DNA of 64,000 bases from an uncultured virus (IMG/VR IMGVR_UViG_3300032167_006623) (Duplodnaviria; Heunggongvirae; Uroviricota; Caudoviricetes): IMG/VR virus record IMGVR_UViG_3300032167_006623; one strand, written 5' to 3'. Numbering within the stretch: position 1 is the first letter of the stretch; the number at the start of each line of letters is the position of its first letter. The notes under the pieces are model-generated. The model did no database searches, was not told the DNA's origin, and was given only the letters and a program-made list of their open reading frames with translations. A program made the position numbers and the translations under genes. This document shows positions 1 through 64,000 of the stretch, one piece after another.

Positions 1-983
1 TCCCGTCTTGTTTCGGCATAATTATGGATGCTTCTTTGAATTTTGTTATAGCCTGAATCAGGCTGATTAAACAATTCCTGAACATAGCTTCTGGCCAAAG
101 CATTGGCTTTTTCCATTTGCTTATTATTACTTGACGCTCTCCACAAACGTTTATCATCAGGCAAACAAGCCATCAGCAGCTGTGCTGTACCGTTTTGCTG
201 CATCGTACGATGACTAACCTGTTTTACAAAAATAGACGTGTTTCGCTTATCCATTGCAATATTGCTGCTCATATACTGAACGCTCTTGCTTTCATCAAGA
301 AACAAGTCTACGCTTCGGCGAAGCTTATCCTTTTGTGCTGTAGAAAGCTTTCCTTTTTGTGTACCGTCCGCAGTTAAAGTACCTACACCTCTGTCCACCA
401 TCGCCAAATGGCAATGAACATGCTTGGTATCAACCTGAATAACGCCAACATATTGCAAATCATCATAGTCTTTCGCTAACGCATCAAGCCCATGCATGAT
501 ACCCATTCTGAGCTTCATCTGGTCGAGCTTCCCTCTGTAATCACCTGCTTTTGTACAAACAAAATCATCAGGTATGAGCTTATTTTCTCTCAGATATGCT
601 TCATCAAACGATAAAACTGTTTTTAACACAGTTTTGCCGTTATCAAATTGAGTTTGAATATCCTTACTGGCAAATTTCAATTTCTCATCAGACATTGATA
701 TGCTGCCGTAACCAAAGGCTACCCCACCGTATTTTTGAATACGACGAAATTCAGGCTTAAGCTGCCATCTGTCATCAGCCATAGCAACAACATCTTCTCT
801 GAGCATATAACGCTCAATGAAATCCTGTTGTTCCAAACGTTTGACAGGTGTTAATGTCTCTATGGCTTCATCTCTTGCCATATAATTTGTTACATAATCT
901 CCGGGAGTGCTTCCTCTGGAGCCTTTTCCGTCACTCTTGATTGTAAATTCATTTTTGACTACTATACTTTGTGACAATGCCAT
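1..983 (-). CDS. mobL: MobL-family conjugative relaxase (5' part, truncated by window edge; absent from ORF track)
   Basis: Manual translation from ATG at 983 with upstream AAAGGG: MALSQSIVVKNEF...GDYVTNYMAR...KTVLSFDEAYL...YVGVIQVDTKHVHCHLAMVD; HUH motif and N-terminal Tyr motif. Confidence 0.85.
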   Translation of the reverse strand, partial: MALSQSIVVKNEFTIKSDGKGSRGSTPGDYVTNYMARDEAIETLTPVKRLEQQDFIERYMLREDVVAMADDRWQLKPEFRRIQKYGGVAFGYGSISMSDEKLKFASKDIQTQFDNGKTVLKTVLSFDEAYLRENKLIPDDFVCTKAGDYRGKLDQMKLRMGIMHGLDALAKDYDDLQYVGVIQVDTKHVHCHLAMVDRGVGTLTADGTQKGKLSTAQKDKLRRSVDLFLDESKSVQYMSSNIAMDKRNTSIFVKQVSHRTMQQNGTAQLLMACLPDDKRLWRASSNNKQMEKANALARSYVQELFNQPDSGYNKIQRSIHNYAETRR

Positions 984-1014
984 TTCTGTCTACCCTTTCG
1001 TTAATTATTATATG

Positions 1015-1326
1015 TCATTTTGCAGCTTTCTTGTCTGTTATACCGAAGGTCGCATATAACTCTTTTTTCATATCATCAATATAGCGCTTGCAGCGAATAC
1101 TTCTGTCATCCTCGAACCATTTCTTTTTGAACTCATTTTTGGCTTTGATGTAATCTTCTTCATCGCTGTCACCTTTTTTATAATAATCAAATTCATGTAA
1201 TAAATCCAGTACATCCCAAACAAGCTCAGATATTTCTCTGTCCTCAAGCTCATTTGTCAATTTATCATGGGGAAATATCTGATATTTCAGATGTCTGTCT
1301 TCATATTGAAAATACCCGCCGCTCAT
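1015..1326 (-). CDS. hypothetical protein
   Basis: ORF coupled to 1323..1667, upstream of relaxase. Confidence 0.65.
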   Translation of the reverse strand: MSGGYFQYEDRHLKYQIFPHDKLTNELEDREISELVWDVLDLLHEFDYYKKGDSDEEDYIKAKNEFKKKWFEDDRSIRCKRYIDDMKKELYATFGITDKKAAK

Positions 1327-1667
1327 TTTTTAAACTCCTTTCTTCCCGTTTTCCAAACATATTCGACAAAAACATCAAAATTGAGCATTACCTGTTCATA
1401 AACATCGATTCGAAGCTCAATATCCCTGTTATTTTCAAACAACGGAACAACAGCTGCTTCATACTCATATTTGCCTCTGAAATAATATGACAATTCTCTT
1501 CTAAGAGAATCTTTAAACAAAGTCTTGTTTTTGCTTGTTTTCAATAATTTTTCGACAGCTGCCGAAAAACCCGCACTTTGAAAAATATTATATTTGACTA
1601 TCGCCTTTTTATTCCAATCATAACGATATGTATACCATTCCATGATAATTTTCCTTTCCATTATCAT
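1323..1667 (-). CDS. hypothetical protein
   Basis: ORF in minus-strand run; true start probably MEWYTY. Confidence 0.65.
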   Translation of the reverse strand: MIMERKIIMEWYTYRYDWNKKAIVKYNIFQSAGFSAAVEKLLKTSKNKTLFKDSLRRELSYYFRGKYEYEAAVVPLFENNRDIELRIDVYEQVMLNFDVFVEYVWKTGRKEFKK

Positions 1668-1673
1668 TTTCTG

Positions 1674-2360
1674 CTAAAAAGGACTATTCAATATACCTTT
1701 GTACAAAGCATCCTGCTTTGTGAAATAACCCCAGAACTTTGTTCCGTAATCATAATGCCACCATTCTGATGGCAAATTGGTAAAGCCTGCTTCAAGCATT
1801 GCGTTATATAAAACCCTGCGGTTTATTTTAACTTCTTCACACTTCGTATATTGTTCAAAATGATTGGTCCACGCTCTTTCTGTGAAATCATCAAAAAGCG
1901 TACCCATATTAAGAGCATAACCATTGTCCGTAACCAACGTCAAATCGACAGCTCCGCCTGTATTATGCAATGATGGATGCATTTCATCATAACTTGGCTT
2001 GCTGACAAAAAAGCTTGTTTTCTTGTCCAGCTCTGTTTCAGACAGACTTGGATTATCGTTTTGAATTTTATTCCGATAAAAATCCCAAAGTGTTTGCTGA
2101 ACACTGATTGGTCTGTAAGCATCATATATCTTGAACTTAAGACCCTTTGGAAGCAGACTTTGTGCAACCTGAAGCTTATCAACAACGCTGCGTCTTGCAT
2201 AGCAATCTTTCAAAGAGCCTGCTATGCCTTGCTCATAATACTGAGATTCACATAAAAAGCCCGCTTCTGATAAAGACACCAGTTCTTCATCTTTATCAAT
2301 TATATCAAAATTATTTATTGATGGAAAGTCGACGTTAGGTATAACTTTGTCTAATTGCAT
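1674..2360 (-). CDS. D-alanyl-D-alanine dipeptidase, peptidase M15 (VanX/DdpX-like)
   Basis: Motifs IYDAYRP, SxHxxGGAVDLTL, MGTLFDDF, EWWHYDY. Confidence 0.9.
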   Translation of the reverse strand: MQLDKVIPNVDFPSINNFDIIDKDEELVSLSEAGFLCESQYYEQGIAGSLKDCYARRSVVDKLQVAQSLLPKGLKFKIYDAYRPISVQQTLWDFYRNKIQNDNPSLSETELDKKTSFFVSKPSYDEMHPSLHNTGGAVDLTLVTDNGYALNMGTLFDDFTERAWTNHFEQYTKCEEVKINRRVLYNAMLEAGFTNLPSEWWHYDYGTKFWGYFTKQDALYKGILNSPF

Positions 2361-2402
2361 GTCAAAAACTCCTGTCCTCTTTATTGTCTGAATTACATAA
2401 AA

Positions 2403-2591
2403 TCAGTTCATTTGCTTATCATTTTCAGCATTAGCTGTTTCAATTGGAAACAAATTCTGTGCAGCAAGAAGTCGGCACATCACACTTGGCTGACCGACAT
2501 ATATACCTGAAGCAACCTTACCCGTTTTATCAACTGTCACTTTTGTTTCACAATCATGTTTGTATTCCGGGATTTCATTCATATCAATCAA
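2403..2591 (-). CDS. small hypothetical protein
   Basis: ORF with AAAGGA RBS. Confidence 0.5.
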   Translation of the reverse strand: MIDMNEIPEYKHDCETKVTVDKTGKVASGIYVGQPSVMCRLLAAQNLFPIETANAENDKQMN

Positions 2592-2733
2592 TCCTTTCCT
2601 ATTTCATTGAAATAGTCAATATCATATGTATTAATTATATCATAACAATCATAAAAAGTCAATCATCCACAAATATTGATTAAAGTAAAAACACCTCATA
2701 TTTGAGTATAATTAGCATATTTCAAATATAAAA

Positions 2734-2766
2734 CCTGTCCTTACGGACAGGCGGGCGTAATATAAA
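2734..2766 (+). promoter_or_regulatory. Hairpin-CGG-N9-AAA element (candidate ssDNA promoter)
   Basis: CCTGTCC-TTAC-GGACAGG-CGGGCGTAATATAAA. Confidence 0.7.
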
Positions 2767-2896
2767 TGGTACACTGTTTGAAAATATCGTACTATAATAC
2801 CTTTCAACATTTTAACATACAACCCGTCATTGATGACGGGTTGTTTCTTTTCTTTAAAGAATTCACATTCTTTCGGGTTATTCTTAAAAAGGATGA

Positions 2897-3175
2897 GTGA
2901 TTATCATGAGAGTAAACGCTATGACTGTTCCATTTCCTATTGAAGTGAATATCACACCTAATGAAGCCATCAAAGCTATCTGTAAAGAATTTGGCTTTGA
3001 CGCACGCACATATTCCGAAATCAAAATTGAAAAGAATATGCTTGTCAGATACACTGAAATCAGTGAACATTCTGACGACAGAGAAGTCATCAGCGATAAT
3101 CCTGACATCATAGCTATGTATAAAGCTATCATGGATTTCAAGAAAGCATATAACTCCTATACAGCTAAAAAATAA
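2897..3175 (+). CDS. hypothetical protein
   Basis: RBS AAAGGA; followed by terminator-like hairpin at about 3184-3214. Confidence 0.7.
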   Translation: MIIMRVNAMTVPFPIEVNITPNEAIKAICKEFGFDARTYSEIKIEKNMLVRYTEISEHSDDREVISDNPDIIAMYKAIMDFKKAYNSYTAKK

Positions 3176-3240
3176 TATAAAACATCAGTCGCAGCTGCGG
3201 CTGATTATTTTTTTCCTTCAAAAATGAGAATGAAATCGTA

Positions 3241-3269
3241 TTGACAATACCTGATGAATAAGATATAAT
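3241..3269 (+). promoter_or_regulatory. sigmaA/sigma70 promoter
   Basis: TTGACA-N17-TATAAT perfect consensus. Confidence 0.85.
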
Positions 3270-3275
3270 ATATCT

Positions 3276-3507
3276 ATAAAAGATTATATATAACGGTGAC
3301 AAAGTGCTGTACTGTCATGGAACAGGTCAATCCATGCGGCTATGAATCAATCATAGCGTTCCGCAGTGTGACAGAACACTGTAGTCTGCGGCAAGGACTC
3401 ATTTTTGCCGACCATTTCAGATATTTACAAGGATATCGCGGCCTGCAGCCGGCAAAAGCTGTTATATAATCATTGAAAAGCTGTTGTTCTGATGCAACAG
3501 CTTTTTT
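3276..3507 (+). ncRNA. putative structured ncRNA of about 230 nt
   Basis: Lies between a consensus promoter and an intrinsic terminator; ends pair (3282-3296 with 3459-3471); several internal hairpins; no RBS-led ORF. Confidence 0.6.
3476..3507 (+). terminator. intrinsic terminator
   Basis: AAAAGCTGTTG...CAACAGCTTTTTT. Confidence 0.8.
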
Positions 3508-3519
3508 CTTCTCTCCCTA

Positions 3520-3552
3520 TCTGTCTTGACAGACAGACGGGATGGTTTCAAA
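3520..3552 (+). promoter_or_regulatory. Hairpin-CGG-N9-AAA element
   Basis: TCTGTCT-TGAC-AGACAGA-CGGGATGGTTTCAAA, just upstream of the RBS of 3578. Confidence 0.7.
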
Positions 3553-3577
3553 TTATTCATATCAAGGAGATGTTATC

Positions 3578-3871
3578 ATGAAAAAAATAGGAAAATTTGA
3601 AATAGGACGTCTTGTAGCTACAAGAGGTATCAATCTTAAAATGAAATCAAATCCGCAGTTTAAAACTGATGTCGATAACGCATTTTCCAAGTATCTGAAA
3701 GCTGACTGGTCAGATATGAAATACGATGAAGACAAAAAGCAGAACGATGAAGCTATTGAAAATGGCAACAATCGAATTTTTGCGACTTATAATACCTGCT
3801 GCGGTCAGATTTATATAATCACAGAATGGGACAGAAGTGTTACCACTATTCTGTTTCCTGATGAATACTAA
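3578..3871 (+). CDS. conserved plasmid/phage hypothetical protein
   Basis: FxIGRLVATRG...IYIITEWDRSVTTILFPDEY pattern common on mobile elements; AAGGAGA RBS. Confidence 0.75.
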   Translation: MKKIGKFEIGRLVATRGINLKMKSNPQFKTDVDNAFSKYLKADWSDMKYDEDKKQNDEAIENGNNRIFATYNTCCGQIYIITEWDRSVTTILFPDEY

Positions 3872-3889
3872 AAGAAAGGATTATATTTT

Positions 3890-4438
3890 ATGGAACTCAG
3901 ATTCAAAAAGCTCAATCCAGATGCTGTTATCCCCTCGCGAGGCACGGCGTGCTCGGCAGGTCTTGATATGAACATAATTCTTCCCAATGCAGGTGAAGAT
4001 ATGGCTATCGTCAATCATAATATGATATTCAGTACCGTTGACTGGGCAAAAGATGCTCGTAAAACAGTAACAGTATGCATAGACGAAAAAGGAAAGCATA
4101 TTGATATTCCACCTCATTGCACAATTCTTGTATCAACGGGTCTCGCCGTAGAACCATCAAGGGATGATATAGCTCTGCTTTTATATCCCCGTTCCGGTCT
4201 TTCTGTCAAGCAGGGACTCGTTCTTGCTAATAACGTAGCCGTTATTGACAGTGATTACAGAGGTGAAATTAAGATACCGCTTCGTAACTATTCAAACGAT
4301 TATGTGACGATTTATGACAAAGACCGTGTAGCACAGCTTATTGTGACACCTGTTTTGTTTCCTGAAATAATGATTACTGATGAGCTTTCTGACACAGAAC
4401 GTGGGTCCGGCGGTTTTGGCAGTACAGGTGTTAAGTAA
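3890..4438 (+). CDS. dut: trimeric dUTPase
   Basis: Five motifs: SAGLD, PRSGLS, VIDSDYRGEI, RVAQL, RGSGGFGSTG. Confidence 0.95.
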   Translation: MELRFKKLNPDAVIPSRGTACSAGLDMNIILPNAGEDMAIVNHNMIFSTVDWAKDARKTVTVCIDEKGKHIDIPPHCTILVSTGLAVEPSRDDIALLLYPRSGLSVKQGLVLANNVAVIDSDYRGEIKIPLRNYSNDYVTIYDKDRVAQLIVTPVLFPEIMITDELSDTERGSGGFGSTGVK

Positions 4439-4441
4439 AAT

Positions 4442-4474
4442 CCTGTCCTTACGGACAGGCGGATATAATTCAAA
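4442..4474 (+). promoter_or_regulatory. Hairpin-CGG-N9-AAA element
   Basis: CCTGTCC-TTAC-GGACAGG-CGGATATAATTCAAA. Confidence 0.7.
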
Positions 4475-4695
4475 CTGATAGATTCGGGTCAGTCTCCTAA
4501 ATAACAAGAATAACCTGTCCGTGGTCAGCGGTACAGGTTATTTTTTTAGCATATGTAACAAAATAATAGAAAATGCAGCATCAAATCGTCCTTATGACGA
4601 TACTTTTACTGAATTTCTTGTAAATTGCCTGACAGCCAACGACGTCAGCATCCGACCTTGGATTGATGCCAATGACAAACTTCCGACAACAAAAA

Positions 4696-5064
4696 TTACA
4701 TATTATCGATAATTTGTTTATTATAATCTTTAATTTTGTCTGCAACGGTCTGATACAAATTGGGATAATCGTGTTTCATATCGCCATATATCCTGCCCAT
4801 TTGACCCCTGTTAACAACTGTTTGCTTATGTGTTCGAACATAAGAATAGGCAGAAAGATTAAGCTTGGGATATGCGCTTGGGTCAAGCGGAATATCATAA
4901 ATTACGTCAACTTTGCTTTTATCTGATACTTTTGAAACAGGAAGAACATTGTAATCGCCAATATCTGCTTGTGCTATAACCAAAGCAGGTCGAGATTTTA
5001 TTTTCATCTGATGTAATTTGGTATCGTAATACTGGGTAGAGATAGAGCAAATTTTTCCTATCAT
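4696..5064 (-). CDS. PemK/MazF-like toxin
   Basis: KSRPALVI and VLPVS motifs; translationally coupled to upstream Panacea antitoxin. Confidence 0.7.
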   Translation of the reverse strand: MIGKICSISTQYYDTKLHQMKIKSRPALVIAQADIGDYNVLPVSKVSDKSKVDVIYDIPLDPSAYPKLNLSAYSYVRTHKQTVVNRGQMGRIYGDMKHDYPNLYQTVADKIKDYNKQIIDNM

Positions 5065-5555
5065 GATGACACCTCTTCCGCATCATCAAATTCATCATAA
5101 TACATATCCCATACGCTATCATAGGGTCTTACTTTCTCGGCATCTTTTCTGATATCATCTAAAAGCAACTCTCTATTTCCGTTTTCTCCGTCTTTAAGTC
5201 CGACTCTTGAATTAAGCCATGATGTTTCTTTGTGTGTCAATTCGCTCAATTTCCATGCTTCAATAAAACTGTATTGAGCCATGATGTTATTAACAATATA
5301 TGCACTTTCATCTGATATAGGCTGCGTTTCGGCATAAATACCGTGTTCAGTATATGTGCCGCGAATAACCGGACAAACGGGTCCGTATTTCCAACCTTGC
5401 AACGGTTCATCAAACATAGGTCTGTTGAGCAATGCTAAACACTCACGCTGAGAAAAATATAATAATTTATGAAGCTTCATTTCGTCAATAACACAGCCTG
5501 ATTCTTTTTTATAAACATCAAAAATATACTGTGCAATATTCACTACTCGTTCCAT
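5061..5555 (-). CDS. Panacea-domain (DUF4065/SocA-like) antitoxin
   Basis: IAQYI...MKLHKLLYFSQ...GWKYGPVCP...LSELTHKETSW. Confidence 0.88.
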   Translation of the reverse strand: MERVVNIAQYIFDVYKKESGCVIDEMKLHKLLYFSQRECLALLNRPMFDEPLQGWKYGPVCPVIRGTYTEHGIYAETQPISDESAYIVNNIMAQYSFIEAWKLSELTHKETSWLNSRVGLKDGENGNRELLLDDIRKDAEKVRPYDSVWDMYYDEFDDAEEVSS

Positions 5556-5600
5556 AAAAACGCCCCTTTCTCAATATTATATTATGTTATCTTATAATAT

Positions 5601-5629
5601 ATTATAGCATAACACGGTCAATCTGTCAA
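5601..5629 (-). promoter_or_regulatory. sigmaA promoter of the TA operon
   Basis: Reverse strand TTGACA-N17-TATAAT with extended TG. Confidence 0.8.
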
Positions 5630-5733
5630 TAAAAAGAGCTCACAGATAGCCATTAATAACTCTCCCAAAATTCTCTTTTAATAATAAACAAAGAAATAAC
5701 TGTTCATGTTTTTTATTGATTTCTTCTCCCCTT

Positions 5734-5766
5734 TCCGTCCTGACAGACGGACGGATTGTCTTTAAA
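5734..5766 (+). promoter_or_regulatory. Hairpin-CGG-N9-AAA element
   Basis: TCCGTCC-TGAC-AGACGGA-CGGATTGTCTTTAAA (one mismatch in stem). Confidence 0.6.
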
Positions 5767-5819
5767 GTCAACGGTTAATATCATTTCCTGATTTTACAAG
5801 AAATATATTTCAAAATCTA

Positions 5820-5848
5820 TTGACAATATCCGATTTATCGGATATAAT
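5820..5848 (+). promoter_or_regulatory. sigmaA promoter with palindromic operator-like spacer
   Basis: TTGACA-N17-TATAAT; inverted repeat ATATCCGAT/ATCGGATAT across the spacer. Confidence 0.85.
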
Positions 5849-5880
5849 ATAAGTGAGGGAAATCCTCATCATCGCAGAAG

Positions 5881-5980
5881 ATGTTGTGTGACGGTTCTGA
5901 CACAACGTTAAAATAAAAATTGACCGTGCGTTGATGACGAGTGACGGTTCTGACTCGTCGGTAAAATAAAAATTGACCAA
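5881..5980 (+). ncRNA. tandem 53-nt pseudoknot repeats, type III antitoxin-like
   Basis: Two units with covarying stems, identical loop GACGGTTCTG and A-rich tail ending TGACC that can pair with the loop. Confidence 0.55.
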
Positions 5981-6016
5981 GTGATGATAACAAACGAAAA
6001 GAAAACATACTTATTG

Positions 6017-6047
6017 AGAGCCTTGATTTTATCAAGGCTCTTTCTTA
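6017..6047 (+). terminator. intrinsic terminator/attenuator before the HipA-like gene
   Basis: AGAGCCTTGAT-TTT-ATCAAGGCTCT followed by TTCTT. Confidence 0.75.
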
Positions 6048-6084
6048 CAATTAACATAAAAACAAACGCTTACACAGAAAGGAA

Positions 6085-7428
6085 GTGCCGAGGATGAAAG
6101 ACTTTAATTATACATTGATGCATAAAAATAAGACTGTTGCTCATTTATGTATGAATGAAACAAAAGGTAATATATCTAAAATATCTGACTTATTATCTGC
6201 TGAACATCTTCCTGTCGGCGTTCAACATAAAAATGCTGTCATTCTTTGTGCAAACCTTAACGAATGGTTCAAAGGACGTTCGATACCGGCGAGCCGTCAT
6301 GGTATTCAAAAGGTTCTTGACACACTGAACATAAGCACTCCTCAATTGATTCTTGAACATAGTTTTGGCTTAAGTTTATCAGACCAATATTGGATTAAAC
6401 CGACAAACAGTACCATTAACTGGAACGATGTTAATTTTTTCGAAAATGATTTTTCCGAAGATATGGGCGACCTTATGTTCGGAAACAAAAATTCAAATGA
6501 ATCATTAAATCTGTGTTCTCCGGACAATACGTCAGATGGTCAGCTGAAAAAACGTTGGAAAATAATTAACGGAAAAAGATGTTTGCTTAAAGCGGGACAT
6601 GACCCTTTTATGCAGCAGCCTTTTAATGAAGTAATTGCATCACAGCTAATGAGTAAATTAAACATACCTCATGTCACTTATGAGCTCGAATGGCAAAATG
6701 ATGAACCTTATAGCATATGTGAAGATTTCATTACAGCTGACACGGAATTAGTAAGTGCTTGGCAAGTTATGCATAGTAAAATGCGTTCAAATAACTGTAG
6801 TCCCTACAATCATTTTGTGAATATATGTGATGAAAATGGAATAAAAAATTGTAAACAAGCACTTGATGAAATGTTCGTACTTGATTATATTATAGCAAAC
6901 GAAGACCGTCATTTTAATAATTTTGGCATAATACGTGATGCAAACACTCTCGAATGGACAAGCATGGCTCCGATATTTGATAGTGGTTCTTCTTTAGGCT
7001 ATGATAAAATTGCTCAAAGACTTCATATCAATATTGAATGCAGACCGTTCAAAAGCACTCACGAAGAACAACTAAAACTCGTATCTTCATTCGATTGGCT
7101 CGACTTTTCAAAGTTAAACTCTATGACCAATGAAATAAATGATATTTTATCAGATGAAAAAGTCAAAACATATATTGATGATAATCGACGTAACGCAATT
7201 GTTAATTTTGTTGAAAATAGAATTCAACAGTTAGAATCTGTAGCTTTGTCAAGAAATAAGACAACAACTGTTGAAAAAACGTTTCTTAATGATGTCAATT
7301 ACTGCGGTGCGTCCAATCCAATTGAAAGAAGTGCTTCTTTAGGAGCAATAGCATCCGATTGCAACACAACAGACATTGCCAACAAATTATCTGAGTCAAG
7401 CAAACCGAAAACCAGATATGATGAATAA
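6085..7428 (+). CDS. HipA-family (HipA_C domain) Ser/Thr kinase
   Basis: SDGQLKK, NEVIAS, LDYIIANEDRHFNNFG, APIFDSGSSL kinase motifs. Confidence 0.85.
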   Translation: MPRMKDFNYTLMHKNKTVAHLCMNETKGNISKISDLLSAEHLPVGVQHKNAVILCANLNEWFKGRSIPASRHGIQKVLDTLNISTPQLILEHSFGLSLSDQYWIKPTNSTINWNDVNFFENDFSEDMGDLMFGNKNSNESLNLCSPDNTSDGQLKKRWKIINGKRCLLKAGHDPFMQQPFNEVIASQLMSKLNIPHVTYELEWQNDEPYSICEDFITADTELVSAWQVMHSKMRSNNCSPYNHFVNICDENGIKNCKQALDEMFVLDYIIANEDRHFNNFGIIRDANTLEWTSMAPIFDSGSSLGYDKIAQRLHINIECRPFKSTHEEQLKLVSSFDWLDFSKLNSMTNEINDILSDEKVKTYIDDNRRNAIVNFVENRIQQLESVALSRNKTTTVEKTFLNDVNYCGASNPIERSASLGAIASDCNTTDIANKLSESSKPKTRYDE

Positions 7429-7449
7429 TTGCAATGGTTAATATTATTT

Positions 7450-7536
7450 CCTGTATTTTCTGAAATCATAATTACTGATAAGCTTTCTGACACAGAGCAT
7501 GAGGCCGGCGATTTTGGCAGTACAGGTGTTAAGTAA
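7450..7536 (+). pseudogene. degenerate duplicate of the dut 3' end
   Basis: Near-identical to the last roughly 90 bp of dut (SDTExxxGxFGSTGVK*). Confidence 0.8.
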
Positions 7537-7539
7537 AAT

Positions 7540-7572
7540 CCTGACCTCGCGGTCAGGCGGATTGGATTTAAA
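7540..7572 (+). promoter_or_regulatory. Hairpin-CGG-N9-AAA element
   Basis: CCTGACC-TCGC-GGTCAGG-CGGATTGGATTTAAA; compensatory change relative to the copy at 4442. Confidence 0.7.
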
Positions 7573-7657
7573 GATGTAATGAACGATTTATACGCTTGAT
7601 TTCTGCTAATACAAAGCCTCAACTTACATCTTTATATCATAGTTGTCTGAAATAAGA

Positions 7658-7690
7658 AAAAAGAGCAACCTACGGGTTGCTCTTTTTTTT
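7658..7690. terminator. bidirectional intrinsic terminator
   Basis: AAAAAAGAGCAACC-TACG-GGTTGCTCTTTTTTTT. Confidence 0.85.
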
Positions 7691-7711
7691 ACTCAAATGA
7701 AAATCATCATT

Positions 7712-8176
7712 TCAAGATACATCCGAAGACTGCTCATATCTTAATTTCATCGGAAAATATTCCATTTCATCTTTAAGCCACATCTTTGCATCAGGATACA
7801 ATTTCTTTTTGATATCAGGATTTGAAGACGCAACAAGAAGATTGCAGAATTCCTCAGTAAAACTGCCGCCTGTGTGTGAAGGATATGAACTCAAAATACA
7901 ATGACGAACAAGAATATAGCCCTGTTCTTCAACAGTAAAATCATCCAAAGGAAAGACATCATTTTTGATATCCAAATATTTTTCAACCAACACATCATAT
8001 GAATCAAAGGCTGCAAAACGATGAAAAATATCACCTATCAATATAGCAGGTCGCTTAAATTCCGTATATTGCCTGTATAACGCACCATTCTTGATGTAAA
8101 ATATTTCACTGTTTGTCACATAACGTTCAACAGTCATTGCAATCTGTTCAGATGTTAATTCTTCTTTAATGTTCAT
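7712..8176 (-). CDS. hypothetical protein
   Basis: ORF with GGAG RBS in minus-strand operon. Confidence 0.7.
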   Translation of the reverse strand: MNIKEELTSEQIAMTVERYVTNSEIFYIKNGALYRQYTEFKRPAILIGDIFHRFAAFDSYDVLVEKYLDIKNDVFPLDDFTVEEQGYILVRHCILSSYPSHTGGSFTEEFCNLLVASSNPDIKKKLYPDAKMWLKDEMEYFPMKLRYEQSSDVS

Positions 8177-8194
8177 ACCAAATGCTCCAATTTT

Positions 8195-9034
8195 TTATTC
8201 TTCTTCAGATGAAAAACTATAACTATTGACGTCTTTGACAATTTCATCAAAATCATCAATGTTTGCTATCTCAGCAACAGCATCGAATAAATCGCCAAAA
8301 CCTTTTACAGCCTTGAATGCCAAGCTGCTTGCATGACAAACACGCTTGTACCGGTTTAACAACCATTCATCAAAGCTTTCCACCTGCTTTGTCAGTTCGT
8401 CAATTGCATCCTGTCTGGCACAACATTCAACTGACAGGTCTGCATTCGCATCCTGCCACTCAGAGATTGAATTGCCTGCAAAATTCAACAAATCCTCGAT
8501 TTTATCGCGGGACATAGACATATTGACCGCATCATCAGTTTCGGTATTCGAACCGGAATTCATTGTTTCGAGCAAATCTTTATATCTTGCCGTTGCTGCC
8601 GCATTTTCTTCTTCATCATAAAATGGGTCTTCATCTGTCTGATTGCTCAAATAACAAAGCTCAGACTCAATGTCATCAACCAAGGCATCAAACGCATCTG
8701 CTTCAACAGTAAGCTCGATGTTATCCTCAGCTGCCTGCTCATCCTCATTTTCTCTGTGAGAATAAGCATTATATACAATGAAATTATGAAGCATGGTTCG
8801 TACATCTTCATTTGAAAAACGAACTGATGTGACACCGGTAGCCATAGCCTTTTTACCCGGCTTATCGACGATTTTCTTAAACTTATCAGAAATCGCTCTT
8901 GCGTTCTTTTCTGATTTTATGTTGCCTTTATCGTTGTGAATGCAGGCACACAAATCAAACAAGTCTTTAAAATAATCACATTCTTCCAGTGAGATGACCA
9001 CTTTTATCTTCTGTTCATCAGTCTTTTTTTTCAC
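8195..9034 (-). CDS. acidic hypothetical protein
   Basis: 279-aa ORF in operon. Confidence 0.75.
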   Translation of the reverse strand: MKKKTDEQKIKVVISLEECDYFKDLFDLCACIHNDKGNIKSEKNARAISDKFKKIVDKPGKKAMATGVTSVRFSNEDVRTMLHNFIVYNAYSHRENEDEQAAEDNIELTVEADAFDALVDDIESELCYLSNQTDEDPFYDEEENAAATARYKDLLETMNSGSNTETDDAVNMSMSRDKIEDLLNFAGNSISEWQDANADLSVECCARQDAIDELTKQVESFDEWLLNRYKRVCHASSLAFKAVKGFGDLFDAVAEIANIDDFDEIVKDVNSYSFSSEEE

Positions 9035-9044
9035 TCATAATAAA

Positions 9045-9245
9045 TTACTCCTTTACTTTATATTCAGATAATTTCTCATCATTCTTTAACAAATTTTTAA
9101 AAAAAACAATCATAAGCAGTATAAGACAAACACACATCATGATACTGCCCGTCATTCCAAATTCGGAAAACACAGCATTAACTATTGTTTTCACAATATT
9201 GACTATATTGTTGTACATGAATGTCATCTCCTGTTCTATTCTCAT
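9045..9245 (-). CDS. small membrane protein
   Basis: One hydrophobic segment. Confidence 0.5.
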   Translation of the reverse strand: MRIEQEMTFMYNNIVNIVKTIVNAVFSEFGMTGSIMMCVCLILLMIVFFKNLLKNDEKLSEYKVKE

Positions 9246-9254
9246 AGAATCGCA

Positions 9255-10136
9255 TTATGATTCAAGTGAACCCAAAAGAATTTCCACATATTCATCTTCT
9301 GTAACTTCAGTCAATCCGTCAGGAATAGCAAATATGCTTTCATCCTTTGAATCTGCAAATTCAACAATAAAATCAAAATATATGTAATAACCGTCTGCGT
9401 CAGAACCCGCATATATTACCTCTGCGTTTTCATCGAAATAATACTTGATTTTCTGACCTTCGATATCATATTCCTCATAGATATAAGCTACACCGTTGAC
9501 TTCCTCAATGCCGTCTCCCAAAAAACAATCAGCTGCACTGTCACTCACAAGATATGCATTCATCTCAGCACTACCCGCTTCGGGACTCATAGAGCTTTTG
9601 TAATAATAGCCCAATGCTTTATCTATACAATACATATCTTTTCCATCATAAAGCATATCTGAGGACATTATACCCGACACATCAATGCTCACAGCAAACT
9701 TATCGCCAAGTCTGTGCATAAACATATTCACGCCGCCGATTCCTGTCGCATCTTCAGGAAGATTGTAAACCATTCTGAGATTAACGTTATTTTCCCATTC
9801 ATCGATTTTACGGCTCATGTCAATAGCCCACATAGCGTCATTTTTAGCAGCTAAAACAGCTTCCATATCTGATTTATCGACCGATATCTCAGTTTCAGAA
9901 GATGTTTCGATTTCAGAAGACACAGTGCCATCCGTACTGCCGACTTCCATGTCAATGGATGTGTTAACCGTTGTCTCTGACATAATATCGGAAACATCCT
10001 CAGTCTCAACAAGTGTTGTTTCAACAGTAGTGGTTGTTGCAGTTTTTGTTACAGTCTTTTCATCACTTTTATCAGAACAGCCTGTAAAAGCAGCAAGTAT
10101 AGTAACCGACATAATAAATACAATGATTTTCTTCAT
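9255..10136 (-). CDS. lipoprotein
   Basis: Signal peptide with lipobox FTGC, Thr/Ser-rich linker. Confidence 0.8.
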   Translation of the reverse strand: MKKIIVFIMSVTILAAFTGCSDKSDEKTVTKTATTTTVETTLVETEDVSDIMSETTVNTSIDMEVGSTDGTVSSEIETSSETEISVDKSDMEAVLAAKNDAMWAIDMSRKIDEWENNVNLRMVYNLPEDATGIGGVNMFMHRLGDKFAVSIDVSGIMSSDMLYDGKDMYCIDKALGYYYKSSMSPEAGSAEMNAYLVSDSAADCFLGDGIEEVNGVAYIYEEYDIEGQKIKYYFDENAEVIYAGSDADGYYIYFDFIVEFADSKDESIFAIPDGLTEVTEDEYVEILLGSLES

Positions 10137-10154
10137 AATGATATATCTCCTGTC

Positions 10155-10823
10155 TCAATCAATAGTTATACATGGATTTTTACAATTCTGACACGATATC
10201 AGACATATACCGGGATAATAAGTCTCAGGTGAATTGGAGCAAAAGAAAACATAGCTTTCCTCAAGCACTCTCGCATCCTCTCGAATTCGACGAGCATTTA
10301 TTCTATGCTCACTGCAGCACAGCTCAAGCCATTCATCCAATTTATGAACATCACCATAGCTATGCTCTGCAACAAAATAATTCTCCCAGAAATGTTCCTT
10401 ACCATAAATATTGACTTCGGACGGCAATATATCCATGGGAACAGAACGAGCTCTATGTTCAGGTGTATATGGCATACATAATGCCTCACCTATTAAATAT
10501 CGAAACAACAATTCTGTTTGCTTAATATAATGCTTGGACTTGGCTTTTTTGAAATCACTTTCAAATACATAATGATATTCGCTGCCAATTCTGCGTTTAT
10601 TGCCTGTTTTGATATCAATATCAACATCAACCTGTGCGATAACATGCACACCTGCATTACCTGTTGTAATTTCAAGTCTGCAAATATTGCTCTTGATAAC
10701 AATTGCCATATTTCCGGCATTATCCTCAGTAACATAAACACGCTTAGGGTCAGCAAATGACGCAGCTATTTCTGAAAAAATCTTATGATTAACCTTTGCC
10801 ATTTTGTTTCTTCGTATAATCAA
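10155..10823 (-). CDS. hypothetical protein
   Basis: 222-aa ORF in operon. Confidence 0.7.
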   Translation of the reverse strand: MIIRRNKMAKVNHKIFSEIAASFADPKRVYVTEDNAGNMAIVIKSNICRLEITTGNAGVHVIAQVDVDIDIKTGNKRRIGSEYHYVFESDFKKAKSKHYIKQTELLFRYLIGEALCMPYTPEHRARSVPMDILPSEVNIYGKEHFWENYFVAEHSYGDVHKLDEWLELCCSEHRINARRIREDARVLEESYVFFCSNSPETYYPGICLISCQNCKNPCITID

Positions 10824-10842
10824 TTAAAATTCCACCTTTTAC

Positions 10843-11325
10843 TTATTGCCAACCCAGTATCTCAGGTAAAGCCTTATCCGTCTTATTTTCATATACTATA
10901 TGAAAATGCGTATACAGCTGCTTTTGGTCACAATGCGTAACAAGCAGTAACAATGTAATACCATTTGCGTCCTGCATAGCCTTGACGATATTTACCAAAT
11001 CATCATACATATCGTCATCAAATACGTAAATATTATTGTCAGCGTATTCACATCTCATCATCTGTAATAAACCGATATCATGGTTTTTACACAAAGCTTT
11101 CGCACGTTCCATTACTTTCTTTCTTGAATTCAAATCATCAGAAAATGGAATAGGTGTTGCGTCTCCGTCGAAAATACAAACAATGTTTTGATTTGTAAGC
11201 TCATTTGTCCATTTCTGATTTTTATCTGTTCGGAACAAATAGTTCAAATGGTTTGCCAAATGACTTGCATCACTGAATGGTAAACCGCCGCTGTCAACTG
11301 AAATATTACCCATATTATGTTTCAC
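10843..11325 (-). CDS. hypothetical protein with HUH-like motif
   Basis: HxD...THFHIVY near C-terminus; N-terminal LNYL. Confidence 0.6.
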   Translation of the reverse strand: MKHNMGNISVDSGGLPFSDASHLANHLNYLFRTDKNQKWTNELTNQNIVCIFDGDATPIPFSDDLNSRKKVMERAKALCKNHDIGLLQMMRCEYADNNIYVFDDDMYDDLVNIVKAMQDANGITLLLLVTHCDQKQLYTHFHIVYENKTDKALPEILGWQ

Positions 11326-11344
11326 TCCTCATAATCACAACACA

Positions 11345-11752
11345 TTACTTGAATGTTTTTGAATACCCATAAATTTCTTTTTCATACAGCTTTATCAGCT
11401 CTTTTGCACTATCAACAGCTTTCATTGCTGCATTTTTCAATTCTTTCTGAGCATTTTTCGCTTCTTCCTGACGAATTATGAATTCAGGCAATTCATATAC
11501 AGCCATATGCGTCATGAGTGAGAACAACGTACAAAAATCATCTTCAGATATTGAAATTGATGTCTCATTTACGATATTATTTTTGATATTATCAATCAAT
11601 TTCTTATAGCGCTCCGAATCCTTGCAAGAAAATTTATAATCAGCACATATATCAATGAATGACATGAATTCATTGAAATTTTCAACAGACGTGAATCGAA
11701 TGGTGTGATTATGTGCATCTTTTTTATGTGTATGTTTTACTGAAACCTTCAT
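11345..11752 (-). CDS. hypothetical protein
   Basis: GAGGAG RBS. Confidence 0.7.
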   Translation of the reverse strand: MKVSVKHTHKKDAHNHTIRFTSVENFNEFMSFIDICADYKFSCKDSERYKKLIDNIKNNIVNETSISISEDDFCTLFSLMTHMAVYELPEFIIRQEEAKNAQKELKNAAMKAVDSAKELIKLYEKEIYGYSKTFK

Positions 11753-11767
11753 AAAGACTCCTCTTTT

Positions 11768-12328
11768 TTACTGTTTATTATTATTTGACTGATTGTTGAC
11801 AGACTGGGATGGTTGCGTCTGTTCATATTGTATCTGAACAGGATTTTGATTTGGAATAGCTATATCCCGCGCAGGCGGAACCTGAGGTCTTACAGCCTGC
11901 TGTTGATAAGGGTTATAAACCTGTTGATTCATCTGATTGGAAGAAACCTGCTGTTGCATTTGCATATTCTGCGATTGCGGCATCTGAGATGCGTCTACAA
12001 CACGAATAATATTCTGCTGCTGCGGAGCAGCCTGCTGAATAATAATTTTTGTCTGCAAATGCTTTATGTAATAATGCAGTCCCAATCCGGGTATCAAAGC
12101 AGCGAAAGAAAAACCTATCAAATACAAAAACAAACCTGTTCCCCTATCGTTGCCTTTTTTGGTACATCTGTAAGCAGTTCCGAAACCAAGAAAATACTGT
12201 ATGACAAAAATTATAGCCCAGACTACAAGAATACACGTCCAGATTATTGTTGCTTTTTCATCAGAAATTGCATCTGAATTCGAAGTCATTTCCACTGCTC
12301 TTTCAAATTTACCTGCCAAACTGACCAT
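11768..12328 (-). CDS. membrane protein with Gln-rich tail
   Basis: Two TM segments, Q/P-rich C-terminus. Confidence 0.75.
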   Translation of the reverse strand: MVSLAGKFERAVEMTSNSDAISDEKATIIWTCILVVWAIIFVIQYFLGFGTAYRCTKKGNDRGTGLFLYLIGFSFAALIPGLGLHYYIKHLQTKIIIQQAAPQQQNIIRVVDASQMPQSQNMQMQQQVSSNQMNQQVYNPYQQQAVRPQVPPARDIAIPNQNPVQIQYEQTQPSQSVNNQSNNNKQ

Positions 12329-12388
12329 TCATATCACCCTTTCAATAAAAAACCCGTTGTAATATATAAATCACAACGGGTAAAAATC

Positions 12389-13864
12389 TTATTTGCTCCT
12401 GTCATTCTTATCCTTGCTGTCAGCTTTCACCGTCGTATTACTGATGATATTGTTAAGATGAGCCTTTTTCAAAGCAGCGTCTTCGACGGAATCATGCTTT
12501 TCATCAGCCTTGACTTCATCAGCCTTTTTCTCATCTTCTTCATTTTTCTTATCATTGTCATCCTTTGTTTCGCTGCCGTTCACATCACTGCGAACCTCAA
12601 ACTGAGCTGTAGACTGGTCTTCGAATGTATAAACACCGAGACCCTGAGCACCTGAAGCCGCACCTGAATCACTGTTGGAACCAGATGTTGAACTGTTATC
12701 AGACGAACCTTCTGAATTTTCAACAGGTTCTTCAATAATAACATCATCGATTGGCTCATTTACAACATTATCAGCTTCATTGGAAGCCGCATTGTTACCA
12801 CCGCCAAGCTTCTTCATAAGCTCTGCTACATTTTCAGGAAGCTCTTCATCAATATCTTCATCAGATGCATTGAAAATACTGCTGTTATTTTCATACTTAT
12901 TGGCTTCTACGCCACCTGTGAGATTACGAACATCATCATTTTTGATTTCGACAGCTTCGCTGAACTCAACATCGTTCTTATCCTTTTCCTCAGGCTTAGC
13001 TGACGCAGCAGCTTCCTGTTCAGCCTTGATTCTTGCTTCTTCAGCTGCCTTTTCAGCTTCGACACGAGCGTTATTTTCATCACGACGAGCCTGAATATCA
13101 TCAAGCTGACTGCTGACATTCGCTGCAATATTTGCAGATGCACGTTCCGCTGCAACCTCAGCGGCAGATTTAGGCTTATAGCTTGCCTGCTGAGCAGCCT
13201 GCTTTTCAGCTTCAAGAATTTCTTTAGACTTTTCAACAAGTTCGTTGATATTCATTTCCTGTTCGAGACCCTTGACCTCAATAACCTTAGCCTCTTCCTT
13301 CTGTTTTCTTGTGATAAACTGAGCAAGAGAGTAAGCCTTGACATCAAATGACTGTTCATGAGGCTTGGTCAGGATTACATTAAAAACGGGAATCCTGTCT
13401 TTATCATAAGTATCAGCAAGCTCCTCAATAACAGCTTTTATTTCGAGCTGAAATTTTGCCGTAGTAAATTTTTCAGGAATATTTACTCCGGTATCCGACC
13501 AAAAACCCTTTTTTGCAAGCTCGGCGAGCTGATTTTCATCAAAAGAGTAATCATATGTAACCTGCGGCTTATTATCGCCAAAATACAATGTATCAAAATT
13601 ATGTGGAAATTTTGAATTGGGGCATTTTGTACAAGCGGCTGTATCCTTGGATTTACAGCTGCTGCAAATCGAATCGAGACGCTCCACTTCACCCTCAAGA
13701 CGCAGCATTGGTGCATAATTCTTTTCCTTATCAAAAGACCAATATATGTTGGTAAACTGACACAATGCCATATACTGACTTTCGGGATGTATTACGACAT
13801 TTGCTGACCCTGCACGTTTAACAGGAGATGTGGCTTTGTCGAAAGCATATGCTATTCTGCTCAT
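12389..13864 (-). CDS. conjugation-region hypothetical protein
   Basis: 491 aa, acidic low-complexity C-terminus, coupled to 13861..14310. Confidence 0.75.
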   Translation of the reverse strand: MSRIAYAFDKATSPVKRAGSANVVIHPESQYMALCQFTNIYWSFDKEKNYAPMLRLEGEVERLDSICSSCKSKDTAACTKCPNSKFPHNFDTLYFGDNKPQVTYDYSFDENQLAELAKKGFWSDTGVNIPEKFTTAKFQLEIKAVIEELADTYDKDRIPVFNVILTKPHEQSFDVKAYSLAQFITRKQKEEAKVIEVKGLEQEMNINELVEKSKEILEAEKQAAQQASYKPKSAAEVAAERASANIAANVSSQLDDIQARRDENNARVEAEKAAEEARIKAEQEAAASAKPEEKDKNDVEFSEAVEIKNDDVRNLTGGVEANKYENNSSIFNASDEDIDEELPENVAELMKKLGGGNNAASNEADNVVNEPIDDVIIEEPVENSEGSSDNSSTSGSNSDSGAASGAQGLGVYTFEDQSTAQFEVRSDVNGSETKDDNDKKNEEDEKKADEVKADEKHDSVEDAALKKAHLNNIISNTTVKADSKDKNDRSK

Positions 13865-14310
13865 TTCTGATTACTCTCCTTTTCTGTTGTTTCTTCGGTA
13901 TTGATAATACCTGTTATTTTATTATGAAACCATTTAATGAATTTACGAAAAATGGCCAATGTCCCACAAACAATCAATAATGCATAAAACAGCATAGGCA
14001 AAAGCCATGTGGCACAAGCGGTGTAAAAATCCGTAGACTGAGTGATATTGCTGCCATCAGCAACCGTAAAAGCTAACGTGGGAAGCACAGAACTGCCGAT
14101 AAAAATACTGAGTGTGCTTATTAAAATGAAAACAGCAACGGCCTCAAGTGTTCGGAATATACCTATCTTGCATATTCTATGCACTATTCCGACCCAATCA
14201 CGTTTCTTGCGTTCTTTTTTGATTTTAGGTTTTTTGTCAACCTTTTTTCTGACTTTTTTGTTATCAATATTGTCAGTTGATTGCGAATTGGTTTTGAGTG
14301 CATCCATCAT
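13861..14310 (-). CDS. membrane protein (tra region)
   Basis: Two TM segments. Confidence 0.7.
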   Translation of the reverse strand: MMDALKTNSQSTDNIDNKKVRKKVDKKPKIKKERKKRDWVGIVHRICKIGIFRTLEAVAVFILISTLSIFIGSSVLPTLAFTVADGSNITQSTDFYTACATWLLPMLFYALLIVCGTLAIFRKFIKWFHNKITGIINTEETTEKESNQK

Positions 14311-14366
14311 TTCATAAAATCCTTTCGTCTTGAATTATGTTGAAAATACGTCATTTATGTCTGATT

Positions 14367-14921
14367 TTATGTTATGTAATAATATAACATCGAAGTAATT
14401 CGTTCCCTTTCATCACCATAGCTTTTGACGGAAACGAAAATAGCCAAATCAAAGCTCCCACTGTATTTGACAGTGTTCAATGTAACTGTCGCATAATAAT
14501 ATGCAGTATCATCTTCTCTTTTTAAAAGATAAATATCCGAGGAATCATATCGGCATAATATCTCAAGCATTGAATCGGTGTACATATTTGCCAATTCTTT
14601 TTTATTGTAAAAAGCATCGACAAATACCTCAGGAATATTATATTCAACAGCAAAGTCACGAGCTGCATCAAATTCTTCCATATTGTAAAATGTGAACATT
14701 TTACTAAATACACCGTCAAGAAGCTGAATATCCTCAATACTCTGAGCATCAATACGATGTGAATCGGCTATCATTTCATCGGCAATGATTTGCAATTCAT
14801 CACGCCTTACAGTAAGCTCATTTATTGTTTTTTCAAGAGATTTATTGTGCAGAACTGCACAAACAGCTATTATAACAACAAAAACAACAGGTATGCAGAG
14901 TATTTTAAGTATATTCTTCAC
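14367..14921 (-). CDS. membrane-anchored protein (possible T4SS subunit)
   Basis: N-terminal TM then coiled coil. Confidence 0.65.
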   Translation of the reverse strand: MKNILKILCIPVVFVVIIAVCAVLHNKSLEKTINELTVRRDELQIIADEMIADSHRIDAQSIEDIQLLDGVFSKMFTFYNMEEFDAARDFAVEYNIPEVFVDAFYNKKELANMYTDSMLEILCRYDSSDIYLLKREDDTAYYYATVTLNTVKYSGSFDLAIFVSVKSYGDERERITSMLYYYIT

Positions 14922-15562
14922 GACAATACCTGCTTTCTTACGCTTTTGAGCGTATCAAGATTTCCCGCTTCAGTCAGACCATAAGATATTTCTGCAACCA
15001 AAACAGGTTTTGAATTGTCATACAAAATAAACAGCATATCTGCACTATTTCTGAATTCACAGCTGTTATCAAGATAACCCTTCCATGTGAGATTATCATA
15101 TGTCTCAATTTCTGCTGCCCAATTGTTGTTATATTCACCGAGATAACGCTCTGCATAAACATCAAAATTTTCACTGAAAGTATTTGATGCATATTGATTC
15201 TGAAGAGCCGTTATATAAAGCAAAGCCTCGTTTATCTGAGCATATTTTTCCTCAGAATTGACTATCTGATATTGCTGTATAGTGTTTTCGATATTTGCAA
15301 TCTCTTGTTCAAGCTTTGCTATCTCATTCTCATTTTCTTCAAAAAGACTCGAAAAAAAAGCGCCTACACCAAAAATACATCCGAAAATTACAATTACCGC
15401 TCCGGCTCCGACGAATGTCTTTTTGAATTTATCAAAATCAAAAGGCGGTCGGGCAGCCTTGGCTTCAGCTCTCTCCTTACGGTAATTCATTATTTTTTCG
15501 TAATTGGCATCGTAACGCTTCTTATAATTCTCTTTAAAATTTCTATCAGGCAGTAACCGCAT
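14918..15562 (-). CDS. membrane-anchored protein (possible T4SS subunit)
   Basis: Single TM then coiled coil; consensus promoter upstream at 15622-15650. Confidence 0.65.
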   Translation of the reverse strand: MRLLPDRNFKENYKKRYDANYEKIMNYRKERAEAKAARPPFDFDKFKKTFVGAGAVIVIFGCIFGVGAFFSSLFEENENEIAKLEQEIANIENTIQQYQIVNSEEKYAQINEALLYITALQNQYASNTFSENFDVYAERYLGEYNNNWAAEIETYDNLTWKGYLDNSCEFRNSADMLFILYDNSKPVLVAEISYGLTEAGNLDTLKSVRKQVLS

Positions 15563-15738
15563 AAACCCTCACCTGTCCTTATCTGAAAACGTCACCTGAA
15601 TTACGGTTCCATTCTTTACTTATTATAACATACCCGTGCCACCTTGTCAATAGCTTTTTCTGTTATAATCGCTCATAAATGAGGTGTTTTTAACAGAAAC
15701 AACCACAACGGTTATATAACCGTTGTGGTTGCCATCAA

Positions 15739-18700
15739 TTATCTGTTTACTTGGTCTCTCGGATAATCAGTATCAATATCAAGACCGAGTTCCTTACGAA
15801 TCTCTTCAAGATACTGACGTGTATCTGATGTCGGCTCCATACCCTTGTAACGATATTTGTACCAAATCTCCCAATCATCTTCGTCTGTCGGGTCATAAAG
15901 AATACCTGCAGAACGATAAGTATCAGTATAATTAGGTACAATGCATCTGTACACTGTCCATTTTCCATCAGGATTATATGGCATACAAGCGTCAGGGTCG
16001 TGAGGCTCCGGAGTTGTAGGCAGTTCTTCCAGAACACCGTGTTCAGGACACGGAGTTTCATGGTCGACATAAGCTTCGCAAGGCTTGCTCCATTCAAAAC
16101 CTGTTGTATCAACAGATTTGAGCTTCTGAGCTTCATCTCCGCCTGCCATACAAAGCTTGGATGTATCAAACGGCACATAATCATCCGATGATGTTGACGA
16201 ATCACCCGATTCGCTTACGGGGTCTTTTTCAAGCGGGAACATTGCTTCGACAGCATCTGTTCCAAGCCAGATATAAACCTTATCATCTTTAATGATAATA
16301 TCACCCTGAGCAAGAGTATTGAAATCGCCGTGACCGCCTTTACCTTCACATTCCGTACAGTCAGGGTCCCAGCATTCCCAGTCAACTCTTATCCAGTCAG
16401 CAATTCGTTCATTTTCGGCAAGCTTACGCTTATAACCGTCTATATCTTCACCTGTTGCCTCAGATGGTGTATTGTTGGTATTATGCTCGTCAACTTCATG
16501 ACTTTCTTTGTATTTATCCAAATCTTCCTCAATGTCTCCAAAGCCCTTTTCGGCACCGTCATTACGCATGTCATCATACCATTTCAGGTCTGTTTCACTG
16601 AGATTTTCATCGGACAATACTCTCGGTACAAGATACCAAGCATAACGATAATAAACATTGCCGCTTTCGTCATAATATGGACCAAGTCTCCTCTGTTCCC
16701 AGATTTTCGAGTTTCCGCGACCTATTGCCTTTTCGTCATCAGGGTAGTTCTGATACTCTTCTGAATCTTGCCATACAGAGCTTGTTGCTTCCTTGAAATA
16801 TTCCGTAAGTTCATCAACATCCGTAATATTTTCAAATTCCATATCCATACCTGACCAAAGAACGCTTGTCTTCACAAATGTGAATCCATCAGTCATCTTA
16901 TCATCGCTGCCCATGGTGGTTTTACCCTTATCCTGAAGACGTCGATTGATGGTGTTGTAAACAACTTTGTAAAGCGCTGAAATAGGCTCTGTTGCCGAAT
17001 TTTCGGCATCACCGTATTTCATTTTGTAGAATTTATCGCTTTCGCTTTCATAAATCAAAGGATTATCTACAAGATACAAAGCACTGTTACCTATGGTTGA
17101 ATTATCAATTACATTGACGTATTTGCAACCATTCCAAATGTTTTCAAGCAAATTAACCTTTGAACGAGACTGTTTACTGCCAAGTGTATGAAGAATTGAT
17201 GTTGACATTGCTGTCGAAGTATCGATTTCCCATTGACGGATAATCTCAGACTCCTGATATTCTTTCCACTTGTCATTACGTGGCATTGCTGTGTCAGACA
17301 ATGTGTTGGACATATTTGTCTGCCATCTACCCTCAGCAATCATTTCATCCATAATCTTAGCTGCTTCATCACCTACTGATGAATAATTCAAAGCCTGCTG
17401 ATATGGAGTGTCATATTGGAACATATAGTAATAAGCATATGCATATTCTGTACGGTCCTTAAGAGTACCATCATTGAAACCGCCTGAAACCATATCATAA
17501 TAATAATTCTTGGTTGCAGTTGTCAAATCTCGACCTGTAAAGTCATCACCTTTCCACGTTGACATCCAATCATAATAATACTTAGCAGTAGTATCACGCT
17601 CGGGAATACCTGAACCACATTTTGAACATGAAACATTTTCACGATATTCATCTCTGACCTTTATGCCACGGTCTTTTTCGACATCATATGCTCCGCCAAC
17701 CATATACAACAGCTGAACCTCAGGAGTCCACCAGTTGATATATTTACCATTCTGCGGCAGATTTGTCGCATATTTGGCATAATTCTGCCAGAGTTCGTAA
17801 TAAAGCCTCAATTCCTGTGTATCAGGTGGCGGTTCTGTGTCAGCATCAGGATTCTGAGCTTCCCATTCATCAGCAGGAATATCTCTCAAGCTATCAAAAA
17901 CATCTCTGAATTTGATTTTTTCACCGCCAAGACTGGTTTCAAACTCATATTCATACGCAGGCTCCGAATAAAAGCTTTCGTTATCAAATATTGTTTCTTT
18001 GGTATAAGTGGCGTCACGAATTTTAGACTCCATATCATACTCAGATGCAGTATAGTAATCCTGCAAAGCATTGTAGAATTGCACTACGGAAATAGCATGA
18101 GCCAAAGCGGCGGCATTAAATTCAGCAACCTTCTTGAAGAATTCTTCTTTTTTCTCCTGTACATCTGCATATGCAGCCTGTAATTGAGAAACTAATTCAT
18201 TTGCTTTCTTAACAAGAGCTGCTATTTTTGCATGCTCTTCAGCATGTGCAGCCGCAGCCGCTGCGGCAGCCGCCGCTGCAGCATCATATTCGGCTTGCAA
18301 TTCAGCCAACTGCATTTCTATCATCCTTATTTGTTCCATAAGAGCTAAAATTGCTTGAGGTGAAACAAATGGATTGCCAGCCATCATACCCAATTGCATT
18401 TGCAATTCCAAAAGCATCTTGGTAAGATTTTGGAAACGAGGGTCATCTGTTATTGAACCACCGCCACCGCCACCTGTATTTTTACAAGTAAAACTAAAAG
18501 TGGACAATGCTCCCTTATTATTTTCCTCATAAACAGGATTTGCTTCAGGAAAATGCACATCTGTATGATTCTTTGGCCCCGACGGGTTATCAGGATATTC
18601 AATATATACATCAGGTGTAATTGTTTCAGGCATTATTTCCTTAGGCTCTTCAGGAACGCAGATATCAAGATATCTGTCATCCTCATTGTCATCAGTAGTC

Positions 18701-20100
18701 TTTTTATCACAGTCTTCAATATTATATTTTTCAAAAGTAATATCATAAACACTGTCCGAACCCGGAGTATCACCTGCTGCTACTTGTGATTCGCTAATCG
18801 TATGATATTTCCAATTGGTATTACGAAGTTCATCTGCAATAGCTTGATACTCTGCTGATAAAGCGTTATAATCATCAACAGCTGCTTTAAGAGCATCACC
18901 TGCGTTCATATAATCCTCATAAGCAAGCTTCCAACGCCAACCTGTTGACATCTCGGCACCCGGAAGAATGAGCATAGTCTCATCTTCTACTTTTTCAACA
19001 TAATTATTACCTGTGCCTCGTTTATCATCACCCTCAGCACCGTATGCCAAATGATATTTATCAGCAGCAAGCTGTCTCAAATGTTCACGCCAACCTCGGC
19101 TTCCTTCGATTATACGCTGAATAGTAACAACTCTGTCATTAAGATAATCAGCGTAGTTACGCAAAAAAGTGTTGTTATAAAAACCCGGACCATCCGTAAA
19201 TCCTATAAGACCTATACCAAGCTTATGAATAGCAGGATATTCAGCTGAATATGCTGTATAATCAATAGGCTGGTCAGGACCTGAATAAGTATTAGCCGAA
19301 ATCTCATGAATACATGTAGGTGTCTGAATAGGAGAATCCCCTATTCCCTCAGCCCAAGGCTTCCATGCAAACTCATCTGTAGCTGCTGATGGGTCGAGAT
19401 TATATCTCTCACCCTGAATATTATAGCCTTCAACCGATGTAAAATCGATTCTTGACTCAATGGTCATAACGCCGCAGATAGCTGCTATCTGAACATCTGT
19501 AAGACCATAGGCACTGAAAAAACTATGAATACGCTTCACATTTGCCAAATCAATGCGAGCGTCACCATCATAATAAGTATAAGTACCGTCATCGACTTTT
19601 CTTACAGGATGGTCAGCCTCAGTACAACCCTCATGGCCGTAATAAGCGCAATCCTGATTGTCGCATACAAGACGAGCAGAAATACTCTGCCCCACATAAG
19701 CCTTTGACCATTCGTTTATTTCCTTGAGCTTCTGAAGAACATTGTTATCATGACTGGGAAGAGGCTGTTCGTCCTTTGTTCCGAACAAACCTGCATAAGC
19801 ACTTACATATTCATCCAGACATTCGTAAGGATTATCAGGGAAATAGTCATCACGATATGTAATGTTGAAATCTTCACCTGAACCTGCATATCCGATGCCT
19901 AAAATGGCACTCAAAACCACTGCAATTGACGTTGCTGATATAGATTGTACAGCAGCAAGACTGCCTGCAGCAACACGAGTTCCAAGGTTTGTGATTTTCT
20001 TTTTCGGCTTGACAGCATTTTTTATAGCCTCTTCTTCGGCTTCATCTACGCCGTCAAGCTGACTTTCGACTTTTGCGTATTCGTCATTCATAGCTGTCAT
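15739..20100 (-). CDS. large conjugative cell-wall hydrolase with phage-tail-lysozyme-like domain (VirB1-like role)
   Basis: N-terminal TM; GLTDVQIAAICGVMTIES and GIGLIGFT motifs. Confidence 0.6.
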   Translation of the reverse strand: MTAMNDEYAKVESQLDGVDEAEEEAIKNAVKPKKKITNLGTRVAAGSLAAVQSISATSIAVVLSAILGIGYAGSGEDFNITYRDDYFPDNPYECLDEYVSAYAGLFGTKDEQPLPSHDNNVLQKLKEINEWSKAYVGQSISARLVCDNQDCAYYGHEGCTEADHPVRKVDDGTYTYYDGDARIDLANVKRIHSFFSAYGLTDVQIAAICGVMTIESRIDFTSVEGYNIQGERYNLDPSAATDEFAWKPWAEGIGDSPIQTPTCIHEISANTYSGPDQPIDYTAYSAEYPAIHKLGIGLIGFTDGPGFYNNTFLRNYADYLNDRVVTIQRIIEGSRGWREHLRQLAADKYHLAYGAEGDDKRGTGNNYVEKVEDETMLILPGAEMSTGWRWKLAYEDYMNAGDALKAAVDDYNALSAEYQAIADELRNTNWKYHTISESQVAAGDTPGSDSVYDITFEKYNIEDCDKKTTDDNEDDRYLDICVPEEPKEIMPETITPDVYIEYPDNPSGPKNHTDVHFPEANPVYEENNKGALSTFSFTCKNTGGGGGGSITDDPRFQNLTKMLLELQMQLGMMAGNPFVSPQAILALMEQIRMIEMQLAELQAEYDAAAAAAAAAAAAHAEEHAKIAALVKKANELVSQLQAAYADVQEKKEEFFKKVAEFNAAALAHAISVVQFYNALQDYYTASEYDMESKIRDATYTKETIFDNESFYSEPAYEYEFETSLGGEKIKFRDVFDSLRDIPADEWEAQNPDADTEPPPDTQELRLYYELWQNYAKYATNLPQNGKYINWWTPEVQLLYMVGGAYDVEKDRGIKVRDEYRENVSCSKCGSGIPERDTTAKYYYDWMSTWKGDDFTGRDLTTATKNYYYDMVSGGFNDGTLKDRTEYAYAYYYMFQYDTPYQQALNYSSVGDEAAKIMDEMIAEGRWQTNMSNTLSDTAMPRNDKWKEYQESEIIRQWEIDTSTAMSTSILHTLGSKQSRSKVNLLENIWNGCKYVNVIDNSTIGNSALYLVDNPLIYESESDKFYKMKYGDAENSATEPISALYKVVYNTINRRLQDKGKTTMGSDDKMTDGFTFVKTSVLWSGMDMEFENITDVDELTEYFKEATSSVWQDSEEYQNYPDDEKAIGRGNSKIWEQRRLGPYYDESGNVYYRYAWYLVPRVLSDENLSETDLKWYDDMRNDGAEKGFGDIEEDLDKYKESHEVDEHNTNNTPSEATGEDIDGYKRKLAENERIADWIRVDWECWDPDCTECEGKGGHGDFNTLAQGDIIIKDDKVYIWLGTDAVEAMFPLEKDPVSESGDSSTSSDDYVPFDTSKLCMAGGDEAQKLKSVDTTGFEWSKPCEAYVDHETPCPEHGVLEELPTTPEPHDPDACMPYNPDGKWTVYRCIVPNYTDTYRSAGILYDPTDEDDWEIWYKYRYKGMEPTSDTRQYLEEIRKELGLDIDTDYPRDQVNR

Positions 20101-21017
20101 TCCTTTCCGTTAAAATCCGGACCATAGTATTCATTATAGGATACTGTAATACCGATAAGCCCTGTATCATCTTTGTCAAGAAAAACCATACAGCTTGATA
20201 CATCACCATACTGGTATCGAATACAAGGTCCTCTGTCTGTTGTTATACTTTGAGCTGAATTACTGATATTCGGAAATTCATTCTTTCCGAGCTCATATTC
20301 ATCCATATATTTTAAAATGGGACGTTCATAAAAATTATCGCATCCCAGATAGCTTATCTGATATTTATAAATAACACAATCTCGCATTTCTGACGCAACA
20401 TCATTATAATTATGTACCCACAGAATAACATCGCCATTACGAGCGTCCTTGTCATCATTGAGTTTGATTTCATCATTTGTCCAGAAATCATTTTCAAGAA
20501 TAAGATATCCTGCTTCTCCCGGCTCAAGAATATCAAATTCACGAGCTGTATACCAATGAGATGTATCTATAATATCGCTGACTTTCATTCCGGGTTTGAT
20601 AATCATATTATCAAACTCTACGGTCAAAGCTTTCATATCGCGATTTTCGACCATACCGAGAACACCGTCATAAATTGATTCTTTTTCAGATTCAAAAAGA
20701 AAGCTTAAATCACCAATATTTTCATCAGTATATATTTTCACAGGTTCGGTTGTTTTCGATTCCTCTTCAACAAACATATCAGCTTCATTTATTGTGTCAT
20801 TTGCTGTGTCATTTATTATGTCACTCTCCCCTGTTGATATATTGAGTATATCTGATATACCTGTCTGAGCATTCGCAGGTCCAAGCCCTGCATCAGCTGA
20901 TGAAGTATCAGCTGATGTCTCAGGAGACTTGGATTTGGAGAAGAAAACAATGAAGACGCAAGCTATAATAAGAAACGCAACAGATATTGCGATTATTATT
21001 TTTTTATTCATAAGCAA
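20097..21017 (-). CDS. membrane-anchored tra-region protein
   Basis: N-terminal TM, overlapping neighbours. Confidence 0.7.
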   Translation of the reverse strand: MLMNKKIIIAISVAFLIIACVFIVFFSKSKSPETSADTSSADAGLGPANAQTGISDILNISTGESDIINDTANDTINEADMFVEEESKTTEPVKIYTDENIGDLSFLFESEKESIYDGVLGMVENRDMKALTVEFDNMIIKPGMKVSDIIDTSHWYTAREFDILEPGEAGYLILENDFWTNDEIKLNDDKDARNGDVILWVHNYNDVASEMRDCVIYKYQISYLGCDNFYERPILKYMDEYELGKNEFPNISNSAQSITTDRGPCIRYQYGDVSSCMVFLDKDDTGLIGITVSYNEYYGPDFNGKE

Positions 21018-22310
21018 TCACCTCTGTGGATAAAGAATGACTGCATTATCATCATTTCGTACGGTATAAACTATACCGACACCTGCTGATTTATATTCAA
21101 GAGTCAGAAGCTCAGGAAGATATTCTGTCTGATATTCTTCTTTCAAATCCATATATTGAATCAAGAGCTCCTCGTATTTCGTAATATTATTCCATACTTC
21201 CTGCTCATAAGATGTAGACATAGAACCAAATTCCGACTTAACAGCAGTGCCATCAAGATAAAACCATTCCTCAGTTTTTTTATAAGTATAACGTCTGCTG
21301 TTTTTATCTGCAGAAAGTGCTGCAATATAATCAGGAATAGATATATTCTGAGCATTAGGCACAAGATTATAATAACCTTTGTTTATACTGCCCATATACC
21401 AGTCATACTCAGTACCACCCGGCATAATAGTTGCAGGTATAAACTTACGATAACTGCCCACAACCGTGCCATCCTGACCATAAATATCGATAGTATCAAA
21501 ATAATCGCCCTTAATATACATCGGAAACTCAGGAACCTCGACATTATAGTTATCACGAAGACGTCTCTGATATTCTGTTATTCTATCCATGCAAACAAGT
21601 AAATTATCATAGAATTTAAGAATATCATTACGAATAGCTATCTCATCGTTGACAGTATTGACTTGTCTTTGAATCTCAACAGGGTCAAAATTTGTTCCTG
21701 CGACATGGTTTTCCAAGAAATCAATAGTCTGAGCACTCGTTCCGCCCGGATTAAAATATATATGACACTGGTCATACTGAGCATCAGATGTTGATATGCG
21801 TGTATAAGGCTTTGTATTGCTTGTAAACTTAGCATAGCTTCGAAGTGTAATCTGTTTTAATTGATTTTCGAACGGTATATCCGACCTGAAATACAAACCT
21901 ATAAGACCTGATGAACCAAACATATAGATTTCGCCCTCAATTTGTTCTTCAGGACAACCCGCATTTGACCCATCCCTATTGACATTTGTAAGCAAAACCT
22001 GATAATTGCCTGCATTCATTGCAAGATTGGATGTACCACTGAGCTTCATGAGAACAAAGCTCTGCTTGCGAGCTGTATCAACGTATACTTTGTTTACTGT
22101 TCCTTTTACGCCCGAAAGACTCATCTGAAATGAAGTTGTATATTTTGATACGGAGCTTAAATAGTTATCAAGCTGTTTGTTATAAGAAACCTTGATACTC
22201 ACAAGATTTACAACAAAAACAACAACAACAAAAAGAACCATTACTCCGAATATCTGCATTTTAAAATGCCTTCTGTTTTGCCATATGGCTTTCATTGTGC
22301 CTGCCGCCAT
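21018..22310 (-). CDS. membrane-anchored T4SS-region protein
   Basis: N-terminal TM, 430 aa. Confidence 0.7.
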   Translation of the reverse strand: MAAGTMKAIWQNRRHFKMQIFGVMVLFVVVVFVVNLVSIKVSYNKQLDNYLSSVSKYTTSFQMSLSGVKGTVNKVYVDTARKQSFVLMKLSGTSNLAMNAGNYQVLLTNVNRDGSNAGCPEEQIEGEIYMFGSSGLIGLYFRSDIPFENQLKQITLRSYAKFTSNTKPYTRISTSDAQYDQCHIYFNPGGTSAQTIDFLENHVAGTNFDPVEIQRQVNTVNDEIAIRNDILKFYDNLLVCMDRITEYQRRLRDNYNVEVPEFPMYIKGDYFDTIDIYGQDGTVVGSYRKFIPATIMPGGTEYDWYMGSINKGYYNLVPNAQNISIPDYIAALSADKNSRRYTYKKTEEWFYLDGTAVKSEFGSMSTSYEQEVWNNITKYEELLIQYMDLKEEYQTEYLPELLTLEYKSAGVGIVYTVRNDDNAVILYPQR

Positions 22311-22406
22311 GTGCTGAATACCTCTTTTCTGCCTAAATATTATGCTTATTAAAACAAGACAGGCTGTCGGCCATACACCGACAGCCTGTTGTCATATGCT
22401 GTGCGT

Positions 22407-22583
22407 TTAGATACCTGAAACAAACATACTTTCAAGACCTGTCTGCTGTTCGTTTTGCGGCTGATTTACAGTTGTTGCCACAAGAGCATCAGCAGCTGCA
22501 ACTCTTGCATTCATATCAGGCTTTTTGGGTTGTGAATCACCATTAGTATTTGCAGTAGCAATAAACATATCTTCAATACCCAT
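22407..22583 (-). CDS. 58-aa hypothetical protein (not in ORF track)
   Basis: AGAGAGG RBS; MGIEDMFIATANTNGDSQPKKPDMNARVAAADALV...FVSGI*. Confidence 0.6.
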   Translation of the reverse strand: MGIEDMFIATANTNGDSQPKKPDMNARVAAADALVATTVNQPQNEQQTGLESMFVSGI

Positions 22584-22671
22584 TGTATTTAAACCTCTCT
22601 CTCAAATATAAAAGGGAGTGACAACAGCCACTCCCTTGTCACATGCTCTTAGCCATGCAGCCGAGAGTCAA

Positions 22672-23127
22672 TTATCCAGCCGCAGGTGCAAAACTGGACT
22701 GACCACCAGCATCGCCTGCACCGCCGCCAATACTATCGGCATCACCGATACCTTCTCCGGTACCCAACTGTTCAATGGTATCAGCACCCATAGAGGCAAT
22801 ACCTGTTGCCAAGTTCCAACCACCGAAGATAAGCATACCGCCGACAAGCAAACATGCAATGGACATTACCCAGTTAACCTGACCGCGTCCGCCGCTTGCA
22901 AAGCCCTTAGCAATCTGAACAACAGCAACGATTACAAGAATAACACCGGCAAGTACCATGATATAGTGACCTACCTGCTTCAAGTAATTTGCAGTATTGT
23001 TGAGAAATTTAAGGATGTCGAATCCACCGCCTTCAGTATCAGTAGTAGTAGTGGTATCAAGCAATACATTGTTCATCATCATGGAAGCCTTCATAAGACC
23101 ACCCATAATTGCGCTTGCAAAACCCAT
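22672..23127 (-). CDS. VirB2/TrbC-like pilin
   Basis: Two hydrophobic helices around a basic loop (IAKGFASGGRG); own consensus promoter at 23210-23238; AAGGAGG RBS. Confidence 0.65.
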   Translation of the reverse strand: MGFASAIMGGLMKASMMMNNVLLDTTTTTDTEGGGFDILKFLNNTANYLKQVGHYIMVLAGVILVIVAVVQIAKGFASGGRGQVNWVMSIACLLVGGMLIFGGWNLATGIASMGADTIEQLGTGEGIGDADSIGGGAGDAGGQSSFAPAAG

Positions 23128-23472
23128 GATAGTGTCCTCCTTTCAGTCATAATTACGTCATAATGTGCGTCACAAATCGAAGTCATAGCAACCCCAATTG
23201 CTTGATTATATTATAACAGATAAAATTGGAATTGTCAATAGATTTTTGCAAAAAATACTCATATTCAAGACCATTTTGCAATATTACTAAAAACAAAATG
23301 CAAACAACCGTTAAATGGCTGTTTGCATTTTAAACATGGATAATAATTTTTCAAAAAGTGCTTCAAATGACGTATCTACGACGTTTAAAGCGCTTTTTGT
23401 TTCTCCAATGCATTAGAATATTTACTCTAATATATTAGAGCATTTACTCTAATTAAATTAGAATAATCTGAT

Positions 23473-24366
23473 TTATGTTGGTATATCAGATGGATTAGCA
23501 CCCGGAAGAACGGTATCATCATCACCTGAATTATTCGAACCGCCTGTAATATCACCTGAAAAATCATCTTCTGATTGACTCGGAGCTCCTTGGCTGTCAA
23601 CAATATTGATAACGGTATCCTTTGTGGCTGCCGATAAGACATCGCGAAGCCACTTCCAACCTTCGCTGTTCTCAGTGGGTGTAGCTGCAAACATGCAGGA
23701 ACCGAGAATAACCATTGCCGCAAGCTTGGGTATAGAAAGCTGACCCTTACCGCCTGTGATGAAATGTTTTCCTACCTGATAAATCGCAATAACAACAAGG
23801 CAAACACCTGTTGCTATAACTAAAGCTGTACCCAATGGTACCATGAAACCTGAAGAAATAATTCCAAGACCATTACGAGCCTTAGCAATACTCGCACTTC
23901 CGCCTGTATTGGACGGTGGTGTGTCACCCTCGGTGCCGTCACCTTCGCCTGTATCGTCACCCTCGCCTGTATCATCGCTTGTGGAACCACCACTATTAAA
24001 ATCATTAATAGCAGTAGGCGTACTGCCATTCATCATTTCTTCCAATGTTGTTTTTCCGAAACCGCCGAATTTTTCTCCTGTAAAGATTGTACTCCAACCC
24101 GCTGTAATCAAAATACCACCGAACAGCAGACAGCAGATTGTTATACCCCAATTACCACGTCCACCGGCAGCAAAAGCCTTTACTATCTGCCATATAGCCA
24201 TACAAACAGCTATAACACCAAGAATCAAGACTATATATGAGCCTATGGCTTTCATGTAATCAGCAACATTTGTACAGATTTTTGCAAAAAAGCTCTCGCC
24301 TGAACCATTTGTATCAGCAACAGCTTCCGTAGCATCAAGTAAAACTGACCAAAACATTCTGCTCAC
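23473..24366 (-). CDS. tandem two-domain VirB2-like pilin
   Basis: Two copies of the pilin pattern (IVKAFAAGGRG and VGKHFITGGKG) joined by an acidic linker. Confidence 0.6.
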   Translation of the reverse strand: MSRMFWSVLLDATEAVADTNGSGESFFAKICTNVADYMKAIGSYIVLILGVIAVCMAIWQIVKAFAAGGRGNWGITICCLLFGGILITAGWSTIFTGEKFGGFGKTTLEEMMNGSTPTAINDFNSGGSTSDDTGEGDDTGEGDGTEGDTPPSNTGGSASIAKARNGLGIISSGFMVPLGTALVIATGVCLVVIAIYQVGKHFITGGKGQLSIPKLAAMVILGSCMFAATPTENSEGWKWLRDVLSAATKDTVINIVDSQGAPSQSEDDFSGDITGGSNNSGDDDTVLPGANPSDIPT

Positions 24367-24421
24367 TTCCTTTCCGCTTATGTGAGCAAGGGGTTTTCAC
24401 CCCTCACTCTCATATTGCTTA

Positions 24422-27400
24422 TTAATCTTTATTCCGATTAGTTGAACCGCCGTCAAGGTTTTCGTCTCTGCCGAAAAAGCCTCGTGTTGTATCTGTACCG
24501 AATGTTTGAGGTTCTGTTTCAACATTCTCAGTATCATCTGTCATATCGGGAAGTGAGAAATCCGAATCATTATCGTCAGTATTGCCACCCGTTATCTTAC
24601 TGATAATGCTCTGGATGACCTTTGTATGCTTGCCCGTATTGGCAGGATTGGAACCAACACCGTGAATTACACTGGTTCCTGTCTGAACCATTGTAGGTGA
24701 ACCCGCAAGATTGATAGTATACGCTTCATCACTCATTTCAGCTGCATTGGATGCTCCTGTGAAATCAAGATTGCCGATGTTCTGAGGATTCATGAAATTG
24801 AGATTGCTCATATCAACATTGCCTGAACCGGAAGTGCTGTATGGGTCTGCACCGTAAACACCTGCATTGAGATTGAGACTCTGAGTATTCATATTAGGTA
24901 TCTGAATACCGCTCAACTCAGGCATCTGGATATTACTGAATGCAGGATTTGTATCCATCTGTGCAATGAAATCATTTGCACCCTGCATATTAGAGCTGAA
25001 CTGAGCTACTGACTCGGCATATGCGTCATTGAGTCTTGTTATAGAATTTGTCTCAGTGATGGTTTCACCCTTGGAGTTCATATAAACTACGCTGCTTTCA
25101 CCATCTGCTGAAATATTCTCAACTCTGCTTGTACCGTCAGGCTGACGAATGATATTGACCCTGCTGCCATCAGTATTAGTCTTACTGGAAGCATAAGTAC
25201 CGTTAGGCATTTCAAATACGGTCTTCGAATCGCCGTCTGCTTCTGTGGTCACACTGTAAGTCTGACCTGCAGCTGTCGTAAATGTTCTTGTAAGGTCGCC
25301 CGTTACAGAATCATTGGACTGAGTCATTGTTATACCTGCATATTCAGTCTCAGTAGTAGTGATAGAACCGCTTCTTATAGCACTTGTCTCAATACCTGTA
25401 CTGCTTACATGCTTGTAAGTAGTAACACCGTCATCGGACGTAATCACAGTGCTGCCGCCATTAGAATGTGTAACCTCGGATGTAAAGTCACCGTCAGCCT
25501 CAACTACGCTGTTAACAACATCTCCGTTGCCGAGGGTCTGCTGAATAACAGTATTACCTGTTGCTTCATCAACTCTCTGTGTATAGGATGTACCTGCGCC
25601 ATTGGAAGAAGACATGTATGTGACATGTCCGCCCTCGCTGTCAATAATGGTCTGATGACCGATAGCGTCTGTCTTTTCATAATGTTCAACAGCATTGCTG
25701 CCTGAACCTGTACGTTCAACCTCGACAGTACCGCCGCCTGCAAGCTGAACAGTCTGTTTGTAATCACCGTCTGCTTCAAGTACGGAAGAACCGCTGTTGC
25801 CCCCTGCGTGTACAAATGTTGTGGAAACATTGCCGGACTGAGCATCATAGGATGTAACTGTTTCTGAACCAACGCCGTCTGTAACAGTAGTAACTCTGTC
25901 ACCGGAAACAACATTTTCAGTCTCAGTAATACCGCCGCCTGTTGTGTAAGTCTGACTTGTAACTGTCTGTCTGTCAGCACCAGAGCCAACAGTTTCGGTA
26001 GAAATAGTACCGCCTGCAATGTTGGTATAGCTGAAGCCACCATTATCATTTTCAGGAACATCAATTCTGTCAATTTCATTTCCACCTGCATCGGTAACGA
26101 TTGTTTCACCCTCACCGTGCTTATTGATAGTAGTAACACGCTTTTCACCTGCAGAAACATCACTTTCTGTGATAGTATAGCTGCCATCGCCATGTGCTTC
26201 GGTAACGCTCATATCACCATTAGCGGCTGTTTCTGTAGTAACAACATGACCATTGCCGTAATCAATAGTCTCTGTTGTACCGGTAGCAGTTGTTGTAACA
26301 GTCTTGTTATAAGAACCTGTAGCATCTTCTCCCGCAGTTGTTTCACTCTGGTAAAGAACTTCCATACCATTAGCCGAACGAACTGTAGTGCTGACACTGT
26401 CTGCAACAGTATCATTACCATAATCAGTAGTAGTTTCAACTGTTGTACCGTCATCACGAACAGATGTAACAGTCTCTGTTCTGCTGCCGTCAGCCTCGGT
26501 AACAACCTTTGTGGTTACACCGTTAGCAGTTGTTGTCTCAACAACGGAACCATCCTCAAGCTGCTGATAACCCGAAGAGATTTCCTGACCATTAGCGTCA
26601 AACTTAGTAACCTCACGAGCTGTAACTTCGCCCTCAGAATTTGTCGCTGTAACAGTTGTGACACCGTTGACTTCTTCAGTCTTAACGGAATTACCTGCGG
26701 AATCAATCTGTTCAACAGATTCATAACCTGTTGTAGCGTTTGTTTCGGTAATAGTTGTATTACCGTTTGCATCTGCAACAGTCTCACGAGTGCTTCCGTC
26801 AGCTGCTGTTTCAGTATGCTTATAAGTTGTACCGTCGAGACCTGATGTGATTTCTTCAACATCACCGTCAGCATTTGTTCTTGTGACCTTAACATTGGAG
26901 CCAAGACCATCAAAGCTTGCTTCTGTTGTCTCTGTGGTACCATCTGTACCTGTATAAGTTGTGGACATACCGTTTTCACTGATATTAGTAACCGTCTTGT
27001 TACCTTCATCATCAACAGAAGATGTACTGATACCATTTGCACCGATTGCTACATCGGAAACAGTACCATCTTCACCAACAGTAGTCATTACAATACCTCT
27101 TGCAGGGTCAAAGCTTATGCCGCTTTCTGCACCTGTAGAGTTATCAACCTGCTGCCATTCTGTACCCTGTTCGATTTCTTCAGTCTCAACAGAACCAGAT
27201 GTATCAATATTGCCTGTATCTTCAGAGTTCTTGACATCGGCAAGAACAGTATCAGAATCGGCATCAAGACCTCTGCGTCCACCGCGACCTGTGCCACCTC
27301 TTGCAGAACCGCCCTCAGCTGTTTCATCACCTGTATTTTCAGTTGTTTCCTCAGCTTCTTCTGCATCATCTGCATTATTGGATGTAGGCTTCTTCTTGAA

Positions 27401-30400
27401 TTTGATACCCAAAGCAGCAAACGCTTCGTTATTATTCTCACCTTCAGCTGTTTCTTCAGAGCTTTCATTGCCAACACTGAGTGTTTCGGCATTAACAGCA
27501 TCTGCTTCAACTGTATCAGCTGTAATATCACTTCGAGTCATAATTTCATTACCATTATTATCGGTAAATATAGCGTCACCATTTTCAGCGGCTTCCTTAG
27601 CCCATTCAGCCTGCTGTTCTGCTGTACCGCCATAGTAATAACCGCCCAATGCAGTTCCATCACCAACTTCAGTACCCTCAGCTGTTTCAGCATTTTCTGC
27701 AGCTTCAGAACCTTCGGTATTTTCATCCGTCTTATCAGACTTATCATCAGGACGACGACCTGCACCGCCGAACAGACCTGTCTCACTCTTATGTGCGGTT
27801 TCTTTCGGACCAAAACCGTTGAAAAGAGCATCAAGACCATCAGCTTTTCTTTCGCTGTCAAAATCACCGGCTCCTGCACCGCCATCAAAAGCAGCATTTT
27901 CTGTAGGATTAACAGCTGCATCAGCAGCAGTACCGGCAACCTCAGATGCTGGCTGTCCGTCTTCGCCGTCTTCACCTGAAATGGAATTGAAATCATTTGC
28001 GATATCATTACCCATATCACGAGCAGCATCAGCAGCTGCACCGGCACCTGCAACAGCACCGGCACCTGCAAGAACTCTGCCTGCATCACCAAGAGCAGCC
28101 TTAGCCATGTTGCCAAGAACACCTTCGGAAGTACCATTGAGCTGAACACCAAGTAATGTGCCAACTACATTTTCAACCATGCCGTTGAGAGTAGTCATAA
28201 TAAACGCACGCCATTTGATAGCAAAGCTTACAAAGAAAACAATCACGAAAGTAGCAAGAATTGAAGATATGATTACCATGACTTCACCTATATATGCACT
28301 TTCTATTGCACTTTCGCTCATACCACCACTTATGGCATCAAACACTTCTTTAAAGAAATGGTCCATAATCGATGTTGTCATAAACATCAGGTCAACCATA
28401 AATGAGAAAAAGATAACTGTTACAAAAAGCTGAGCAATCATGTTAATGGTCATACAGATACAAGTACCAATTGATTTATAGAAACCAATAGCTGCAAATA
28501 ACGCATGACCCATAAGCTGAATGCCTTTGAACAGAATATCAAAAGCCGTCTTGAATACAAAGAACACAGCCATTACAAAATATCCAAGCAAAATTGCTAT
28601 CATATTTGCAAAAAACGCCGTCTTCATTACAAAATCTCCACCTATGAGATTGACAGAATAATGCGCATTTTGTGTATAAACGGATGGCGCTCCGCCATAC
28701 ACAATTACCTCTGATTGTGTAAACTCGGATGTCAAATATGTATACATTGACATTGTGGAAAAACCAACATCTTTACCACAATCATAACCATTAAATACTG
28801 ATGACCCAGCTGTTGTTGCAGACCCAATATAAGTCATACCCAAAGCACCACCCGTAGCCACAGTATCAGCATTTTCTGAATCAGTATATCCTGAATTTGA
28901 CGTTGCTATAGTGCCATTATTCCAGATATTATAATTTGTCTTTGCCCAGTTTTTATCTGTAAATCTTACAGTAGCAACTTCTGAATATTTTTTTGCTTGG
29001 TCAGGATTCTTAGGGTCATAATATCCTGTTTCACTACCTTGTAAACTATGAACTTGTCTTGTGGCATATGGTGAAAATGAATATTTATCACATGATAATG
29101 CCAGCATATCACCATAGGTCGCTGTGGATGATTGTTTTTGCATCCATGCAATAGAACCACTTTCAAAGTCAACAGCTGAATATTTGGTACTATTCAAATA
29201 TCGCTGAATTAATGAATTAATATTATAACGATTACTGTAATTAGAACTTCCTGATGACGTCGCATTTATCGAAAGATTATTACCGGATGTATCATAAATA
29301 AAATCTTTGAGTAAAGCACCTGAATTACTTACTGTCAAATTTGTTTCAACAGTTTCAAAAACACCATTTGTTTGATTTAACTTATAGCACATTTCTCGCA
29401 AATCCAACCACTGCTGTCCCGGCACAATTGCGTCTGAAGATTTAGCGTTTTGTCTGGTTATTATCGACATAGAATCAGCAGGTGCCAATCTATTTTGCTT
29501 AACCCATGCCTCAAAATCAAGAAAGGTATAACTTACAGCTTGTGCAAGAAATTCATCAGACATAGCTTGTGATTCTTTAAGTTGGTCAAGAACTTGTGTA
29601 TAAGCAGAACCAAGAATAGGAATTCCGACAGCAATAAAAACAACTCTTACTAAAAATTTCTTAAGATTGCTTCCTATACTATAACGACCGCGACGAGTCA
29701 GGAAAAATGCAATAACAATAAATATCAATGCTAATGGTATAGATACAGCCCATGCAAATTCAGTAAACATGTTATAAATATTACCGAAAAATACAGCCAA
29801 ATCTTTTATTCCTTCTTCAGAACCTATTTTACCTGTGGCTTTGTTATAAATACCAGTAAGCTCTGCTGAACCACTTTGCGACCCTGTATTTATATCTTTA
29901 AAAAACATAAACGGGTTTGTTGCTTCGAGAAAATCGAATGTCATTTCAAATAACACGTTTACAGCACTGGCTGCTTTATATGACCACAAAGCAACATTAC
30001 CATAAAGAGTTCGTGTTGTATCAGGAGCAGCTGACCCAACTTCATCAAAACCCATAAGGCTCAATAAAAGGCCATAACCTCTATACTGAAAAGCAGATAC
30101 TGTTATATCTCCAGCCGCATCTGATGCACCGCCATTAAAACTTTTGAATATATCAGCAGCATAAGCAACCGAAGAATCACTATTTCGCGACATACGTGCA
30201 AATTCAGGACTATTCAATACATCATCCTCAACTTCACCCTCAGTATATCCAAAAAATGGAGCAACATTTGACATTTTCAATGCACGTGCATATACATCAT
30301 TACCTATAGAATTTTGTACAGATGATTGTCTGTTAGCATAATTTGTTGCCATTCTGACCTGATATGCAAAAGATTGGTCAATGTTGATTTCATTCCAAAA

Positions 30401-30589
30401 GTCAATATCGTCTGAAAGATTTTTTTGACCTTCATTCTTACGGTCATCTTTTGCTTTACCTGTAATACCAGCTGTTGTATCAGCATGAGCCGTAATTCCA
30501 AAAAAATTAACAGGAACAATGCTGACAGCAAGGGTCAATGCCGTTGCTGTCGCTATAATTTTTGAAAAGATGTTACTTTTCACCGTCAC
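24422..30589 (-). CDS. VirB6-like polytopic T4SS protein with giant T/G/E-rich C-terminal extension
   Basis: Signal peptide, multi-TM core at about aa 200-830, more than 1000 aa of Thr-rich xDGx turn repeats. Confidence 0.7.
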   Translation of the reverse strand: MTVKSNIFSKIIATATALTLAVSIVPVNFFGITAHADTTAGITGKAKDDRKNEGQKNLSDDIDFWNEINIDQSFAYQVRMATNYANRQSSVQNSIGNDVYARALKMSNVAPFFGYTEGEVEDDVLNSPEFARMSRNSDSSVAYAADIFKSFNGGASDAAGDITVSAFQYRGYGLLLSLMGFDEVGSAAPDTTRTLYGNVALWSYKAASAVNVLFEMTFDFLEATNPFMFFKDINTGSQSGSAELTGIYNKATGKIGSEEGIKDLAVFFGNIYNMFTEFAWAVSIPLALIFIVIAFFLTRRGRYSIGSNLKKFLVRVVFIAVGIPILGSAYTQVLDQLKESQAMSDEFLAQAVSYTFLDFEAWVKQNRLAPADSMSIITRQNAKSSDAIVPGQQWLDLREMCYKLNQTNGVFETVETNLTVSNSGALLKDFIYDTSGNNLSINATSSGSSNYSNRYNINSLIQRYLNSTKYSAVDFESGSIAWMQKQSSTATYGDMLALSCDKYSFSPYATRQVHSLQGSETGYYDPKNPDQAKKYSEVATVRFTDKNWAKTNYNIWNNGTIATSNSGYTDSENADTVATGGALGMTYIGSATTAGSSVFNGYDCGKDVGFSTMSMYTYLTSEFTQSEVIVYGGAPSVYTQNAHYSVNLIGGDFVMKTAFFANMIAILLGYFVMAVFFVFKTAFDILFKGIQLMGHALFAAIGFYKSIGTCICMTINMIAQLFVTVIFFSFMVDLMFMTTSIMDHFFKEVFDAISGGMSESAIESAYIGEVMVIISSILATFVIVFFVSFAIKWRAFIMTTLNGMVENVVGTLLGVQLNGTSEGVLGNMAKAALGDAGRVLAGAGAVAGAGAAADAARDMGNDIANDFNSISGEDGEDGQPASEVAGTAADAAVNPTENAAFDGGAGAGDFDSERKADGLDALFNGFGPKETAHKSETGLFGGAGRRPDDKSDKTDENTEGSEAAENAETAEGTEVGDGTALGGYYYGGTAEQQAEWAKEAAENGDAIFTDNNGNEIMTRSDITADTVEADAVNAETLSVGNESSEETAEGENNNEAFAALGIKFKKKPTSNNADDAEEAEETTENTGDETAEGGSARGGTGRGGRRGLDADSDTVLADVKNSEDTGNIDTSGSVETEEIEQGTEWQQVDNSTGAESGISFDPARGIVMTTVGEDGTVSDVAIGANGISTSSVDDEGNKTVTNISENGMSTTYTGTDGTTETTEASFDGLGSNVKVTRTNADGDVEEITSGLDGTTYKHTETAADGSTRETVADANGNTTITETNATTGYESVEQIDSAGNSVKTEEVNGVTTVTATNSEGEVTAREVTKFDANGQEISSGYQQLEDGSVVETTTANGVTTKVVTEADGSRTETVTSVRDDGTTVETTTDYGNDTVADSVSTTVRSANGMEVLYQSETTAGEDATGSYNKTVTTTATGTTETIDYGNGHVVTTETAANGDMSVTEAHGDGSYTITESDVSAGEKRVTTINKHGEGETIVTDAGGNEIDRIDVPENDNGGFSYTNIAGGTISTETVGSGADRQTVTSQTYTTGGGITETENVVSGDRVTTVTDGVGSETVTSYDAQSGNVSTTFVHAGGNSGSSVLEADGDYKQTVQLAGGGTVEVERTGSGSNAVEHYEKTDAIGHQTIIDSEGGHVTYMSSSNGAGTSYTQRVDEATGNTVIQQTLGNGDVVNSVVEADGDFTSEVTHSNGGSTVITSDDGVTTYKHVSSTGIETSAIRSGSITTTETEYAGITMTQSNDSVTGDLTRTFTTAAGQTYSVTTEADGDSKTVFEMPNGTYASSKTNTDGSRVNIIRQPDGTSRVENISADGESSVVYMNSKGETITETNSITRLNDAYAESVAQFSSNMQGANDFIAQMDTNPAFSNIQMPELSGIQIPNMNTQSLNLNAGVYGADPYSTSGSGNVDMSNLNFMNPQNIGNLDFTGASNAAEMSDEAYTINLAGSPTMVQTGTSVIHGVGSNPANTGKHTKVIQSIISKITGGNTDDNDSDFSLPDMTDDTENVETEPQTFGTDTTRGFFGRDENLDGGSTNRNKD

Positions 30590-32640
30590 CCACCCTTTCT
30601 GTCGTGTTTAATACCTACATATAAGTCAGGCTTGAATACTATATTATCAACGCCCCTGTGCAGATAATTATTAACTGACTGAGGAGCGGTAATCAAAGCT
30701 TTCAAGCTGTTCGGCAGCTTGATACCAAATTCCTTTTCATAAAGCTCCGCATCAGCGGGAGCCATTGTGCTCGTAATAGTATAATCGGCTCTGATAGCCT
30801 GATTAAAGTCCAAATCCTGCATATATGCCGAAACATCATCATATATAAGGCAGGTGCGACCGCCTCGCTTATACAGGAAATCAAACTCACGTCTCAAGAA
30901 ATTCTTTACATCTTCGGAGTCAATATTATCACAACCGTGGAAAATAGCTACGTCTCCGGGACCAAGGCCCGATAATGCATGAGTAATAACATTGACCATC
31001 TGAGCCATCGCAATACCCTTACCACGCTGTAAAAGCTCGTGAAAATCATAAATCACACGGGTTTTATCGGTAACTGTATCGAATACATCACTTGTAACTG
31101 TATTGAACAAGTCACCGTTGGATGTAAGCATTGACTTGAAAATAGTCTTCAGGATACCATAAGCGTGTACCTGTTCAGCATCAACAATGCTTGCTGCCAT
31201 GAGAGCCTTGTGCTTCTGGTCAAGGTTCATGACCAACTGCTCAAGTCTTGGTACCTGATTATGAGGAATACCGATAAGACGAATTTTATCACGATTAAAC
31301 TGAGCATTTTCAATCCACATACGGCTATCGATGTAGAACTGTGTCAGAGCTTCATCAAGTGAACCTCTGATAATCGTACGGTCATCATCCGTAGGCGGAG
31401 AAATCTGTTCGGTCATGATTTTGATTTTCTCAAGATGTCTTGGAAATGCCACAAGTTCATCTTCCACAGAACCGAACAGCTCGAACATGTTCAAGTCACC
31501 CTGTGTCATATTTACGAAATTCGTAAAGCTTTCGAACTTAGGTGAAATCATATTCATATCGACAGGTGATAACAGAAAATGTACTACCTTATGGTTGTTG
31601 AGCAATGCAGCCTGAGCGATTTTGGAACCCCATACATTGCTGCGGCGTACTCTTTCCTGATATCGGTCATCAAAAACGTTGTCGGCGATAACAATATTCT
31701 TAGGATAAAAGTCAATATCGAACAATACAGCCGAGTTATTTACGTCACCTGTCATGTGTCCGACAAATTCGCCGTCATGGTCTTCGATACCATGTGTTAC
31801 AAGATTGTAGCTTCCTGCATACTCTGTACTGGTGTAATAAAAACCAGTACCCAGTTTTGTATCATTGTTTCGCAGAAGCGTTGACAGTTCTTTCTTCTGT
31901 TCACCCTGATAGGGTTCAAGCGTAAGACTTGCAAAAGCGTCAATGTAATCCTTTCGTATCTGGTCAACTGCCGCATCCAGCTCTTTCAGAGATGGAGAGA
32001 TAACCTGAAGACGATAGTTTACGTGAAGATACGTAGCACCGTTCATAAGCTCCTGAGCAATAACATCCAAATCATTCATTGATTTACCCGCCTTGCGCTT
32101 TGTGGTATTCGTACCACCTCTGCCCTGCTCGCCTGCATTTGCTTCCGCTACTTTTTCAGCTCTTGTCTGATGCTCGCTTACCCATTCGTCAGATAAACGA
32201 TTTATCTGCTCGAATCTGATAACCTTGGTCGTTTTCGGCAGATTGTGCGGCAAAAGATTAAGCCCCCAGAACTGTCCGAATCGGTCAGCAGCACCGTTGT
32301 TATGAAACATTGCGAGAATACAAGTGAATGTATCGTCGTCAATTTTGATATAATCTGAGAAAAAAAGATAATGCTCACGAGGTCTCAGAACCAAAAGATG
32401 CGGATTATCTTCGAATGTGAATTCCTTTTTGGGTTTTTTAGGACCAAAAAGCTTTGCTAAGCCTTTTTTCTCAGGCTCAGGATAATCTTCATCGACATTG
32501 GTATCAACATCAACAGCTGATACATTGTCATCCGATTCAATCTTTATTTCATCCGTATCAGCAGATGTGTCATCAGACGGCATTGCTGTCGGTTCTTTGA
32601 TTTCATCTTCTGATTTTTGTTTTTTCTTGAATGGATTCAT
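30586..32640 (-). CDS. VirB4-like T4SS protein (degenerate Walker A)
   Basis: Position between VirB3-like and VirB6-like genes; PYQGEQ, AVLFD, LNMFELFG and RVIYDF landmarks; no GxxGxGK. Confidence 0.65.
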   Translation of the reverse strand: MNPFKKKQKSEDEIKEPTAMPSDDTSADTDEIKIESDDNVSAVDVDTNVDEDYPEPEKKGLAKLFGPKKPKKEFTFEDNPHLLVLRPREHYLFFSDYIKIDDDTFTCILAMFHNNGAADRFGQFWGLNLLPHNLPKTTKVIRFEQINRLSDEWVSEHQTRAEKVAEANAGEQGRGGTNTTKRKAGKSMNDLDVIAQELMNGATYLHVNYRLQVISPSLKELDAAVDQIRKDYIDAFASLTLEPYQGEQKKELSTLLRNNDTKLGTGFYYTSTEYAGSYNLVTHGIEDHDGEFVGHMTGDVNNSAVLFDIDFYPKNIVIADNVFDDRYQERVRRSNVWGSKIAQAALLNNHKVVHFLLSPVDMNMISPKFESFTNFVNMTQGDLNMFELFGSVEDELVAFPRHLEKIKIMTEQISPPTDDDRTIIRGSLDEALTQFYIDSRMWIENAQFNRDKIRLIGIPHNQVPRLEQLVMNLDQKHKALMAASIVDAEQVHAYGILKTIFKSMLTSNGDLFNTVTSDVFDTVTDKTRVIYDFHELLQRGKGIAMAQMVNVITHALSGLGPGDVAIFHGCDNIDSEDVKNFLRREFDFLYKRGGRTCLIYDDVSAYMQDLDFNQAIRADYTITSTMAPADAELYEKEFGIKLPNSLKALITAPQSVNNYLHRGVDNIVFKPDLYVGIKHDRKGG

Positions 32641-33626
32641 TATTCAGTGTCACCGTCCTTTTGTCCGTCATTATTACGTTCCATGACATCAGAAACTTCT
32701 TCAGCTTGTTTCTGTTTTGCCTTGTTACGGGACATGATTTCGATATTATCGTTATATTTTGATGTTGAATAAACAGTAGCCAATGCATCAAGAATTTCAT
32801 CATCATACAAGGGGATGCATCGTTTGATAAACAAACCTGATGAATCAAGCTCAGCTTGAATGGTAATCTTGGCAGCAAGAAGAGATTCCATTGAATCAGC
32901 CTTAATTATCATATACTGATGAATGGACTGATATTGCTTACCTACGACCTCTCTGAGCATAACAAGCTGATTATTGCACAGGTCATTAAGGTCATTATCG
33001 TTAAGCTTGAGCTTATTGTATCTGTACTTTACAGCAGCTGCCTGATTATAAATCTTCTGTGGCTCCTTAAGAGTCATAAAAATGAACTCAGTATTTGCAT
33101 CGATTTTGCGATAAAAATTATCAACAGCGTTGATAATCTGTTTTTTATCTTCATCAAACAGCAATACAGACGCTGTTCCCGTTACTCGGTACATATATCC
33201 GAAATGACGGTCTGCAAATTTAATTACACCTGATTTATCAATGCCTTTTATGTTACATATGTCAAGCATTGCGGTAGCAGGAACATCTCGTCTCGTAACT
33301 ACACGCCTGTTAGTTGGAACAGCTATGTAATTGAGCAAAGATATTATATTCTGAAAATTCATGCGTTTTGTTTTGTCGCTCATAAACAACAGTACCGTCA
33401 TTGCAAGCCACATACAAACAAAAACAGACTTCTGCACCATATTGCCAATAGACACCAATTCACTGGTTGCACATTTCATGCACAACACAGATGAAATAAC
33501 GGTGATAATGACAAACTTAATAGGCAGAGGTCTGAGACCGACACCATCCTTCTGAAGCGTTATTTCGGTATCAAACGCTGTCGAAAGCATTGGTGTTTTT
33601 ATTCCATATGATTGTTTTACAGCCAT
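32640..33626 (-). CDS. PrgI/VirB3-like membrane T4SS protein
   Basis: Two N-terminal TMs plus soluble domain directly upstream of VirB4-like gene. Confidence 0.55.
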   Translation of the reverse strand: MAVKQSYGIKTPMLSTAFDTEITLQKDGVGLRPLPIKFVIITVISSVLCMKCATSELVSIGNMVQKSVFVCMWLAMTVLLFMSDKTKRMNFQNIISLLNYIAVPTNRRVVTRRDVPATAMLDICNIKGIDKSGVIKFADRHFGYMYRVTGTASVLLFDEDKKQIINAVDNFYRKIDANTEFIFMTLKEPQKIYNQAAAVKYRYNKLKLNDNDLNDLCNNQLVMLREVVGKQYQSIHQYMIIKADSMESLLAAKITIQAELDSSGLFIKRCIPLYDDEILDALATVYSTSKYNDNIEIMSRNKAKQKQAEEVSDVMERNNDGQKDGDTE

Positions 33627-33749
33627 GAGTCAAACTCCTTGTGTCATTCAAATAGTCAGTATATCGCCGTCTGAATTTATTGCATTTTTATTATATCATA
33701 TTCTGCGGTTAAGGTCAACCCATAACCGCAGAAAAAATCGAAAAGCTAC

Positions 33750-35945
33750 TCAAAAACGAGGTACAATCTTCTTTTCATTGGCATCATACTTAAGATTGGC
33801 ATCAAAATTCTTGCCGGTAGACTTACTCTTAAGACCCTTTACAAAAATTTCTTCGCCGTCTTCAAGCTTCTTCTTCTCGTCATCAGTAAACTTATGACCG
33901 CACCAAGAGTTAGGTACTCCGCCGTTGCCGTTAGGACTATCAGCAAATCCTGTTCTTTCAAAGCCAACAAACTTGTTGCCGTTGAACTCCTGTTCAGTAA
34001 GCTTACCCTTTACGCCATATGTATTGCCTGTTTTAGCACTCACAAGTCCGTAAACGTTGATTTCTTCTCCTCTGAGAAGAGCTTCACATTCTTCATCTGT
34101 GAATTCGTGACCGCCCCATACTCGATTGAACTTAACGGTCTGTCCGTTCCAGATACCTTCATACTTCTGTTTCTGTTCTGCCATGGTTTTACCTGCTTTC
34201 TTTTGAATTGTCTGACCGTTTACGGTCATTGTTTTGAGGTCATCGATAACATAGCCCGCGATTTTTGCAAGACATCTGTCAGGGTCAGCCTTGCCTGAAG
34301 CAATATCACGCATATCCTGCTGCATTTCCTCTGTTAAGGCAATACTGCCGATATGTGTGTCGGGAAGCAGCCTGTAGCTGATTTCACCACACTCAGCCAT
34401 TGAAATTTTACCCTTTTTATCGATAAGCAGCGGATAAGTCGACTTTTCCGACGTAACATCCGCATAAGTGCTTGTTCTTGTAGCACCTGTACCAACATCA
34501 TGCTTGGCGAGCTGAGTCATCAGCCACTTCATTGTAGGAACAGGCGGCTTCGGAGGAAATCCTTCGTGAACAAAAGGATTTGCAAGTTTTCCTAAATGCT
34601 TGCTTGAATCATCTTCTTCATCATCGTCTTTATCGTTGAAAACAAGCTTCCAACCCATTGATACAGGAATTGATGATTTTGCTTTGAACGCAGGATATTT
34701 TTCAAGATAACCCTGTTCAGAATCATAGATGTAATCCTCTGCAAGCATTGCAAGATATGATTTGGCAAGAAGTTCATAAATATCAGCAGCACATGCTCCG
34801 AATGAGCTCAGAGCATCGAGACTGCTCGGAACATTCGGACCGGGTCGGTTTGCACCATGAGCACCGCCTGCCTTAACATGCGTACTTCTTGGCTGTCTGT
34901 GAGTCAAAAGACTCTTATCAACCCCGACAACAGCTGCTATTTTATCAGCCAAAGGAAGTAAATCATTGAACTGCTCCGGAGAAATAACCTTGTCTTCCGT
35001 TCTTGGATAGCTCACTATCTGTGCTTCATACATTTTCTGATACGTATCAAGCACCTGCTTTGCTTTGAAGCCCTTAGGTGCCAGCATAGCAGACAAGCTT
35101 GCCAAATCAAGAAGCTTTTTGGGAGCTGTTGACTTACGCTCTGTCTTTTCAAGCACTACGGGGCTTGAAGAATAGATATTGGGAACCTGAGACTTTTCAG
35201 GAAATACAGGCTCTTCGGGATTTGTATAGACATTTCCGTTCTCATCTTTGAAACGATTTGAATAAAACGGGATTTTCTTGTAATTTGCAACAGCTGCCAG
35301 ACCATCGCCGACAATACTTACCATTGCGGATTTAAGTCTTCCCTGTCTCACGATACTTCTGCCATCTCCGCAGGTAGTAGCAATTCGTGTAAACTGCATT
35401 GTAAGAAAATCAAATTTTGCTCTATACAAAGCCTTCCTGTAATCAGGATTGCCATAAAAATCAGAAATGATTTTGCGGTTTTTAAAGGCTTTCTGAATTT
35501 CAGGAACAGATTCATCATCGAAATACATTCTTGAGATTCTCTTTTTGGTAAGCTTCAGCTCTTCGATTACCTCATAAGCAAGAAGCTCACCCTCACCCGT
35601 AGGGTCAACGTCCGTTGCAATTACGATTTCATCGCAATTTGAGAGAACTGTTTTGAGATTCTTAAGAACATCACTGACGCCCTTTTTCTTGACACGCTGC
35701 CAAGAAAAATCATTTTCATTCCACGGCAGGTTCCTTACATCCCAAGATTTATACTTTTCGGCCTTGGATGCATCAACCATGTCATTTGGCTGAGCAAATT
35801 CATAAACATGACCGAGAGCATGGACGATACGATAATTCGTATTATTGAAATTACCTGTCATGCCACCCAAGGCTGTAGAGAAATTACGAGCAGCACTGGG
35901 TTTTTCACATAAAATGCCGACCATTGCAGTCTTCCTTTCTGTCAA
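33750..35945 (-). CDS. topB: type IA DNA topoisomerase (TopB-like)
   Basis: CEKPS, ATDxDxxGE TOPRIM, QGRLKS, SYPRTE catalytic Tyr, GTGATR; C-terminal repeats. Confidence 0.92.
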   Translation of the reverse strand: MTERKTAMVGILCEKPSAARNFSTALGGMTGNFNNTNYRIVHALGHVYEFAQPNDMVDASKAEKYKSWDVRNLPWNENDFSWQRVKKKGVSDVLKNLKTVLSNCDEIVIATDVDPTGEGELLAYEVIEELKLTKKRISRMYFDDESVPEIQKAFKNRKIISDFYGNPDYRKALYRAKFDFLTMQFTRIATTCGDGRSIVRQGRLKSAMVSIVGDGLAAVANYKKIPFYSNRFKDENGNVYTNPEEPVFPEKSQVPNIYSSSPVVLEKTERKSTAPKKLLDLASLSAMLAPKGFKAKQVLDTYQKMYEAQIVSYPRTEDKVISPEQFNDLLPLADKIAAVVGVDKSLLTHRQPRSTHVKAGGAHGANRPGPNVPSSLDALSSFGACAADIYELLAKSYLAMLAEDYIYDSEQGYLEKYPAFKAKSSIPVSMGWKLVFNDKDDDEEDDSSKHLGKLANPFVHEGFPPKPPVPTMKWLMTQLAKHDVGTGATRTSTYADVTSEKSTYPLLIDKKGKISMAECGEISYRLLPDTHIGSIALTEEMQQDMRDIASGKADPDRCLAKIAGYVIDDLKTMTVNGQTIQKKAGKTMAEQKQKYEGIWNGQTVKFNRVWGGHEFTDEECEALLRGEEINVYGLVSAKTGNTYGVKGKLTEQEFNGNKFVGFERTGFADSPNGNGGVPNSWCGHKFTDDEKKKLEDGEEIFVKGLKSKSTGKNFDANLKYDANEKKIVPRF

Positions 35946-36808
35946 TCATTTTTATCCTTGATTTGATTATATATTTCCCGACCTGTATTCAGCTCATCGA
36001 TATGCTTCTGGTCTTGTGATTGTTCACGCAATCTGTCAAGCATATCAAGACACTCAGGCTCTCGAAATTCATGTGTTTTAGGTCCTGTTCTTGGTGCCGT
36101 AGCACCATAACGTCTGTCAAAAGCCGTATAACAAGCAGCAAGCTCTGTTGAATACAGCAAATCAAGCTGTTTTTTATTCAATCTTTCAAGACGACTGAGA
36201 CGGTCTTCGATAGAATCCAGCTGATTTTCAGCGTCATAGGATTCTACAAGCTTCATGGCTTTATCGGAAATTTCACAGTCACCCTTTGTAAAAATATAAA
36301 CAGCCGCCGATATCAAATCAACTTTACTGGCACTACTCACAAACACTCTTCGAAGAGCATCCATAACAGATGTAGGCATATTCTTGATAAATTCAAAATC
36401 GGAATCATCGTTTAAATTTTTCTTTTGAACAGACTTCTTCTTATTTGTTTTCAAAGGTTTTGATGATTTTGAAACAACAGGCTGTTTTATTACAGTTTCA
36501 GATTCATCTGAAACATCCTCTTGTTCTTCAGAAAATACAATTTCTGTTTCATCAAAATCTTTCGTTTCTTCTGTTGTTTCATCTTCTTCTATTTGTTTAT
36601 CATCAGACGAATTCGACAAATCTTCTTCATTCAAAAACACGTACATGTTTTTGTCATCAACCTTGACTAAACCATTGATGAAAAGCTCTTCGATTTTATG
36701 CTCACGCCATAAATATTTTTCATATGCTGAAATTTTACTCGCAGGCATCTGAGATTCATACGGTTCAGGCAATGGTTTACTGAAATCATAATGTGGTTTC
36801 GTACCCAT
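35942..36808 (-). CDS. hypothetical protein, head of tra operon
   Basis: 288 aa, coupled to topB. Confidence 0.7.
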   Translation of the reverse strand: MGTKPHYDFSKPLPEPYESQMPASKISAYEKYLWREHKIEELFINGLVKVDDKNMYVFLNEEDLSNSSDDKQIEEDETTEETKDFDETEIVFSEEQEDVSDESETVIKQPVVSKSSKPLKTNKKKSVQKKNLNDDSDFEFIKNMPTSVMDALRRVFVSSASKVDLISAAVYIFTKGDCEISDKAMKLVESYDAENQLDSIEDRLSRLERLNKKQLDLLYSTELAACYTAFDRRYGATAPRTGPKTHEFREPECLDMLDRLREQSQDQKHIDELNTGREIYNQIKDKND

Positions 36809-36825
36809 AACATTAACCCTTTCTA

Positions 36826-37188
36826 TCAGATATCGTCATCAACATCGATATGTAGCTCCCCGTCATCATTTTCAAGAAGATAATTGTCACCTCTGGTGAG
36901 AGATAACAGACTATCAAAGCCCGAAACGGTTATTTTTTCAAGAGAGCCTACATTGCCTGACAAAACGTGAATAGCATCAATGAGCTGATTGAGTCTCTGA
37001 ATTTCCAATGCAGGTAAATCATAATCCTTGTTCTGATGAGCAATATAAAAACGAAGTGCTTCACGTAAAAGCTCATTTACGGACAATTCATTCTTCTTTG
37101 CCCAATAAGTAACAGATTCGTATAAATCGTCATCAACCAATGCTGTGAAACGATGTTTTCCCTTTATGTTTTCTTGTTTTTCTGACAA
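36826..37188 (-). CDS. ribbon-helix-helix DNA-binding protein
   Basis: RFTALVDDDLYESVTYWAKKNELSVNELLREAL; promoter TTGACA-N17-TATAAT at 37237-37265 (minus). Confidence 0.7.
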   Translation of the reverse strand: MSEKQENIKGKHRFTALVDDDLYESVTYWAKKNELSVNELLREALRFYIAHQNKDYDLPALEIQRLNQLIDAIHVLSGNVGSLEKITVSGFDSLLSLTRGDNYLLENDDGELHIDVDDDI

Positions 37189-37344
37189 TTAATTCAGTCC
37201 TTTCTCTGCTGCCGAAACATTTTGTCCATTGTATGTATTATAACACACATTTCCGAATGTGTCAAGATGTATTTTGCGAAATAACCTCATTTATCAGCCT
37301 GTTTTAAAATAATACAGCCATTATTACAATTTTACAATTCATCG

Positions 37345-37982
37345 GATTGTGACAGAATGTCTTATGTAGAGCGAAGCCTGTCCCTAATATTGTGACATAA
37401 GCAGAACAGTGAGAATAACTGTCGACCTCTTTGACGAGAAACGAAAGATGAAATTGGTTTGGAAAACTGTGTGCGTGACACTGAGGGTATCGAAAAGGCT
37501 TGTCACACTTTTTTTTGAAAACTTTTTTATATATAGGGAAGTAACACGGGTATGTGTGATTATACATAACGTAAAATGATGTTTTTATATATATTAATAT
37601 CCTTATATAAATGTGTGACATAGTGACAAATTAAAGAAAATATAGATATATAAAGAGAAATCTTGTCACACTTTTTGTCACAACCCTGTCACACTTTCCA
37701 ATAATTGACATAAAAAGTGTGACGGAAAACGTGATTTTTGTCACAGTGTCACACTTTTTTTCATAAACTTTTTTCTATTTACAGTTTCTTAATCATTTGT
37801 TAATCGTAAAATGTGGAAAATGTTGAAATTCATTGTGCAAAATGCTTACAGCATAATAAACAAAACAATACTCGTTGCCTATAATAAATGCAACACAATA
37901 ACGAAACAACAGTTCGATTACGAATTTGTCACACTTTTTGAAAAACCAAAAGTGTGACAAGATTTTAAGAACCGTGTGATAC
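37345..37982. repeat. cluster of TGTCAC(AC)/GTGACA direct and inverted repeats
   Basis: About 15 copies in non-coding DNA around AT-rich tracts. Confidence 0.8.
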
Positions 37983-38336
37983 AGCTCCTTATATTTAAGA
38001 TATATATTCTTATTATATGTAAATAGATGATTTAAGTCTGATTTATCAAAATCCGCCAAGTTGTCCTATTAAACGATACAACCATTTTCATCGAGTCAAT
38101 ATCGAGACGACTAACCTTCGTGAACAATGAAGCAAGCTTGTTATTAGAGAATTAATATTTGTTTTTATTGTGAATAACTATCTGTCACTCTGTCAATACT
38201 GATTGAATGATTGATATTTCTTTGATTATAACAACAATGATTATTTTCTCTGATTATTCACTTTGATTAAGAAACTTGATTACTTCTTGATTAGACAAGC
38301 CTCAAACCCTGTAAAATAGCCATTTTCAGAGATTTG

Positions 38337-39030
38337 AGGTGGAATGAAAATACATATCAAGTGGAAGAAAAATACACGATTTTAATTTTCAGGTGGAATG
38401 AAAATACAAGACAGATGGAATAAAAATACGAAACAAGTAGAATAATAATACATGACAGGTGGAGTTAAAATACACGACAGGTGGAAAGAAAATACGCCTA
38501 AAGTGGAAGGAAAATACAACATCACTGTTCAGATGGAAGGATAATACTCAATGTCCGTTAAAACGATATTTACGGAGCATATCCGTAATTATATACGTCA
38601 GTTTTTGATTCACTCCGTATTTATTTCCGTATTCGACAATTTCTTTCTTTTTTCAAATATTTATTTATTGATGTGGAAGGAAAATACACGACAGGTGGAA
38701 GGATAATACGATTGAGGTGGAAAGAAAATACGCCTAAAGTGGAAGGAAAATACACGAAATCACAATTATTTTATGTGTAAAGTAATTTACTTTACACAGT
38801 TTGAGCCTTTTTTAATTTGTCAGTTTCCCTCATTTTATGCTGATTTTTCAAATATATTATACAATTTTAAATTCTGAATATATATATTTTCAGGTGGAAT
38901 GAAAATACACATTCAAGTAGAAAGAAAATACATTTGATGTGGAAGGATAATACGTAACTGCTCCAAAAATCGACATATTGTGGAGTGATAATACATCGTT
39001 ATGATATTTTAGGTGGAATTGAAAACACCT
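38337..39030 (+). repeat. iteron arrays, replication origin
   Basis: About 18 copies of GTGGAAnnAAAATAC, mostly at 22-bp period, in three clusters with AT-rich spacers; DnaA-box-like TTTTCCACA at 39032-39040. Confidence 0.88.
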
Positions 39031-39066
39031 TTTTTCCACAATAACCCTTGATTTTTTACATAATAC

Positions 39067-40347
39067 GTGCTATTATATAAATATATCAAAAAGGGGTTGA
39101 TTATCATAGCCAATAAAAAACACGATAAAGACCGAAATATTGTTCTTGCAAATAGAATAGGCGGTTCCAACATGGTTCAGATGGCACAATTGTTATATTA
39201 TCAATTAATAAATGCCAATCTGTCGTTAATTGAACTCAAACTGATTGATGTTTATTTATCCAGAATAAACAGTCACGACCCTTCTGCCAGAGAAGTCGTT
39301 TTCAAAAAAGGCGAGCTTGAAAAGCTTTTTGGAGTAAAACGGATACAAAATGAAGCTCTTCATAAGTATCTCGATGACCTTATGAAGCTCCACGTTATCA
39401 TATGCAGTGAAAAAGAAGATGATAATATGTACATAGCTCATAAACAAAGTTTTGCTATGTTTAATGAATTGTATATGATTCTGGATAAATCAGACGGTTT
39501 ATGGACAGTGCATATGAAATGCGGCGATGATGCAGCTGCTCTTATTTTTAATATAGACAAAATAGGTTATTTGCAGCATGCTGTGAAAAATACGGCTAAG
39601 TTATCAACCATACATAGTTTTATGATTTATAAGTTTATTGAAAGTCATAGAATGAATAATTTACCTTATCCGCAGACTTTTACTGTTCCCCTTGATGATT
39701 TACGTAAACAAGTTAATTGTATTGACAAATACTCTACATTCCGAGATTTTAATAAATATGTTCTCAAGGCGTCTCGTACAGAAATTTTTGAAAAAACCAC
39801 CACACGTTTTGATTATGAGCTTGTATATTCAGGCAGATTTGTATCCAAGATAAAATTTACAATTCATGCAAGAGTTTCTGACTCCCCTGCTCTTCCTGAT
39901 AATACTCTTCTTGATAATCCTGTACAAAAAGAAATGCTGCTTCCTGATAACACAATCATAACCGAACCAAACAGTGTGATATCGGAAGTATCTGACGATA
40001 CGTCTGTTCCACAGCATTATTATTATGGCAACAGTTATGACTATGATGAACAGAGAAAGACTGAAAATCCTTCGGATTCATCGGAAATACCCAATACTAC
40101 AATAGCCGCTCTTGCTGCAGCCTGTAAAAATGAGTTTTCTCCCGGTCAAATGAAGGCTATTCTTAAGATTTTGTTATATTATTCTCTTGATGAATACGAA
40201 TTATTCAATTATCTTGAAAAAAAATATATCAGATTCGAAATGAAAGCTGAGGAAACTGTTATTAAAAATCGATTCAAATATTTTTACACGATGATTGACA
40301 ATGACAGAGAACAAGGCATTCTTGACGAAACTTTTCTTCAAATATAA
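39067..40347 (+). CDS. plasmid replication initiator, Rep_3/RepB family (start uncertain)
   Basis: LSLIELKLID, SFMIYKFI, VPLDDLRK, YSTFRDFNKYVLK, GRFVSKIKF motifs; directly follows iterons. Confidence 0.85.
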   Translation: MLLYKYIKKGLIIIANKKHDKDRNIVLANRIGGSNMVQMAQLLYYQLINANLSLIELKLIDVYLSRINSHDPSAREVVFKKGELEKLFGVKRIQNEALHKYLDDLMKLHVIICSEKEDDNMYIAHKQSFAMFNELYMILDKSDGLWTVHMKCGDDAAALIFNIDKIGYLQHAVKNTAKLSTIHSFMIYKFIESHRMNNLPYPQTFTVPLDDLRKQVNCIDKYSTFRDFNKYVLKASRTEIFEKTTTRFDYELVYSGRFVSKIKFTIHARVSDSPALPDNTLLDNPVQKEMLLPDNTIITEPNSVISEVSDDTSVPQHYYYGNSYDYDEQRKTENPSDSSEIPNTTIAALAAACKNEFSPGQMKAILKILLYYSLDEYELFNYLEKKYIRFEMKAEETVIKNRFKYFYTMIDNDREQGILDETFLQI

Positions 40348-40604
40348 TATTTTTCATGGCTCTTGATATTATTTCAAGAGCCTGTTTTTATAATGTCTGT
40401 CGTAAACGACAGACGGTTTTCTGCCAAATCGTTATCAGATATGACGAAAACCCGATTATTACCATTATTTTTATCGGAAAATGCTTGACACAAGTGTTAT
40501 TGCGTGATATAATCAGATATATGAGATTACACTCATAAATGAGGATAATCTGCAATAACCAAACGTATATGATGACGAAAATTAAGACAAAGGAGTTTTT
40601 AACC

Positions 40605-42779
40605 ATGAGAAAGACAAGAAAGTCCGCAACAAGGTCTATTGCGGCCATTGCAGCTGCCACACTTATGGCAACATCAATGCTCGGTTCCACAGTATCCGCA
40701 TTTAACCCGTATTATACGGGCGACCCGTTTGATTACACCTTGAACTATAACTACAATAATGGTTCTTGGACTACTCCGGGTTACACAAATACCTCAAATA
40801 CGACTACGACAAGTACAAACAGCGGTAACAGCGTTTCTACTGTGCAGATGCCACAGCAGATTTATATGACTGTTTATGACTCAGGTCCTGCTCTGAGATA
40901 CAGCAGAGCCACATCTGTTATCTCAGCAGCCGAAGGCTTGCTCAGTAATATTGACAGTGCATCGCTTGGTCTCCCTGCTCCTACTTTCGCAGGTGTACAG
41001 CTCAGAATCGGCAGCACAAGCTACGATTATCTTATCGAACCTAATGCCGAAAATGATGCTACCGTACTCACATTCAACTCTTCGGCTAATCTTAAGTCAG
41101 GTATGTCCAAGATTAAGAAAGAAGAACAGGCTATCATGGATGCAGCTCTTGCTCCATATGTAAATTATATTGATTCTGTAATCAAGAGCGGCTCTTATAC
41201 TAAGGTAAATCAGGAAGATGATGCGTCCGTTAAGGCTGCAAAGCTGAGTAACTCTGCTATTCTCACAGCCATCAAGAGTGCTCTGACTTACACTTATACA
41301 GACCTTGACCTGTTCTCAGGTGACGTTACCGGCGATATCAAGACATATCAGATTGCTTATCTGTCCAAGGCTTCTGTTGGTAATTCTTCCACACAGACCG
41401 TTGTTTCCAACGATGAGGAATTTACCAACTTTCCAAGACTTATCATCGACGGTCAGATTACTGACTGGGGCAGCGTAAATCATCTTGACATCTTCAATAA
41501 TTCCAACAATTCTTGGTGGTATGCGCTCAAGGATGGTCATACTCTCAACAATGACTTCTATTGGCTCAAGGGTATGATGATTCCTGATTTCGAAGATTCT
41601 ATTTCTTTTGACGCTTATGCCGGAACTGAATGGAAGCAGTATGGCTCCGTTGCAACAGGCGGTGGTGCATCTTACGACGACGATGATGATGATACATCCG
41701 ATAACAATCCTACAAACACCAGCATTTTCTACTACAATAAGGCTTACAACTATGCTTCCGATAATGTGTATGCTGTAAAGCTTAACGGCTACATCGTTTA
41801 TTACCCGAACATTGACTACGCTAAGGCTGCTTGTCAGACTGATTCCGAAGCATATATCACACAGGTATATTCTTCTAATCACAGCTCTTCCAGACCTTAT
41901 TTCTGCTTTGTAAACGGCAACTATTATGCGTCTGTATCTGAAAGCCCGTATCCTAACTACACTTTCTATATGTCCAACATTGATGCACCTTCTAACGGCG
42001 GTGCTTACAATTATTACATTCATGACGGTGTAGTTTACACTACTCAGGGCAAGGCTGTCGGTGACGCTGATGACAGAGGTTACAGCCGCTACAATACATG
42101 GTTCTGTACAACAGACGGTCGTTTCTACCCTTCTGCTCAGACAGGCAAGAGCGGTTACTACGTTAATACATCCGATATGAACTATATCGATGAAAACGAC
42201 CCTTATTATCAGTATTGGATGATGCGTATTCAGATGCTTGAGCAGGAGCTCGCTAATCAGAAGAATAACAACTCCAAGCCTGATAAGGATACATCCTCAA
42301 GCAGTTCTTCAAGCAAGACAGACAAGACTGAAATCATCTCCGATGACAATCTCGCATATGTTTCTGCTGAAACACTGGCTGCACTCAGAGCAAGCGGCGA
42401 AACACTTGAAATTACTACAGGTAATAAGGCTGTTTGGTCAATCTGCGGCGATAACGTAAAGACACCGAGAGACGTAAATCTCCGTGTTACTTACAATACA
42501 AAGAACATCCCTGATTCCCTCAAGAAGACTCTTACATCCAAGAGTGATGTTGTAGCATCTTCTCAGGTGACAATCGGCGAAAATCTTGAATGGGGTATGA
42601 ATGCTTCTATGACCATCAAGTTCAATGCAAAGAGAGCTAATTTCATTGCTAAGCTTTACCGTTATGACACCAAGACAAACTCGCTTGTATATATAAATAC
42701 TGCGACTATCGGCAATACAGGTAAGGTTACATTCAATAACCTTGACCATGGCGGCGATTATCTCATCACTCTTGGTTAA
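40605..42779 (+). CDS. secreted/surface protein
   Basis: Signal peptide, Tyr/Asn/Ser-rich, C-terminal LDHGGDYLIT domain; consensus promoter 40485-40513; terminators downstream. Confidence 0.8.
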   Translation: MRKTRKSATRSIAAIAAATLMATSMLGSTVSAFNPYYTGDPFDYTLNYNYNNGSWTTPGYTNTSNTTTTSTNSGNSVSTVQMPQQIYMTVYDSGPALRYSRATSVISAAEGLLSNIDSASLGLPAPTFAGVQLRIGSTSYDYLIEPNAENDATVLTFNSSANLKSGMSKIKKEEQAIMDAALAPYVNYIDSVIKSGSYTKVNQEDDASVKAAKLSNSAILTAIKSALTYTYTDLDLFSGDVTGDIKTYQIAYLSKASVGNSSTQTVVSNDEEFTNFPRLIIDGQITDWGSVNHLDIFNNSNNSWWYALKDGHTLNNDFYWLKGMMIPDFEDSISFDAYAGTEWKQYGSVATGGGASYDDDDDDTSDNNPTNTSIFYYNKAYNYASDNVYAVKLNGYIVYYPNIDYAKAACQTDSEAYITQVYSSNHSSSRPYFCFVNGNYYASVSESPYPNYTFYMSNIDAPSNGGAYNYYIHDGVVYTTQGKAVGDADDRGYSRYNTWFCTTDGRFYPSAQTGKSGYYVNTSDMNYIDENDPYYQYWMMRIQMLEQELANQKNNNSKPDKDTSSSSSSSKTDKTEIISDDNLAYVSAETLAALRASGETLEITTGNKAVWSICGDNVKTPRDVNLRVTYNTKNIPDSLKKTLTSKSDVVASSQVTIGENLEWGMNASMTIKFNAKRANFIAKLYRYDTKTNSLVYINTATIGNTGKVTFNNLDHGGDYLITLG

Positions 42780-42887
42780 TCTCATATAAACCCCTTTGGA
42801 GAAACACGGTTGTCACAACCGTGTTTTTCTTTTTCTTGAAAAATAAAAAAGCAGTCAAAAATGACTGCTTTTTGTTTTACTTGATTA

Positions 42888-43421
42888 CTAAAATGGAAAA
42901 GTCGAATCATCTATATCGCTCAAATGCTGTTTTGCCTCGTTTGCTGTCTTTTTTATGAACTTGGACATTTCATATGATGACAACCACTTGGCTAAAAATT
43001 TCACCATAGCATCCTGAATGTTGTTGAATGTCCAACCGCCCTTTAATGCTGTCAGAAATTCTTCAATTGACGTATTTTCGTCCATATTACAACATTCAAC
43101 GGCAAAATTGAAGTTAAGACCGTTTAACGTGTCTATAAATTCCTTTGTGATTATAGACTGCATTCGGTGCTTTTCTTCATAACTATTGTGCTCGGTATAC
43201 CACGTTTCCTCTTCCGTTTCTGTCATGAAAACTCTGATTGTTCCACCGCCCATAAATTTAATATAATACGGTAATTCGTCAATATTATAGTCGGCTGCGG
43301 GGTCTCGTTCGTATTCGGCGTCTCTATTTTCGCATACTTGTCTGTCACGTTCTAAACGTCTGTCAATGCTGCAAACTGCGGTGTCGTATGATTCTGACAT
43401 GCTTTCAAAGTCAATGCCCAT
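42888..43421 (-). CDS. hypothetical protein
   Basis: AAGGAG RBS; ends DIDDSTFPF. Confidence 0.7.
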   Translation of the reverse strand: MGIDFESMSESYDTAVCSIDRRLERDRQVCENRDAEYERDPAADYNIDELPYYIKFMGGGTIRVFMTETEEETWYTEHNSYEEKHRMQSIITKEFIDTLNGLNFNFAVECCNMDENTSIEEFLTALKGGWTFNNIQDAMVKFLAKWLSSYEMSKFIKKTANEAKQHLSDIDDSTFPF

Positions 43422-43490
43422 AATACGAACTCCTTTTGCATTTATTTAAAATCAAGTCTGCAAGACTTTGCAGCCCTGCAGACTTGTATT

Positions 43491-44699
43491 TTACTTGCGT
43501 GACGCTAACTGGAAAAGACCTTCTCTGTTCAAGAATCTTGAATATCTGGAGTCAAGATACATAATCGGGAATTCATCACCTGCTGAGAAACTCTTAGCTG
43601 CCTGAATAAGTGCAGGATAAAGCTGTTCTCTAAGAGGACTTGCTCCACCGCCATATACATAAACAACTTCAATCTGACCGTTAGCCTTGTTGAGAATACG
43701 AGTAAATTCCTTAACAATTGCATCTACGAGTGTCATAGACTCTGCATTTACAATTGCAACTGCGTTGTCATACTTATGACGCTTCAGTGCAGATGGTGTA
43801 CACTGCAGAAATTCGCCGAGAGATTTTCTGTCATGGAATACATTGTTTGCTGCCTGCAATGGAGCCAATGAATTTTCAAGCACTGTACCATAACCGCTTG
43901 AAATATTCGCAGAGAAATCAGTATTAAACTGAGTACCTGTAAATACAGGGAAATTAACAGTTCCCTCTCCTATGTCAATACCGAGAGTACCTGTTGCTTC
44001 GATGATATCCTTCGCTGTGATACCCTCAAGCTTAATGCCGTTTGCACGCACGTCCTTAAGCAATGCATCCATAAACTTTTCGCCCTTGGATACAATAGCA
44101 ACCTGTGCTGAAGCACCTTCTGCAATAACTGACACTCTTTCGAACTTAATTTCGACCCTTACAGGTGTTTCGAAATTATGGAAGCATACAAAATGTGATG
44201 CCTTTGTAAATCCCTCAGAAAAACGGTCCCTGTAAGATTTGAACTCAGTAATAGGCAATGCAAGAGCCGTCTTCGACTCAACATGAAGTGTATCTGTCGG
44301 CAAAGCCTTGTTTGTTCTGTAGTAATTCTGCAAAGCTGCGCTTGCAATAATACTGAGAACAAGAACTGCAGACAAAGGCTGTTCTGCTTTGGACTTATGA
44401 CCATCGATATCGAACACTGCAATGGATTTACCGCTTTCAACACCTCTGCGTCCGAGATAAGAACGTGTTGTAGCAAAAATACCTGTTACGAGAGGACTAT
44501 CGAAAGTCACATTTGCTCTGTTAAAAATATCCTCGATTTCAGCTGCTACATCAATTACAGCCAAATCTGTAGGATTTGCAACTGTAGCTACACAGCTTGG
44601 AATGTCGATATTTACGTTATCAGCGTCGTTTGTCTTGGTTGCACCCTTGACATAGCCATTTCCTATATCAAGACCTGCATTGATTTTAATCTTATTCAT
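43491..44699 (-). CDS. parM: ParM/StbA actin-like partition ATPase
   Basis: LDIGNGYVK, IAEGASA, IDIGEGTVN, YGGGA actin-fold motifs. Confidence 0.9.
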   Translation of the reverse strand: MNKIKINAGLDIGNGYVKGATKTNDADNVNIDIPSCVATVANPTDLAVIDVAAEIEDIFNRANVTFDSPLVTGIFATTRSYLGRRGVESGKSIAVFDIDGHKSKAEQPLSAVLVLSIIASAALQNYYRTNKALPTDTLHVESKTALALPITEFKSYRDRFSEGFTKASHFVCFHNFETPVRVEIKFERVSVIAEGASAQVAIVSKGEKFMDALLKDVRANGIKLEGITAKDIIEATGTLGIDIGEGTVNFPVFTGTQFNTDFSANISSGYGTVLENSLAPLQAANNVFHDRKSLGEFLQCTPSALKRHKYDNAVAIVNAESMTLVDAIVKEFTRILNKANGQIEVVYVYGGGASPLREQLYPALIQAAKSFSAGDEFPIMYLDSRYSRFLNREGLFQLASRK

Positions 44700-44714
44700 G
44701 TCAAAAAACTCCTT

Positions 44715-45128
44715 TTACTTCATTAAGTCTGCGAGCATATCGTCCATAGCATATGTTGAACTTGTCTGTTCAACAGCAGGCTGCGATGTTGCAATAGGCT
44801 CGGATTTCTGTTCGATTATAGGTTCTGTCTTGATTTCAGTCACAGGTGTATTAGGAACTGAATTGACTTGTTCAACAGACTGTGATGTGTCGGCAGGCTT
44901 TTTGTAAGCCTGTTCATATTTTACAGCAGCAGCATCATCTGTCATCATAGGTAAACAGGTCGCATCAATCATTCCATGCTTCGCAATGTAATCTTTGATT
45001 ACTAATCTGATGCTTGATGAAAAGTTATGCTGAGCTTCAATCCATTCTGCTATCTGTACATCAGACGCCGGAGCCGAAAAATGATATCTTATGGTCTTAG
45101 GTCCTCGTTCCACGATTTTCATCCTCAC
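44715..45128 (-). CDS. ParR-like centromere-binding adaptor
   Basis: Small RHH-like N-terminus, disordered tail, directly upstream of parM. Confidence 0.65.
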   Translation of the reverse strand: MRMKIVERGPKTIRYHFSAPASDVQIAEWIEAQHNFSSSIRLVIKDYIAKHGMIDATCLPMMTDDAAAVKYEQAYKKPADTSQSVEQVNSVPNTPVTEIKTEPIIEQKSEPIATSQPAVEQTSSTYAMDDMLADLMK

Positions 45129-45173
45129 TTTCTGTCATTATGTTTGGTCTTTGACCTTACATATATTGTACCA

Positions 45174-45352
45174 CTTTTGTTACAAAAAGTCAACCAAAAT
45201 TGCACCTTTTTTGTTACAAAATTGGAACATTCTCCTTTTTGCACAAAATTGATACTTTATTGTAACAAAAATGGGTACTTTTTTGTTACAATTTTGCGAC
45301 GCTCAATTTTGTAACAATTTTTGCACCTTTTTTGTTACAATTTTGCAACACT
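45174..45352. repeat. parC-like centromere (TTGTTACAA/TTGTAACAA repeats)
   Basis: At least 6 near-palindromic copies over the parR-parM promoter region. Confidence 0.75.
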
Positions 45353-45404
45353 ATTTTATTTGAAAATCTTTTTTAAACAAGCATCTTTTTCTCTTTTTTT
45401 TATA

Positions 45405-45438
45405 ACGGCGAAAGACTCGCCGTCGGGTTTTAAATAAA
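45405..45438 (+). promoter_or_regulatory. Hairpin-CGG-N9-AAA element, first of the leading-region series
   Basis: ACGGCGA-AAGAC-TCGCCGT-CGGGTTTTAAATAAA; identical copy at 46323-46356. Confidence 0.75.
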
Positions 45439-45450
45439 AAACGAGAGGAA

Positions 45451-45735
45451 ATGATTATTATGACACATGCACAGTTTATGGAAAGAATTAACGCTATCAC
45501 AGCACAAAGCATTGCTTATGCTACCGAACATGCTGAAGAAATCAAGCAGCGACGGGAAGAAAGTATAACCAACTCTGAGAAACTCATTGGAGCTATTCTC
45601 CTTGACGCTAAGAATGCACCTAAGAAATCTTGGACTGTATATGAAAGCTTCAAGAACAGAATTTCTGTGACAGCAACAAGTTCTGAACAGTATGAAATCG
45701 CTATTCAGAAACTTACAAAAATTCTGAACGTATAA
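45451..45735 (+). CDS. hypothetical protein
   Basis: GAGG RBS after hairpin element. Confidence 0.7.
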   Translation: MIIMTHAQFMERINAITAQSIAYATEHAEEIKQRREESITNSEKLIGAILLDAKNAPKKSWTVYESFKNRISVTATSSEQYEIAIQKLTKILNV

Positions 45736-45795
45736 AATACCAAAGCTGTCAGCCAACTGACAGCTTATTATTTCAAAGAAAGGATGATTTTAATT

Positions 45796-46203
45796 ATGTC
45801 AACTATCAACGTTGCGGGTGTCACATTCGCAAATCCCGATAACGAAAGCCGTCAGGAAATTCTGAAAAATCTCGGCTTTGGCTATCATTATGCTATTCTT
45901 CAACAGACTACATTTGAGAATGAACGAGCTGTTGAGGTTTGGGTAGATAGCAAACTCATCGGATACGTTCCTCGAAAGGAACTCGGCAATCCTATGAGCT
46001 ATGAAGCGATTCTGGTCGTCCAGATATGCTATAATGAAGAAACTGATACTTTTTATGCCATTCTCTCCCCTATTGAGCCATTAAGCTTTGAGCAGATGAA
46101 TGAAATGTCAGAATTTTTCAAAGAACACCATCCTGAGCTACCCATTGTCTTTGACAAAAGGGCTTACGCAATAATGAAATACGTGCTTATACCGCAGTTG
46201 TAA
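45796..46203 (+). CDS. HIRAN-domain protein
   Basis: VAGVTF...RQEILK...ERAVEV...IGYVPR. Confidence 0.8.
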   Translation: MSTINVAGVTFANPDNESRQEILKNLGFGYHYAILQQTTFENERAVEVWVDSKLIGYVPRKELGNPMSYEAILVVQICYNEETDTFYAILSPIEPLSFEQMNEMSEFFKEHHPELPIVFDKRAYAIMKYVLIPQL

Positions 46204-46401
46204 CTGCGGCGGATTTGCAATAAAAACAGATAATTGAGTAGGTGATTCAGTGTCACACGGAACGGTAATAACCGCGAAGAGCTCGCCACGGCATTGCATT
46301 ATTGGTGAAAGATTATCTGAATACGGCGAAAGACTCGCCGTCGGGTTTTAAATAAAAACAGAGATTATCATAATCTCACAACTATGAAAGGAATTGATAC
46401 T

Positions 46402-46818
46402 ATGAAGAATACTATTCGCGTTGCAGGAGTAACATTTTCAAACCCAGACGGTACAAACCGTCAGGATATTCTTAAGGGCCTTGGCATTGGCTGGAAAACA
46501 GCAAAGCTGAAGCAGACAACTTTCGAAGGTGAAAGAGCTGTAGAGGTTCGCATCAATGGTCATCTTGTTGGCTATGTTCCAAGAACACAGCTCAGCAATC
46601 CCCTCTCTTCGATGACAGAACTTACGGCAATGGTAGAATACTACCCCGCTAAGAAAGCAAATGGCGACGGAAAGTGGTATGTGACACTTTCAGAGAGAAT
46701 CAGACCAAGTTCTGCAGAATACGGTCTCATGAAGAAGCTCTGTGCAGAAGCAAAGCTCCCTATGCCTGCATATGACACCAGAGCCTACGCAGGTTACTGG
46801 GCTGTCGTAAAGGCTTAA
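46402..46818 (+). CDS. HIRAN-domain protein (paralog)
   Basis: VAGVTF...RQDILK...ERAVEV...VGYVPR. Confidence 0.8.
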   Translation: MKNTIRVAGVTFSNPDGTNRQDILKGLGIGWKTAKLKQTTFEGERAVEVRINGHLVGYVPRTQLSNPLSSMTELTAMVEYYPAKKANGDGKWYVTLSERIRPSSAEYGLMKKLCAEAKLPMPAYDTRAYAGYWAVVKA

Positions 46819-46878
46819 AAACACAGACCCCGGCTTAACAGCTGGGGTCTTATTTTTTATTAAGAAAGGACTATAATT

Positions 46879-47148
46879 ATGAAAATTTTTACACATATTT
46901 TGAGTATTATACTCGGCATTGTCGTTATCGCATTTGCCCTTATCATCTCCCCTATCATAACCTTTGGTGCAGGTTATCTTGGCGGAATGATTCTTGAGTT
47001 AATTGTTGGAGATTGTATTACGGCTACTCTTAATACAATCTTTGACACAACTCGTTTCACAAATGACTTGATTCCACCTGTTTGTGCCGTACTTGCTGTA
47101 CTTGGCAGTTTCTTCAAGCCATCTATTGAAAATAAGAAAGATGAATAA
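46879..47148 (+). CDS. small membrane protein
   Basis: Hydrophobic, AAAGGA RBS. Confidence 0.7.
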   Translation: MKIFTHILSIILGIVVIAFALIISPIITFGAGYLGGMILELIVGDCITATLNTIFDTTRFTNDLIPPVCAVLAVLGSFFKPSIENKKDE

Positions 47149-47158
47149 GGGTGAAATT

Positions 47159-47368
47159 ATGCCAGAAATAAAATATCCTGTTGATATCGACAAATACAAA
47201 GATTTAGTCGATGAACCTGAAGACTCGGCTATACCTAAAAATGTCATCATTGTGACAAACAATGAAGCTAAAAGCAGAGAGATTATTGCTAAGGCAATGA
47301 TTGAAATGTACTGGAAACAATTGAATGAAAAGAATAAGCAACTGAGTGAAAAAATGGGTGATAATTAA
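47159..47368 (+). CDS. hypothetical protein
   Basis: AAGGGTG RBS before MPEIKYP. Confidence 0.55.
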   Translation: MPEIKYPVDIDKYKDLVDEPEDSAIPKNVIIVTNNEAKSREIIAKAMIEMYWKQLNEKNKQLSEKMGDN

Positions 47369-47572
47369 AGCTATGCTTCGGCATAGCTTTTTCTTTACAA
47401 CAAACAACGGCTGCATTTACGCAGCCGTTATTTGCTTGACAAAATAGAGATGGAAATCAAAACATTTCGTTACTCATTCGTCATTGTAACAAAATTTCAA
47501 CACTTTGTCAAGCAAATAATTGTGAACAATTAGCAAGCGTGACCGCTTGCCGGATTTGTAATAAAAAGAATA

Positions 47573-47602
47573 GTCAGCTGTAAAGACGTTAAAACAGAGA
47601 AA
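47573..47602 (+). promoter_or_regulatory. conserved 30-nt leader motif GTCAGCTGtAAAGACGTTAAAACAGAGAAA (copy 1 of 6)
   Basis: Also at 56512, 57608, 58128, 58984 and 63930, always directly before an RBS. Confidence 0.8.
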
Positions 47603-47615
47603 TGGAGTGTATATC

Positions 47616-47753
47616 ATGTTTGAATATAAGATTTCTTATGAAGAAGCTGTTGAACAGTTTTTAAGCGACCATCCTGAATTCTTTCCTACTGATATTGAAT
47701 ACTGTCCTGATGTATTCCGTCAGATGTGCGAAGAAACAGGCTATGTTGCATAA
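47616..47753 (+). CDS. 45-aa acidic protein (not in ORF track)
   Basis: GGAG RBS; MFEYKISYEEAVEQFLSDHPEFFPTDIEYCPDVFRQMCEETGYVA. Confidence 0.7.
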   Translation: MFEYKISYEEAVEQFLSDHPEFFPTDIEYCPDVFRQMCEETGYVA

Positions 47754-48019
47754 ACACTCCGTATGTGATACGGAAATACTCCGTATTACATACGGATATT
47801 ACTCTTAAATCTAAAGAAATTCCTTTTAAAAGTTTTTAAGAGGAATTTCTATGCAGATTGAAATCTGCACGGGTTTTATTTAAAGCTGATTATTCACTGC
47901 GTACAGGCCGACTGTAGTCATCGTAAATGTCAAACAGGAGCAGCAAGTCACGTGTGCGGCACATTTTGCAGCATTTACCGTAGTGAATGATTATATAAAA
48001 GAAAGGATTGTGTATACTT

Positions 48020-48199
48020 ATGACTACTATTATTGCAATTTTTATGGTTCTTGTTATGGCTGCTGCTAATTATGCAGTTTTCAATGCTGATGATGTAATG
48101 CTTCTCGAAGGTGAATACGAGGATTATTATGGCCGTGACGAGTCTGAACCAGAGGGTTGGACAGAAGAGATGGAAAAAGAATATTATGGTCTTGATTGA
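48020..48199 (+). CDS. small protein, TM plus acidic tail
   Basis: AAAGGA RBS. Confidence 0.6.
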   Translation: MTTIIAIFMVLVMAAANYAVFNADDVMLLEGEYEDYYGRDESEPEGWTEEMEKEYYGLD

Positions 48200-48213
48200 A
48201 AGGAGTAATCACA

Positions 48214-48372
48214 ATGATTGAAGTATCAAAGATGTCCAAGAAAGCACAGAAAGAATATTACAGCAGACAGCGTAATACATGGGGTTCTCTCTCCCCTGTT
48301 ACACGTAAGCCTGCTAAGCCTCAGGCTTACAATCGTGCTAAAATGAAGTCAGCTCTCCGAGCTGACTTTTAA
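48214..48372 (+). CDS. 52-aa basic protein (not in ORF track)
   Basis: AAGGAG RBS; MIEVSKMSKKAQKEYYSRQRNTWGSLSPVTRKPAKPQAYNRAKMK... Confidence 0.7.
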   Translation: MIEVSKMSKKAQKEYYSRQRNTWGSLSPVTRKPAKPQAYNRAKMKSALRADF

Positions 48373-48530
48373 TTTTTTTTGTGTCTGTTTGTATGTCGTT
48401 TTGCATGTACGTATGTATGTCATAATGAATGTCAAAAATAAACACCTGACGGTGTTTCGGATTTATTATAAAAGAATTATAATTCTTTCTCCTGATAATA
48501 AGCGTGAACGCTTATCGGGTGTTTTTTAAA

Positions 48531-49257
48531 GAATGAAGTGGGACGATGGTCCATAGCTGTCATTCGCCGGGTCCGAATTGCCCGTGACAGGCTGCTCCTG
48601 TTGAAGAAATGTGTCGCATTCGCAAGCTTGGCAGTGGCTAATTAAGCTTGCAAATTGGTGTTAATGCTGAATTCGCAGATGAGTTTAACACCGACTGCAT
48701 CGCAGTATAAACAAGCGATAAGAGTGAAGTGGGACGACGGTCCATAGCTGTCACTCGACAGGTACAGATTGCCTGAGACAGCGCTCCTGTCTGAATAAGC
48801 GTTGCAGCCTTTGTAAGCATAGGCTGAGGAAATAAAGAAGCTTACAAAATTCATAACAGATACTGAATCTGCAGGGTAACTCAGTTATGGACTGTTTTTA
48901 ACAGTATAAACAACAATCAGGCAGCATGACTGCCGATATGGGAACATAGCTTAGCGGATAAAGCAAGTCTTTGTAAGGGGTTCAACTCCCCTATCATCAA
49001 CGGATTTGATACATGGACAGTCTACGCGGGTTCGAATCCTGCTGTTCTCACCAGAAGCTGTCAGCAATTGCTGCCGTACGGGCAATGGAGTGCGTACGGA
49101 GCGCAGACGGCGTCGATTGTGCCTGCATGTGCCGAAATCAGTGCCTCCATGCAGGGCGTCGACTTAATTAAGCTCATTACTCATTATATACATTCCTCTC
49201 TCTCCTTTCTGAATACACCGTATGTGCCCTCCCGCATACGGTGTATTTCTTTTTTTC
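48531..49257 (+). ncRNA. about 720-nt structured non-coding transcript or ncRNA cluster
   Basis: GC-enriched, no credible ORF; follows two hairpin elements (48440, 48498); ends in terminator at about 49213-49257. Confidence 0.6.
48940..49053 (+). tRNA. tRNA-like element with expanded anticodon/variable region (possibly Tyr-GTA-derived)
   Basis: Acceptor GGGAACA/TGTTCTC-A-CCA, D arm GCTT/AAGC, T arm GCGGG-TTCGAAT-CCTGC; 114 nt. Confidence 0.6.
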
Positions 49258-49304
49258 ACATTGAAGCATTACATGAAGCTTCAATGTGATATTTTTTTTG
49301 TATC

Positions 49305-49465
49305 AATATTGTAACAAAAATGGGTATCTTTTTGTTACAATATTGCACACTGATTTTTATTGTTACAATATTGTAACAATAAAAGCACCAAAATTGATAC
49401 AATTTTGTTACACGAACTTTTTTGCTACAATTTTGTTACAATTTTGGTGCAAAAATTGTTACACC
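49305..49465. repeat. second TTGTTACAA repeat cluster
   Basis: Same repeat as 45174-45352, next to promoter TTGACA(49467)-N17-TATAAT. Confidence 0.8.
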
Positions 49466-49528
49466 CTTGACATTTGGTGACAAATGTATTATAATGATAC
49501 ATATATCAAATTATGAAGGATGTGCATC

Positions 49529-50515
49529 ATGGGAAAAACAATAAAAGCAATAGCCGACGAACTCGGCATATCCAAACAAGCTGTATACAAGCGTGTTACA
49601 GGCAAGCTTAACACCGTATGTGCTCCACATACATATATGGAGAACAACGTCATGTTTCTGGATGAAGAAGGCGAAGCTATTGTAAAAAATGATTTTAAAA
49701 ATAAACCATGTGCTACTCCCCTATTTCGTACGGAGCAAATACTTATGTCATATGGAGCTAATACGTCACCATATCCAAATCCAACGGTTCCTTACGTACA
49801 ACATACGGAACAGATACGGAATAACTCCGATAATATGCCTCAAAATCCATACGGAGCACTCCCCTATCCTACTCCGAATCAATCCATTCAATACGTATCC
49901 AATACGGAGCATATCCAAACCACTCCTGTTTCAAATACGGAACACTCCGGCATTCCTATTCAAAACACATACGGAACACCGCAGCAATTCACTCCTAATC
50001 CGTATCCCAATCCGTATACGGAGCAATCCGTATCTAATCCTAATATGGATACGCATACGGAGCAAATATCAATTCCTGATACGGAGCAAATACAACCGAC
50101 ATACGGAGCTGATACGGAAGATGTGAATTTATTACGTATGCAGCTTGAGGAAATCAAAGAAAAAAACCATGAAACTGAGATTGAACTTGTTAAAGCTAAT
50201 GCTGAAAAAGAGAAATATGAAGAAATAATCAATCAGCTTAACCAAAGACTCAAAGATAAAGATTCACAAATCATGGAACAGCGTTTGTTAATAGAAAAAA
50301 CCGACAATGAACGTAAGATTTTAACGGCTTCATTGTTTAGAAACAATGAATTTTTAAGGAAGCTATTGCAGCTGCCGTTAGCTAAACGTATTTTTGATTG
50401 GAAAAATATCCAAAAACGACTGATGACAGAGCAGGATGACATTTCAAATGACATAATAGGGGAATCAGATATTGATGTTTCACTATTTGATGAAAATATT
50501 AGTAAAAAGGATTGA
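49529..50515 (+). CDS. pSK1 Par-like HTH/coiled-coil protein
   Basis: KTIKAIADELGISKQAVYKR N-terminus resembles staphylococcal pSK1 Par; C-terminal coiled coil. Confidence 0.65.
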   Translation: MGKTIKAIADELGISKQAVYKRVTGKLNTVCAPHTYMENNVMFLDEEGEAIVKNDFKNKPCATPLFRTEQILMSYGANTSPYPNPTVPYVQHTEQIRNNSDNMPQNPYGALPYPTPNQSIQYVSNTEHIQTTPVSNTEHSGIPIQNTYGTPQQFTPNPYPNPYTEQSVSNPNMDTHTEQISIPDTEQIQPTYGADTEDVNLLRMQLEEIKEKNHETEIELVKANAEKEKYEEIINQLNQRLKDKDSQIMEQRLLIEKTDNERKILTASLFRNNEFLRKLLQLPLAKRIFDWKNIQKRLMTEQDDISNDIIGESDIDVSLFDENISKKD

Positions 50516-50880
50516 TTGGAATGTTGTTTTATACTCAAAAACATGAAATGAATTATCTATGGTTCTTTGCAAAAATGCCTCGTGATGTCTATCACAGAGC
50601 ATTGATTTATTTATTAACCTTGGATGAAGCCTGCTGTGACCATATTTCAGAGATATATGATTTTGAAAATCAGCAAATTATTCCTGAAGCATTGACAAAA
50701 CCTTGGAATACTTCAGTATCCATAAAGACAATGAGGCTTGCTTTTAATCTTTTCACAGGTCATACAAATTGGTCTGATGATAAAAGTCCTGATTTATTCA
50801 GTCCGGCTGAATTGTTTTGTTCAGAATATATGAAATATTACATTGAAGCAGTTAAAATGCGTTATCCTGAGTTTATGTAA
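50512..50880 (+). CDS. DUF6075-like protein
   Basis: DVYHRALIYLL...IYDF...WNTSVS...RLAFNLF. Confidence 0.7.
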   Translation: MIGMLFYTQKHEMNYLWFFAKMPRDVYHRALIYLLTLDEACCDHISEIYDFENQQIIPEALTKPWNTSVSIKTMRLAFNLFTGHTNWSDDKSPDLFSPAELFCSEYMKYYIEAVKMRYPEFM

Positions 50881-51109
50881 ATACGGTTTTACAACCGTTC
50901 GGGGTGTATATAAAAATGATTTTTACTTATTTTTTGATATACATTTCCTTTCGAGTAGGGAACCAGTTGCTTAAAGCAGTGGTTCCTTATTTTTTTTGGA
51001 ACACTTACGTATATTTTACGTATTTAATACGTATGCAAATTTTTTTTCATATCCAAATGCTCAGCATTTGGCGGATTTATTATAAAAAATTTGAAAGGAT
51101 TGAAATGTT

Positions 51110-51799
51110 ATGAGAATCGCTGATACTATTGATATTTTTAAAGAAACTGCAGACGCTGTGTGTGTTACTACAAATGGAATCGTTAAGCGTGACGGTTCAG
51201 CTGTAATGGGTGCAGGTATTGCAAGATTGGCTGATGCTAAATATAAGCTTGCATCAAAGCTTGGTGCAATGCTTAGAAAATCAGGCAATCATTGCTATGA
51301 TATGGGTCTTTATGATAATAAGCATATCGTTACTTTTCCAACCAAAAAACATTGGAAAGATATGAGCAGCATTACGCTCATTAAGCAAAGCTGTCATGAA
51401 CTTGTAGCTATGGCTGACAAGAACAACTGGAGTAATGTTTTGCTGCCGGCTATAGGCTGTGGTCTTGGTCAGCTTGATTTTGAGACACAGGTAAAGCCTG
51501 CAATCGAGACTATTCTTGATGACAGATTTACAATTTGTTTTCTCACCAACGCCCGCCAGTCTGATAAAGCAGGGGAGTGTGCTGATAAAAAATTCGAGCA
51601 TAACGGTTATGTGATTTCCCAGTGCGGAAGCAATCATCATGTTATGATTTCCAAGGATGGAAAGATGGTATTTCATTCACAGGTTGACCACGATATGAAC
51701 CGTGAAGAACTCATCAAAGTTTTTGACGGCTATATCGAGCTCACAAAACACATTGATTTTGCCAAAGAGTTTTACAGAAATGAAGGGAGAATAGATTAA
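51110..51799 (+). CDS. macrodomain ADP-ribose hydrolase (DarG/TARG1-like) with C-terminal extension
   Basis: VTTNG, VMGAGIA, FPTKKHW, PAIGCGLGQL. Confidence 0.85.
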   Translation: MRIADTIDIFKETADAVCVTTNGIVKRDGSAVMGAGIARLADAKYKLASKLGAMLRKSGNHCYDMGLYDNKHIVTFPTKKHWKDMSSITLIKQSCHELVAMADKNNWSNVLLPAIGCGLGQLDFETQVKPAIETILDDRFTICFLTNARQSDKAGECADKKFEHNGYVISQCGSNHHVMISKDGKMVFHSQVDHDMNREELIKVFDGYIELTKHIDFAKEFYRNEGRID

Positions 51800-51800
51800 T

Positions 51801-52046
51801 ATGAACGAATGCGCTTTTTGCAAACATATGGAGTTTCTTAAGGGTCTTGAAGAGGATTTTCAGAATAATCCGAATCGATACAATAAAGAATCCCATACTT
51901 ATGCACTCAAATCAGCATTGATTCATCAGAGCTACTATGAAGGAAGACCAACAGGTAGTTCAACTATTGAATTTTCACTTAATTTCTGTCCTGAGTGCGG
52001 CAGAAAAATCGATGAAACGGAAAAGGGAAGTGCTGTAAATGCTTAA
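51801..52046 (+). CDS. zinc-finger protein
   Basis: CAFC...FCPECGRKI. Confidence 0.7.
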   Translation: MNECAFCKHMEFLKGLEEDFQNNPNRYNKESHTYALKSALIHQSYYEGRPTGSSTIEFSLNFCPECGRKIDETEKGSAVNA

Positions 52047-52563
52047 TACACCAAAATGCTTGAATTCATACAATGATTTCAAGGTGAATGATACTGTATA
52101 TATCTATCATTCTCTTGCAAAACCTGAGCCGTTTATGCGAGGTCGTATCACTATCATTCATGAAAATGATGATTTTACAGTATCATTTTTCGTTGAATGG
52201 GAAACAGGCGATGGTAGTTGGGCTGTTCCTGAGCATGTTTTCAAGACAAAATATGATGTTCTTGATTACATAGAGCGACAAAAAGACGCTGAAAAGAATA
52301 AATACAAGGTCAATATCAGGTCTTTTGATGATTTGATTGATTTTTGTATCCAGACTATCACATATACAAATGACCCTGACTATGCTGCTATTGCGGCTAT
52401 AAAAGAAAAATACGAAGAACTCAAATCAGAAACATCTGAAACCATGATAACGCCTATCGGTATTCTGCCTATAAATGCAGACGGTATGAAAACAGTAGTA
52501 TCTGAGTTAAATAAGCTCCGGACGAAGCTTAATAATATCAGAAAATGCTGCGATAATGATTAA
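52039..52563 (+). CDS. hypothetical protein
   Basis: Shares C-terminal TPIGxLxI motif with 52584 and 53202. Confidence 0.7.
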   Translation: MLNTPKCLNSYNDFKVNDTVYIYHSLAKPEPFMRGRITIIHENDDFTVSFFVEWETGDGSWAVPEHVFKTKYDVLDYIERQKDAEKNKYKVNIRSFDDLIDFCIQTITYTNDPDYAAIAAIKEKYEELKSETSETMITPIGILPINADGMKTVVSELNKLRTKLNNIRKCCDND

Positions 52564-52583
52564 TTTTGAAAGGATTTGATACT

Positions 52584-52952
52584 ATGTCAACAATAACAAT
52601 GGAACATTCCAAGTATTCCGTAAACATTACCAATGAAACCACTATGGAATATCGCATCACACGAGGTGATGAAGATGTAACAAAGGCTCTTGACAGCAAT
52701 TTTGCAAGAGATATGATTTATGAAATTGCAAAGCTCAGAGAAGAAAATGAGCGTCTCAGAACTGCTGTCAATGCTGAAATTACAAATCCTGCAATTATGA
52801 CAAGTCCGATAGGGGATTTGACTATTGATTCAGCAGGTATGCGTAAAGCCATCGATACAATCGACGCTCTTCAGAAAAAACTCAAGCAGGTTGAATCAGC
52901 GGCAGGTTATCTTCAGTATGTGCTGAATGATAACAAAGCAGATAACACTTGA
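52584..52952 (+). CDS. hypothetical protein (paralog of 53202)
   Basis: MTSPIGDLTIDSAGMRKAID. Confidence 0.7.
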   Translation: MSTITMEHSKYSVNITNETTMEYRITRGDEDVTKALDSNFARDMIYEIAKLREENERLRTAVNAEITNPAIMTSPIGDLTIDSAGMRKAIDTIDALQKKLKQVESAAGYLQYVLNDNKADNT

Positions 52953-52969
52953 TAACGAAAGGAGTCCAT

Positions 52970-53170
52970 ATGAGATTCACAAATTTGTTCATCGGATATA
53001 ACGAAATCGAAGACTTCCGTATTCTCATCTGTGCATTTGACACAGAAGAAGCAAGCGAACTTGCTGAAGAATACCGTGTTGATTCAAATATGGACGGACA
53101 TTTCGATATATCCGAACCGACAATGTCTATTGACAACACGCATTTTGACTGTGATTACGTTATTTCGTAA
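52970..53170 (+). CDS. small acidic protein
   Basis: AAGGAG RBS. Confidence 0.65.
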   Translation: MRFTNLFIGYNEIEDFRILICAFDTEEASELAEEYRVDSNMDGHFDISEPTMSIDNTHFDCDYVIS

Positions 53171-53201
53171 GCATTGAAAAAAGCAGAAAAGGAGAATATC
53201 T

Positions 53202-53573
53202 ATGAGCATATCCAATGAAATTGAGCATGGTTATACGGTTGAATTAAAAACCGACCGTATAATTCCTCAGAACCCGTCATATCGCATTACACAGAACGAT
53301 GTTGATGTTACAGCACGCTTTGAAAATTCTTTTACAGAGGCTATTATTAATGCATATTTTAATGAAAAACACGCTAATAGCATCTTGGAGAACAAGAATA
53401 AAAGGCTCACTGAAACAATTGAGACCTATTCTTCCAAAGCAGCTGTCATGACGAGTCCAATCGGCGATTTGACCGTTGATTCAGCAGGTATGAGAAAAGC
53501 AATTGATGAAATCGCTCATCTCAGAAGCGTAATCGCTGATATCAAAACCATTTGTAATATGAATTTACAGTAA
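53202..53573 (+). CDS. hypothetical protein (paralog of 52584)
   Basis: MTSPIGDLTVDSAGMRKAID. Confidence 0.7.
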   Translation: MSISNEIEHGYTVELKTDRIIPQNPSYRITQNDVDVTARFENSFTEAIINAYFNEKHANSILENKNKRLTETIETYSSKAAVMTSPIGDLTVDSAGMRKAIDEIAHLRSVIADIKTICNMNLQ

Positions 53574-53787
53574 AATACGAGGTGATATCATGAATAAAAT
53601 AGTAAGAAACGATGTAACAAGACTTGATAATACTTGTATTCATCGCCAGAATGGTTGCTGCATCAAATGTGGTGAAAGCTGCCCCGGAATAGTAAAATAC
53701 AGTGAAAATAACGATAATAACCTGCCTTGTGATATGGTTGGTTATGAACCCACTGATGAATCGCTGTAAACAGAAAGGACAAACATC

Positions 53788-53982
53788 ATGACCAAAGTAA
53801 AATTCTTTTGGAATAATTCACAAGAAGCTCTTGAAGCTGATGTCAATAAATTTATTGAACAGCTTGAGATTAAGCATTTTGCCGTGAATGTTGTGAGCAT
53901 TTCTTATTCTACAAGCAAAACTGTTTCGAATTATCAGATTGACCACCATTGTTGTTTATGCTATCGTTGTGAAAATATGTAA
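53788..53982 (+). CDS. small hypothetical protein
   Basis: AAAGGA RBS; KVKFF...LEADVNKFI. Confidence 0.6.
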   Translation: MTKVKFFWNNSQEALEADVNKFIEQLEIKHFAVNVVSISYSTSKTVSNYQIDHHCCLCYRCENM

Positions 53983-54031
53983 TTGCTTTGCAATCGGTTT
54001 GTCTCTAAAATCATGAAAAGGAGAATATGGT

Positions 54032-54502
54032 ATGTCAAAAGTATTTATTTCGGGAACAGCAGGTTTTGGAACAGGGAATAAACTCACATCACTTCCTCAG
54101 CCTGTTATGGATATGCTTATGAAGTTAATCCATGATGGTGATGAAATCCTTGTGGGTGATTGTCAGGGTGTTGATACTCTTGTTCAGGAAGTCCTTAAGC
54201 GAGCTAAATATCCTAATGTAACAGTATATTGCTCAGGTTCTACTTGTCGCAATGTTCTTAATTCAAGTTGGCCTGTAAAGCATATTCAGGTTCCAAGAGG
54301 ATACACAGGTAGAGCGTTTTATGCTGTTAAAGATAACGCAATGGCTATAGCTGCTGATTCGGGCATTGCTATTTGGGACGGCAAGTCTGTTGGTACAGGT
54401 AATAACATCAAAAACCTCACTTTCAGAGGCAAAACTGTTACTGTATTCCGTACGGACTTGAATAAAATCGAATGTCATCAGCCTAAAACGCTTGGTGAAT
54501 AA
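54032..54502 (+). CDS. SLOG-superfamily (DprA/YAcAr-like Rossmann) protein
   Basis: VFISG, VGDCQGVD, KDNAM, AIWDGKSVGT. Confidence 0.7.
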   Translation: MSKVFISGTAGFGTGNKLTSLPQPVMDMLMKLIHDGDEILVGDCQGVDTLVQEVLKRAKYPNVTVYCSGSTCRNVLNSSWPVKHIQVPRGYTGRAFYAVKDNAMAIAADSGIAIWDGKSVGTGNNIKNLTFRGKTVTVFRTDLNKIECHQPKTLGE

Positions 54503-54554
54503 ACAAAAGCCAGCCTTTACGGCTGGCACTTTTTTATAGAAAGGACGATGAAAT

Positions 54555-55217
54555 ATGCATAGAAGCAAATATTATGCCGTTAAAAACGGCAGAAAACCCG
54601 GTGTATATACAACATGGGCTGATTGTCAGAAGCAGGTTAATGGCTATCCTAATGCTATTTTCAAGAGCTTTCATACAGACTGGGAAGCCGAAGCTTATAT
54701 CAATAGCAAACCGTCTGTTGAACAGGAAAACAAACAGTTCATTTATGACAGCCTTGCTGAATATACTTCTGAAATGTTCATTAAGGTTTCAGCAGAAATG
54801 TCTGATACAGCTTTTTGCTTTGTAGACGGCAGTAATATAAAGAGTGAAGCCTATTCTTACGGTCTTATCATGTTCTTCAACGGCGAGATGATTACACGTA
54901 AAGGTGTCGGCTCTAATAAAGCACATGGACAGTTCAACAATGTAGCAGGAGAATTGCTTGGTGCAATTCATGCTGTTCACTTGGCTGAAGAGAAGGGTGC
55001 CAAAGCTCTTGTTATCTATCATGACTATGAAGGCATCAGAGCATGGGCTAACAAAGATTGGACTGCTAAGATTGAAATGGCAGTCAATTATGCCGATTTG
55101 GTTCGTGACAAGCGAGATATTATGACCATTGACTTTGTCAAAGTTGCGGGTCATACAGGTGTTCCTGTGAATGAAATGGTTGATAAGCTTGCTAAATCAG
55201 CTCTTAATATAAAATGA
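54555..55217 (+). CDS. ribonuclease H with N-terminal hybrid-binding domain
   Basis: YYAVKNGRKPGVYTTWADC; FVDGS, NVAGE, YHDYEG, KVAGHTG...NEMVDKLAK. Confidence 0.9.
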   Translation: MHRSKYYAVKNGRKPGVYTTWADCQKQVNGYPNAIFKSFHTDWEAEAYINSKPSVEQENKQFIYDSLAEYTSEMFIKVSAEMSDTAFCFVDGSNIKSEAYSYGLIMFFNGEMITRKGVGSNKAHGQFNNVAGELLGAIHAVHLAEEKGAKALVIYHDYEGIRAWANKDWTAKIEMAVNYADLVRDKRDIMTIDFVKVAGHTGVPVNEMVDKLAKSALNIK

Positions 55218-55327
55218 TTCAGCCAATTCTATAATAATTTCTGCTTTATCATCTTTATTATCATCTCTTTTAACATAACTCCGTTATGTCGGACTTGTAA
55301 TAAAAATTTTATAAGGAGAGATTTGTA

Positions 55328-55753
55328 ATGGCAAGCTTCAGAGGAGAAAAATACTTTTTAAGCAATATGTACCCATGTCCTGTGACTATTAAGATTAAAG
55401 GTGAGCTTATTACCTTTAAAAGCTCTGAGTCCGTATTTCAGGCACTTCGCAGCCCTGACCGTCTCAGAGAATTTATTCCGCTCAATGGCTTTGAAGCGAA
55501 AAAACACGCTAAAAGCTGTACACGTCGTGCTGATTGGTTTGATGTGAGCCTTGATGTAATGATGTATGCACTCAGATGCAAATTTACCCAAAATCCTGAC
55601 CTTGCGGCAAAGCTCATAGCCATTGATGATGACATTGTGGAAATCAATGAATGGCATGATACTTTTTGGGGCGTTTGTAATGGAGTAGGGGAGAACCATT
55701 TGGGCAAATTGCTTATGCAGCTCAGAGACGAGCTTCGAGCAGCGGCTCATTAA
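55328..55753 (+). CDS. NADAR (YbiA-like) family protein
   Basis: FLSNMYP, ESVFQA, KFTQNPDL, DTFWG, GENHLGKLLM. Confidence 0.9.
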   Translation: MASFRGEKYFLSNMYPCPVTIKIKGELITFKSSESVFQALRSPDRLREFIPLNGFEAKKHAKSCTRRADWFDVSLDVMMYALRCKFTQNPDLAAKLIAIDDDIVEINEWHDTFWGVCNGVGENHLGKLLMQLRDELRAAAH

Positions 55754-55803
55754 GCTATAATCACGGCTATCTTAGCCGTGATTCATTTTAATATGAAAGG
55801 ATA

Positions 55804-56259
55804 TTGACTATGAAATTTGAACACACTATTGAAGCTTTGAGACTTTGTTCTCAGAATTATGACAACTGTAAAGATTGTCCATATGAAAACATCGAACGCT
55901 GCACTGAGCACCTGCATTTCAATGCTCTCATTGAAATCAAGCACGTATCTGCGAAAATCAAAGAATCAAACCCTGATTTCTTTGAGAATTTATCGCAGGA
56001 AACAGCTCAGCTTTACAACCGAGTTAATCGCAGCTTGGATGCTTGTCAGACATTGAGACATTGTGGACGCTGTGATTATTCAAACGGCTGCAGCAATTAT
56101 TCATCTCATAATGGTGAACGTGCATTACGAGCTGATACACTGACAATACTTACGGAATTACATTCCACATATGATGAACTATGTGATGAAAAAGAAGTTT
56201 TGAATGTTATTGAATTCAAACATCAATATACGAAGATGCGGAGGTATAAAAATGTTTGA
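55804..56259 (+). CDS. Cys-rich hypothetical protein
   Basis: Two CxxCxY repeats. Confidence 0.65.
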   Translation: MTMKFEHTIEALRLCSQNYDNCKDCPYENIERCTEHLHFNALIEIKHVSAKIKESNPDFFENLSQETAQLYNRVNRSLDACQTLRHCGRCDYSNGCSNYSSHNGERALRADTLTILTELHSTYDELCDEKEVLNVIEFKHQYTKMRRYKNV

Positions 56260-56455
56260 AAATATCAAAAAATTCATTGAAGAAACCGAAACAATCAAAA
56301 ATAAGATAGAACAGACATCAGAACAGCTCACAGACGAAGAAACAGATTGTTTCGAATATATGCATTTTCATATCGCAAAAGCACTCATACGTGATTTGGG
56401 CAAAAAGGATTCGTCTAAAATCGCAAAAATAATTCTTACCTTGATGGAAGAATAA
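56252..56455 (+). CDS. small hypothetical protein
   Basis: GGAGG RBS. Confidence 0.6.
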   Translation: MFENIKKFIEETETIKNKIEQTSEQLTDEETDCFEYMHFHIAKALIRDLGKKDSSKIAKIILTLMEE

Positions 56456-56555
56456 AAATTTTCACTTCATGGCAAGCAGTTGCTTGTAACTGCCAGAATT
56501 TCAATAAAATAGTCAGCTGTAAAGACGTTAAAAACAGAGAAAAGAGGAATCCATC

Positions 56556-56786
56556 ATGGCTTATGTATCTGAAGAACAGTATAACTACATTCGCAACAAT
56601 CGTGACATCATTGACGGTTGTCTTAATCGCATTGCTGTTACCGATGAACCCGCTGAAATTGAACAGCAGCTTGAAACCCTCAAGCATTACATCGAACAGT
56701 ATGCCGAGCGCAATCGTGAACGAATTCGAGGTGAATTCAAGCCTGAACCCATTCGTTCAATCTCTGATGACGGTCTTGATTTTTAA
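56556..56786 (+). CDS. small protein ending SDDGLDF
   Basis: Preceded by hairpin element, leader motif and GAGG. Confidence 0.75.
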   Translation: MAYVSEEQYNYIRNNRDIIDGCLNRIAVTDEPAEIEQQLETLKHYIEQYAERNRERIRGEFKPEPIRSISDDGLDF

Positions 56787-56819
56787 GAACAACCCTGCTG
56801 TAATACAGCAGGGTTTTTA

Positions 56820-56997
56820 ATATCACTCACGTGATATCGGATTTATATTAAAAAATAACGTTGAAAACAATCATGAATGATTGTCGGAAATGTTATAAAC
56901 AATAATTTTTCCGAAAAATAATGACTGAAAACAGTCATCGGGAAAGTTATAAAAGAACCACGAAAAACAGTTTCACAACTGTCGGAATGGTAATAAA
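56820..56997 (+). repeat. four tandem hairpin-CGG-N9-AAA elements
   Basis: At 56820, 56867, 56921 and 56967; different stems, same architecture. Confidence 0.8.
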
Positions 56998-57045
56998 AAA
57001 TCAGAGGTAACAATGCCTCACAACTTTGAAAGGAAGTATAATTTT

Positions 57046-57342
57046 ATGAAAACTTTTATCGTATCTACAAAGATGATTATTGCCAAGAACATTGCATGTA
57101 AAGCTCTCAAGGCTGCTGACAACAATGACGTTACACACGGTCTTTACAAGAAGGCGTGTATGGACGGCGGCAAGATTGTAATCACAAACATTGCAGAAAT
57201 GCAGGCATGGCAGACAGCTATCAGCGCTTACAAGGCAGCTAACACTACTGAAGGCAAGGTTCTCAGAGTGCTTAAGAGAAATGCTACACTTGGTCTTAAG
57301 AGCCGTCTTGACGCAGCTACAACTCCTGCTACAGCTGCATAA
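57046..57342 (+). CDS. hypothetical protein
   Basis: AAAGGA RBS; N-terminus resembles 58170. Confidence 0.7.
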   Translation: MKTFIVSTKMIIAKNIACKALKAADNNDVTHGLYKKACMDGGKIVITNIAEMQAWQTAISAYKAANTTEGKVLRVLKRNATLGLKSRLDAATTPATAA

Positions 57343-57650
57343 CAACAAATCAACCAACCGTTTAACGGTTGGTTGATTTTTTTTCTTTGTTTGACAGCAG
57401 TCTACTGCAAATCTCCGCTTGCAGACAAGCTTTGATAATTGACCTGATGAATCAGGTCATTGCTTAACAAAACTCACGAGGGTGAGTATTGTTAAGCAAC
57501 ACAGCTATCATTATGTATTCATGACATTAGGATAATATTTTGATTAACGCTTTGCGATTATTTTCTCCAAAAAAACAGACTCCGTCTGTCTGATTTTCAA
57601 TAAAATAGTCAGCTGTAAAGACGTTAAAACAGAGAAACGGAGAGAATACT

Positions 57651-58022
57651 ATGAGAAATTTTGAAAATATGGAAGCAATTGCAACAGAAATCGAAGCAAT
57701 TATTTCAAGAGAAGGGGAGTATCAGAATGAAAATATTGATACCAATGCACCTCTTTTCTTACAGATTGCAAGAAATACACAGGACAAAAAGGCTGTGATT
57801 GAACACATAACAGCTGCATTGACTAACGATAAGCATGAAATTGATGAAATCTATCATTATCTTGAATATAGTGAAGATGAAATAGCATCTGATTACGAGT
57901 TTGAAAAGCATACAAACAACAATGTATCAGATGAAACAGCTAATCGTTTTGCAGCAATAGAACGCATAATCACAGCTGTTGAGGATTGTGGTAAGAAGCT
58001 TCTTGCCACAATTTCTGAATAA
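57651..58022 (+). CDS. acidic hypothetical protein
   Basis: Hairpin element, leader motif, GGAG RBS. Confidence 0.75.
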   Translation: MRNFENMEAIATEIEAIISREGEYQNENIDTNAPLFLQIARNTQDKKAVIEHITAALTNDKHEIDEIYHYLEYSEDEIASDYEFEKHTNNNVSDETANRFAAIERIITAVEDCGKKLLATISE

Positions 58023-58169
58023 AACAATCAAAAAAAACTAATCAGAAGCTCACGCTTCTGATTAGTTTTCCATAGTCTCTGACAGCAAGCGTGACCGCTT
58101 GCCGGATTTGCAATAAAAAGAATAATTGTCAGCTGTAAAGACGTTAAAACAGAGAAAAGAGGAAATGTT

Positions 58170-58472
58170 ATGTTTGTTATTTTTGTAAAAAATTTCATCG
58201 CAAAATGCGTAGTTTTCAATGCACTTAAGTCATACATTGACAATGAAACAGCTGTTGCTCTTCGCAAGAAAGCCCGTGAACAGTGTGATTCAGGCGAATT
58301 TGTACTTGACACATTTGTTGAAGTAGAAGAATGGAATAAGATTCTGCTTGCTTATAACCCTAAGACTAAGGCAGAACAGACCGTTCGTGAAGCAATGCTC
58401 AGAAGTGTCACAAACGAAATCGAAGATGTCAAGTGTATAGAGCTTGACTGGCGTTATGCTTGTATGGATTAA
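58170..58472 (+). CDS. hypothetical protein
   Basis: Hairpin element, leader motif, GAGG RBS. Confidence 0.75.
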   Translation: MFVIFVKNFIAKCVVFNALKSYIDNETAVALRKKAREQCDSGEFVLDTFVEVEEWNKILLAYNPKTKAEQTVREAMLRSVTNEIEDVKCIELDWRYACMD

Positions 58473-58486
58473 GAAAGGATGGGACT

Positions 58487-58882
58487 ATGAAAAATTTTAC
58501 TACAACGGCTAAAATGAGCTATGATGAACTCAAAGGGGTGTTCCCTATGGAAGAAAGCTTCACTGTCAACAATATTGATATTGAATATCTTGGCATCACC
58601 TTTGACGGTGAAATGGCTTATGAATTTGATGGTCTTATTGTTGACAGAGACCGCCTTTTGGAGCTGATTTATGCAATGTGTCTTGCTGATGACATCATGC
58701 TTGATAAAGGCGTTCTGCTCACAGAAGCCACTGAAACTGATGATTTCAGCTTTATTGAAGAACTTCAGAAGCTTGTTTCAAAGCTTGAAACATTTGAATT
58801 CTGTCAGCCAAGAACAGAAGCTCTGGATGAAATTATCAGACTTGCCAGAAAATATGACAGAATACCATCTGTCGAATTGTAA
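58487..58882 (+). CDS. acidic hypothetical protein
   Basis: AAAGGA RBS. Confidence 0.7.
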   Translation: MKNFTTTAKMSYDELKGVFPMEESFTVNNIDIEYLGITFDGEMAYEFDGLIVDRDRLLELIYAMCLADDIMLDKGVLLTEATETDDFSFIEELQKLVSKLETFEFCQPRTEALDEIIRLARKYDRIPSVEL

Positions 58883-59024
58883 CAAATAAAAATCAGAAGC
58901 GAAAAAGGCTTCTGATTTTTTATTTTAAGCCTTACGGCAAGCAGTTGTGAACAACTGCCGGGATTTCAATAAAAAGAACAATTGTCAGCTGCAAAGACGT
59001 TAAAACAGAGAAATGAGGAAATGT

Positions 59025-59435
59025 ATGTATACTTTTAAAATTGAAAATATGACCAAGGATGCAATTCTTGAAGCAATGATTGCTGCTTATAACGAACACA
59101 AGGGTCGTTTTGCAATCAAGCTTTCCGAAGAAGAAACAGCTTTCGTCAGAGCTTTTGAATACAAGCCTGACCACAAAGACTGTGAATGGTTCTTTGTAGA
59201 CGGTACTGAGTATCCATGGGTAAGCGATGATAGTCTTGAAAAGCTTGCTGGTTACTTTGCAAACTATAGCAAAGAAAAGGCAGAGCTTGCTGAAGAAAAG
59301 GCTAAGCTCAGAGCTTATGCAGAGGAACTTAAGGCAATTACTGATAAAAATTCCGAAGAATACCGTGAAAAATTCGGATATTACAGTGATTGGCATAAGG
59401 ACCTGTACGGCAGACGTCCCAGAAACATCATATGA
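59025..59435 (+). CDS. hypothetical protein
   Basis: Hairpin element and leader motif; YSDWHKDLYGRRPR C-terminus. Confidence 0.75.
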   Translation: MYTFKIENMTKDAILEAMIAAYNEHKGRFAIKLSEEETAFVRAFEYKPDHKDCEWFFVDGTEYPWVSDDSLEKLAGYFANYSKEKAELAEEKAKLRAYAEELKAITDKNSEEYREKFGYYSDWHKDLYGRRPRNII

Positions 59436-59532
59436 TAAAATAGCCTGTCAGTTTGATAACTGACAGGTTTTATTTTTTTCTTGAATGTCAAACTTCGATG
59501 CCTTTTTAGTATGCCTGTCTTGATGTCAAAAG

Positions 59533-59741
59533 AAACACCTGACGGTGTTTCGGATTTATTATAAAGAGTTACGATAAAACAAACAAAAATGTTTGTCGGT
59601 TGTAATTCAAAAGATACGATAAAACAAACAGGAATGTTTGTCGGTTGTGTCTTAAAGAAATGCCGATGTTGCGAACGGGGTCTGCTTGACAGATGTCCAG
59701 CTCATAATGCAATCAAGAATGATTGCCGGTGTTTTAAGAAA
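59533..59741 (+). repeat. four clustered hairpin-CGG-N9-AAA elements upstream of ssb
   Basis: At 59533, 59579, 59624 and 59709. Confidence 0.8.
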
Positions 59742-59957
59742 GGAAATGTAATAAGTGAGAAGTAGGTTCCTGCAGGGATGTTCATACCTACATAAACAAG
59801 TTACATTAACATTCTTCGATAGTTAATCCTGAAAGTGAGTTCCTGTCTGGCGATTCATACTCACACACAAAAGAGTAAGCTATCATGTACGTCATAAACA
59901 TAGGGCGGTGTTACATGCCGCCCAAAAATTAAAAACAATTTTTTGGAGGTAATCTAT

Positions 59958-60380
59958 ATGAACATGAACAACTTTTCCGTACTCAGAGGACGTCTTACTG
60001 CTGACCCTGCAATCTTTAACAACAAAGATGGCTCCAGCAAGGTAAAGTTCACCATCGCTTGTGAAAACAACTATAAGAACAAGGAAGGTAAGCGCGACGT
60101 TCAGATGATTCCCGTTGAAGCTTTTGTTAAGGCTGATTACGACAAGTCTCCTTTCGCAAAGATTCACAAGGGCGACAAGGTAAGCGTTGAGTGTTCGCTC
60201 AGAACAAACAACTATGAGAAGGACGGTCAGATGGTTTACTCCACTGTAGTCTTCGTTGAAGGCATTCAGTTCGAGGAAAGCAAGTCCGTTACTGATGCAC
60301 GTCTTGCGGCAAGAGACGCAGACGCTGCAACAGCTGCTGCTGCAACAATTGCAGAAGCTCCTGCTGAGGCTCAGGCATAA
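59958..60380 (+). CDS. ssb: single-stranded DNA-binding protein
   Basis: NNFSVLRGRLTADP, FTIA, KGDKVSVE.SLRTNNYEKDG; lacks acidic tip. Confidence 0.92.
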   Translation: MNMNNFSVLRGRLTADPAIFNNKDGSSKVKFTIACENNYKNKEGKRDVQMIPVEAFVKADYDKSPFAKIHKGDKVSVECSLRTNNYEKDGQMVYSTVVFVEGIQFEESKSVTDARLAARDADAATAAAATIAEAPAEAQA

Positions 60381-60523
60381 GCCTGACCTCGCAGTCACAT
60401 AATAACAAAAGCCAAGGCTTCGGCCTTGGCTTTTTTTTTCAACAGCTCGCAAGCTCGCAGTATCGCTTCGCAGCGATACGGAATTTCAATAAAATATTGA
60501 AATAAAAAAAGGAGAAATGTATT

Positions 60524-60901
60524 ATGTCAACAATAACAGGTTTTATAGGGATAACCGATATAGGAGCCATTTTTGTAAACTTGGAACACACCATTTCTGT
60601 CTCTGATAATGGAACAACACAAGAACATATTGATGAATTATTTGAAATATGTCAAGAAATATGTGAAGACGAAGTTGAAACCATTTACTGTATATTTGAC
60701 AGTAAAATCGACCTTGACACATGTGAAATCATAATATCTGACGGTTCATATGAAAATGGAACAGAACGGATAAACGACAATGCTATGTATGTTTACAGTG
60801 AAGAATATGCTGATTTCATAGCAAGTGTATCCGCAACTCTTGAAAATGGAGAAGAATTCTTCAAAGATTTGAATGAAAATTACTTATCCTTTGACTATTG
60901 A
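60524..60901 (+). CDS. highly acidic hypothetical protein
   Basis: Hairpin element at 60461; AAGGAG RBS. Confidence 0.7.
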   Translation: MSTITGFIGITDIGAIFVNLEHTISVSDNGTTQEHIDELFEICQEICEDEVETIYCIFDSKIDLDTCEIIISDGSYENGTERINDNAMYVYSEEYADFIASVSATLENGEEFFKDLNENYLSFDY

Positions 60902-61241
60902 TTCTGCTATCAATCAATTTTTGACAAATCAGACACGTTTCGTGTCTGATTTTGTTTTCTTATTCTCAGATTAAAATGTAGTTGCAATCTTCAAGGGGAT
61001 GGGGCGGTCTCATCGCCGCAGTTGTAATGAGCTACCGAGTACCTCATTACAACAATAGCTTCCGTTTTCTTGACGTGCCTCATAATCTGATATATACTCA
61101 AAACAGCAACATTTGTTTCTGTTACTATATATAACCTACACGTCCCTGTAAATAATGATTTACAGGGAGAAGACCTTAAACCTAATCTGACCTGTTCGGT
61201 CAGACGGTTTTTCAATAAAACTTGAAAGGATATGTTGATTT

Positions 61242-61526
61242 ATGAAAGAACCCGGATTTGTCAAAGAAGCTCGTGAATATGGTATGTCAGAAAGAGACAT
61301 TGATTTCTTGAAATCAGTATACGAGCGTCATAAGAAAATAAACTCAGATGATAATGACTGTGAGCGATTTTGCAAAACAGCAATACAAGAGGATATTCAT
61401 CCTGATGATATTGCTCCAGCTGTTGCTTTGATTGAAAAACACCGTCATGCTTCTCGTAATAACGATAAGTCTTTTGATATCAATGACCTAAAGAAGCAGT
61501 TGCAGAAAGACTCTGCGACAAAATAA
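61242..61526 (+). CDS. hypothetical protein
   Basis: Hairpin element at 61186; AAAGGA RBS. Confidence 0.7.
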   Translation: MKEPGFVKEAREYGMSERDIDFLKSVYERHKKINSDDNDCERFCKTAIQEDIHPDDIAPAVALIEKHRHASRNNDKSFDINDLKKQLQKDSATK

Positions 61527-61546
61527 TAATAAAACACTGAAAGGAA

Positions 61547-61879
61547 ATGATTATTATGCCAATAATAAGAAAATGTATTCATCTCTCAAGTGATGAAAAA
61601 GTAATGCTTACAAAAGCCGTAACGAACATTATTGATGAGTGTCTCATTGGAACAGATAGTGACATGTATGATATTTACAGACATATCATTGTTAAGCTTG
61701 ATGCGCTCACAATCAAACCTGCCCGTATACCGGGTCATATTGAAGAGCATTATTCTCTGGACATTGTTGGCGGTGAATACGACAGCTGTCTTTTTGCACT
61801 CAGCAATTTTGCTGACAACACAGACATGCTTCAGACTAAAATTCGCAATGCACCGAATGTTTGCGAAAAATATATCTGA
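61547..61879 (+). CDS. hypothetical protein
   Basis: AAAGGA RBS, terminator after. Confidence 0.7.
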   Translation: MIIMPIIRKCIHLSSDEKVMLTKAVTNIIDECLIGTDSDMYDIYRHIIVKLDALTIKPARIPGHIEEHYSLDIVGGEYDSCLFALSNFADNTDMLQTKIRNAPNVCEKYI

Positions 61880-62198
61880 CTTTTTAAGTAACCTATATGT
61901 AAATAAAAATCAGCTGCTCACGCAGCTGATTTTTCTTTTTGATAACTGTGAAACCATAGCAAGTCTTTCAGACTATTGCAGCTTTGCTGCAGTATAATTT
62001 GTCTCCGTGCGGAGCTTCCCGGTCACAGACCAGTTCAGCACCGCCATTCCGCCAAATTATATCCACAGCTTTATAAAACTTATTATGTGACAAGAACCAA
62101 TCCAATCAGAAACGTTGTTTCAATACCCAATAACGAGCCTGACGGCTCGTCGGGTATCAAATAAAAAGCTTATTTGCTTAAATCGGAGGAAATGTAAT

Positions 62199-62405
62199 AT
62201 GTTTATTATCAACTTAATCAAAGCATTGGTTATCGGTATTCATGATGAAATGAAATGGAATGGTCAGAACCTCAAGAATGCTATTCTTGAAGAATACTAC
62301 ATGATTAAAAATGTAATGGGTCTTGACCTTTACGTTAAATACATGAATGGCACTGCTGTTGAAGGCGTTGACTATTTTGAAAATATCGACCATGTTTGCT
62401 GTTAA
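62199..62405 (+). CDS. small hypothetical protein
   Basis: Hairpin element at 62133; GGAGG RBS. Confidence 0.65.
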   Translation: MFIINLIKALVIGIHDEMKWNGQNLKNAILEEYYMIKNVMGLDLYVKYMNGTAVEGVDYFENIDHVCC

Positions 62406-62679
62406 TGATGAACCCGGACGCATTTGCGTCTGGGTTTTTCTTTTTCTTGACCCGTAATTTAATATCTCGTGACTATCTCGTGAAATCAACACGATATTCA
62501 CAAAATAAGCAAAAGATATCAAATTTCATTTTTATATGAATAACGTTTTGTTCTAATACAATAATACAAGTCCTTTTGGGGACTTATTCTTTTGTATTAA
62601 AATTGCAATTCTTGCAAAATGCCCCTGCGGGGCATCGGATTTGCAATAAAAATTCTATATTGAAAGGAAAAGAGAATAA

Positions 62680-62922
62680 ATGTTACAGGAATACGCTGAA
62701 ATCAGAAACAGAATAGGGGAGCCACGTTATAATGAAATAACTGCATTTCTTGACGCCAATCCTGAATTTGATTTATCCGATGTATACTACAATCCATATG
62801 TTCACGCCATGAGTGTTCAGTGGGCAAGAAATACATTCGGAAAAACAGTATACGACGAGACTGACAACGGTCTCTACAAATTCGATATCGTTGCTGACGA
62901 CGGCGACGACTTACCGTTTTGA
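62680..62922 (+). CDS. small protein ending DDGDDLPF
   Basis: Hairpin element at 62619; paralog of 62938. Confidence 0.75.
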   Translation: MLQEYAEIRNRIGEPRYNEITAFLDANPEFDLSDVYYNPYVHAMSVQWARNTFGKTVYDETDNGLYKFDIVADDGDDLPF

Positions 62923-62937
62923 AAGGAGAAATAAACA

Positions 62938-63180
62938 ATGACTGTTATCAACGCTTATGAAAATATCAAAAACGAAATCGGACAGAACCGATTAAATGAA
63001 ATGTGGGCTTATCTTCATGCTAACCCAAATCGTATGTTTTCTGATATTTTCTATAACAAAGAAATCCATGCAGAAAGCATCCAGTGGGCTAAGGATACAC
63101 TTGGTTTCACATATGCTTCCGATGATGAATTTGAAATCATCTCCGCCGAACTTGCAAAGGTCAACGAAATATGTGCTTGA
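62938..63180 (+). CDS. small hypothetical protein (paralog of 62680)
   Basis: Y.xI.N.IG..R.NE..A.L.ANP...SD..YN...HA.S.QWA shared. Confidence 0.75.
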   Translation: MTVINAYENIKNEIGQNRLNEMWAYLHANPNRMFSDIFYNKEIHAESIQWAKDTLGFTYASDDEFEIISAELAKVNEICA

Positions 63181-63196
63181 GAAAGGAATAATATTT

Positions 63197-63571
63197 ATGA
63201 AAAAATATGAACTTGTTGAAACATTTACTTTTGTACTTTATGACAACGTGTCTGTAACAAAGTCTACCAAAACTGCTGACCTCGGTAGAATGGTACCAAA
63301 ACATTTTATTGTACCATGCAATGACCCTGAAAACAAATATTCAAACGGAGAATACACAGATGGTTACTCCGATGGTACACATAGCGAATATTGCTTCTGT
63401 TTTGATAATCTGCTTGATTGTTACACACATTGTCAATTTGATAAGACCAGATGGTCTGAAATCAATATCGACAAACTTGATGAAGCAGACAAACTTCTTG
63501 CACAGCAGATACTCAATAAGATTGCTGAATCAAATGATTGTTTTCCACAGCAGTTGTCCAAGACCATCTAA
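63197..63571 (+). CDS. hypothetical protein
   Basis: AAAGGA RBS before MKKYELV. Confidence 0.65.
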   Translation: MKKYELVETFTFVLYDNVSVTKSTKTADLGRMVPKHFIVPCNDPENKYSNGEYTDGYSDGTHSEYCFCFDNLLDCYTHCQFDKTRWSEINIDKLDEADKLLAQQILNKIAESNDCFPQQLSKTI

Positions 63572-63757
63572 ACCTCATATTCCGATTTAAGCCATCAGCT
63601 TAAGTCGGAATTTTTTCTGCTTTTAACAAAGCAGCGGGTTGTGTACAAAGGATAAGAAATACGCCAACACATTCTCACAAAAGGTCTCAACCTACGGGTT
63701 GAGATTTTTTTATTTATAATACGACAACATTTATTGCTATTTTCGATTTCTAAGATA

Positions 63758-63790
63758 ACGCTCCTTACGGAGCGTCGGGATTCCAATAAA
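63758..63790 (+). promoter_or_regulatory. Hairpin-CGG-N9-AAA element
   Basis: ACGCTCC-TTAC-GGAGCGT-CGGGATTCCAATAAA. Confidence 0.75.
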
Positions 63791-64000
63791 GAAACCCAAT
63801 AGCAAGTTCACAGATGCTGTAAACGATGTTGTCATCAGAACTTGTCTTGATTTCTTGAAATTTGCTCTCGGGGAGCAAACAGAGTTCCAATAAACGAGTC
63901 TGAAAGGCTTGTTACTTACAAACCCATCTGTCAGCTGAAAAGACGTTAAAACAGAGAAAAAGGAGAATGTATATGAATAACACAACAATCAACACTAATG

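Follow-up and report, generated by a model that had tools for sequence, protein, structure and literature searches.

The closest described relatives of the locus analysed here are the tenpIN operons, in which the type III antitoxin RNA TenpI accompanies the endoribonuclease toxin TenpN and which occur in Photorhabdus luminescens, Enterobacteriaceae, Firmicutes and phages. Their published properties (PMC3401426, Table 2; PMC13682666, section 7; PMC12283969, section 18) include TenpI repeats of 39–57 nt in 1.9–3.0 copies (PMC3401426, Table 2), and the solved TenpI, as described in PMC13682666, has two non-identical repeats and an H-type pseudoknot whose A-rich loop makes A-minor contacts with stem 1. 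According to PMC3401426, the terminator sets the relative levels of antitoxin and toxin in type III loci. Antitoxin halves are also found alone on mobile elements: the Pectobacterium phage PhiTE evades ToxIN via pseudo-ToxI repeats, which are expanded in number in its escape mutants (PMC3475682), and T4-like phages carry orphan DarG-like antitoxins, which, as presented in bioRxiv 10.1101/2024.07.11.602962, are proteins. Orphan TenpI arrays were met with neither in full-text searches nor in the main texts of PMC12283969 and PMC3401426; the supplements of these two papers may list such loci.

Organization of the array locus

The window, that is, the whole 64,000-nt stretch of DNA that was analysed, contains a locus that the first-pass annotation had read as a consensus promoter, two 53-nt units, a terminator and a HipA-family kinase gene. 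We could confirm each of these elements, with 12/12 consensus matches in the promoter, 79% identity between the two head-to-tail units, an 11-bp terminator hairpin and a HipA_C match of 41.4 bits. The features are as follows:

5061–5555, minus strand: SocA/Panacea-domain antitoxin-like gene, a neighbour outside the array (PF13274, E 8.3e-15)
5820–5848, plus strand: sigma-70 promoter of the array (TTGACA, 17 nt, TATAAT), consensus matches 12/12
5855–5876, plus strand: leader with a small hairpin (5855–5867, from fold prediction) followed by CATCATCGC
5880–5932, plus strand: TenpI-class unit 1, from sequence, with S1 at 5883–5889/5900–5906, S2 at 5892–5896/5922–5926, loop at 5890–5899, A-rich tail at 5907–5921 and GACC at 5922–5925
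5933–5985, plus strand: TenpI-class unit 2, from sequence, with S1 at 5936–5942/5953–5959, S2 at 5946–5949/5975–5978, loop at 5943–5952, A-rich tail at 5960–5974 and GACC at 5975–5978
6017–6046, plus strand: intrinsic terminator-like hairpin of 11 bp with a 3-nt loop and a TTCTT tail, from an inverted repeat and fold prediction
6094–7428, plus strand: HipA_C/CtkA-like serine-threonine kinase gene, 444 aa (Pfam PF07804)

The loop (GACGGTTCTG) and the A-rich tail (AAAATAAAAATTGACC) are identical in the two units, and the S1 stems are unlike in sequence with pairing intact in each. The loop sequence (C)GGTT can base-pair with GACC(G), as had been noted at first reading, and this sequence complementarity would provide S2 of an H-type pseudoknot. 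The RNA spanning 5855–6055 has a predicted fold of −58 kcal/mol (z = −5.4), which none of 200 shuffled sequences equalled. Among aligned units, both sides have changed at six of the seven S1 pairs, with 97.5% of cells paired, and S2 sequences vary in neighbouring variant units yet stay complementary, as with CTAACT and AGTTAG in L002 and L021 or, read by eye, TAGTCT and AGACTA in L001. Each window unit can be modelled as an H-type pseudoknot with its A-rich loop beside stem 1, and this layout of S1, S2 and A-rich strand agrees with the architecture of the solved TenpI.

The signals around the units also resemble those of TenpI loci, with a dedicated promoter in front of the repeats and a Rho-independent terminator behind them. 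The −10 box of the array promoter aligns with the promoters of four TenpI-array loci (L018, L022, L146 and L149), in three of which TenpN was found, and these four also have the leader hairpin in the same position and an invariant TCGC. Fold prediction pairs the leader with GTGATGAT, directly 3′ of unit 2. The terminator, a perfect inverted repeat (6017–6027/6031–6041), escaped a simple terminator scan because its 8-nt tail has only four T, and locus alignments revealed no homology between it and the terminators of TenpIN loci. In a variant from run X18 its loop is AAA instead of TTT and one stem base is changed from A to G, with pairing kept.

The units are homologous to TenpI arrays that precede TenpN

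Because the loop sequence was kept constant in the patterns searched for, all locus counts given here cover one TenpI class only. Units like those in the window recurred in 28 viral and 57 metagenome loci, the latter being the real two-unit arrays among 80 loci listed in the metagenome scan; this recurrence and the covariation in S1 indicate that the repeats are more than a chance resemblance. Units with the loop and A-rich tail of the window precede TenpN genes in two viral and 45 metagenome loci. In 54 of the metagenome loci the sequence continues for 700 nt or more past the array, and in 45 of these TenpN follows, starting about 0–155 nt after the array. All 16 toxin ORFs tested after such units exceeded the curated cut-off of 90 for TenpIN family toxins (NCBIfam NF047358), with scores of 145.9–172.7 bits.

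Homology extends beyond the units themselves. Positions 5801–5987 of the window are 80% identical over 194 nt to the TenpIN operon L018, an alignment that includes promoter, leader and both units. The homology to TenpIN operons ends just past unit 2, before the terminator, and no locus aligns past 6002. The reference for conservation was a set of 53 distinct units drawn from 47 arrays linked to TenpN; at positions conserved in at least 95% of them, unit 1 had no change and unit 2 only one, the remaining differences being compensatory stem changes or lying in the variable linker. Moreover, unit 2 scored 81.1 bits (E about 1e-17) against covariance model R1, and two units of 53 nt fall inside the published TenpI ranges of length and copy number. 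By sequence, the units are genuine TenpI homologues, that is, TenpI-class type III antitoxin RNA, which bears out the earlier description of type III antitoxin-like pseudoknot repeats in a canonical layout and gives them a family.

A TenpI array without its toxin gene

What sets the locus apart from tenpIN operons is the gene that follows. TenpN does not stand directly after the terminator, where a complete tenpIN locus would have it; the gene in the toxin position had no match to the NCBIfam TenpIN family and encodes a HipA_C kinase. The lack of a ToxN, CptN or TenpN gene downstream had been noted before, and a tblastn search of the 64-kb window with two TenpN proteins likewise revealed no TenpN (best E 0.64).

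Toxin-less arrays of this class are not confined to the window. In metagenomes they make up 9 of the 54 informative loci and fall into four sequence families, with a resolvase, a convergent PIN/Phd pair, a convergent penicillin-binding protein or an unknown gene as neighbours. Among viral loci, 26 of 28 have no TenpN within 3 kb, and many of these are single units within phage tRNA arrays.

The window array lies near genes for a replication initiator, an actin-like partition protein, an M15 peptidase and a dUTPase, on a low-GC mobile element that is probably a phage or phage-plasmid. It is a case of antitoxin-like repeats without a toxin on a mobile element, as are the pseudo-ToxI repeats of PhiTE, with which it would share the presumed neutralization of a toxin made by another replicon. 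It differs from them in belonging to the TenpI rather than the ToxI family and in keeping the full promoter, leader and terminator of an operon. Repeat number varies in both systems, between one and two units among variants of the locus and by expansion in the PhiTE escape mutants. The orphan DarG-like antitoxins of T4-like phages are analogous in that an antitoxin half stands alone on a mobile element, albeit as a protein and not as an RNA array.

Given that the array is followed by an unrelated kinase gene and lacks a toxin gene, its RNA most probably acts against toxins of other origin rather than controlling the kinase. We consider it reasonably probable that the locus is a toxin-less TenpI array that neutralizes TenpN in trans, with the kinase as a passenger; of the three interpretations put forward in the first-pass annotation, an orphan antitoxin decoy against type III toxins is thereby the best supported. 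The locus would correspond to the non-coding half of a tenpIN operon, comprising promoter, leader, two pseudoknot units and terminator, from which the TenpN gene is absent and in which recombination would have placed the kinase gene just past unit 2, at about 5990–6002. The consensus promoter would yield abundant array RNA, and each unit would fold into an H-type pseudoknot with a 7-bp S1 hairpin, an S2 formed by CGGUU and GACCG, and a 15-nt A-rich strand running along S1. TenpN produced elsewhere in the cell, by the host chromosome, a prophage or a rival plasmid, would cut the precursor into units and then be locked in an inactive RNA–protein complex. The element would in this way escape abortive infection or post-segregational killing driven by TenpN; we infer both the binding and neutralization of TenpN in trans and their benefit to the element.

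Potential targets may well be at hand. Summed contig depth in four gut metagenomes containing the element was about 4–16 times as high over the array (5868–6001) as over the kinase gene, and many contigs diverged into unlike sequence at the array edges. Other arrays of the window's class therefore coexist in those metagenomes, which suggests that targets are present.

Some observations fit the decoy reading less well. In unit 2 the G after GACC is replaced by A, with loss of the fifth S2 pair, and the linker after unit 1 is GTGCGTT instead of the common GAGCGAA or GAGTGAT, which could impair unit processing if this linker holds the TenpN cleavage site. The linkage of array and kinase is kept in near-identical variants from several metagenomes, and the kinase is co-oriented with the array and occupies the exact toxin position, 47 nt past the terminator; some functional tie between the two is therefore conceivable. 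The array could, furthermore, be a recent and still intact relic.

If complete toxin-less TenpI arrays, and single units in phage tRNA arrays, are as common in gut mobile elements as these loci indicate, their recurrence suggests that RNA decoys are a routine counter-defence or anti-addiction device. It also carries a warning for annotation, since a signature of promoter, repeats and terminator is no proof that the next gene encodes the cognate toxin.

An inert relic or a co-opted leader as alternatives

Decay is the alternative that best withstands the data, though we hold it to be unlikely: a tenpIN operon would have lost its toxin by a recent recombination that put a kinase cassette in its place, leaving an array with no present role. 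The break in homology just past unit 2 fits such an event, and related contigs have putative mosaic joints, one from 5997 to 7297, with flanking sides of only 30–32 nt, and another from 7430 to 5761 with 33 inserted letters. The X18 variant has already lost one unit by a 53-nt deletion, with the single unit still linked to the kinase, and among the loci searched the array–kinase arrangement is confined to one near-identical lineage. Against inertness, both units retain almost all positions that do not vary among functional arrays, differences in the S1 stems are compensatory only, and the promoter is a perfect consensus. Moreover, arrays that lack the toxin but have both promoter and terminator occur independently in at least four families from metagenomes and in most of the viral loci, which decay alone could hardly explain.

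It is more doubtful still that the array and terminator serve only as a co-opted leader, damping transcription of the kinase in cis with no binding of the RNA to the kinase, a role that would be compatible with decoy activity. The kinase gene is co-oriented, begins 47 nt past the terminator and has a ribosome-binding site, but its sole promoter-like site (6023–6051, 9/12) is weak. Its transcription probably depends on terminator read-through. A terminator alone would nonetheless suffice for damping, with no need for two conserved pseudoknots, and none of the 87 kinase homologue loci examined has such a leader.

The kinase has no conserved partner

The kinase shares with HipA of hipBA and with CtkA of Helicobacter pylori a HipA_C domain above the Pfam cut-off (PF07804, cut-off 30.5 bits, E 1.6e-10). 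CtkA (3akj) was the only solved kinase relative found by profile search (E 2.4e-10), and the protein also matched PADLOC PDC-M03A, a candidate defence protein family (E 1.1e-21). Residues D271, H273, N276 and D296, invariant across 21 aligned family members and presumed to be catalytic, are retained in the window's kinase. Unlike in hipBA modules, neither HipB nor a Couple_hipA (HipA N-terminal) domain accompanies it: Pfam reported no such domain at E up to 1, although very weak matches could have been lost to the HMMER filters, neither an HTH gene nor a HipB gene adjoins the kinase, and the window contains no HipB. The first-pass annotation had rightly remarked on the lack of an adjacent HipB/HTH antitoxin. 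HipB was equally lacking in all 87 kinase homologue loci, where no neighbour family was common to more than seven, and its absence is therefore a trait of the whole kinase family rather than a peculiarity of this locus.

That the TenpI-like RNA neutralizes or gates the kinase is, in our view, very improbable. If it did, the locus would be a type III-style module, for defence or as a toxin–antitoxin pair, with a protein kinase as toxin in place of the endoribonuclease; the pseudoknots would bind the kinase and keep it inactive, or gate it, until the RNA decays. The exact type III layout, in which a toxin-type kinase takes the toxin's place, the PDC-M03A match, the lack of a nearby protein antitoxin and the linkage kept across several metagenomes, even in the single-unit variant, all speak for such a pair. 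A missing antitoxin is, as noted, normal for the family, given that it has no conserved partner. Kinase homologues would, moreover, be expected to keep the repeats upstream, whereas TenpI-class units occurred in none of the 90 kinase loci fetched (best R1 E 2.2, compared to about 1e-17 for the window). Nor was any tandem pseudoknot-like repeat found upstream of the 86 homologues scanned. For the latter analysis a pseudoknot descriptor scan was added because TRF was too insensitive and missed the window's own array; three tandem descriptor matches (L040, L044 and L069) proved on inspection not to be repeats. The window RNA, in turn, keeps the unit sequence for TenpN binding, including the positions conserved in TenpN-linked arrays. 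Type III assembly depends on processing of the units, as in ToxIN, CptIN and TenpIN, a step that a kinase would be unable to perform.

A tandem riboswitch or attenuator sensing a small molecule is scarcely credible: hairpin, A-rich tail and pseudoknot resemble small riboswitch aptamers such as preQ1-I, and a terminator follows, but a scan of 5500–6300 at E up to 10 gave no Rfam family covering the units, TenpN operons contain identical units, and single units inside tRNA arrays have no downstream gene to regulate. The earlier interpretation was thus sound as to type III antitoxin-like repeats and is best supported as to a decoy; the kinase-gating and riboswitch parts of it are not supported.

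The kinase is probably a passenger, an unrelated accessory gene from a large stand-alone family. It has more than 6,600 homologues, with about 55% identity at most to its relatives except for one 99% twin, and its last ~60 residues (from about 385) lie outside the stretch matched in most of them. A blastn search of phage GenBank entries with 5700–7500 returned only two weak partial matches, both inside the kinase gene.

As for the neighbouring genes, no TenpI unit was found in 45 viral loci with Panacea-domain homologues, and no viral relative was found for the 278-aa neighbour protein. The SocA/Panacea gene of the window is transcribed divergently, from a promoter of its own at 5629–5601 that also matches the consensus at 12/12 positions.

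Assignment of the window repeats to the TenpI class

The locus comprises a promoter, two tandem units, a terminator and a HipA_C ORF with no adjoining HTH gene, and the first-pass annotation had described it correctly in all these particulars:

5820–5848 (+), sigma-70 promoter, perfect (TTGACA, 17 nt, TATAAT)
5855–5867 (+), small leader hairpin, then CATCATCGC
5880–5932 (+), unit 1, 53 nt; stem S1 GTTGTGT/ACACAAC
5933–5985 (+), unit 2, 53 nt; stem S1 GACGAGT/ACTCGTC
6017–6041 (+), terminator hairpin, 11 bp, perfect, 3-nt loop, TTCTT after
6094–7428 (+), kinase ORF, 444 aa, HipA_C domain above the Pfam cut-off

Units 1 and 2 lie head-to-tail with 79% mutual identity, and a 30-nt spacer separates unit 2 from the hairpin at 6017–6041. 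Each unit has, in order, the 7-bp S1, a 10-nt loop GACGGTTCTG, a 15-nt A-rich strand and GACC, and the loop CGGTT could pair with GACCG in a pseudoknot helix (S2) of five pairs in unit 1 and of four in unit 2, where A replaces G after GACC. The predicted fold of RNA 5855–6055 has z = −5.4, with none of 200 shuffles equally good.

No Rfam family matched the repeats at E up to 10. Because our search patterns fixed the loop sequence, all counts given here cover one TenpI class: an exact pattern (loop and tail) run on viral contigs yielded 28 loci, two of which (L018 and L022) have a promoter, two units and a terminator ahead of an ORF scoring 152 and 163 bits, respectively, on NCBIfam NF047358, 'type III toxin-antitoxin system TenpIN family toxin' (cut-off 90). 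Metagenomes scanned for pairs of loops spaced one unit apart gave at least 117 stretches; the matches listed comprise 80 loci, 57 being true two-unit arrays and 23 unrelated coding or simple repeats. Among these listed matches, a homologue of the endoribonuclease toxin TenpN starts ~0–155 nt past the array in 45 of the 57, the sequence stops within 30 nt of the array in three, and TenpN is missing from nine despite 741–2,475 nt downstream. The TenpIN cut-off was exceeded by all 16 downstream ORFs tested (those of L018 and L022 plus 14 further ones).

The window (5801–5987) is 80% identical over 194 nt to the viral TenpIN operon L018, and its alignment with other loci extends to about 5996–6002, taking in the −10 box, leader hairpin, invariant TCGC and both units; homology with TenpIN loci is absent from the terminator onward. 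Unit 1 has no change, and unit 2 one, at positions at least 95% conserved among 53 distinct units drawn from 47 TenpN-linked arrays. Tabulated TenpI repeats are 39–57 nt long (mean 50.9) in 1.9–3.0 copies (PMC3401426, Table 2), and TenpI is described as two non-identical repeats, either of which alone rescues TenpN toxicity, the repeat being an H-type pseudoknot with a long A-rich loop in A-minor contact with stem 1 (PMC13682666); the window array fits this published length, copy number, non-identity and pseudoknot. We conclude that the window repeats are TenpI-class antitoxin units.

The leader CATCATCG (5868–5876) is predicted to pair with GTGATGAT (5981–5988), 3′ of unit 2, in one helix closing the whole array. 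TenpIN operons conserve the leader TCGC and, following each unit, GCGA/GTGA; this may be relevant to processing.

Support for the stem and pseudoknot pairings

In a covariance-model alignment of units (66 matches, 58 distinct), S1 was paired in 97.5% of cells, with two-sided changes at six of its seven pairs, and no shuffle or slid register came near these values. S2 did not vary in the 66-match set, as expected because the loop was fixed by the search patterns. Independent support for S2 is provided by variant units just upstream of canonical ones in some phages, which retain GGTAAAATAA at the head of the A-rich strand and carry an altered yet complementary S2, CTAACT with AGTTAG in L002 and L021 and TAGTCT with AGACTA in the L001 group (read by eye):

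L021, 2931–2981, variant unit
L002 (−), variant unit just upstream of the canonical unit
L001, ~2930–2985, variant unit

These phages may be equipped with decoys against two or more TenpN specificities.

Recurrence of the array module without its toxin

Among the 28 viral loci, TenpN is missing from both 3-kb flanks of 26. Two of these toxin-less loci (L016 and L024) are two-unit arrays and the remainder single units. In the L003 group (eight loci, one family) the unit is flanked by tRNA genes, in the L002 group (four loci) a variant and a canonical unit lie immediately 5′ of a tRNA array, and in the L001 group (10 loci) such a pair precedes a small membrane-protein gene. The position of single units in or before phage tRNA arrays suggests co-transcription with the tRNAs:

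L003, 935–991
L002, 2993–3049 (−)
L021, 2988–3044, seven tRNAs after the unit

The nine TenpN-less metagenome arrays among the matches listed form four sequence families:

L157, co-oriented serine resolvase downstream
L163 and L186, opposite a convergent PIN and Phd/YefM pair
L153, L155, L164, L181 and L187, in GC-rich chromosome-like DNA between phosphoribosyltransferase and convergent penicillin-binding protein genes
L149, opposite a convergent gene of unassigned kind

Thus, the array module recurs without toxin, beside unrelated genes. In L155 and its relatives the toxin-less array is complete, terminator included. About 400 nt from the L024 array, on the opposite strand, lies a FuFi-1 RNA (2291–2546, +; Rfam RF02986, 59.8 bits versus a cut-off of 59.6). 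In L174 (401–1306) and L132, the TenpN toxin carries a C-GCAxxG-C-C family domain at its C terminus (fusion proteins of 302 and 310 aa).

The window array as a putative orphan antitoxin

With a sequence conserved in TenpN-linked arrays, a perfect promoter and exclusively compensatory stem differences, the array is most simply read as encoding an RNA that still binds TenpN. We therefore favour, with moderate confidence, a trans-acting orphan antitoxin. Its RNA would bind TenpN supplied by another replicon, either shielding the element as a decoy from TenpN-based abortive infection or countering addiction imposed by TenpIN-bearing rivals. A precedent for the proposed role is phage PhiTE, which escapes ToxIN with its pseudo-ToxI repeats (PMC3475682). 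The 64-kb window itself encodes no TenpN (best tblastn E 0.64 with two TenpN queries). An inert relic we consider unlikely.

Recombination immediately past the array probably brought in the kinase gene, which now lies behind the terminator, so that kinase expression may depend on read-through. A purely cis-acting leader role for the array, which would be compatible with an orphan antitoxin, seems less likely still.

The kinase and its family

The first-pass annotation had also entertained an RNA-controlled kinase toxin, a pairing that homologues do not keep: no TenpI unit occurs in 90 kinase-homologue loci (80 genome, 10 viral; best E 2.2 versus about 1e-17 for the window, E-values of our unit model R1 being rough), and a scan of the DNA upstream of 86 homologues showed no convincing tandem pseudoknot-like repeat. 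The kinase therefore does not travel with TenpI-like RNA, and a true RNA–kinase pair is very improbable; a riboswitch can practically be dismissed. Upstream of the Cohnella faecalis homologue (L102, ~2536–2834) is a GC-rich 51-nt tandem repeat (5.9 copies, 93% matches) unlike TenpI.

With E-values of 0.001 or lower, the family numbers more than 6,628 proteins, identities being ~55% or less except for one 99% twin. Profile search found CtkA (3akj) as the only solved relative, and the PADLOC candidate defence protein PDC-M03A matches at E 1.1e-21. No neighbour gene family is common to more than seven of 87 strong-match loci; absence of HipB is therefore normal for this family.

Population data and mosaic relatives

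The locus is present in gut and faecal metagenomes from ~15 studies, none of them recorded as RNA. When contigs of four metagenome runs were aligned to it, those of runs X6 and X12 spanned unit 2 to the kinase gene (5949–7365) with 0–4 differences. A contig of run X18 (5728–6410) lacks exactly one unit (skipping 5887–5941), and in its terminator the loop is inverted and a stem base differs without loss of pairing. Summed contig depth over the array (5868–6001) exceeds that of the kinase gene by a factor of ~4 to 16, and many contigs diverge into unlike sequence at 5856, 5887, 5936 and 5987, which indicates that other arrays of the same TenpI class are numerous in the same gut communities.

Some X6/X12 contigs join the array end (5997), across a gap, to the final 130 nt of the kinase ORF (7297), and other contigs run from the kinase stop (7430) through 33 extra letters into a copy of the array promoter region (5761); both joints hint at mosaic relatives.

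The element and genes adjoining the array

With very large orphan ORFs beside genes for a dUTPase, M15 peptidase, replication initiator and actin-like partition protein in its complement, the element looks like a phage or phage-plasmid. Its replication and partition genes, adjoined by orphan ORFs of 1,453 and 2,055 aa, may mark a phage-plasmid:

39067–44699, replication initiator-like gene (phrog_4402) and actin-like partition protein (ALP_N, MreB-like_C)

Divergent from the array are a SocA/Panacea-domain protein and a small ORF, a candidate PanA-type toxin-antitoxin pair:

5629–5601 (−), promoter of both genes, 12/12 with TG extension
5061–5555 (−), SocA/Panacea-domain protein, 4-nt overlap with the downstream ORF
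4696–5064 (−), 122-aa ORF downstream of the SocA/Panacea gene, no family match

Follow-up and report, generated by a model that had tools for sequence, protein, structure and literature searches.

Compact DNA hairpin elements in the establishment region of a gut conjugative plasmid as probable promoters of a plasmid-brought transcription system

The window analysed here, a 64-kb stretch of a gut conjugative plasmid, carries about 37 copies, variants included, of a compact element consisting of a short hairpin, the triplet CGG and, nine nucleotides further on, AAA. The elements behave as promoters. Our preferred explanation, to which we give a probability of about 0.62, is that they serve as promoters for a transcription system supplied by the plasmid itself, polymerase included, and that they drive its establishment genes. 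A search of the literature found no earlier description of such elements.

A strict pattern (a perfectly paired 5-9 bp stem with a 3-6 nt loop, directly followed by CGG-N9-AAA) has 33 matches on the + strand of the window and none on the - strand; 100 second-order Markov shuffles gave a mean of 0.28 and a maximum of 2 matches, both strands together, and 1.33 Mb of unrelated DNA (125 loci) only 9, all scattered singles. The hairpin is present at 33 of the 47 CGG-N9-AAA sites on the + strand and at none of the 15 on the - strand. The original prediction, made by eye, of 33 copies in a single orientation is confirmed. Thirty of its 33 listed starts are strict matches and the other three (50883, 56476 and 57575) are variants as it described them; its list was incomplete, having missed strict matches at 2856, 40396 and 63617 and a CAG variant at 63861, and its statement that the 7.7-45.3 kb region holds no copies is nearly right, with the single strict exception at 40396. 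A further CAG-type match, at 28372 inside a - strand gene, is probably due to chance.

The elements are 33-36 nt long, with one stem, of 7 bp in 30 of the 37, and a loop that is mostly of 4 nt (25/37). Stem sequences are free to vary while pairing is always kept, as had been proposed: 32 of the 37 are distinct. The distance between the two boxes peaks sharply at 9 nt. Upstream, conserved sequence ends within 3 nt of the elements, which points to the element itself as the signal. As single-stranded DNA the elements form stable hairpins (mean MFE -6.4 to -6.6 kcal/mol).

All the elements lie on the + strand. Following the 5' part of a MobL relaxase gene cut by the window start (3-983, - strand), strict CGG-type matches are found at 2734-2766, 2856-2888 (an RBS-led start at 2897 follows after 8 nt), 3520-3552, 4442-4474 (without a nearby ORF, and facing a SocA/Panacea pair on the - strand), 5734-5766 and 7540-7572, the last duplicated along with the 70 nt upstream of 4442. 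The match at 40396-40428 is situated between rep and a + strand gene of 746 aa. Then come 45405-45438 (start codon 21 nt downstream), 46192-46224, 46323-46356, 47533-47565 (a conserved leader next), 47852-47884, 48440-48472, 48498-48530 (a 550-nt non-coding stretch next), 51053-51086 (ahead of a macro-domain gene), 53982-54009 (stem of 5 bp) and 55273-55304 (ahead of a NADAR gene). A tandem of four occupies 56820-56852, 56867-56899, 56921-56953 and 56967-56997, with a start at 57013, 15 nt on. Four promoters in tandem are unusual, and this arrangement counts against a promoter reading. Beyond it are 58085-58117 (with a conserved leader), 58941-58973, a set of four upstream of ssb (59533-59565, 59579-59611, 59624-59656 and 59709-59741; ssb itself at 59943-60380, + strand), 60461-60493 (whose entire cassette is missing from one relative), 61186-61219, 62133-62165, 62619-62650, 63617-63649 and 63758-63790. 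The variants are at 50883-50914 (one additional base ahead of CGG), 56476-56508 (CAG), 57575-57604 (CTG) and 63861-63894 (CAG).

Placement is that expected of promoters, in keeping with the earlier claim: 18 of the 37 have an RBS-led + strand start within 60 nt, and separate terminators stand upstream of many. Terminators are enriched in the 45-64 kb region (62 against 11.4), sigma-70-like sites are not (77 against 64.7 +/- 8). The genes behind the elements include ssb, macro, NADAR and RNase H genes and many unknowns. RNA evidence comes from unstranded metatranscriptome contigs of gut communities (two runs of one study, aligned via relatives); such libraries can hold DNA, and contigs lose up to ~50 nt at their ends. 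Among the 16 contig pieces listed, 7 begin 17-38 nt past a CGG, although contig ends give no exact 5' end. Contigs begin at 46372 (for the element at 46323), 48483 (48440), 56923 and 56961 (second and third of the tandem), 58976 (58941), and 59573 and 59577 (first of the ssb set); ssb has the deepest cover of the aligned stretch. They run from element to terminator, in the direction of the genes, and those of close relatives stop at the next terminator after the element, with ends at 60389 and 60401 for a terminator at 60407 and at 57337 and 57346 for one at 57347. Their presence in gut communities suggests expression outside fresh transconjugants.

The elements differ from four known classes of signal. 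As sigma-70/sigma-A promoters, in which -35 and -10 stand 16-18 bp apart, they fail in that the loop TGAC is 15 bp from the sole -10-like hexamer, that the hexamer with AAA at its end closes with A in place of T, and that the alternative hexamer carries the key A in only 7 of 33. They are not intrinsic terminators, the stem being directly followed by CGG instead of a T run. Membership of the Frpo/ssi class is contradicted by their size and single stem, by flanks without conservation, and by folds of +/-60 nt, in which on average 6.0 of the 15 box positions are paired. The phage N4 promoter class is rejected on the loop, which is of 3 nt in only 5 of 37. The proposal that they make up a small class of their own, dependent on structure and separate from both sigma-70 promoters and the long stem-loops of Frpo/ssi, is supported.

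A candidate for the enzyme is found in related plasmids. A 198.5-kb relative, G001, whose relaxase is 76% identical to that of the window, carries 21 elements on one strand and none on the other, and encodes a fused beta-beta' RNA polymerase of 1985 aa. Its Pfam matches are RNA_pol_Rpb2_6 (E 3.8e-7) and RNA_pol_Rpb1_2 (E 2.7e-4); the motifs DxDGD (DFDGD in this protein) and DK..GNK are invariant among 30 homologues. In Foldseek comparison of its AlphaFold model (pLDDT 88.9), which gave at least 500 matches at E <= 0.001, all 50 of the matches listed are bacterial RNA polymerase entries, nearly all of them the beta' chain. With a beta GNKG-type motif, the beta' DFDGD motif and two double-psi barrels, the protein belongs to the two-barrel class. 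An N4-type, T7-like polymerase is accordingly rejected as the candidate, and no T7-like Pfam match was seen among the window proteins and 148 G001 proteins. The two-barrel enzyme is present in all 8 PLSDB plasmids that carry a relative of the window's relaxase; 13 PLSDB plasmids matched it in all, with no Bacillus record among them. In relatives its gene lies ~14 kb beyond the MobL relaxase gene. These findings support the suggestion that a dedicated polymerase is encoded outside the window: such an enzyme for these elements is very likely, and from the relatives its gene would be on the window's own replicon, beyond the part analysed.

Polymerases of this general kind are known from other mobile elements. 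The yeast cytoplasmic linear plasmid pGKL2 is reported to encode a fused two-barrel polymerase, Rpb2::Rpb1, for its own genes (PMC2919709). It differs in being a eukaryotic cytoplasmic element without conjugation. The known promoters of pGKL2 are short linear motifs, not hairpins. YonO of SPbeta and the virion RNA polymerases of crAss-like phages, AR9 and P23-45 are likewise non-canonical two-barrel enzymes, that of AR9 being described as reading the template strand; all of these belong to phages, whereas a tblastn search with the plasmid polymerase gave no match in 50,697 phage records.

The same design, hairpin, 3-nt box, N9 and 3-nt box, recurs with lineage-specific boxes in plasmids that carry the polymerase. 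Three staphylococcal plasmids, all with the polymerase, have a TAG-N9-AAA version, in SAP020A (12 copies on one strand against 1 on the other), pAYP1020 (7 against 2) and an S. aureus plasmid (4 against 0); ssb in staphylococcal plasmids likewise has an element upstream. Of two further polymerase-bearing gut plasmids, G002 has CTA-N9-AGA (13 against 0) and G003 CGA-N9-TGA/TAA (15 against 1), boxes that were chosen from the data themselves, so that shuffle controls flatter them, leaving the strand bias as the only independent measure. In each of the four gut lineages tested, spacer length has its peak at 9. A bias of the template-strand loop to GNNA (15/25 in the window, 14/16 in G001) is absent from the staphylococcal, G002 and G003 versions. 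A perfect-stem screen showed no array in 5 of 11 polymerase-bearing replicons examined, namely pJM4A, pGKT2 (screened over 100 of its 182 kb), G004, G005 and G006. Both the uneven loop bias and these replicons count against our preferred explanation.

We propose that the polymerase, a single-chain fused beta-beta' two-barrel enzyme of ~2000 aa, would be the reader of the elements, its gene lying beside that of the coupling protein in the transfer region just beyond the window. The 7-bp hairpin would fold on the window's - strand, which would be the template, and its stem would mark the duplex border on the upstream side of a promoter that is already open; the three bases at the stem foot (CGG on the + strand) would be read as single-stranded DNA, and the rigid 9-nt spacer would bring the template to the active site, RNA starting at or adjoining the AAA box, ~12 nt from the stem. 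The template may be transferred single-stranded DNA, or a hairpin extruded from supercoiled double-stranded DNA as in phage N4. Each small establishment gene forms a cassette complete in itself, made up of element, RBS, gene and terminator. The early promoters of N4, as described in PMC4496689, are a close parallel: there too a small template-strand DNA hairpin with a stem of 5-7 bp acts as promoter for a dedicated polymerase from a mobile element, with SSB involved. They differ in that the loop has 3 nt and fixed purines, transcription starts ~4-5 nt from the stem, the promoters number three and the enzyme is a T7-like single-subunit one, in contrast to the mostly 4-nt loops, free stems, boxes 0 and 12 nt from the stem, dozens of copies and two-barrel beta-beta' candidate enzyme here.

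A more tentative extension, which we think possible though on balance doubtful, is that the donor produces the polymerase along with the transfer genes, that the enzyme accompanies the DNA through the type IV secretion channel, much as N4 and crAss-like phages inject theirs, and that it fires the hairpin promoters in the recipient without a host sigma factor, on single-stranded DNA or on the newly double-stranded leading region. Expression of ssb and anti-defence genes would then be host-independent, self-limiting and 'zygotic', and the system would be a conjugative counterpart of virion RNA polymerase reaching from gut Clostridia to staphylococci and actinomycetes.

Could the elements be strict single-strand promoters, the transferred strand being the template on which the hairpin forms in the recipient and from which host, or plasmid, RNA polymerase fires only until the complement is made? 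The stability of the hairpins as single-stranded DNA, the leading-region type of the genes (ssb, macro, NADAR, RNase H), the arrays without sigma-70 promoters and a design suited to a template that is already single-stranded all speak for this. Frpo/ssi elements of F, ColIb-P9 and pESBL, which need DNA secondary structure, similarly stand ahead of leading-region genes (ssb, anti-defence). According to PMC12672017, however, these are large stem-loops in which folding of the transferred template strand restores -35 and -10 boxes for host polymerase. The short window elements restore no such boxes, and they have no -35/-10 pair for the host enzyme. The gut-community RNA contigs also cover these genes. 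Moreover, in pLS20, the plasmid on which the MobL family of the window's relaxase was founded, the establishment genes are oriented relative to the conjugation genes as in the window, and the strand reported as nicked and transferred is their non-template strand (PMC8708921). With the same polarity here, the + strand would be the one transferred; by this analogy the transferred strand may be the non-template strand of the window's establishment genes. We consider strict single-strand promoters unlikely.

Ordinary double-stranded promoters, used by host RNA polymerase with a plasmid sigma factor or activator for which the inverted repeat is the binding site, are in our estimation quite unlikely. 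The positions of the elements would suit them, and a weak HTH like sigma region 4 (E 0.008) is present at the N-terminus of a leading-region protein of 331 aa. Against this, the stems keep pairing and not sequence, which favours structure over a sequence-specific dimer; the would-be -10 is without the key A and T; and a Pfam scan of 77 proteins of the window, and of 148 among the 208 predicted for G001, detected no sigma-70 family domain.

The elements might instead act like G4-type or ssi sites, at which a plasmid polymerase or primase would prime synthesis of the complement to the entering strand, maybe alongside promoter use. Primase sites have a hairpin adjoining a fixed trinucleotide, which the elements resemble, and many copies in one orientation are regularly spaced in a region that probably enters first; Frpo, moreover, is reported to have both roles (PMC12672017). 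Such geometry would require copying of the + strand to proceed towards the hairpin, and the RNA contigs run the opposite way; on the + strand the hairpin is 5' of the boxes, the wrong side for a start with the stem as upstream edge, and priming would have no need of the tight tie to RBS-led starts. We regard it as very improbable. Least probable of all are RNA-level elements (mRNA-stabilising 5' hairpins, processing sites or antitermination signals in longer transcripts), for although downstream tandem members are transcribed into the ssb leader and the loss at contig ends makes a start at the hairpin itself possible, upstream promoter conservation is absent, the elements come after strong terminators, the conserved boxes are placed beyond the hairpin, on its downstream side, at a constant spacing on the DNA, and an Rfam search matched no family.

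How establishment genes of Gram-positive plasmids are switched on at arrival is largely unexplained. The establishment operons of pLS20 run antiparallel to its conjugation operon, and a sigma-A promoter is reported not to have been found ahead of them (PMC8708921); the pLS20 literature has operons without a recognisable promoter. The establishment-gene regulatory sequences of pLS20, EGeRS1, are conserved regions of ~600 bp and differ from the elements in this. A plasmid polymerase with structure-based promoters would, if confirmed, account for promoterless establishment operons, free early expression from host sigma factors, with a bearing on host range, and constitute a third early-expression strategy beside single-strand promoters and repressor dilution. 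Being findable by pattern, the elements can serve to locate cassettes for establishment and anti-defence in plasmids that have not been cultured. Sequenced staphylococcal and lactococcal plasmids also have the system, where it is open to direct testing, and its lineage-specific boxes at a fixed 9-nt spacing offer a natural series for the study of promoter recognition by a minimal multisubunit-type polymerase.

A strict pattern (perfect stem of 5-9 bp, loop of 3-6 nt, then with zero gap CGG-N9-AAA) finds 33 elements on the + strand of the window and none on the - strand, against 0.28 expected by chance (100 shuffles), so that the one-strand motif in excess of chance claimed in the original prediction is confirmed. 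Of the 33 copies picked out there by eye, 30 are strict and three are variants stated as such; three strict copies and one CAG variant had been missed. A hairpin is present at 33/47 CGG-N9-AAA sites on the + strand vs 0/15 on the - strand, and CGG follows 29 of the 251 + strand hairpins with stems of at least 6 bp, the next commonest trinucleotide following 11. The consensus reads A-W-A, a 7-bp stem whose sequence is free, a loop approximating TGAC, CGG, R-TTT-nn-W-A-T and AAA, with no further conserved sequence upstream of the A-W-A; the spacer count is maximal at 9, and the DNA folding energy is near -6.5 kcal/mol for either strand. Matches to a 26-nt element pattern elsewhere (5 loci in viral_contigs, at least 120 in genome_contigs) all lack the hairpin and are ascribed to chance.

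The elements do not correspond to the known classes of signal with which they were compared. Promoters of phage N4 are set apart from them by loops of 3 nt that carry fixed purines and by transcription that starts 4-5 nt from the stem (PMC4496689). Frpo-type promoters are large stem-loops which rebuild -35 and -10 boxes (PMC12672017), and the elements differ from them in both respects. A sigma-A promoter was rejected: the sole -10-like hexamers are without the key A or the key T, and TGAC in the loop would be 15 bp distant. A terminator was rejected as well, the stem being followed by CGG and not by a T run; Rfam has no family that matches at the elements.

The window itself is a diverged conjugative plasmid. 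It carries a MobL relaxase gene truncated at the start of the window (- strand, 3-983), a Rep3 initiator gene (39067-40347), and genes for a ParM-like actin, topoisomerase III, a VirB4-like N-terminus (weak match) and a 1453-aa protein with lysozyme; from 45.4 to 64 kb lie small + strand genes, among them ssb, macro, NADAR, RNase H and DUF6075. A near-identity search of PLSDB with 45.3-52 kb and a viral scan with the last window protein gave no match; a metagenome scan with the relaxase returned three copies of a relative resembling G001, described below, and nothing else. The interval separating the transfer genes from the relaxase operon contains, among elements at 4696-7428, a SocA/Panacea antitoxin-like pair (- strand) and a HipA-like kinase gene (+ strand). 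The leading region has a single perfect TTGACA-17-TATAAT promoter (49467-49495), which precedes the genes for a 331-aa HTH protein and DUF6075; three inverted repeats with a common TGTAACA core surround this promoter (49355-49520). Its setting, amid such repeats and upstream of an HTH protein, makes an autoregulated repressor operon transcribed by host polymerase probable. In G001, DUF6075 forms the C-terminal portion of a 391-aa protein.

Gene context and RNA both indicate that the elements behave as promoters. For 18 of the 37 elements, variants included, an RBS-led + strand start is no more than 60 nt away; others head tandem arrays or structured leaders. Terminator-like sites are enriched in 45-64 kb (62 vs 11.4 +/- 3.9); sigma-70-like sites are not (77 vs 64.7 +/- 8). 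RNA contigs from two bovine-gut metatranscriptome runs of one study were placed on the same region. They stem from relatives differing at up to about 12% of letters, and the library may contain DNA. Among the pieces listed, 7/16 begin 17-38 nt past a CGG (at 58976, 59573, 59577, 48483, 56961, 56923 and 46372), the contigs being unstranded and each end possibly short by tens of bases; stretches without a contig are uninformative on transcription. Several of these pieces stop shortly before terminators, and the two ssb pieces, which start just past element one of a four-element tandem, end at 60389 and 60401, the terminator beginning at 60407. Together, context and contigs support transcript starts at the elements, to no exact site.

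Several features adjoin individual elements. The same leader of ~30 nt follows those at 47533, 56476, 57575, 58085 and 58941, its 22-nt core occurring five times on the + strand and never on the - strand. Short repeats of ATGTCA type, which may be a regulator site, lie at 48370-48440 and 59470-59533, directly upstream of the identical elements 48440 and 59533. Downstream of two tandem elements, a non-coding stretch of ~550 nt (48516-49068), with RNA contigs across 48483-48975, ends in an Rfam tRNA match (48940-49050; 43.2 bits, 111 nt), to which no ARAGORN call corresponds. The stretch may represent a tRNA-like gene or a structured RNA.

The hairpins had been proposed to be read by a dedicated polymerase, sigma factor or activator. 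No polymerase candidate was found within the window: a 746-aa protein was rejected for its surface-protein likeness and poor Atlas model, and a 2055-aa protein for its signal peptide, transmembrane segments and long repeat region. An IMG/VR search with the relaxase yielded G001, a 198,537-bp contig whose relaxase is 76% identical to that of the window and whose gene order mirrors it. All 21 strict elements of G001 lie on a single strand; they span 2.6-101.5 kb, and most of their loops read TTGC. At 14 kb beyond the relaxase gene, after a VirD4-like coupling protein, G001 encodes a 1985-aa protein. Pfam matches this protein to RNA_pol_Rpb2_6 at 30 bits, which passes the cut-off, and to RNA_pol_Rpb1_2 at 21.7 bits, which does not. 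It carries GDK..GNKGVIS and DFDGD motifs, and 30 homologues share DxDGD and DK..GNK without variation. The AlphaFold model of residues 640-1660 has pLDDT 88.9 and pTM 0.85, and all 50 Foldseek matches listed, out of at least 500 at E <= 0.001, are bacterial RNA polymerase chains, nearly all beta'.

This fused beta-beta' polymerase belongs to a family of at least 135 clusters, whose named members are nearly all labelled hypothetical. It is found on 13 PLSDB plasmids (3 actinomycete, 5 staphylococcal and 5 lactococcal) and on none of 50,697 phage records. These 13 include all eight PLSDB plasmids whose relaxase is related to that of the window, and we infer from this that the window's replicon very probably encodes the polymerase too, just past the left edge. 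Two further features of G001 were noted. The "inverted terminal repeats" recorded by IMG/VR consist of an identical 48-base sequence at either end, which looks like a sequencing-adapter remnant, so that they do not establish a complete linear replicon. Adjoining the relaxase, a 1369-aa ClpB-like AAA+ protein (128966-133075) contains Hint and LAGLIDADG homing-endonuclease domains, which are one or more inteins.

The literature searched, most subscription journals and supplements lying beyond its coverage, held no published polymerase of bacterial conjugative plasmids and none of these elements; an earlier report of either may exist. Among non-canonical two-barrel enzymes, yeast plasmid, phage and YonO-like forms are given in a survey from 2010 (PMC2919709); a survey from 2017, on proteins that accompany mobile DNA during transfer, names primases alone for conjugative elements (PMC5512222).

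The element-type promoter design travels with the polymerase, one-stranded arrays being present in 6/11 polymerase-bearing replicons. In the staphylococcal plasmids the element is a hairpin near AGTGGTTGC with TAG-N9-AAA, at 12 vs 1 on the two strands of SAP020A, 7 vs 2 in pAYP1020 (50 of 59.7 kb read) and 4 vs 0, one of them weak, in an S. aureus plasmid (50 of 55.5 kb read); an RBS and ATG follow about 20-25 nt past the element, ssb included, and the stems show compensatory changes. Two IMG/VR replicons, each with a polymerase 32% identical, have variable stems followed by CTA-N9-AGA (G002, 13 vs 0) or CGA-N9-TGA/TAA (G003, 15 vs 1), these boxes having been picked post hoc from the inspected data; judged by opposite strands and array-negative replicons, the background for any box pair is about 5 at most. 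The spacer maximum of 9 is common to the window, G001, G002 and G003. A screen for perfect stems at fixed spacing found no array in pJM4A, pGKT2 (100 of 182 kb), G004, G005 or G006, all five being further polymerase-bearing replicons.

The stretch 4372-4474, comprising the last 70 nt of the dUTPase gene and the element downstream, is repeated at 7470-7572 after the HipA-like gene, which suggests that cassettes move along with their own promoter. In a relative, a DNA contig from sequencing run X9 omits 60438-60911, exactly terminator to terminator and thus one element with its gene, and further contig joints (57595, 57602, 57611) fall within an element or a leader. Whole cassettes seem to be the unit in which gene content changes.

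In multisubunit polymerases the upstream fork of the transcription bubble lies ~12 nt from the active site. The fixed 12 nt from duplex edge to start region would match this distance, so that a hairpin on the template strand would supply a ready-made upstream fork, with the template already single-stranded. Four-nt loops read GNNA on the template strand in 15/25 cases in the window and 14/16 in G001, against 1 and 0 on the sense strand; GNNA is a loop class described for stable DNA mini-hairpins, and this bias is absent from the other lineages.

On pLS20, a MobL relaxase is reported to nick the non-template strand (PMC8708921) of the establishment operons, which run antiparallel to the conjugation operon, a layout common to the window, G001 and the staphylococcal plasmids. 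If that polarity is shared, the arrays are the leading region, consistent with their gene content, and the entering strand is the sense strand; transcription must then wait for the complementary strand, and the hairpin would, as in N4, arise by extrusion from the duplex. The transfer region, in which the polymerase gene is located, would enter the recipient last, so that early use there would need transfer of the protein itself: on the boldest reading, the polymerase would be delivered into the recipient as protein.

Follow-up and report, generated by a model that had tools for sequence, protein, structure and literature searches.

A strand-specific hairpin module, most likely the switch for small anti-defence genes on a gut-bacterial conjugative plasmid

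Short hairpins with lopsided loops recur in a 64-kb stretch of DNA (64,000 nucleotides, here called the window), which raises the question of what they do, whether they fold as DNA or RNA and on which strand, and whether their loops reveal the direction of conjugative transfer. A sequence-only reading had described the hairpins but missed the CGG…TTT…TAAA flank that stands directly 3' of every one of them. Hairpin and flank form a module some 40 nt long. It starts with A-rich sequence, continues with a 7-bp stem of free sequence that closes a loop of 3-5 nt, and ends in CGG-R-TTT-NN-W-ATAAA; the hairpin is its upstream half. The most likely role of the module is to turn on small anti-defence genes of a conjugative plasmid from gut bacteria.

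The window contains about 36 copies, on the + strand only. A covariance model of the module (R1) found 35 of them at E <= 0.005, 35/35 on the + strand, and 12 of the 35 were absent from its training set. When only the flank was searched in the window (CGG-N8-TAAA), 32 matches were obtained on the + strand and one on the - strand; 24 of the 32 have a perfect 7-bp hairpin directly upstream and two more have six of seven pairs. The whole unit of hairpin and flank is confined to one strand, and in places it forms tandem arrays with a spacing of about 47 nt. One related Oscillospiraceae MAG holds 12 further R1 copies, all on the gene strand, whereas R1 found no copy in 513,822 bases of unrelated Clostridia loci and none in 288,359 bases of viral loci. 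Within the window, a 30-kb - strand block is free of R1 copies in either orientation, and six copies at 2.7-7.6 kb lie on its far side. The copies, with their R1 scores, and two further features are:

2731..2769, +, module copy, loop TTAC, 38.4 bits
2853..2891, +, module copy, loop TCAC, 36.7 bits; 12 nt past a terminator-like hairpin, gene start 2897 next
3517..3555, +, module copy, loop TGAC, 37.6 bits
4439..4477, +, module copy, loop TTAC, 36.5 bits; 3 nt past the dUTPase stop codon; paralogue of copy 7537
5731..5769, +, module copy, loop TGAC with a loop-adjacent C·A pair, 30.4 bits
7537..7575, +, module copy, loop TCGC, 37.5 bits; paralogue of copy 4439
40393..40431, +, module copy, loop TAAA, 25.1 bits, outside the training set; between the rep gene and a 746-aa gene
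45402..45441, +, module copy, loop AAGAC, 33.1 bits
46189..46227, +, module copy, loop TGTA, 38.7 bits
46320..46359, +, module copy, loop AAGAC, 29.2 bits; RNA read contig from 46367
47530..47568, +, module copy, loop TGAC, 46.5 bits; shared leader next
47849..47887, +, module copy, loop TGAA, 36.5 bits
48437..48475, +, module copy, loop TGAC, 46.2 bits; RNA contig from about 48481-48483
48495..48533, +, module copy, loop TGAA, 45.8 bits; conserved non-coding RNA-like stretch directly 3'
50879..50917, +, module copy, loop TTAC, 6-bp stem, 29.3 bits
51050..51089, +, module copy, loop TCA, 30.4 bits; 24 nt upstream of the start of a DarG-like macro-domain gene
55270..55307, +, module copy, loop TCC, 28.7 bits; 24 nt upstream of the NADAR gene start
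56473..56511, +, weak module copy, 6-bp stem, 6-nt loop, 18.2 bits; with shared leader
56817..57000, +, tandem array of 4 copies, loops TCAC/TGAA/AAAA/TCAC, 40.6, 44.4, 34.5 and 30.4 bits; gene 57013-57342 next
57572..57607, +, module copy, loop TCC, CTG replacing CGG, 22.7 bits; with shared leader
58082..58120, +, module copy, loop TGAC, 44.3 bits; 16 nt past a terminator; with shared leader
58938..58976, +, module copy, loop TGAA, 42.0 bits; 21 nt past a terminator; with shared leader
59530..59744, +, array of 4 copies, loops TGAC/AAAA/GGAA/AGAA, 44.6, 37.4, 39.1 and 34.9 bits; upstream of the SSB gene 59943-60380
60458..60496, +, module copy, loop TCGC, 33.8 bits; 27 nt past a terminator, start codon 31 nt on
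61183..61222, +, module copy, loop TGTTC, 29.2 bits
62130..62168, +, module copy, loop TGAC, 45.4 bits
62616..62653, +, module copy, loop TGC, 33.8 bits; 30 nt upstream of the start codon at 62680
63614..63652, +, module copy, loop TAAC, 33.9 bits; 6 nt past a terminator
63755..63793, +, module copy, loop TTAC, 43.9 bits
63858..63897, +, weak module copy, loop TCGGG, CAG replacing CGG, 16.1 bits, E = 0.024
3..983, -, MobL-family relaxase gene, running off the left window end (PF18555, E = 1e-45)
60407..60434, +, intrinsic terminator at the end of the SSB transcription unit, RNA contigs stopping at 60389/60401

The stems covary. In the 47 copies of the window and the MAG, 99.1% of 326 stem cells are Watson-Crick paired, no G·T occurs, and each of the seven stem positions shows all four Watson-Crick pair types; the paralogous copies 4439 and 7537 differ by a compensatory exchange of T:A for A:T. 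The + strand terminator-like hairpins of the window, in contrast, contain G·T in 15 of 224 pairs, or in 9 of 208 if two doubtful hairpins are left out. Thus pairing is selected in DNA and not in RNA, and the earlier claim that the hairpins fold as DNA is borne out. It is very improbable that the module is an RNA-level element, for instance a stem-loop that stabilises a 5' end, a site of processing or, in a long read-through transcript, a weak terminator. The downstream hairpins of the tandem arrays do fall inside RNA contigs, and a simple terminator scan lists several copies, owing to the TTT of the flank. However, besides being free of wobble pairs, the stem is followed by CGGR and no U-run, many copies lie only 5-27 nt past a genuine terminator, and the RNA contigs start after the first copy of an array, not before it. 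Moreover, T…C loops are not known to belong to any class of stable RNA loops.

The loops are indeed as lopsided as had been claimed. On the top strand, 20 of 35 module hairpins have a T…C loop (TGAC 6, TTAC 4, TCAC 3, TCGC 2, TCC 2, and one each of TGC, TGTTC and TAAC, from hairpin scan and flank analysis) and only one has a G…A loop (sign test, p = 2e-5); one further loop, CTGACA, reads as TGAC with a C·A pair. Base composition predicts 6.3% T…C loops (binomial p = 1e-15), and the 89 other perfect hairpins of the window comprise eight of each kind (Fisher p = 5e-8 against the module hairpins). The sequence-only reading had counted 19 of 33, which fits the whole window but not the range 47533-62650 to which it was assigned, where 13 of 23 module hairpins are of the T…C type; further copies lie at 2734-7557, 40395, 45405-46341 and 63617-63879. 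The eight additional bottom-strand loops that it had listed (TTCA, TTTT, TTCC or TTCT) were recovered as top-strand TGAA (4), AAAA (2), GGAA (1) and AGAA (1). In the MAG the bias is weaker: four of 12 loops are T…C, one of these four with a C:G closing pair.

A T…C loop on the top strand is a G…A loop on the bottom strand. On the bottom (template) strand, 11 copies form C(GNA)G or C(GNNA)G, and one more a corresponding pentaloop; on the top strand none does. Such mini-hairpins are an extra-stable form of DNA (PMC13037366 and PMC3201870). The proposal that the bottom strand is favoured for folding stands as far as the loop types are concerned (11 against none), but is weak by calculated energies: nearest-neighbour DNA folding of the hairpin alone favours the bottom strand by 0.15 kcal/mol only, and folding in an 80-nt context shows no difference between the strands (p = 0.54).

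The position of the copies points to initiation of transcription. A Shine-Dalgarno sequence and start codon follow within 60 nt in 18 of 36 copies, and a terminator-like hairpin ends at most 80 nt upstream in 10 of 36, which leaves no space there for a different promoter. Terminators are enriched in the module region (62 compared with 11.4 expected). The genes behind the copies encode SSB, a DarG-like macro domain, NADAR, RNase H, dUTPase, a HipA-like kinase and many unknown proteins, and the anti-defence-type genes of the region are all on the + strand. We consider it somewhat more probable than not that the module is the promoter of small terminator-bounded units which together form the establishment and anti-defence regulon of the plasmid.

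This reading agrees with the RNA data, which are assembled contigs from three metatranscriptome runs of one study and as such show neither strand nor true ends. Contigs start at 59573/59577, 56961 and about 48481, i. e. at positions 23-27 after the stem; one further contig begins at position 18, and the beginnings of others fall at 33-39. At the SSB array they run from 59573/59577 to 60389/60401, and at the array 56817..57000 they cover 56961-57346 and 56923-57337, so that they end at the foot of terminators (60389/60401 and 57337/57346). In three elements a conserved non-coding stretch begins at the same distance past a copy. Transcript starts about 23-24 nt past the stem are thus weakly indicated, yet such a start would cut the Shine-Dalgarno sequence of three copies (2856, 45405, 56967), where it occupies positions 17-26.

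In the proposed mechanism the stem-loop would act as folded DNA, arising either by extrusion from supercoiled molecules or on single-stranded DNA, with extrusion of a cruciform from such short stems assumed by analogy. The hairpin would occupy the place of the -35 element, with its centre near -32, and might be recognised by its shape, the conserved flank by its sequence. As suggested by the loop bias, the hairpin of the template strand may be the more stable one, like in the early promoters of phage N4, where physiological supercoiling suffices for extrusion and stem bases other than the conserved ones may vary as long as they pair (PMC4496689). The reader could be the host RNA polymerase together with a plasmid factor, or another polymerase; the ORFs of the window, itself a section of a longer contig, yielded neither a recognisable sigma factor nor an RNA polymerase.

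Another possibility, which we regard as rather unlikely, is a weak sigma-A-type promoter with the loop and closing pair as -35 (nTNACn), a 17-bp spacer and TAAAAn as -10. Extrusion under supercoiling would then destroy the -35 element, and the genes would be on only in freshly made, relaxed DNA. The geometry fits, as starts at 23-24 would place the loop at -34 to -31 and T12-A13 at -12/-11, and TGAC, the most frequent loop, forms the core of TTGACA. In addition, an N4 hairpin placed between -35 and -10 of an E. coli promoter silenced it until gyrase was inhibited (PMC4496689). However, the match to the sigma-70 consensus is poor: a scan flags one of the 29 copies in 45-64 kb, the T at the -7 equivalent is present in 6 of 35 copies, and the second loop base, corresponding to the conserved G of the -35 element, is variable. 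Nor does this explain the conserved CGG and TTT.

The alternative that the sequence-only reading had itself offered, primase or sso-type initiation signals, is improbable; on the transferred strand they would prime complementary synthesis at many points. The G4 origin and RSF1010 ssiA, both with mini-hairpins, are likewise built as a hairpin whose 3' flank is conserved (PMC13037366), and the motif as written is on the top strand, which would be the transferred strand if the plasmid is pLS20-like. Two copies (4442 and 7540, i. e. 4439..4477 and 7537..7575) moreover lack a + strand gene downstream and point at convergent genes, which also counts against the promoter reading. Yet the other observations run the opposite way: the copies accompany + strand gene starts and ribosome-binding sites, RNA contigs begin right after them and extend in the sense direction to terminators, the 30-kb - strand block lacks copies, priming sites would hardly be expected in arrays with a spacing of about 47 nt, and no primase was recognised in the window.

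A further earlier claim was that the bottom strand is transferred and that oriT lies to the right. The analysis does not support this. The transferred strand cannot be deduced from the module loops, because a hairpin of the template strand can also act in double-stranded DNA that is supercoiled, as it does in phage N4 (PMC4496689). For pLS20, the studied example of a plasmid with a MobL relaxase, it is the non-template strand of genes like these that is transferred (PMC8708921). In the window, both the relaxase gene and the large conjugation-like block lie on the - strand, and from the same gene layout the pLS20 rule predicts the top strand, which by this analogy is the more likely one; F-like plasmids follow the opposite rule (PMC11541004). 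No oriT was recognised within the window.

It is nevertheless conceivable, though unlikely, that the modules are promoters on an incoming single strand, with the bottom strand transferred, oriT right of the window, GNNA/GNA hairpins forming on entry and RNA polymerase starting before the complement is made. The template-strand loops would suit this, since such mini-hairpins are known at the N4 promoter and at single-stranded initiation sites (PMC13037366). So would the + strand genes of the module region, rich in anti-defence and SSB-type functions: where leading regions of plasmids were surveyed, the anti-defence, SSB and toxin-antitoxin families were without exception oriented so as to permit transcription of the T-strand (PMC11541004). 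It is opposed by the pLS20 rule, by the missing oriT, by the six copies beyond the - strand block, and by the nature of known single-strand promoters, which are large stem-loops rebuilding the -35 and -10 boxes (PMC12672017) and not 18-nt hairpins. We still prefer the hairpin-bearing promoter.

How does such a promoter compare with known systems? Integron attC sites share with the module a structure conserved without sequence, strand-specific folding and a location between small genes of one orientation, and in both the gene content of relatives differs cassette by cassette. Here, however, variants are joined at terminators and within the shared leader rather than in the hairpins, the stems are perfect without extrahelical bases, and the conserved flank is on one side only; no scanned ORF of the window matched an integrase family. 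The primase signals of phage G4 and RSF1010 ssiA likewise combine a hairpin bearing a mini-hairpin with initiation in the adjoining single-stranded flank (PMC13037366), but they occur once or twice per replicon and independently of gene starts, whereas the module has 36 copies at + strand gene 5' ends.

The Frpo/ssi single-strand promoters (classes 1-3; leading regions of F, ColIb-P9 and pESBL) also place structured DNA before establishment and anti-defence operons including ssb (PMC11541004 and PMC12672017). They are large stem-loops, mined at < -75 kcal/mol, with the boxes rebuilt in the stem; the hairpins here have 18 nt and about -5.6 kcal/mol, with the boxes outside. EGeRS1 and EGeRS2 of the pLS20 family are similar as repeated regulatory sequences that mark a regulon of establishment operons; these operons are oriented against the conjugation genes, the plasmid has a MobL relaxase, and EGeRS1 is rich in inverted repeats (PMC8708921). 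Compared by their descriptions, they have no evident sequence feature in common with the module: EGeRS1 is 420-750 bp long, GC-rich and without a constitutive promoter, and EGeRS2 combines a sigma-A promoter with operators for the repressor Reg576 (PMC6294495).

The early promoters of phage N4, read by its virion RNA polymerase, differ in that their hairpin lies at -17 to -5, whereas the module hairpin ends about 22 nt ahead of the apparent start. N4 stems also contain conserved bases, while no stem position is conserved here. The loops here are mostly of 4 nt, N4 has three promoter copies compared with 36, and an N4-like polymerase was not found in the window. What they share is a short template-strand DNA hairpin, in N4 with a 5-7 bp stem and a small sheared G·A loop (PMC4496689 and PMC13037366), G…A loops being on the template strand in both; and a stem whose non-conserved bases are free if paired, like the 7-bp stems of free sequence here (PMC4496689). 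The N4 hairpin can extrude from supercoiled DNA with the help of SSB (PMC4496689 and PMC13037366), a protein that is also encoded in the module region.

The hairpins and their loop bias were found as the sequence-only reading had described them. In the 35 curated copies of the motif, the top-strand loop begins with T in 27 cases, and its last base is C in 22 cases and A in 11; T…C loops occur 20 times and G…A loops once. No such asymmetry is seen among the remaining 89 perfect hairpins of the window (8 T…C vs 8 G…A). The numbers given in that reading hold for the whole window but not for the interval 47533-62650 to which they had been assigned, as only 23 copies lie there, 13 of them with a T…C loop.

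The earlier reading missed a conserved flank directly 3' of every hairpin. The stem is followed immediately by C (34/35), G (31/35) and G (35/35), then by a purine and by T-rich positions 5-7, counted from the end of the stem (T in 22, 26 and 28 of 35 copies); position 12 is T in 29/35, and positions 13-15 are A in 34, 35 and 35 of 35. The three bases 5' of the stem are mainly A. A search with the flank alone (CGG-N8-TAAA) returned 32 matches on the + strand and one on the - strand. Directly 5' of 24 of the + strand matches lies a perfect 7-bp hairpin, two more have a hairpin with 6/7 pairs and one is a copy with a 6-bp stem; the other five lie inside coding sequence and have no hairpin. R1, a covariance model of the module trained on 23 copies, detected 35 copies in the window at E <= 0.005, all on the + strand and 12 of them outside the training set, and its top-scoring match on the - strand reached 17.4 bits.

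Pairing in the stems was assessed in an alignment of 47 copies from the window and from contigs of a related Oscillospiraceae MAG (L001 and two others), fitted to the model, with half of the rows outside the training set. Of the 326 stem cells 99.1% are paired, and all four Watson-Crick pair types are seen at each of the seven stem positions. Not one of the 326 cells holds a G·T (G·U) pair, so the tolerance of G·U that is a hallmark of structured RNA is absent from these stems. The copies found with the flank alone give the same picture. Two paralogous copies, at 4439 and 7537 within a duplicated segment of ~110 nt, differ by a compensatory change from T:A to A:T. In contrast, the terminator-like hairpins on the + strand of the window do contain G·T: 15 of 224 pairs, and still 9 of 208 when two doubtful hairpins are left out. 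The stem pairing, the compensatory change and the lack of G·T thus show that the pairing is under selection, as Watson-Crick DNA and not as RNA.

The proposal that the hairpins fold on the bottom strand was borne out in part. A T…C loop of 3-4 nt with a C:G closing pair is present in 11 of 36 copies, plus one with a 5-nt loop, and the 3-4 nt cases read on the bottom strand as C(GNA)G or C(GNNA)G; no copy has this form on the top strand. A C:G closing pair round a G…A loop of 3-4 nt defines the DNA mini-hairpins of the GCGNAGC / GCGNNAGC type, which two papers describe as extra-stable (PMC13037366, PMC3201870) and the first of them places at the early promoter of N4, in the G4 origin and in ssiA. 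Nearest-neighbour folding of the hairpin alone favoured the bottom strand by 0.15 kcal/mol (bottom better in 20 copies, top in 6, equal in 9), but in an 80-nt context there was no strand difference (p = 0.54); according to the review PMC13037366, nearest-neighbour models miss the stability of mini-hairpins. In the relative, 4/12 copies have T…C loops and one of these (1/12) has the C:G closing pair. A preference for the template strand is therefore plausible from the loop sequences in the window, though not conserved in the relative.

The window (G+C ~38%) has the appearance of a segment of a large conjugative plasmid from gut Clostridia. Its main features are as follows.

Features of the window
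Running off the left end, - strand: MobL-family relaxase gene (PF18555, E = 9.8e-46, residues 5-326)
7.7-37.6 kb, - strand: 30-kb block with topoisomerase III, a weak VirB4-like match, a lysozyme-bearing 1453-aa protein and a 2055-aa protein
After this block: Rep3 initiator with iterons, and an actin-like partition gene
2.9-7.4 kb and 45 kb to the right end, + strand: many small genes
3890-4438, + strand: dUTPase
6085-7428, + strand: HipA-like kinase
51110-51799, + strand: DarG-like macro domain
54555-55217, + strand: RNase H1
55328-55753, + strand: NADAR

The small + strand genes also include SSB and DUF6075, and several genes of this regulon point to a role in countering ADP-ribosylation of DNA and other defences. 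Judged by eye, the 2055-aa protein has a membrane, low-complexity appearance, and for a 746-aa protein the Atlas indicates a surface-type protein; a PDB sequence search with both returned nothing. A candidate regulator of the regulon is a 331-aa HTH protein whose nearest relatives come from Oscillospiraceae and Lachnospiraceae assemblies. The gene of this protein is preceded, within 49300-49500, by a perfect TTGACA-17-TATAAT promoter (49467-49495) and, further 5', by an 8-nt box repeated at least five times and by a perfect palindrome of 13 bp. The similarity of the protein's N-terminus to the HTHs of sigma region 4 (E = 0.008) and SpoIIID (E = 0.02) is weak and does not reach the cut-offs. 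A TGTCACAC-type box, adjoined by an RHH gene (36826-37188), recurs several times 5' of the large - strand operon, and more than 15 iteron-like repeats are found 5' of the Rep3 gene, both in the region of 37650-38000 and 38300-39050. The duplication of ~110 nt (4330-4477 and 7428-7575) takes in the dUTPase 3' end and a motif copy; its second member, a gene fragment, lies at the convergent border to the - strand block.

The copies occupy short intergenic gaps, and in 18/36 cases a Shine-Dalgarno sequence and start codon follow within 60 nt. Terminators are five-fold enriched in the region, and a terminator-like hairpin lies within 80 nt 5' of 10/36 copies, at some of them only 5-27 nt away, which leaves no space for another promoter. 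Three metatranscriptome runs of one study yielded RNA contigs that cover the region in patches, and gaps in this cover carry no information; one DNA-like run covers the whole region. The longer RNA contigs start at 59573/59577, 56961 and ~48481, that is 23-27 nt past a stem, and contigs stop where a terminator has its foot (60389/60401 and 57337/57346). Further contigs start at positions 18, 33 and 39. As contigs do not prove ends or strand and a single study gives no independent replication, the starts 23-27 nt past a stem are only a hint of transcript starts. In addition, a conserved non-coding stretch begins at an equal distance past a copy in three elements: the window, L001 and a further locus, L145. 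Taken together, position, terminators, RNA contigs and the conserved stretch make a promoter of terminator-bounded units the best reading of the module. A transcript start at position 23-24 would put the hairpin at about -41 to -24 and the loop at the site of the -35 element.

The conserved stretch itself (48516-49050 on the + strand of the window, L001 from ~4229 on, - strand of L145) begins ~20 nt past a copy, has no notable + strand ORF and shows the best RNA-contig cover in the window (48483-48975, 49012-49173). Its part at 48940-49050 (+) matches the full Rfam tRNA model with 43.2 bits and has good acceptor, D and T arms; its anticodon arm, however, contains an insertion of 25 nt, its variable region is long, and ARAGORN calls no tRNA. 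A shared leader of ~30 nt follows five copies of the window (47566-47600, 56509-56545, 57605-57640, 58118-58160, 58974-59015), a similar one follows three copies of the relative (L001 from 3246, 8874 and 9639 onward), and it occupies the site expected of an operator or 5'-UTR element. Comparison of 45000-64000 with run X4 revealed a related DNA variant with cassette-like gain and loss of whole units. Its joints (60438>60911, 57611>58040, 58157>59433, 52085>52444) lie at terminators or in the shared leader, which suggests cassette shuffling by recombination between the repeated promoter and leader sequences.

At E <= 0.01, R1 had no match in other Clostridia loci (513,822 bases in all) and none in viral loci (288,359 bases). 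The motif was found in one Oscillospiraceae MAG, where L001 carries nine copies, each of them on the gene strand, and two other contigs carry three; these copies have other stems and loops and the flank CGG or CGA. Among 151 genomes of the family of this MAG, 16 had 1-4 matches, and those inspected outside the MAG look like T-tract terminators and are never clustered. Hence, within what could be searched, the module is confined to one plasmid lineage. A near-identity search of 47500-62700 against plasmid and phage collections gave no match, and a genome-contig search with the DUF6075 protein found no relative. Genome searches with the 331-aa family returned mostly loci sharing the N-terminal HTH alone, in which the motif is absent; among these loci it is present on L001 and other contigs of its MAG only. 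None of 33 loci from a viral-contig search with the shared-leader pattern has the motif.

It had been proposed from the G…A loops on the bottom strand that this strand is the one transferred, with oriT to the right of the window. The argument has no bearing on the transferred strand, because N4 hairpins function in supercoiled duplex DNA with SSB (PMC4496689); loop asymmetry by itself cannot assign it, as this case shows. Gene orientation leads to two analogies, which disagree. In a large survey (PMC11541004), leading-region families of anti-defence, SSB and toxin-antitoxin genes are all oriented for transcription from the T-strand, by which rule the bottom strand would be the T-strand here. 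Yet the layout of the window is that of pLS20 (PMC8708921): the - strand holds the relaxase and the large block, the + strand the establishment-like genes, and by this analogy the top strand would be transferred. The MobL-family relaxase, a trait of pLS20-type transfer polarity, is present, and this family-specific precedent probably outweighs the survey; by analogy, the top strand would be the better candidate, while the bottom strand keeps an appreciable chance. No oriT-like feature was recognised in the window, and the intergenic regions near the relaxase contain no pLS20-style GC-rich block beside an inverted repeat. The relaxase gene is preceded by two small ORFs, neither with a family match.

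For the switch-on of anti-defence genes directly after entry, so far little understood in conjugative plasmids of Gram-positive gut bacteria, two solutions have been studied, the ssDNA promoters of F-type plasmids and the regulatory sequences of pLS20/p576, and both look different from the module. A far-reaching interpretation, which we consider rather unlikely, is that the module represents a new class of bacterial promoter in which recognition is by shape for a free-sequence DNA hairpin at -35 and by sequence for a short conserved flank. The plasmid would then sense in which physical state its DNA is, be it single-stranded, freshly replicated and relaxed, or supercoiled; the whole anti-defence regulon would fire in the first minutes that follow conjugative entry and at no other time, with no classical repressor involved; and the logic of phage N4 would have been taken up by a plasmid. 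As a mark of every regulon unit, the module would reveal the set of establishment and anti-defence genes of such plasmids, here mainly proteins of unknown function. Compact and easily scanned, it would also offer a clean test of small DNA hairpins as promoter elements beyond phage N4.

Several known signals were compared with the module and rejected. A sigma-70/sigma-A consensus promoter has TTGACA, a spacer of 16-18 nt and TATAAT with A at -11 and T at -7; the equivalent of -7 is T in only 6/35 copies, and a sigma-70 scan (77 sites vs 64.7 expected) flagged 1/29 copies in 45-64 kb. Intrinsic terminators have a U-run after the stem-loop, where the module has its CGG; real terminators sit directly 5' of 10 copies. 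Integron attC sites are imperfect repeats with extrahelical bases, R''/R' boxes and an integrase, whereas the stems here are perfect and no integrase was matched among the scanned ORFs. The 30 different stems among 35 copies speak against an operator for a dimeric repressor, the lack of stem conservation against REP/MITE-like repeats, and the tandem units, unlike in sequence, against a type III antitoxin RNA array. The idea that the A-rich 5' flank pairs with TTT over a bulged CGG was dropped, as the six flanks examined show no covariation.

The N4-type promoter has a short template-strand hairpin with a G…A-closed loop, centred at -11 (-17 to -5), and conserved stem bases. In the module, the 11 copies named have a loop of this form on the bottom strand, while the remaining two thirds have other loops; its stem has 7 bp and no conserved position, and the RNA contigs, which are weak evidence, start ~23 nt past it. 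N4-type promoters also have a dedicated single-subunit RNA polymerase; no polymerase family was matched among the scanned ORFs (Pfam, NCBIfam, PHROGs, PDB) of the window, which is only part of a longer contig. Frpo/ssi promoters are large stem-loops that rebuild the -35 and -10 boxes as duplex in ssDNA, unlike the module, whose hairpins have 18 nt and a mean of -5.6 kcal/mol (~-9.9 kcal/mol in the 80-nt context, on either strand). In Frpo/ssi promoters the transferred strand also serves as template for the genes that follow, a point on which the two analogies above disagree for the module. A literature search on ssDNA promoters, leading regions and DNA hairpin or cruciform promoters of Firmicutes conjugative plasmids brought up N4, Frpo classes 1-3 and the regulatory sequences of pLS20/p576, and nothing that resembles the module. 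We file it as a structured-DNA promoter or establishment signal, apart from the N4, Frpo and pLS20/p576 families.
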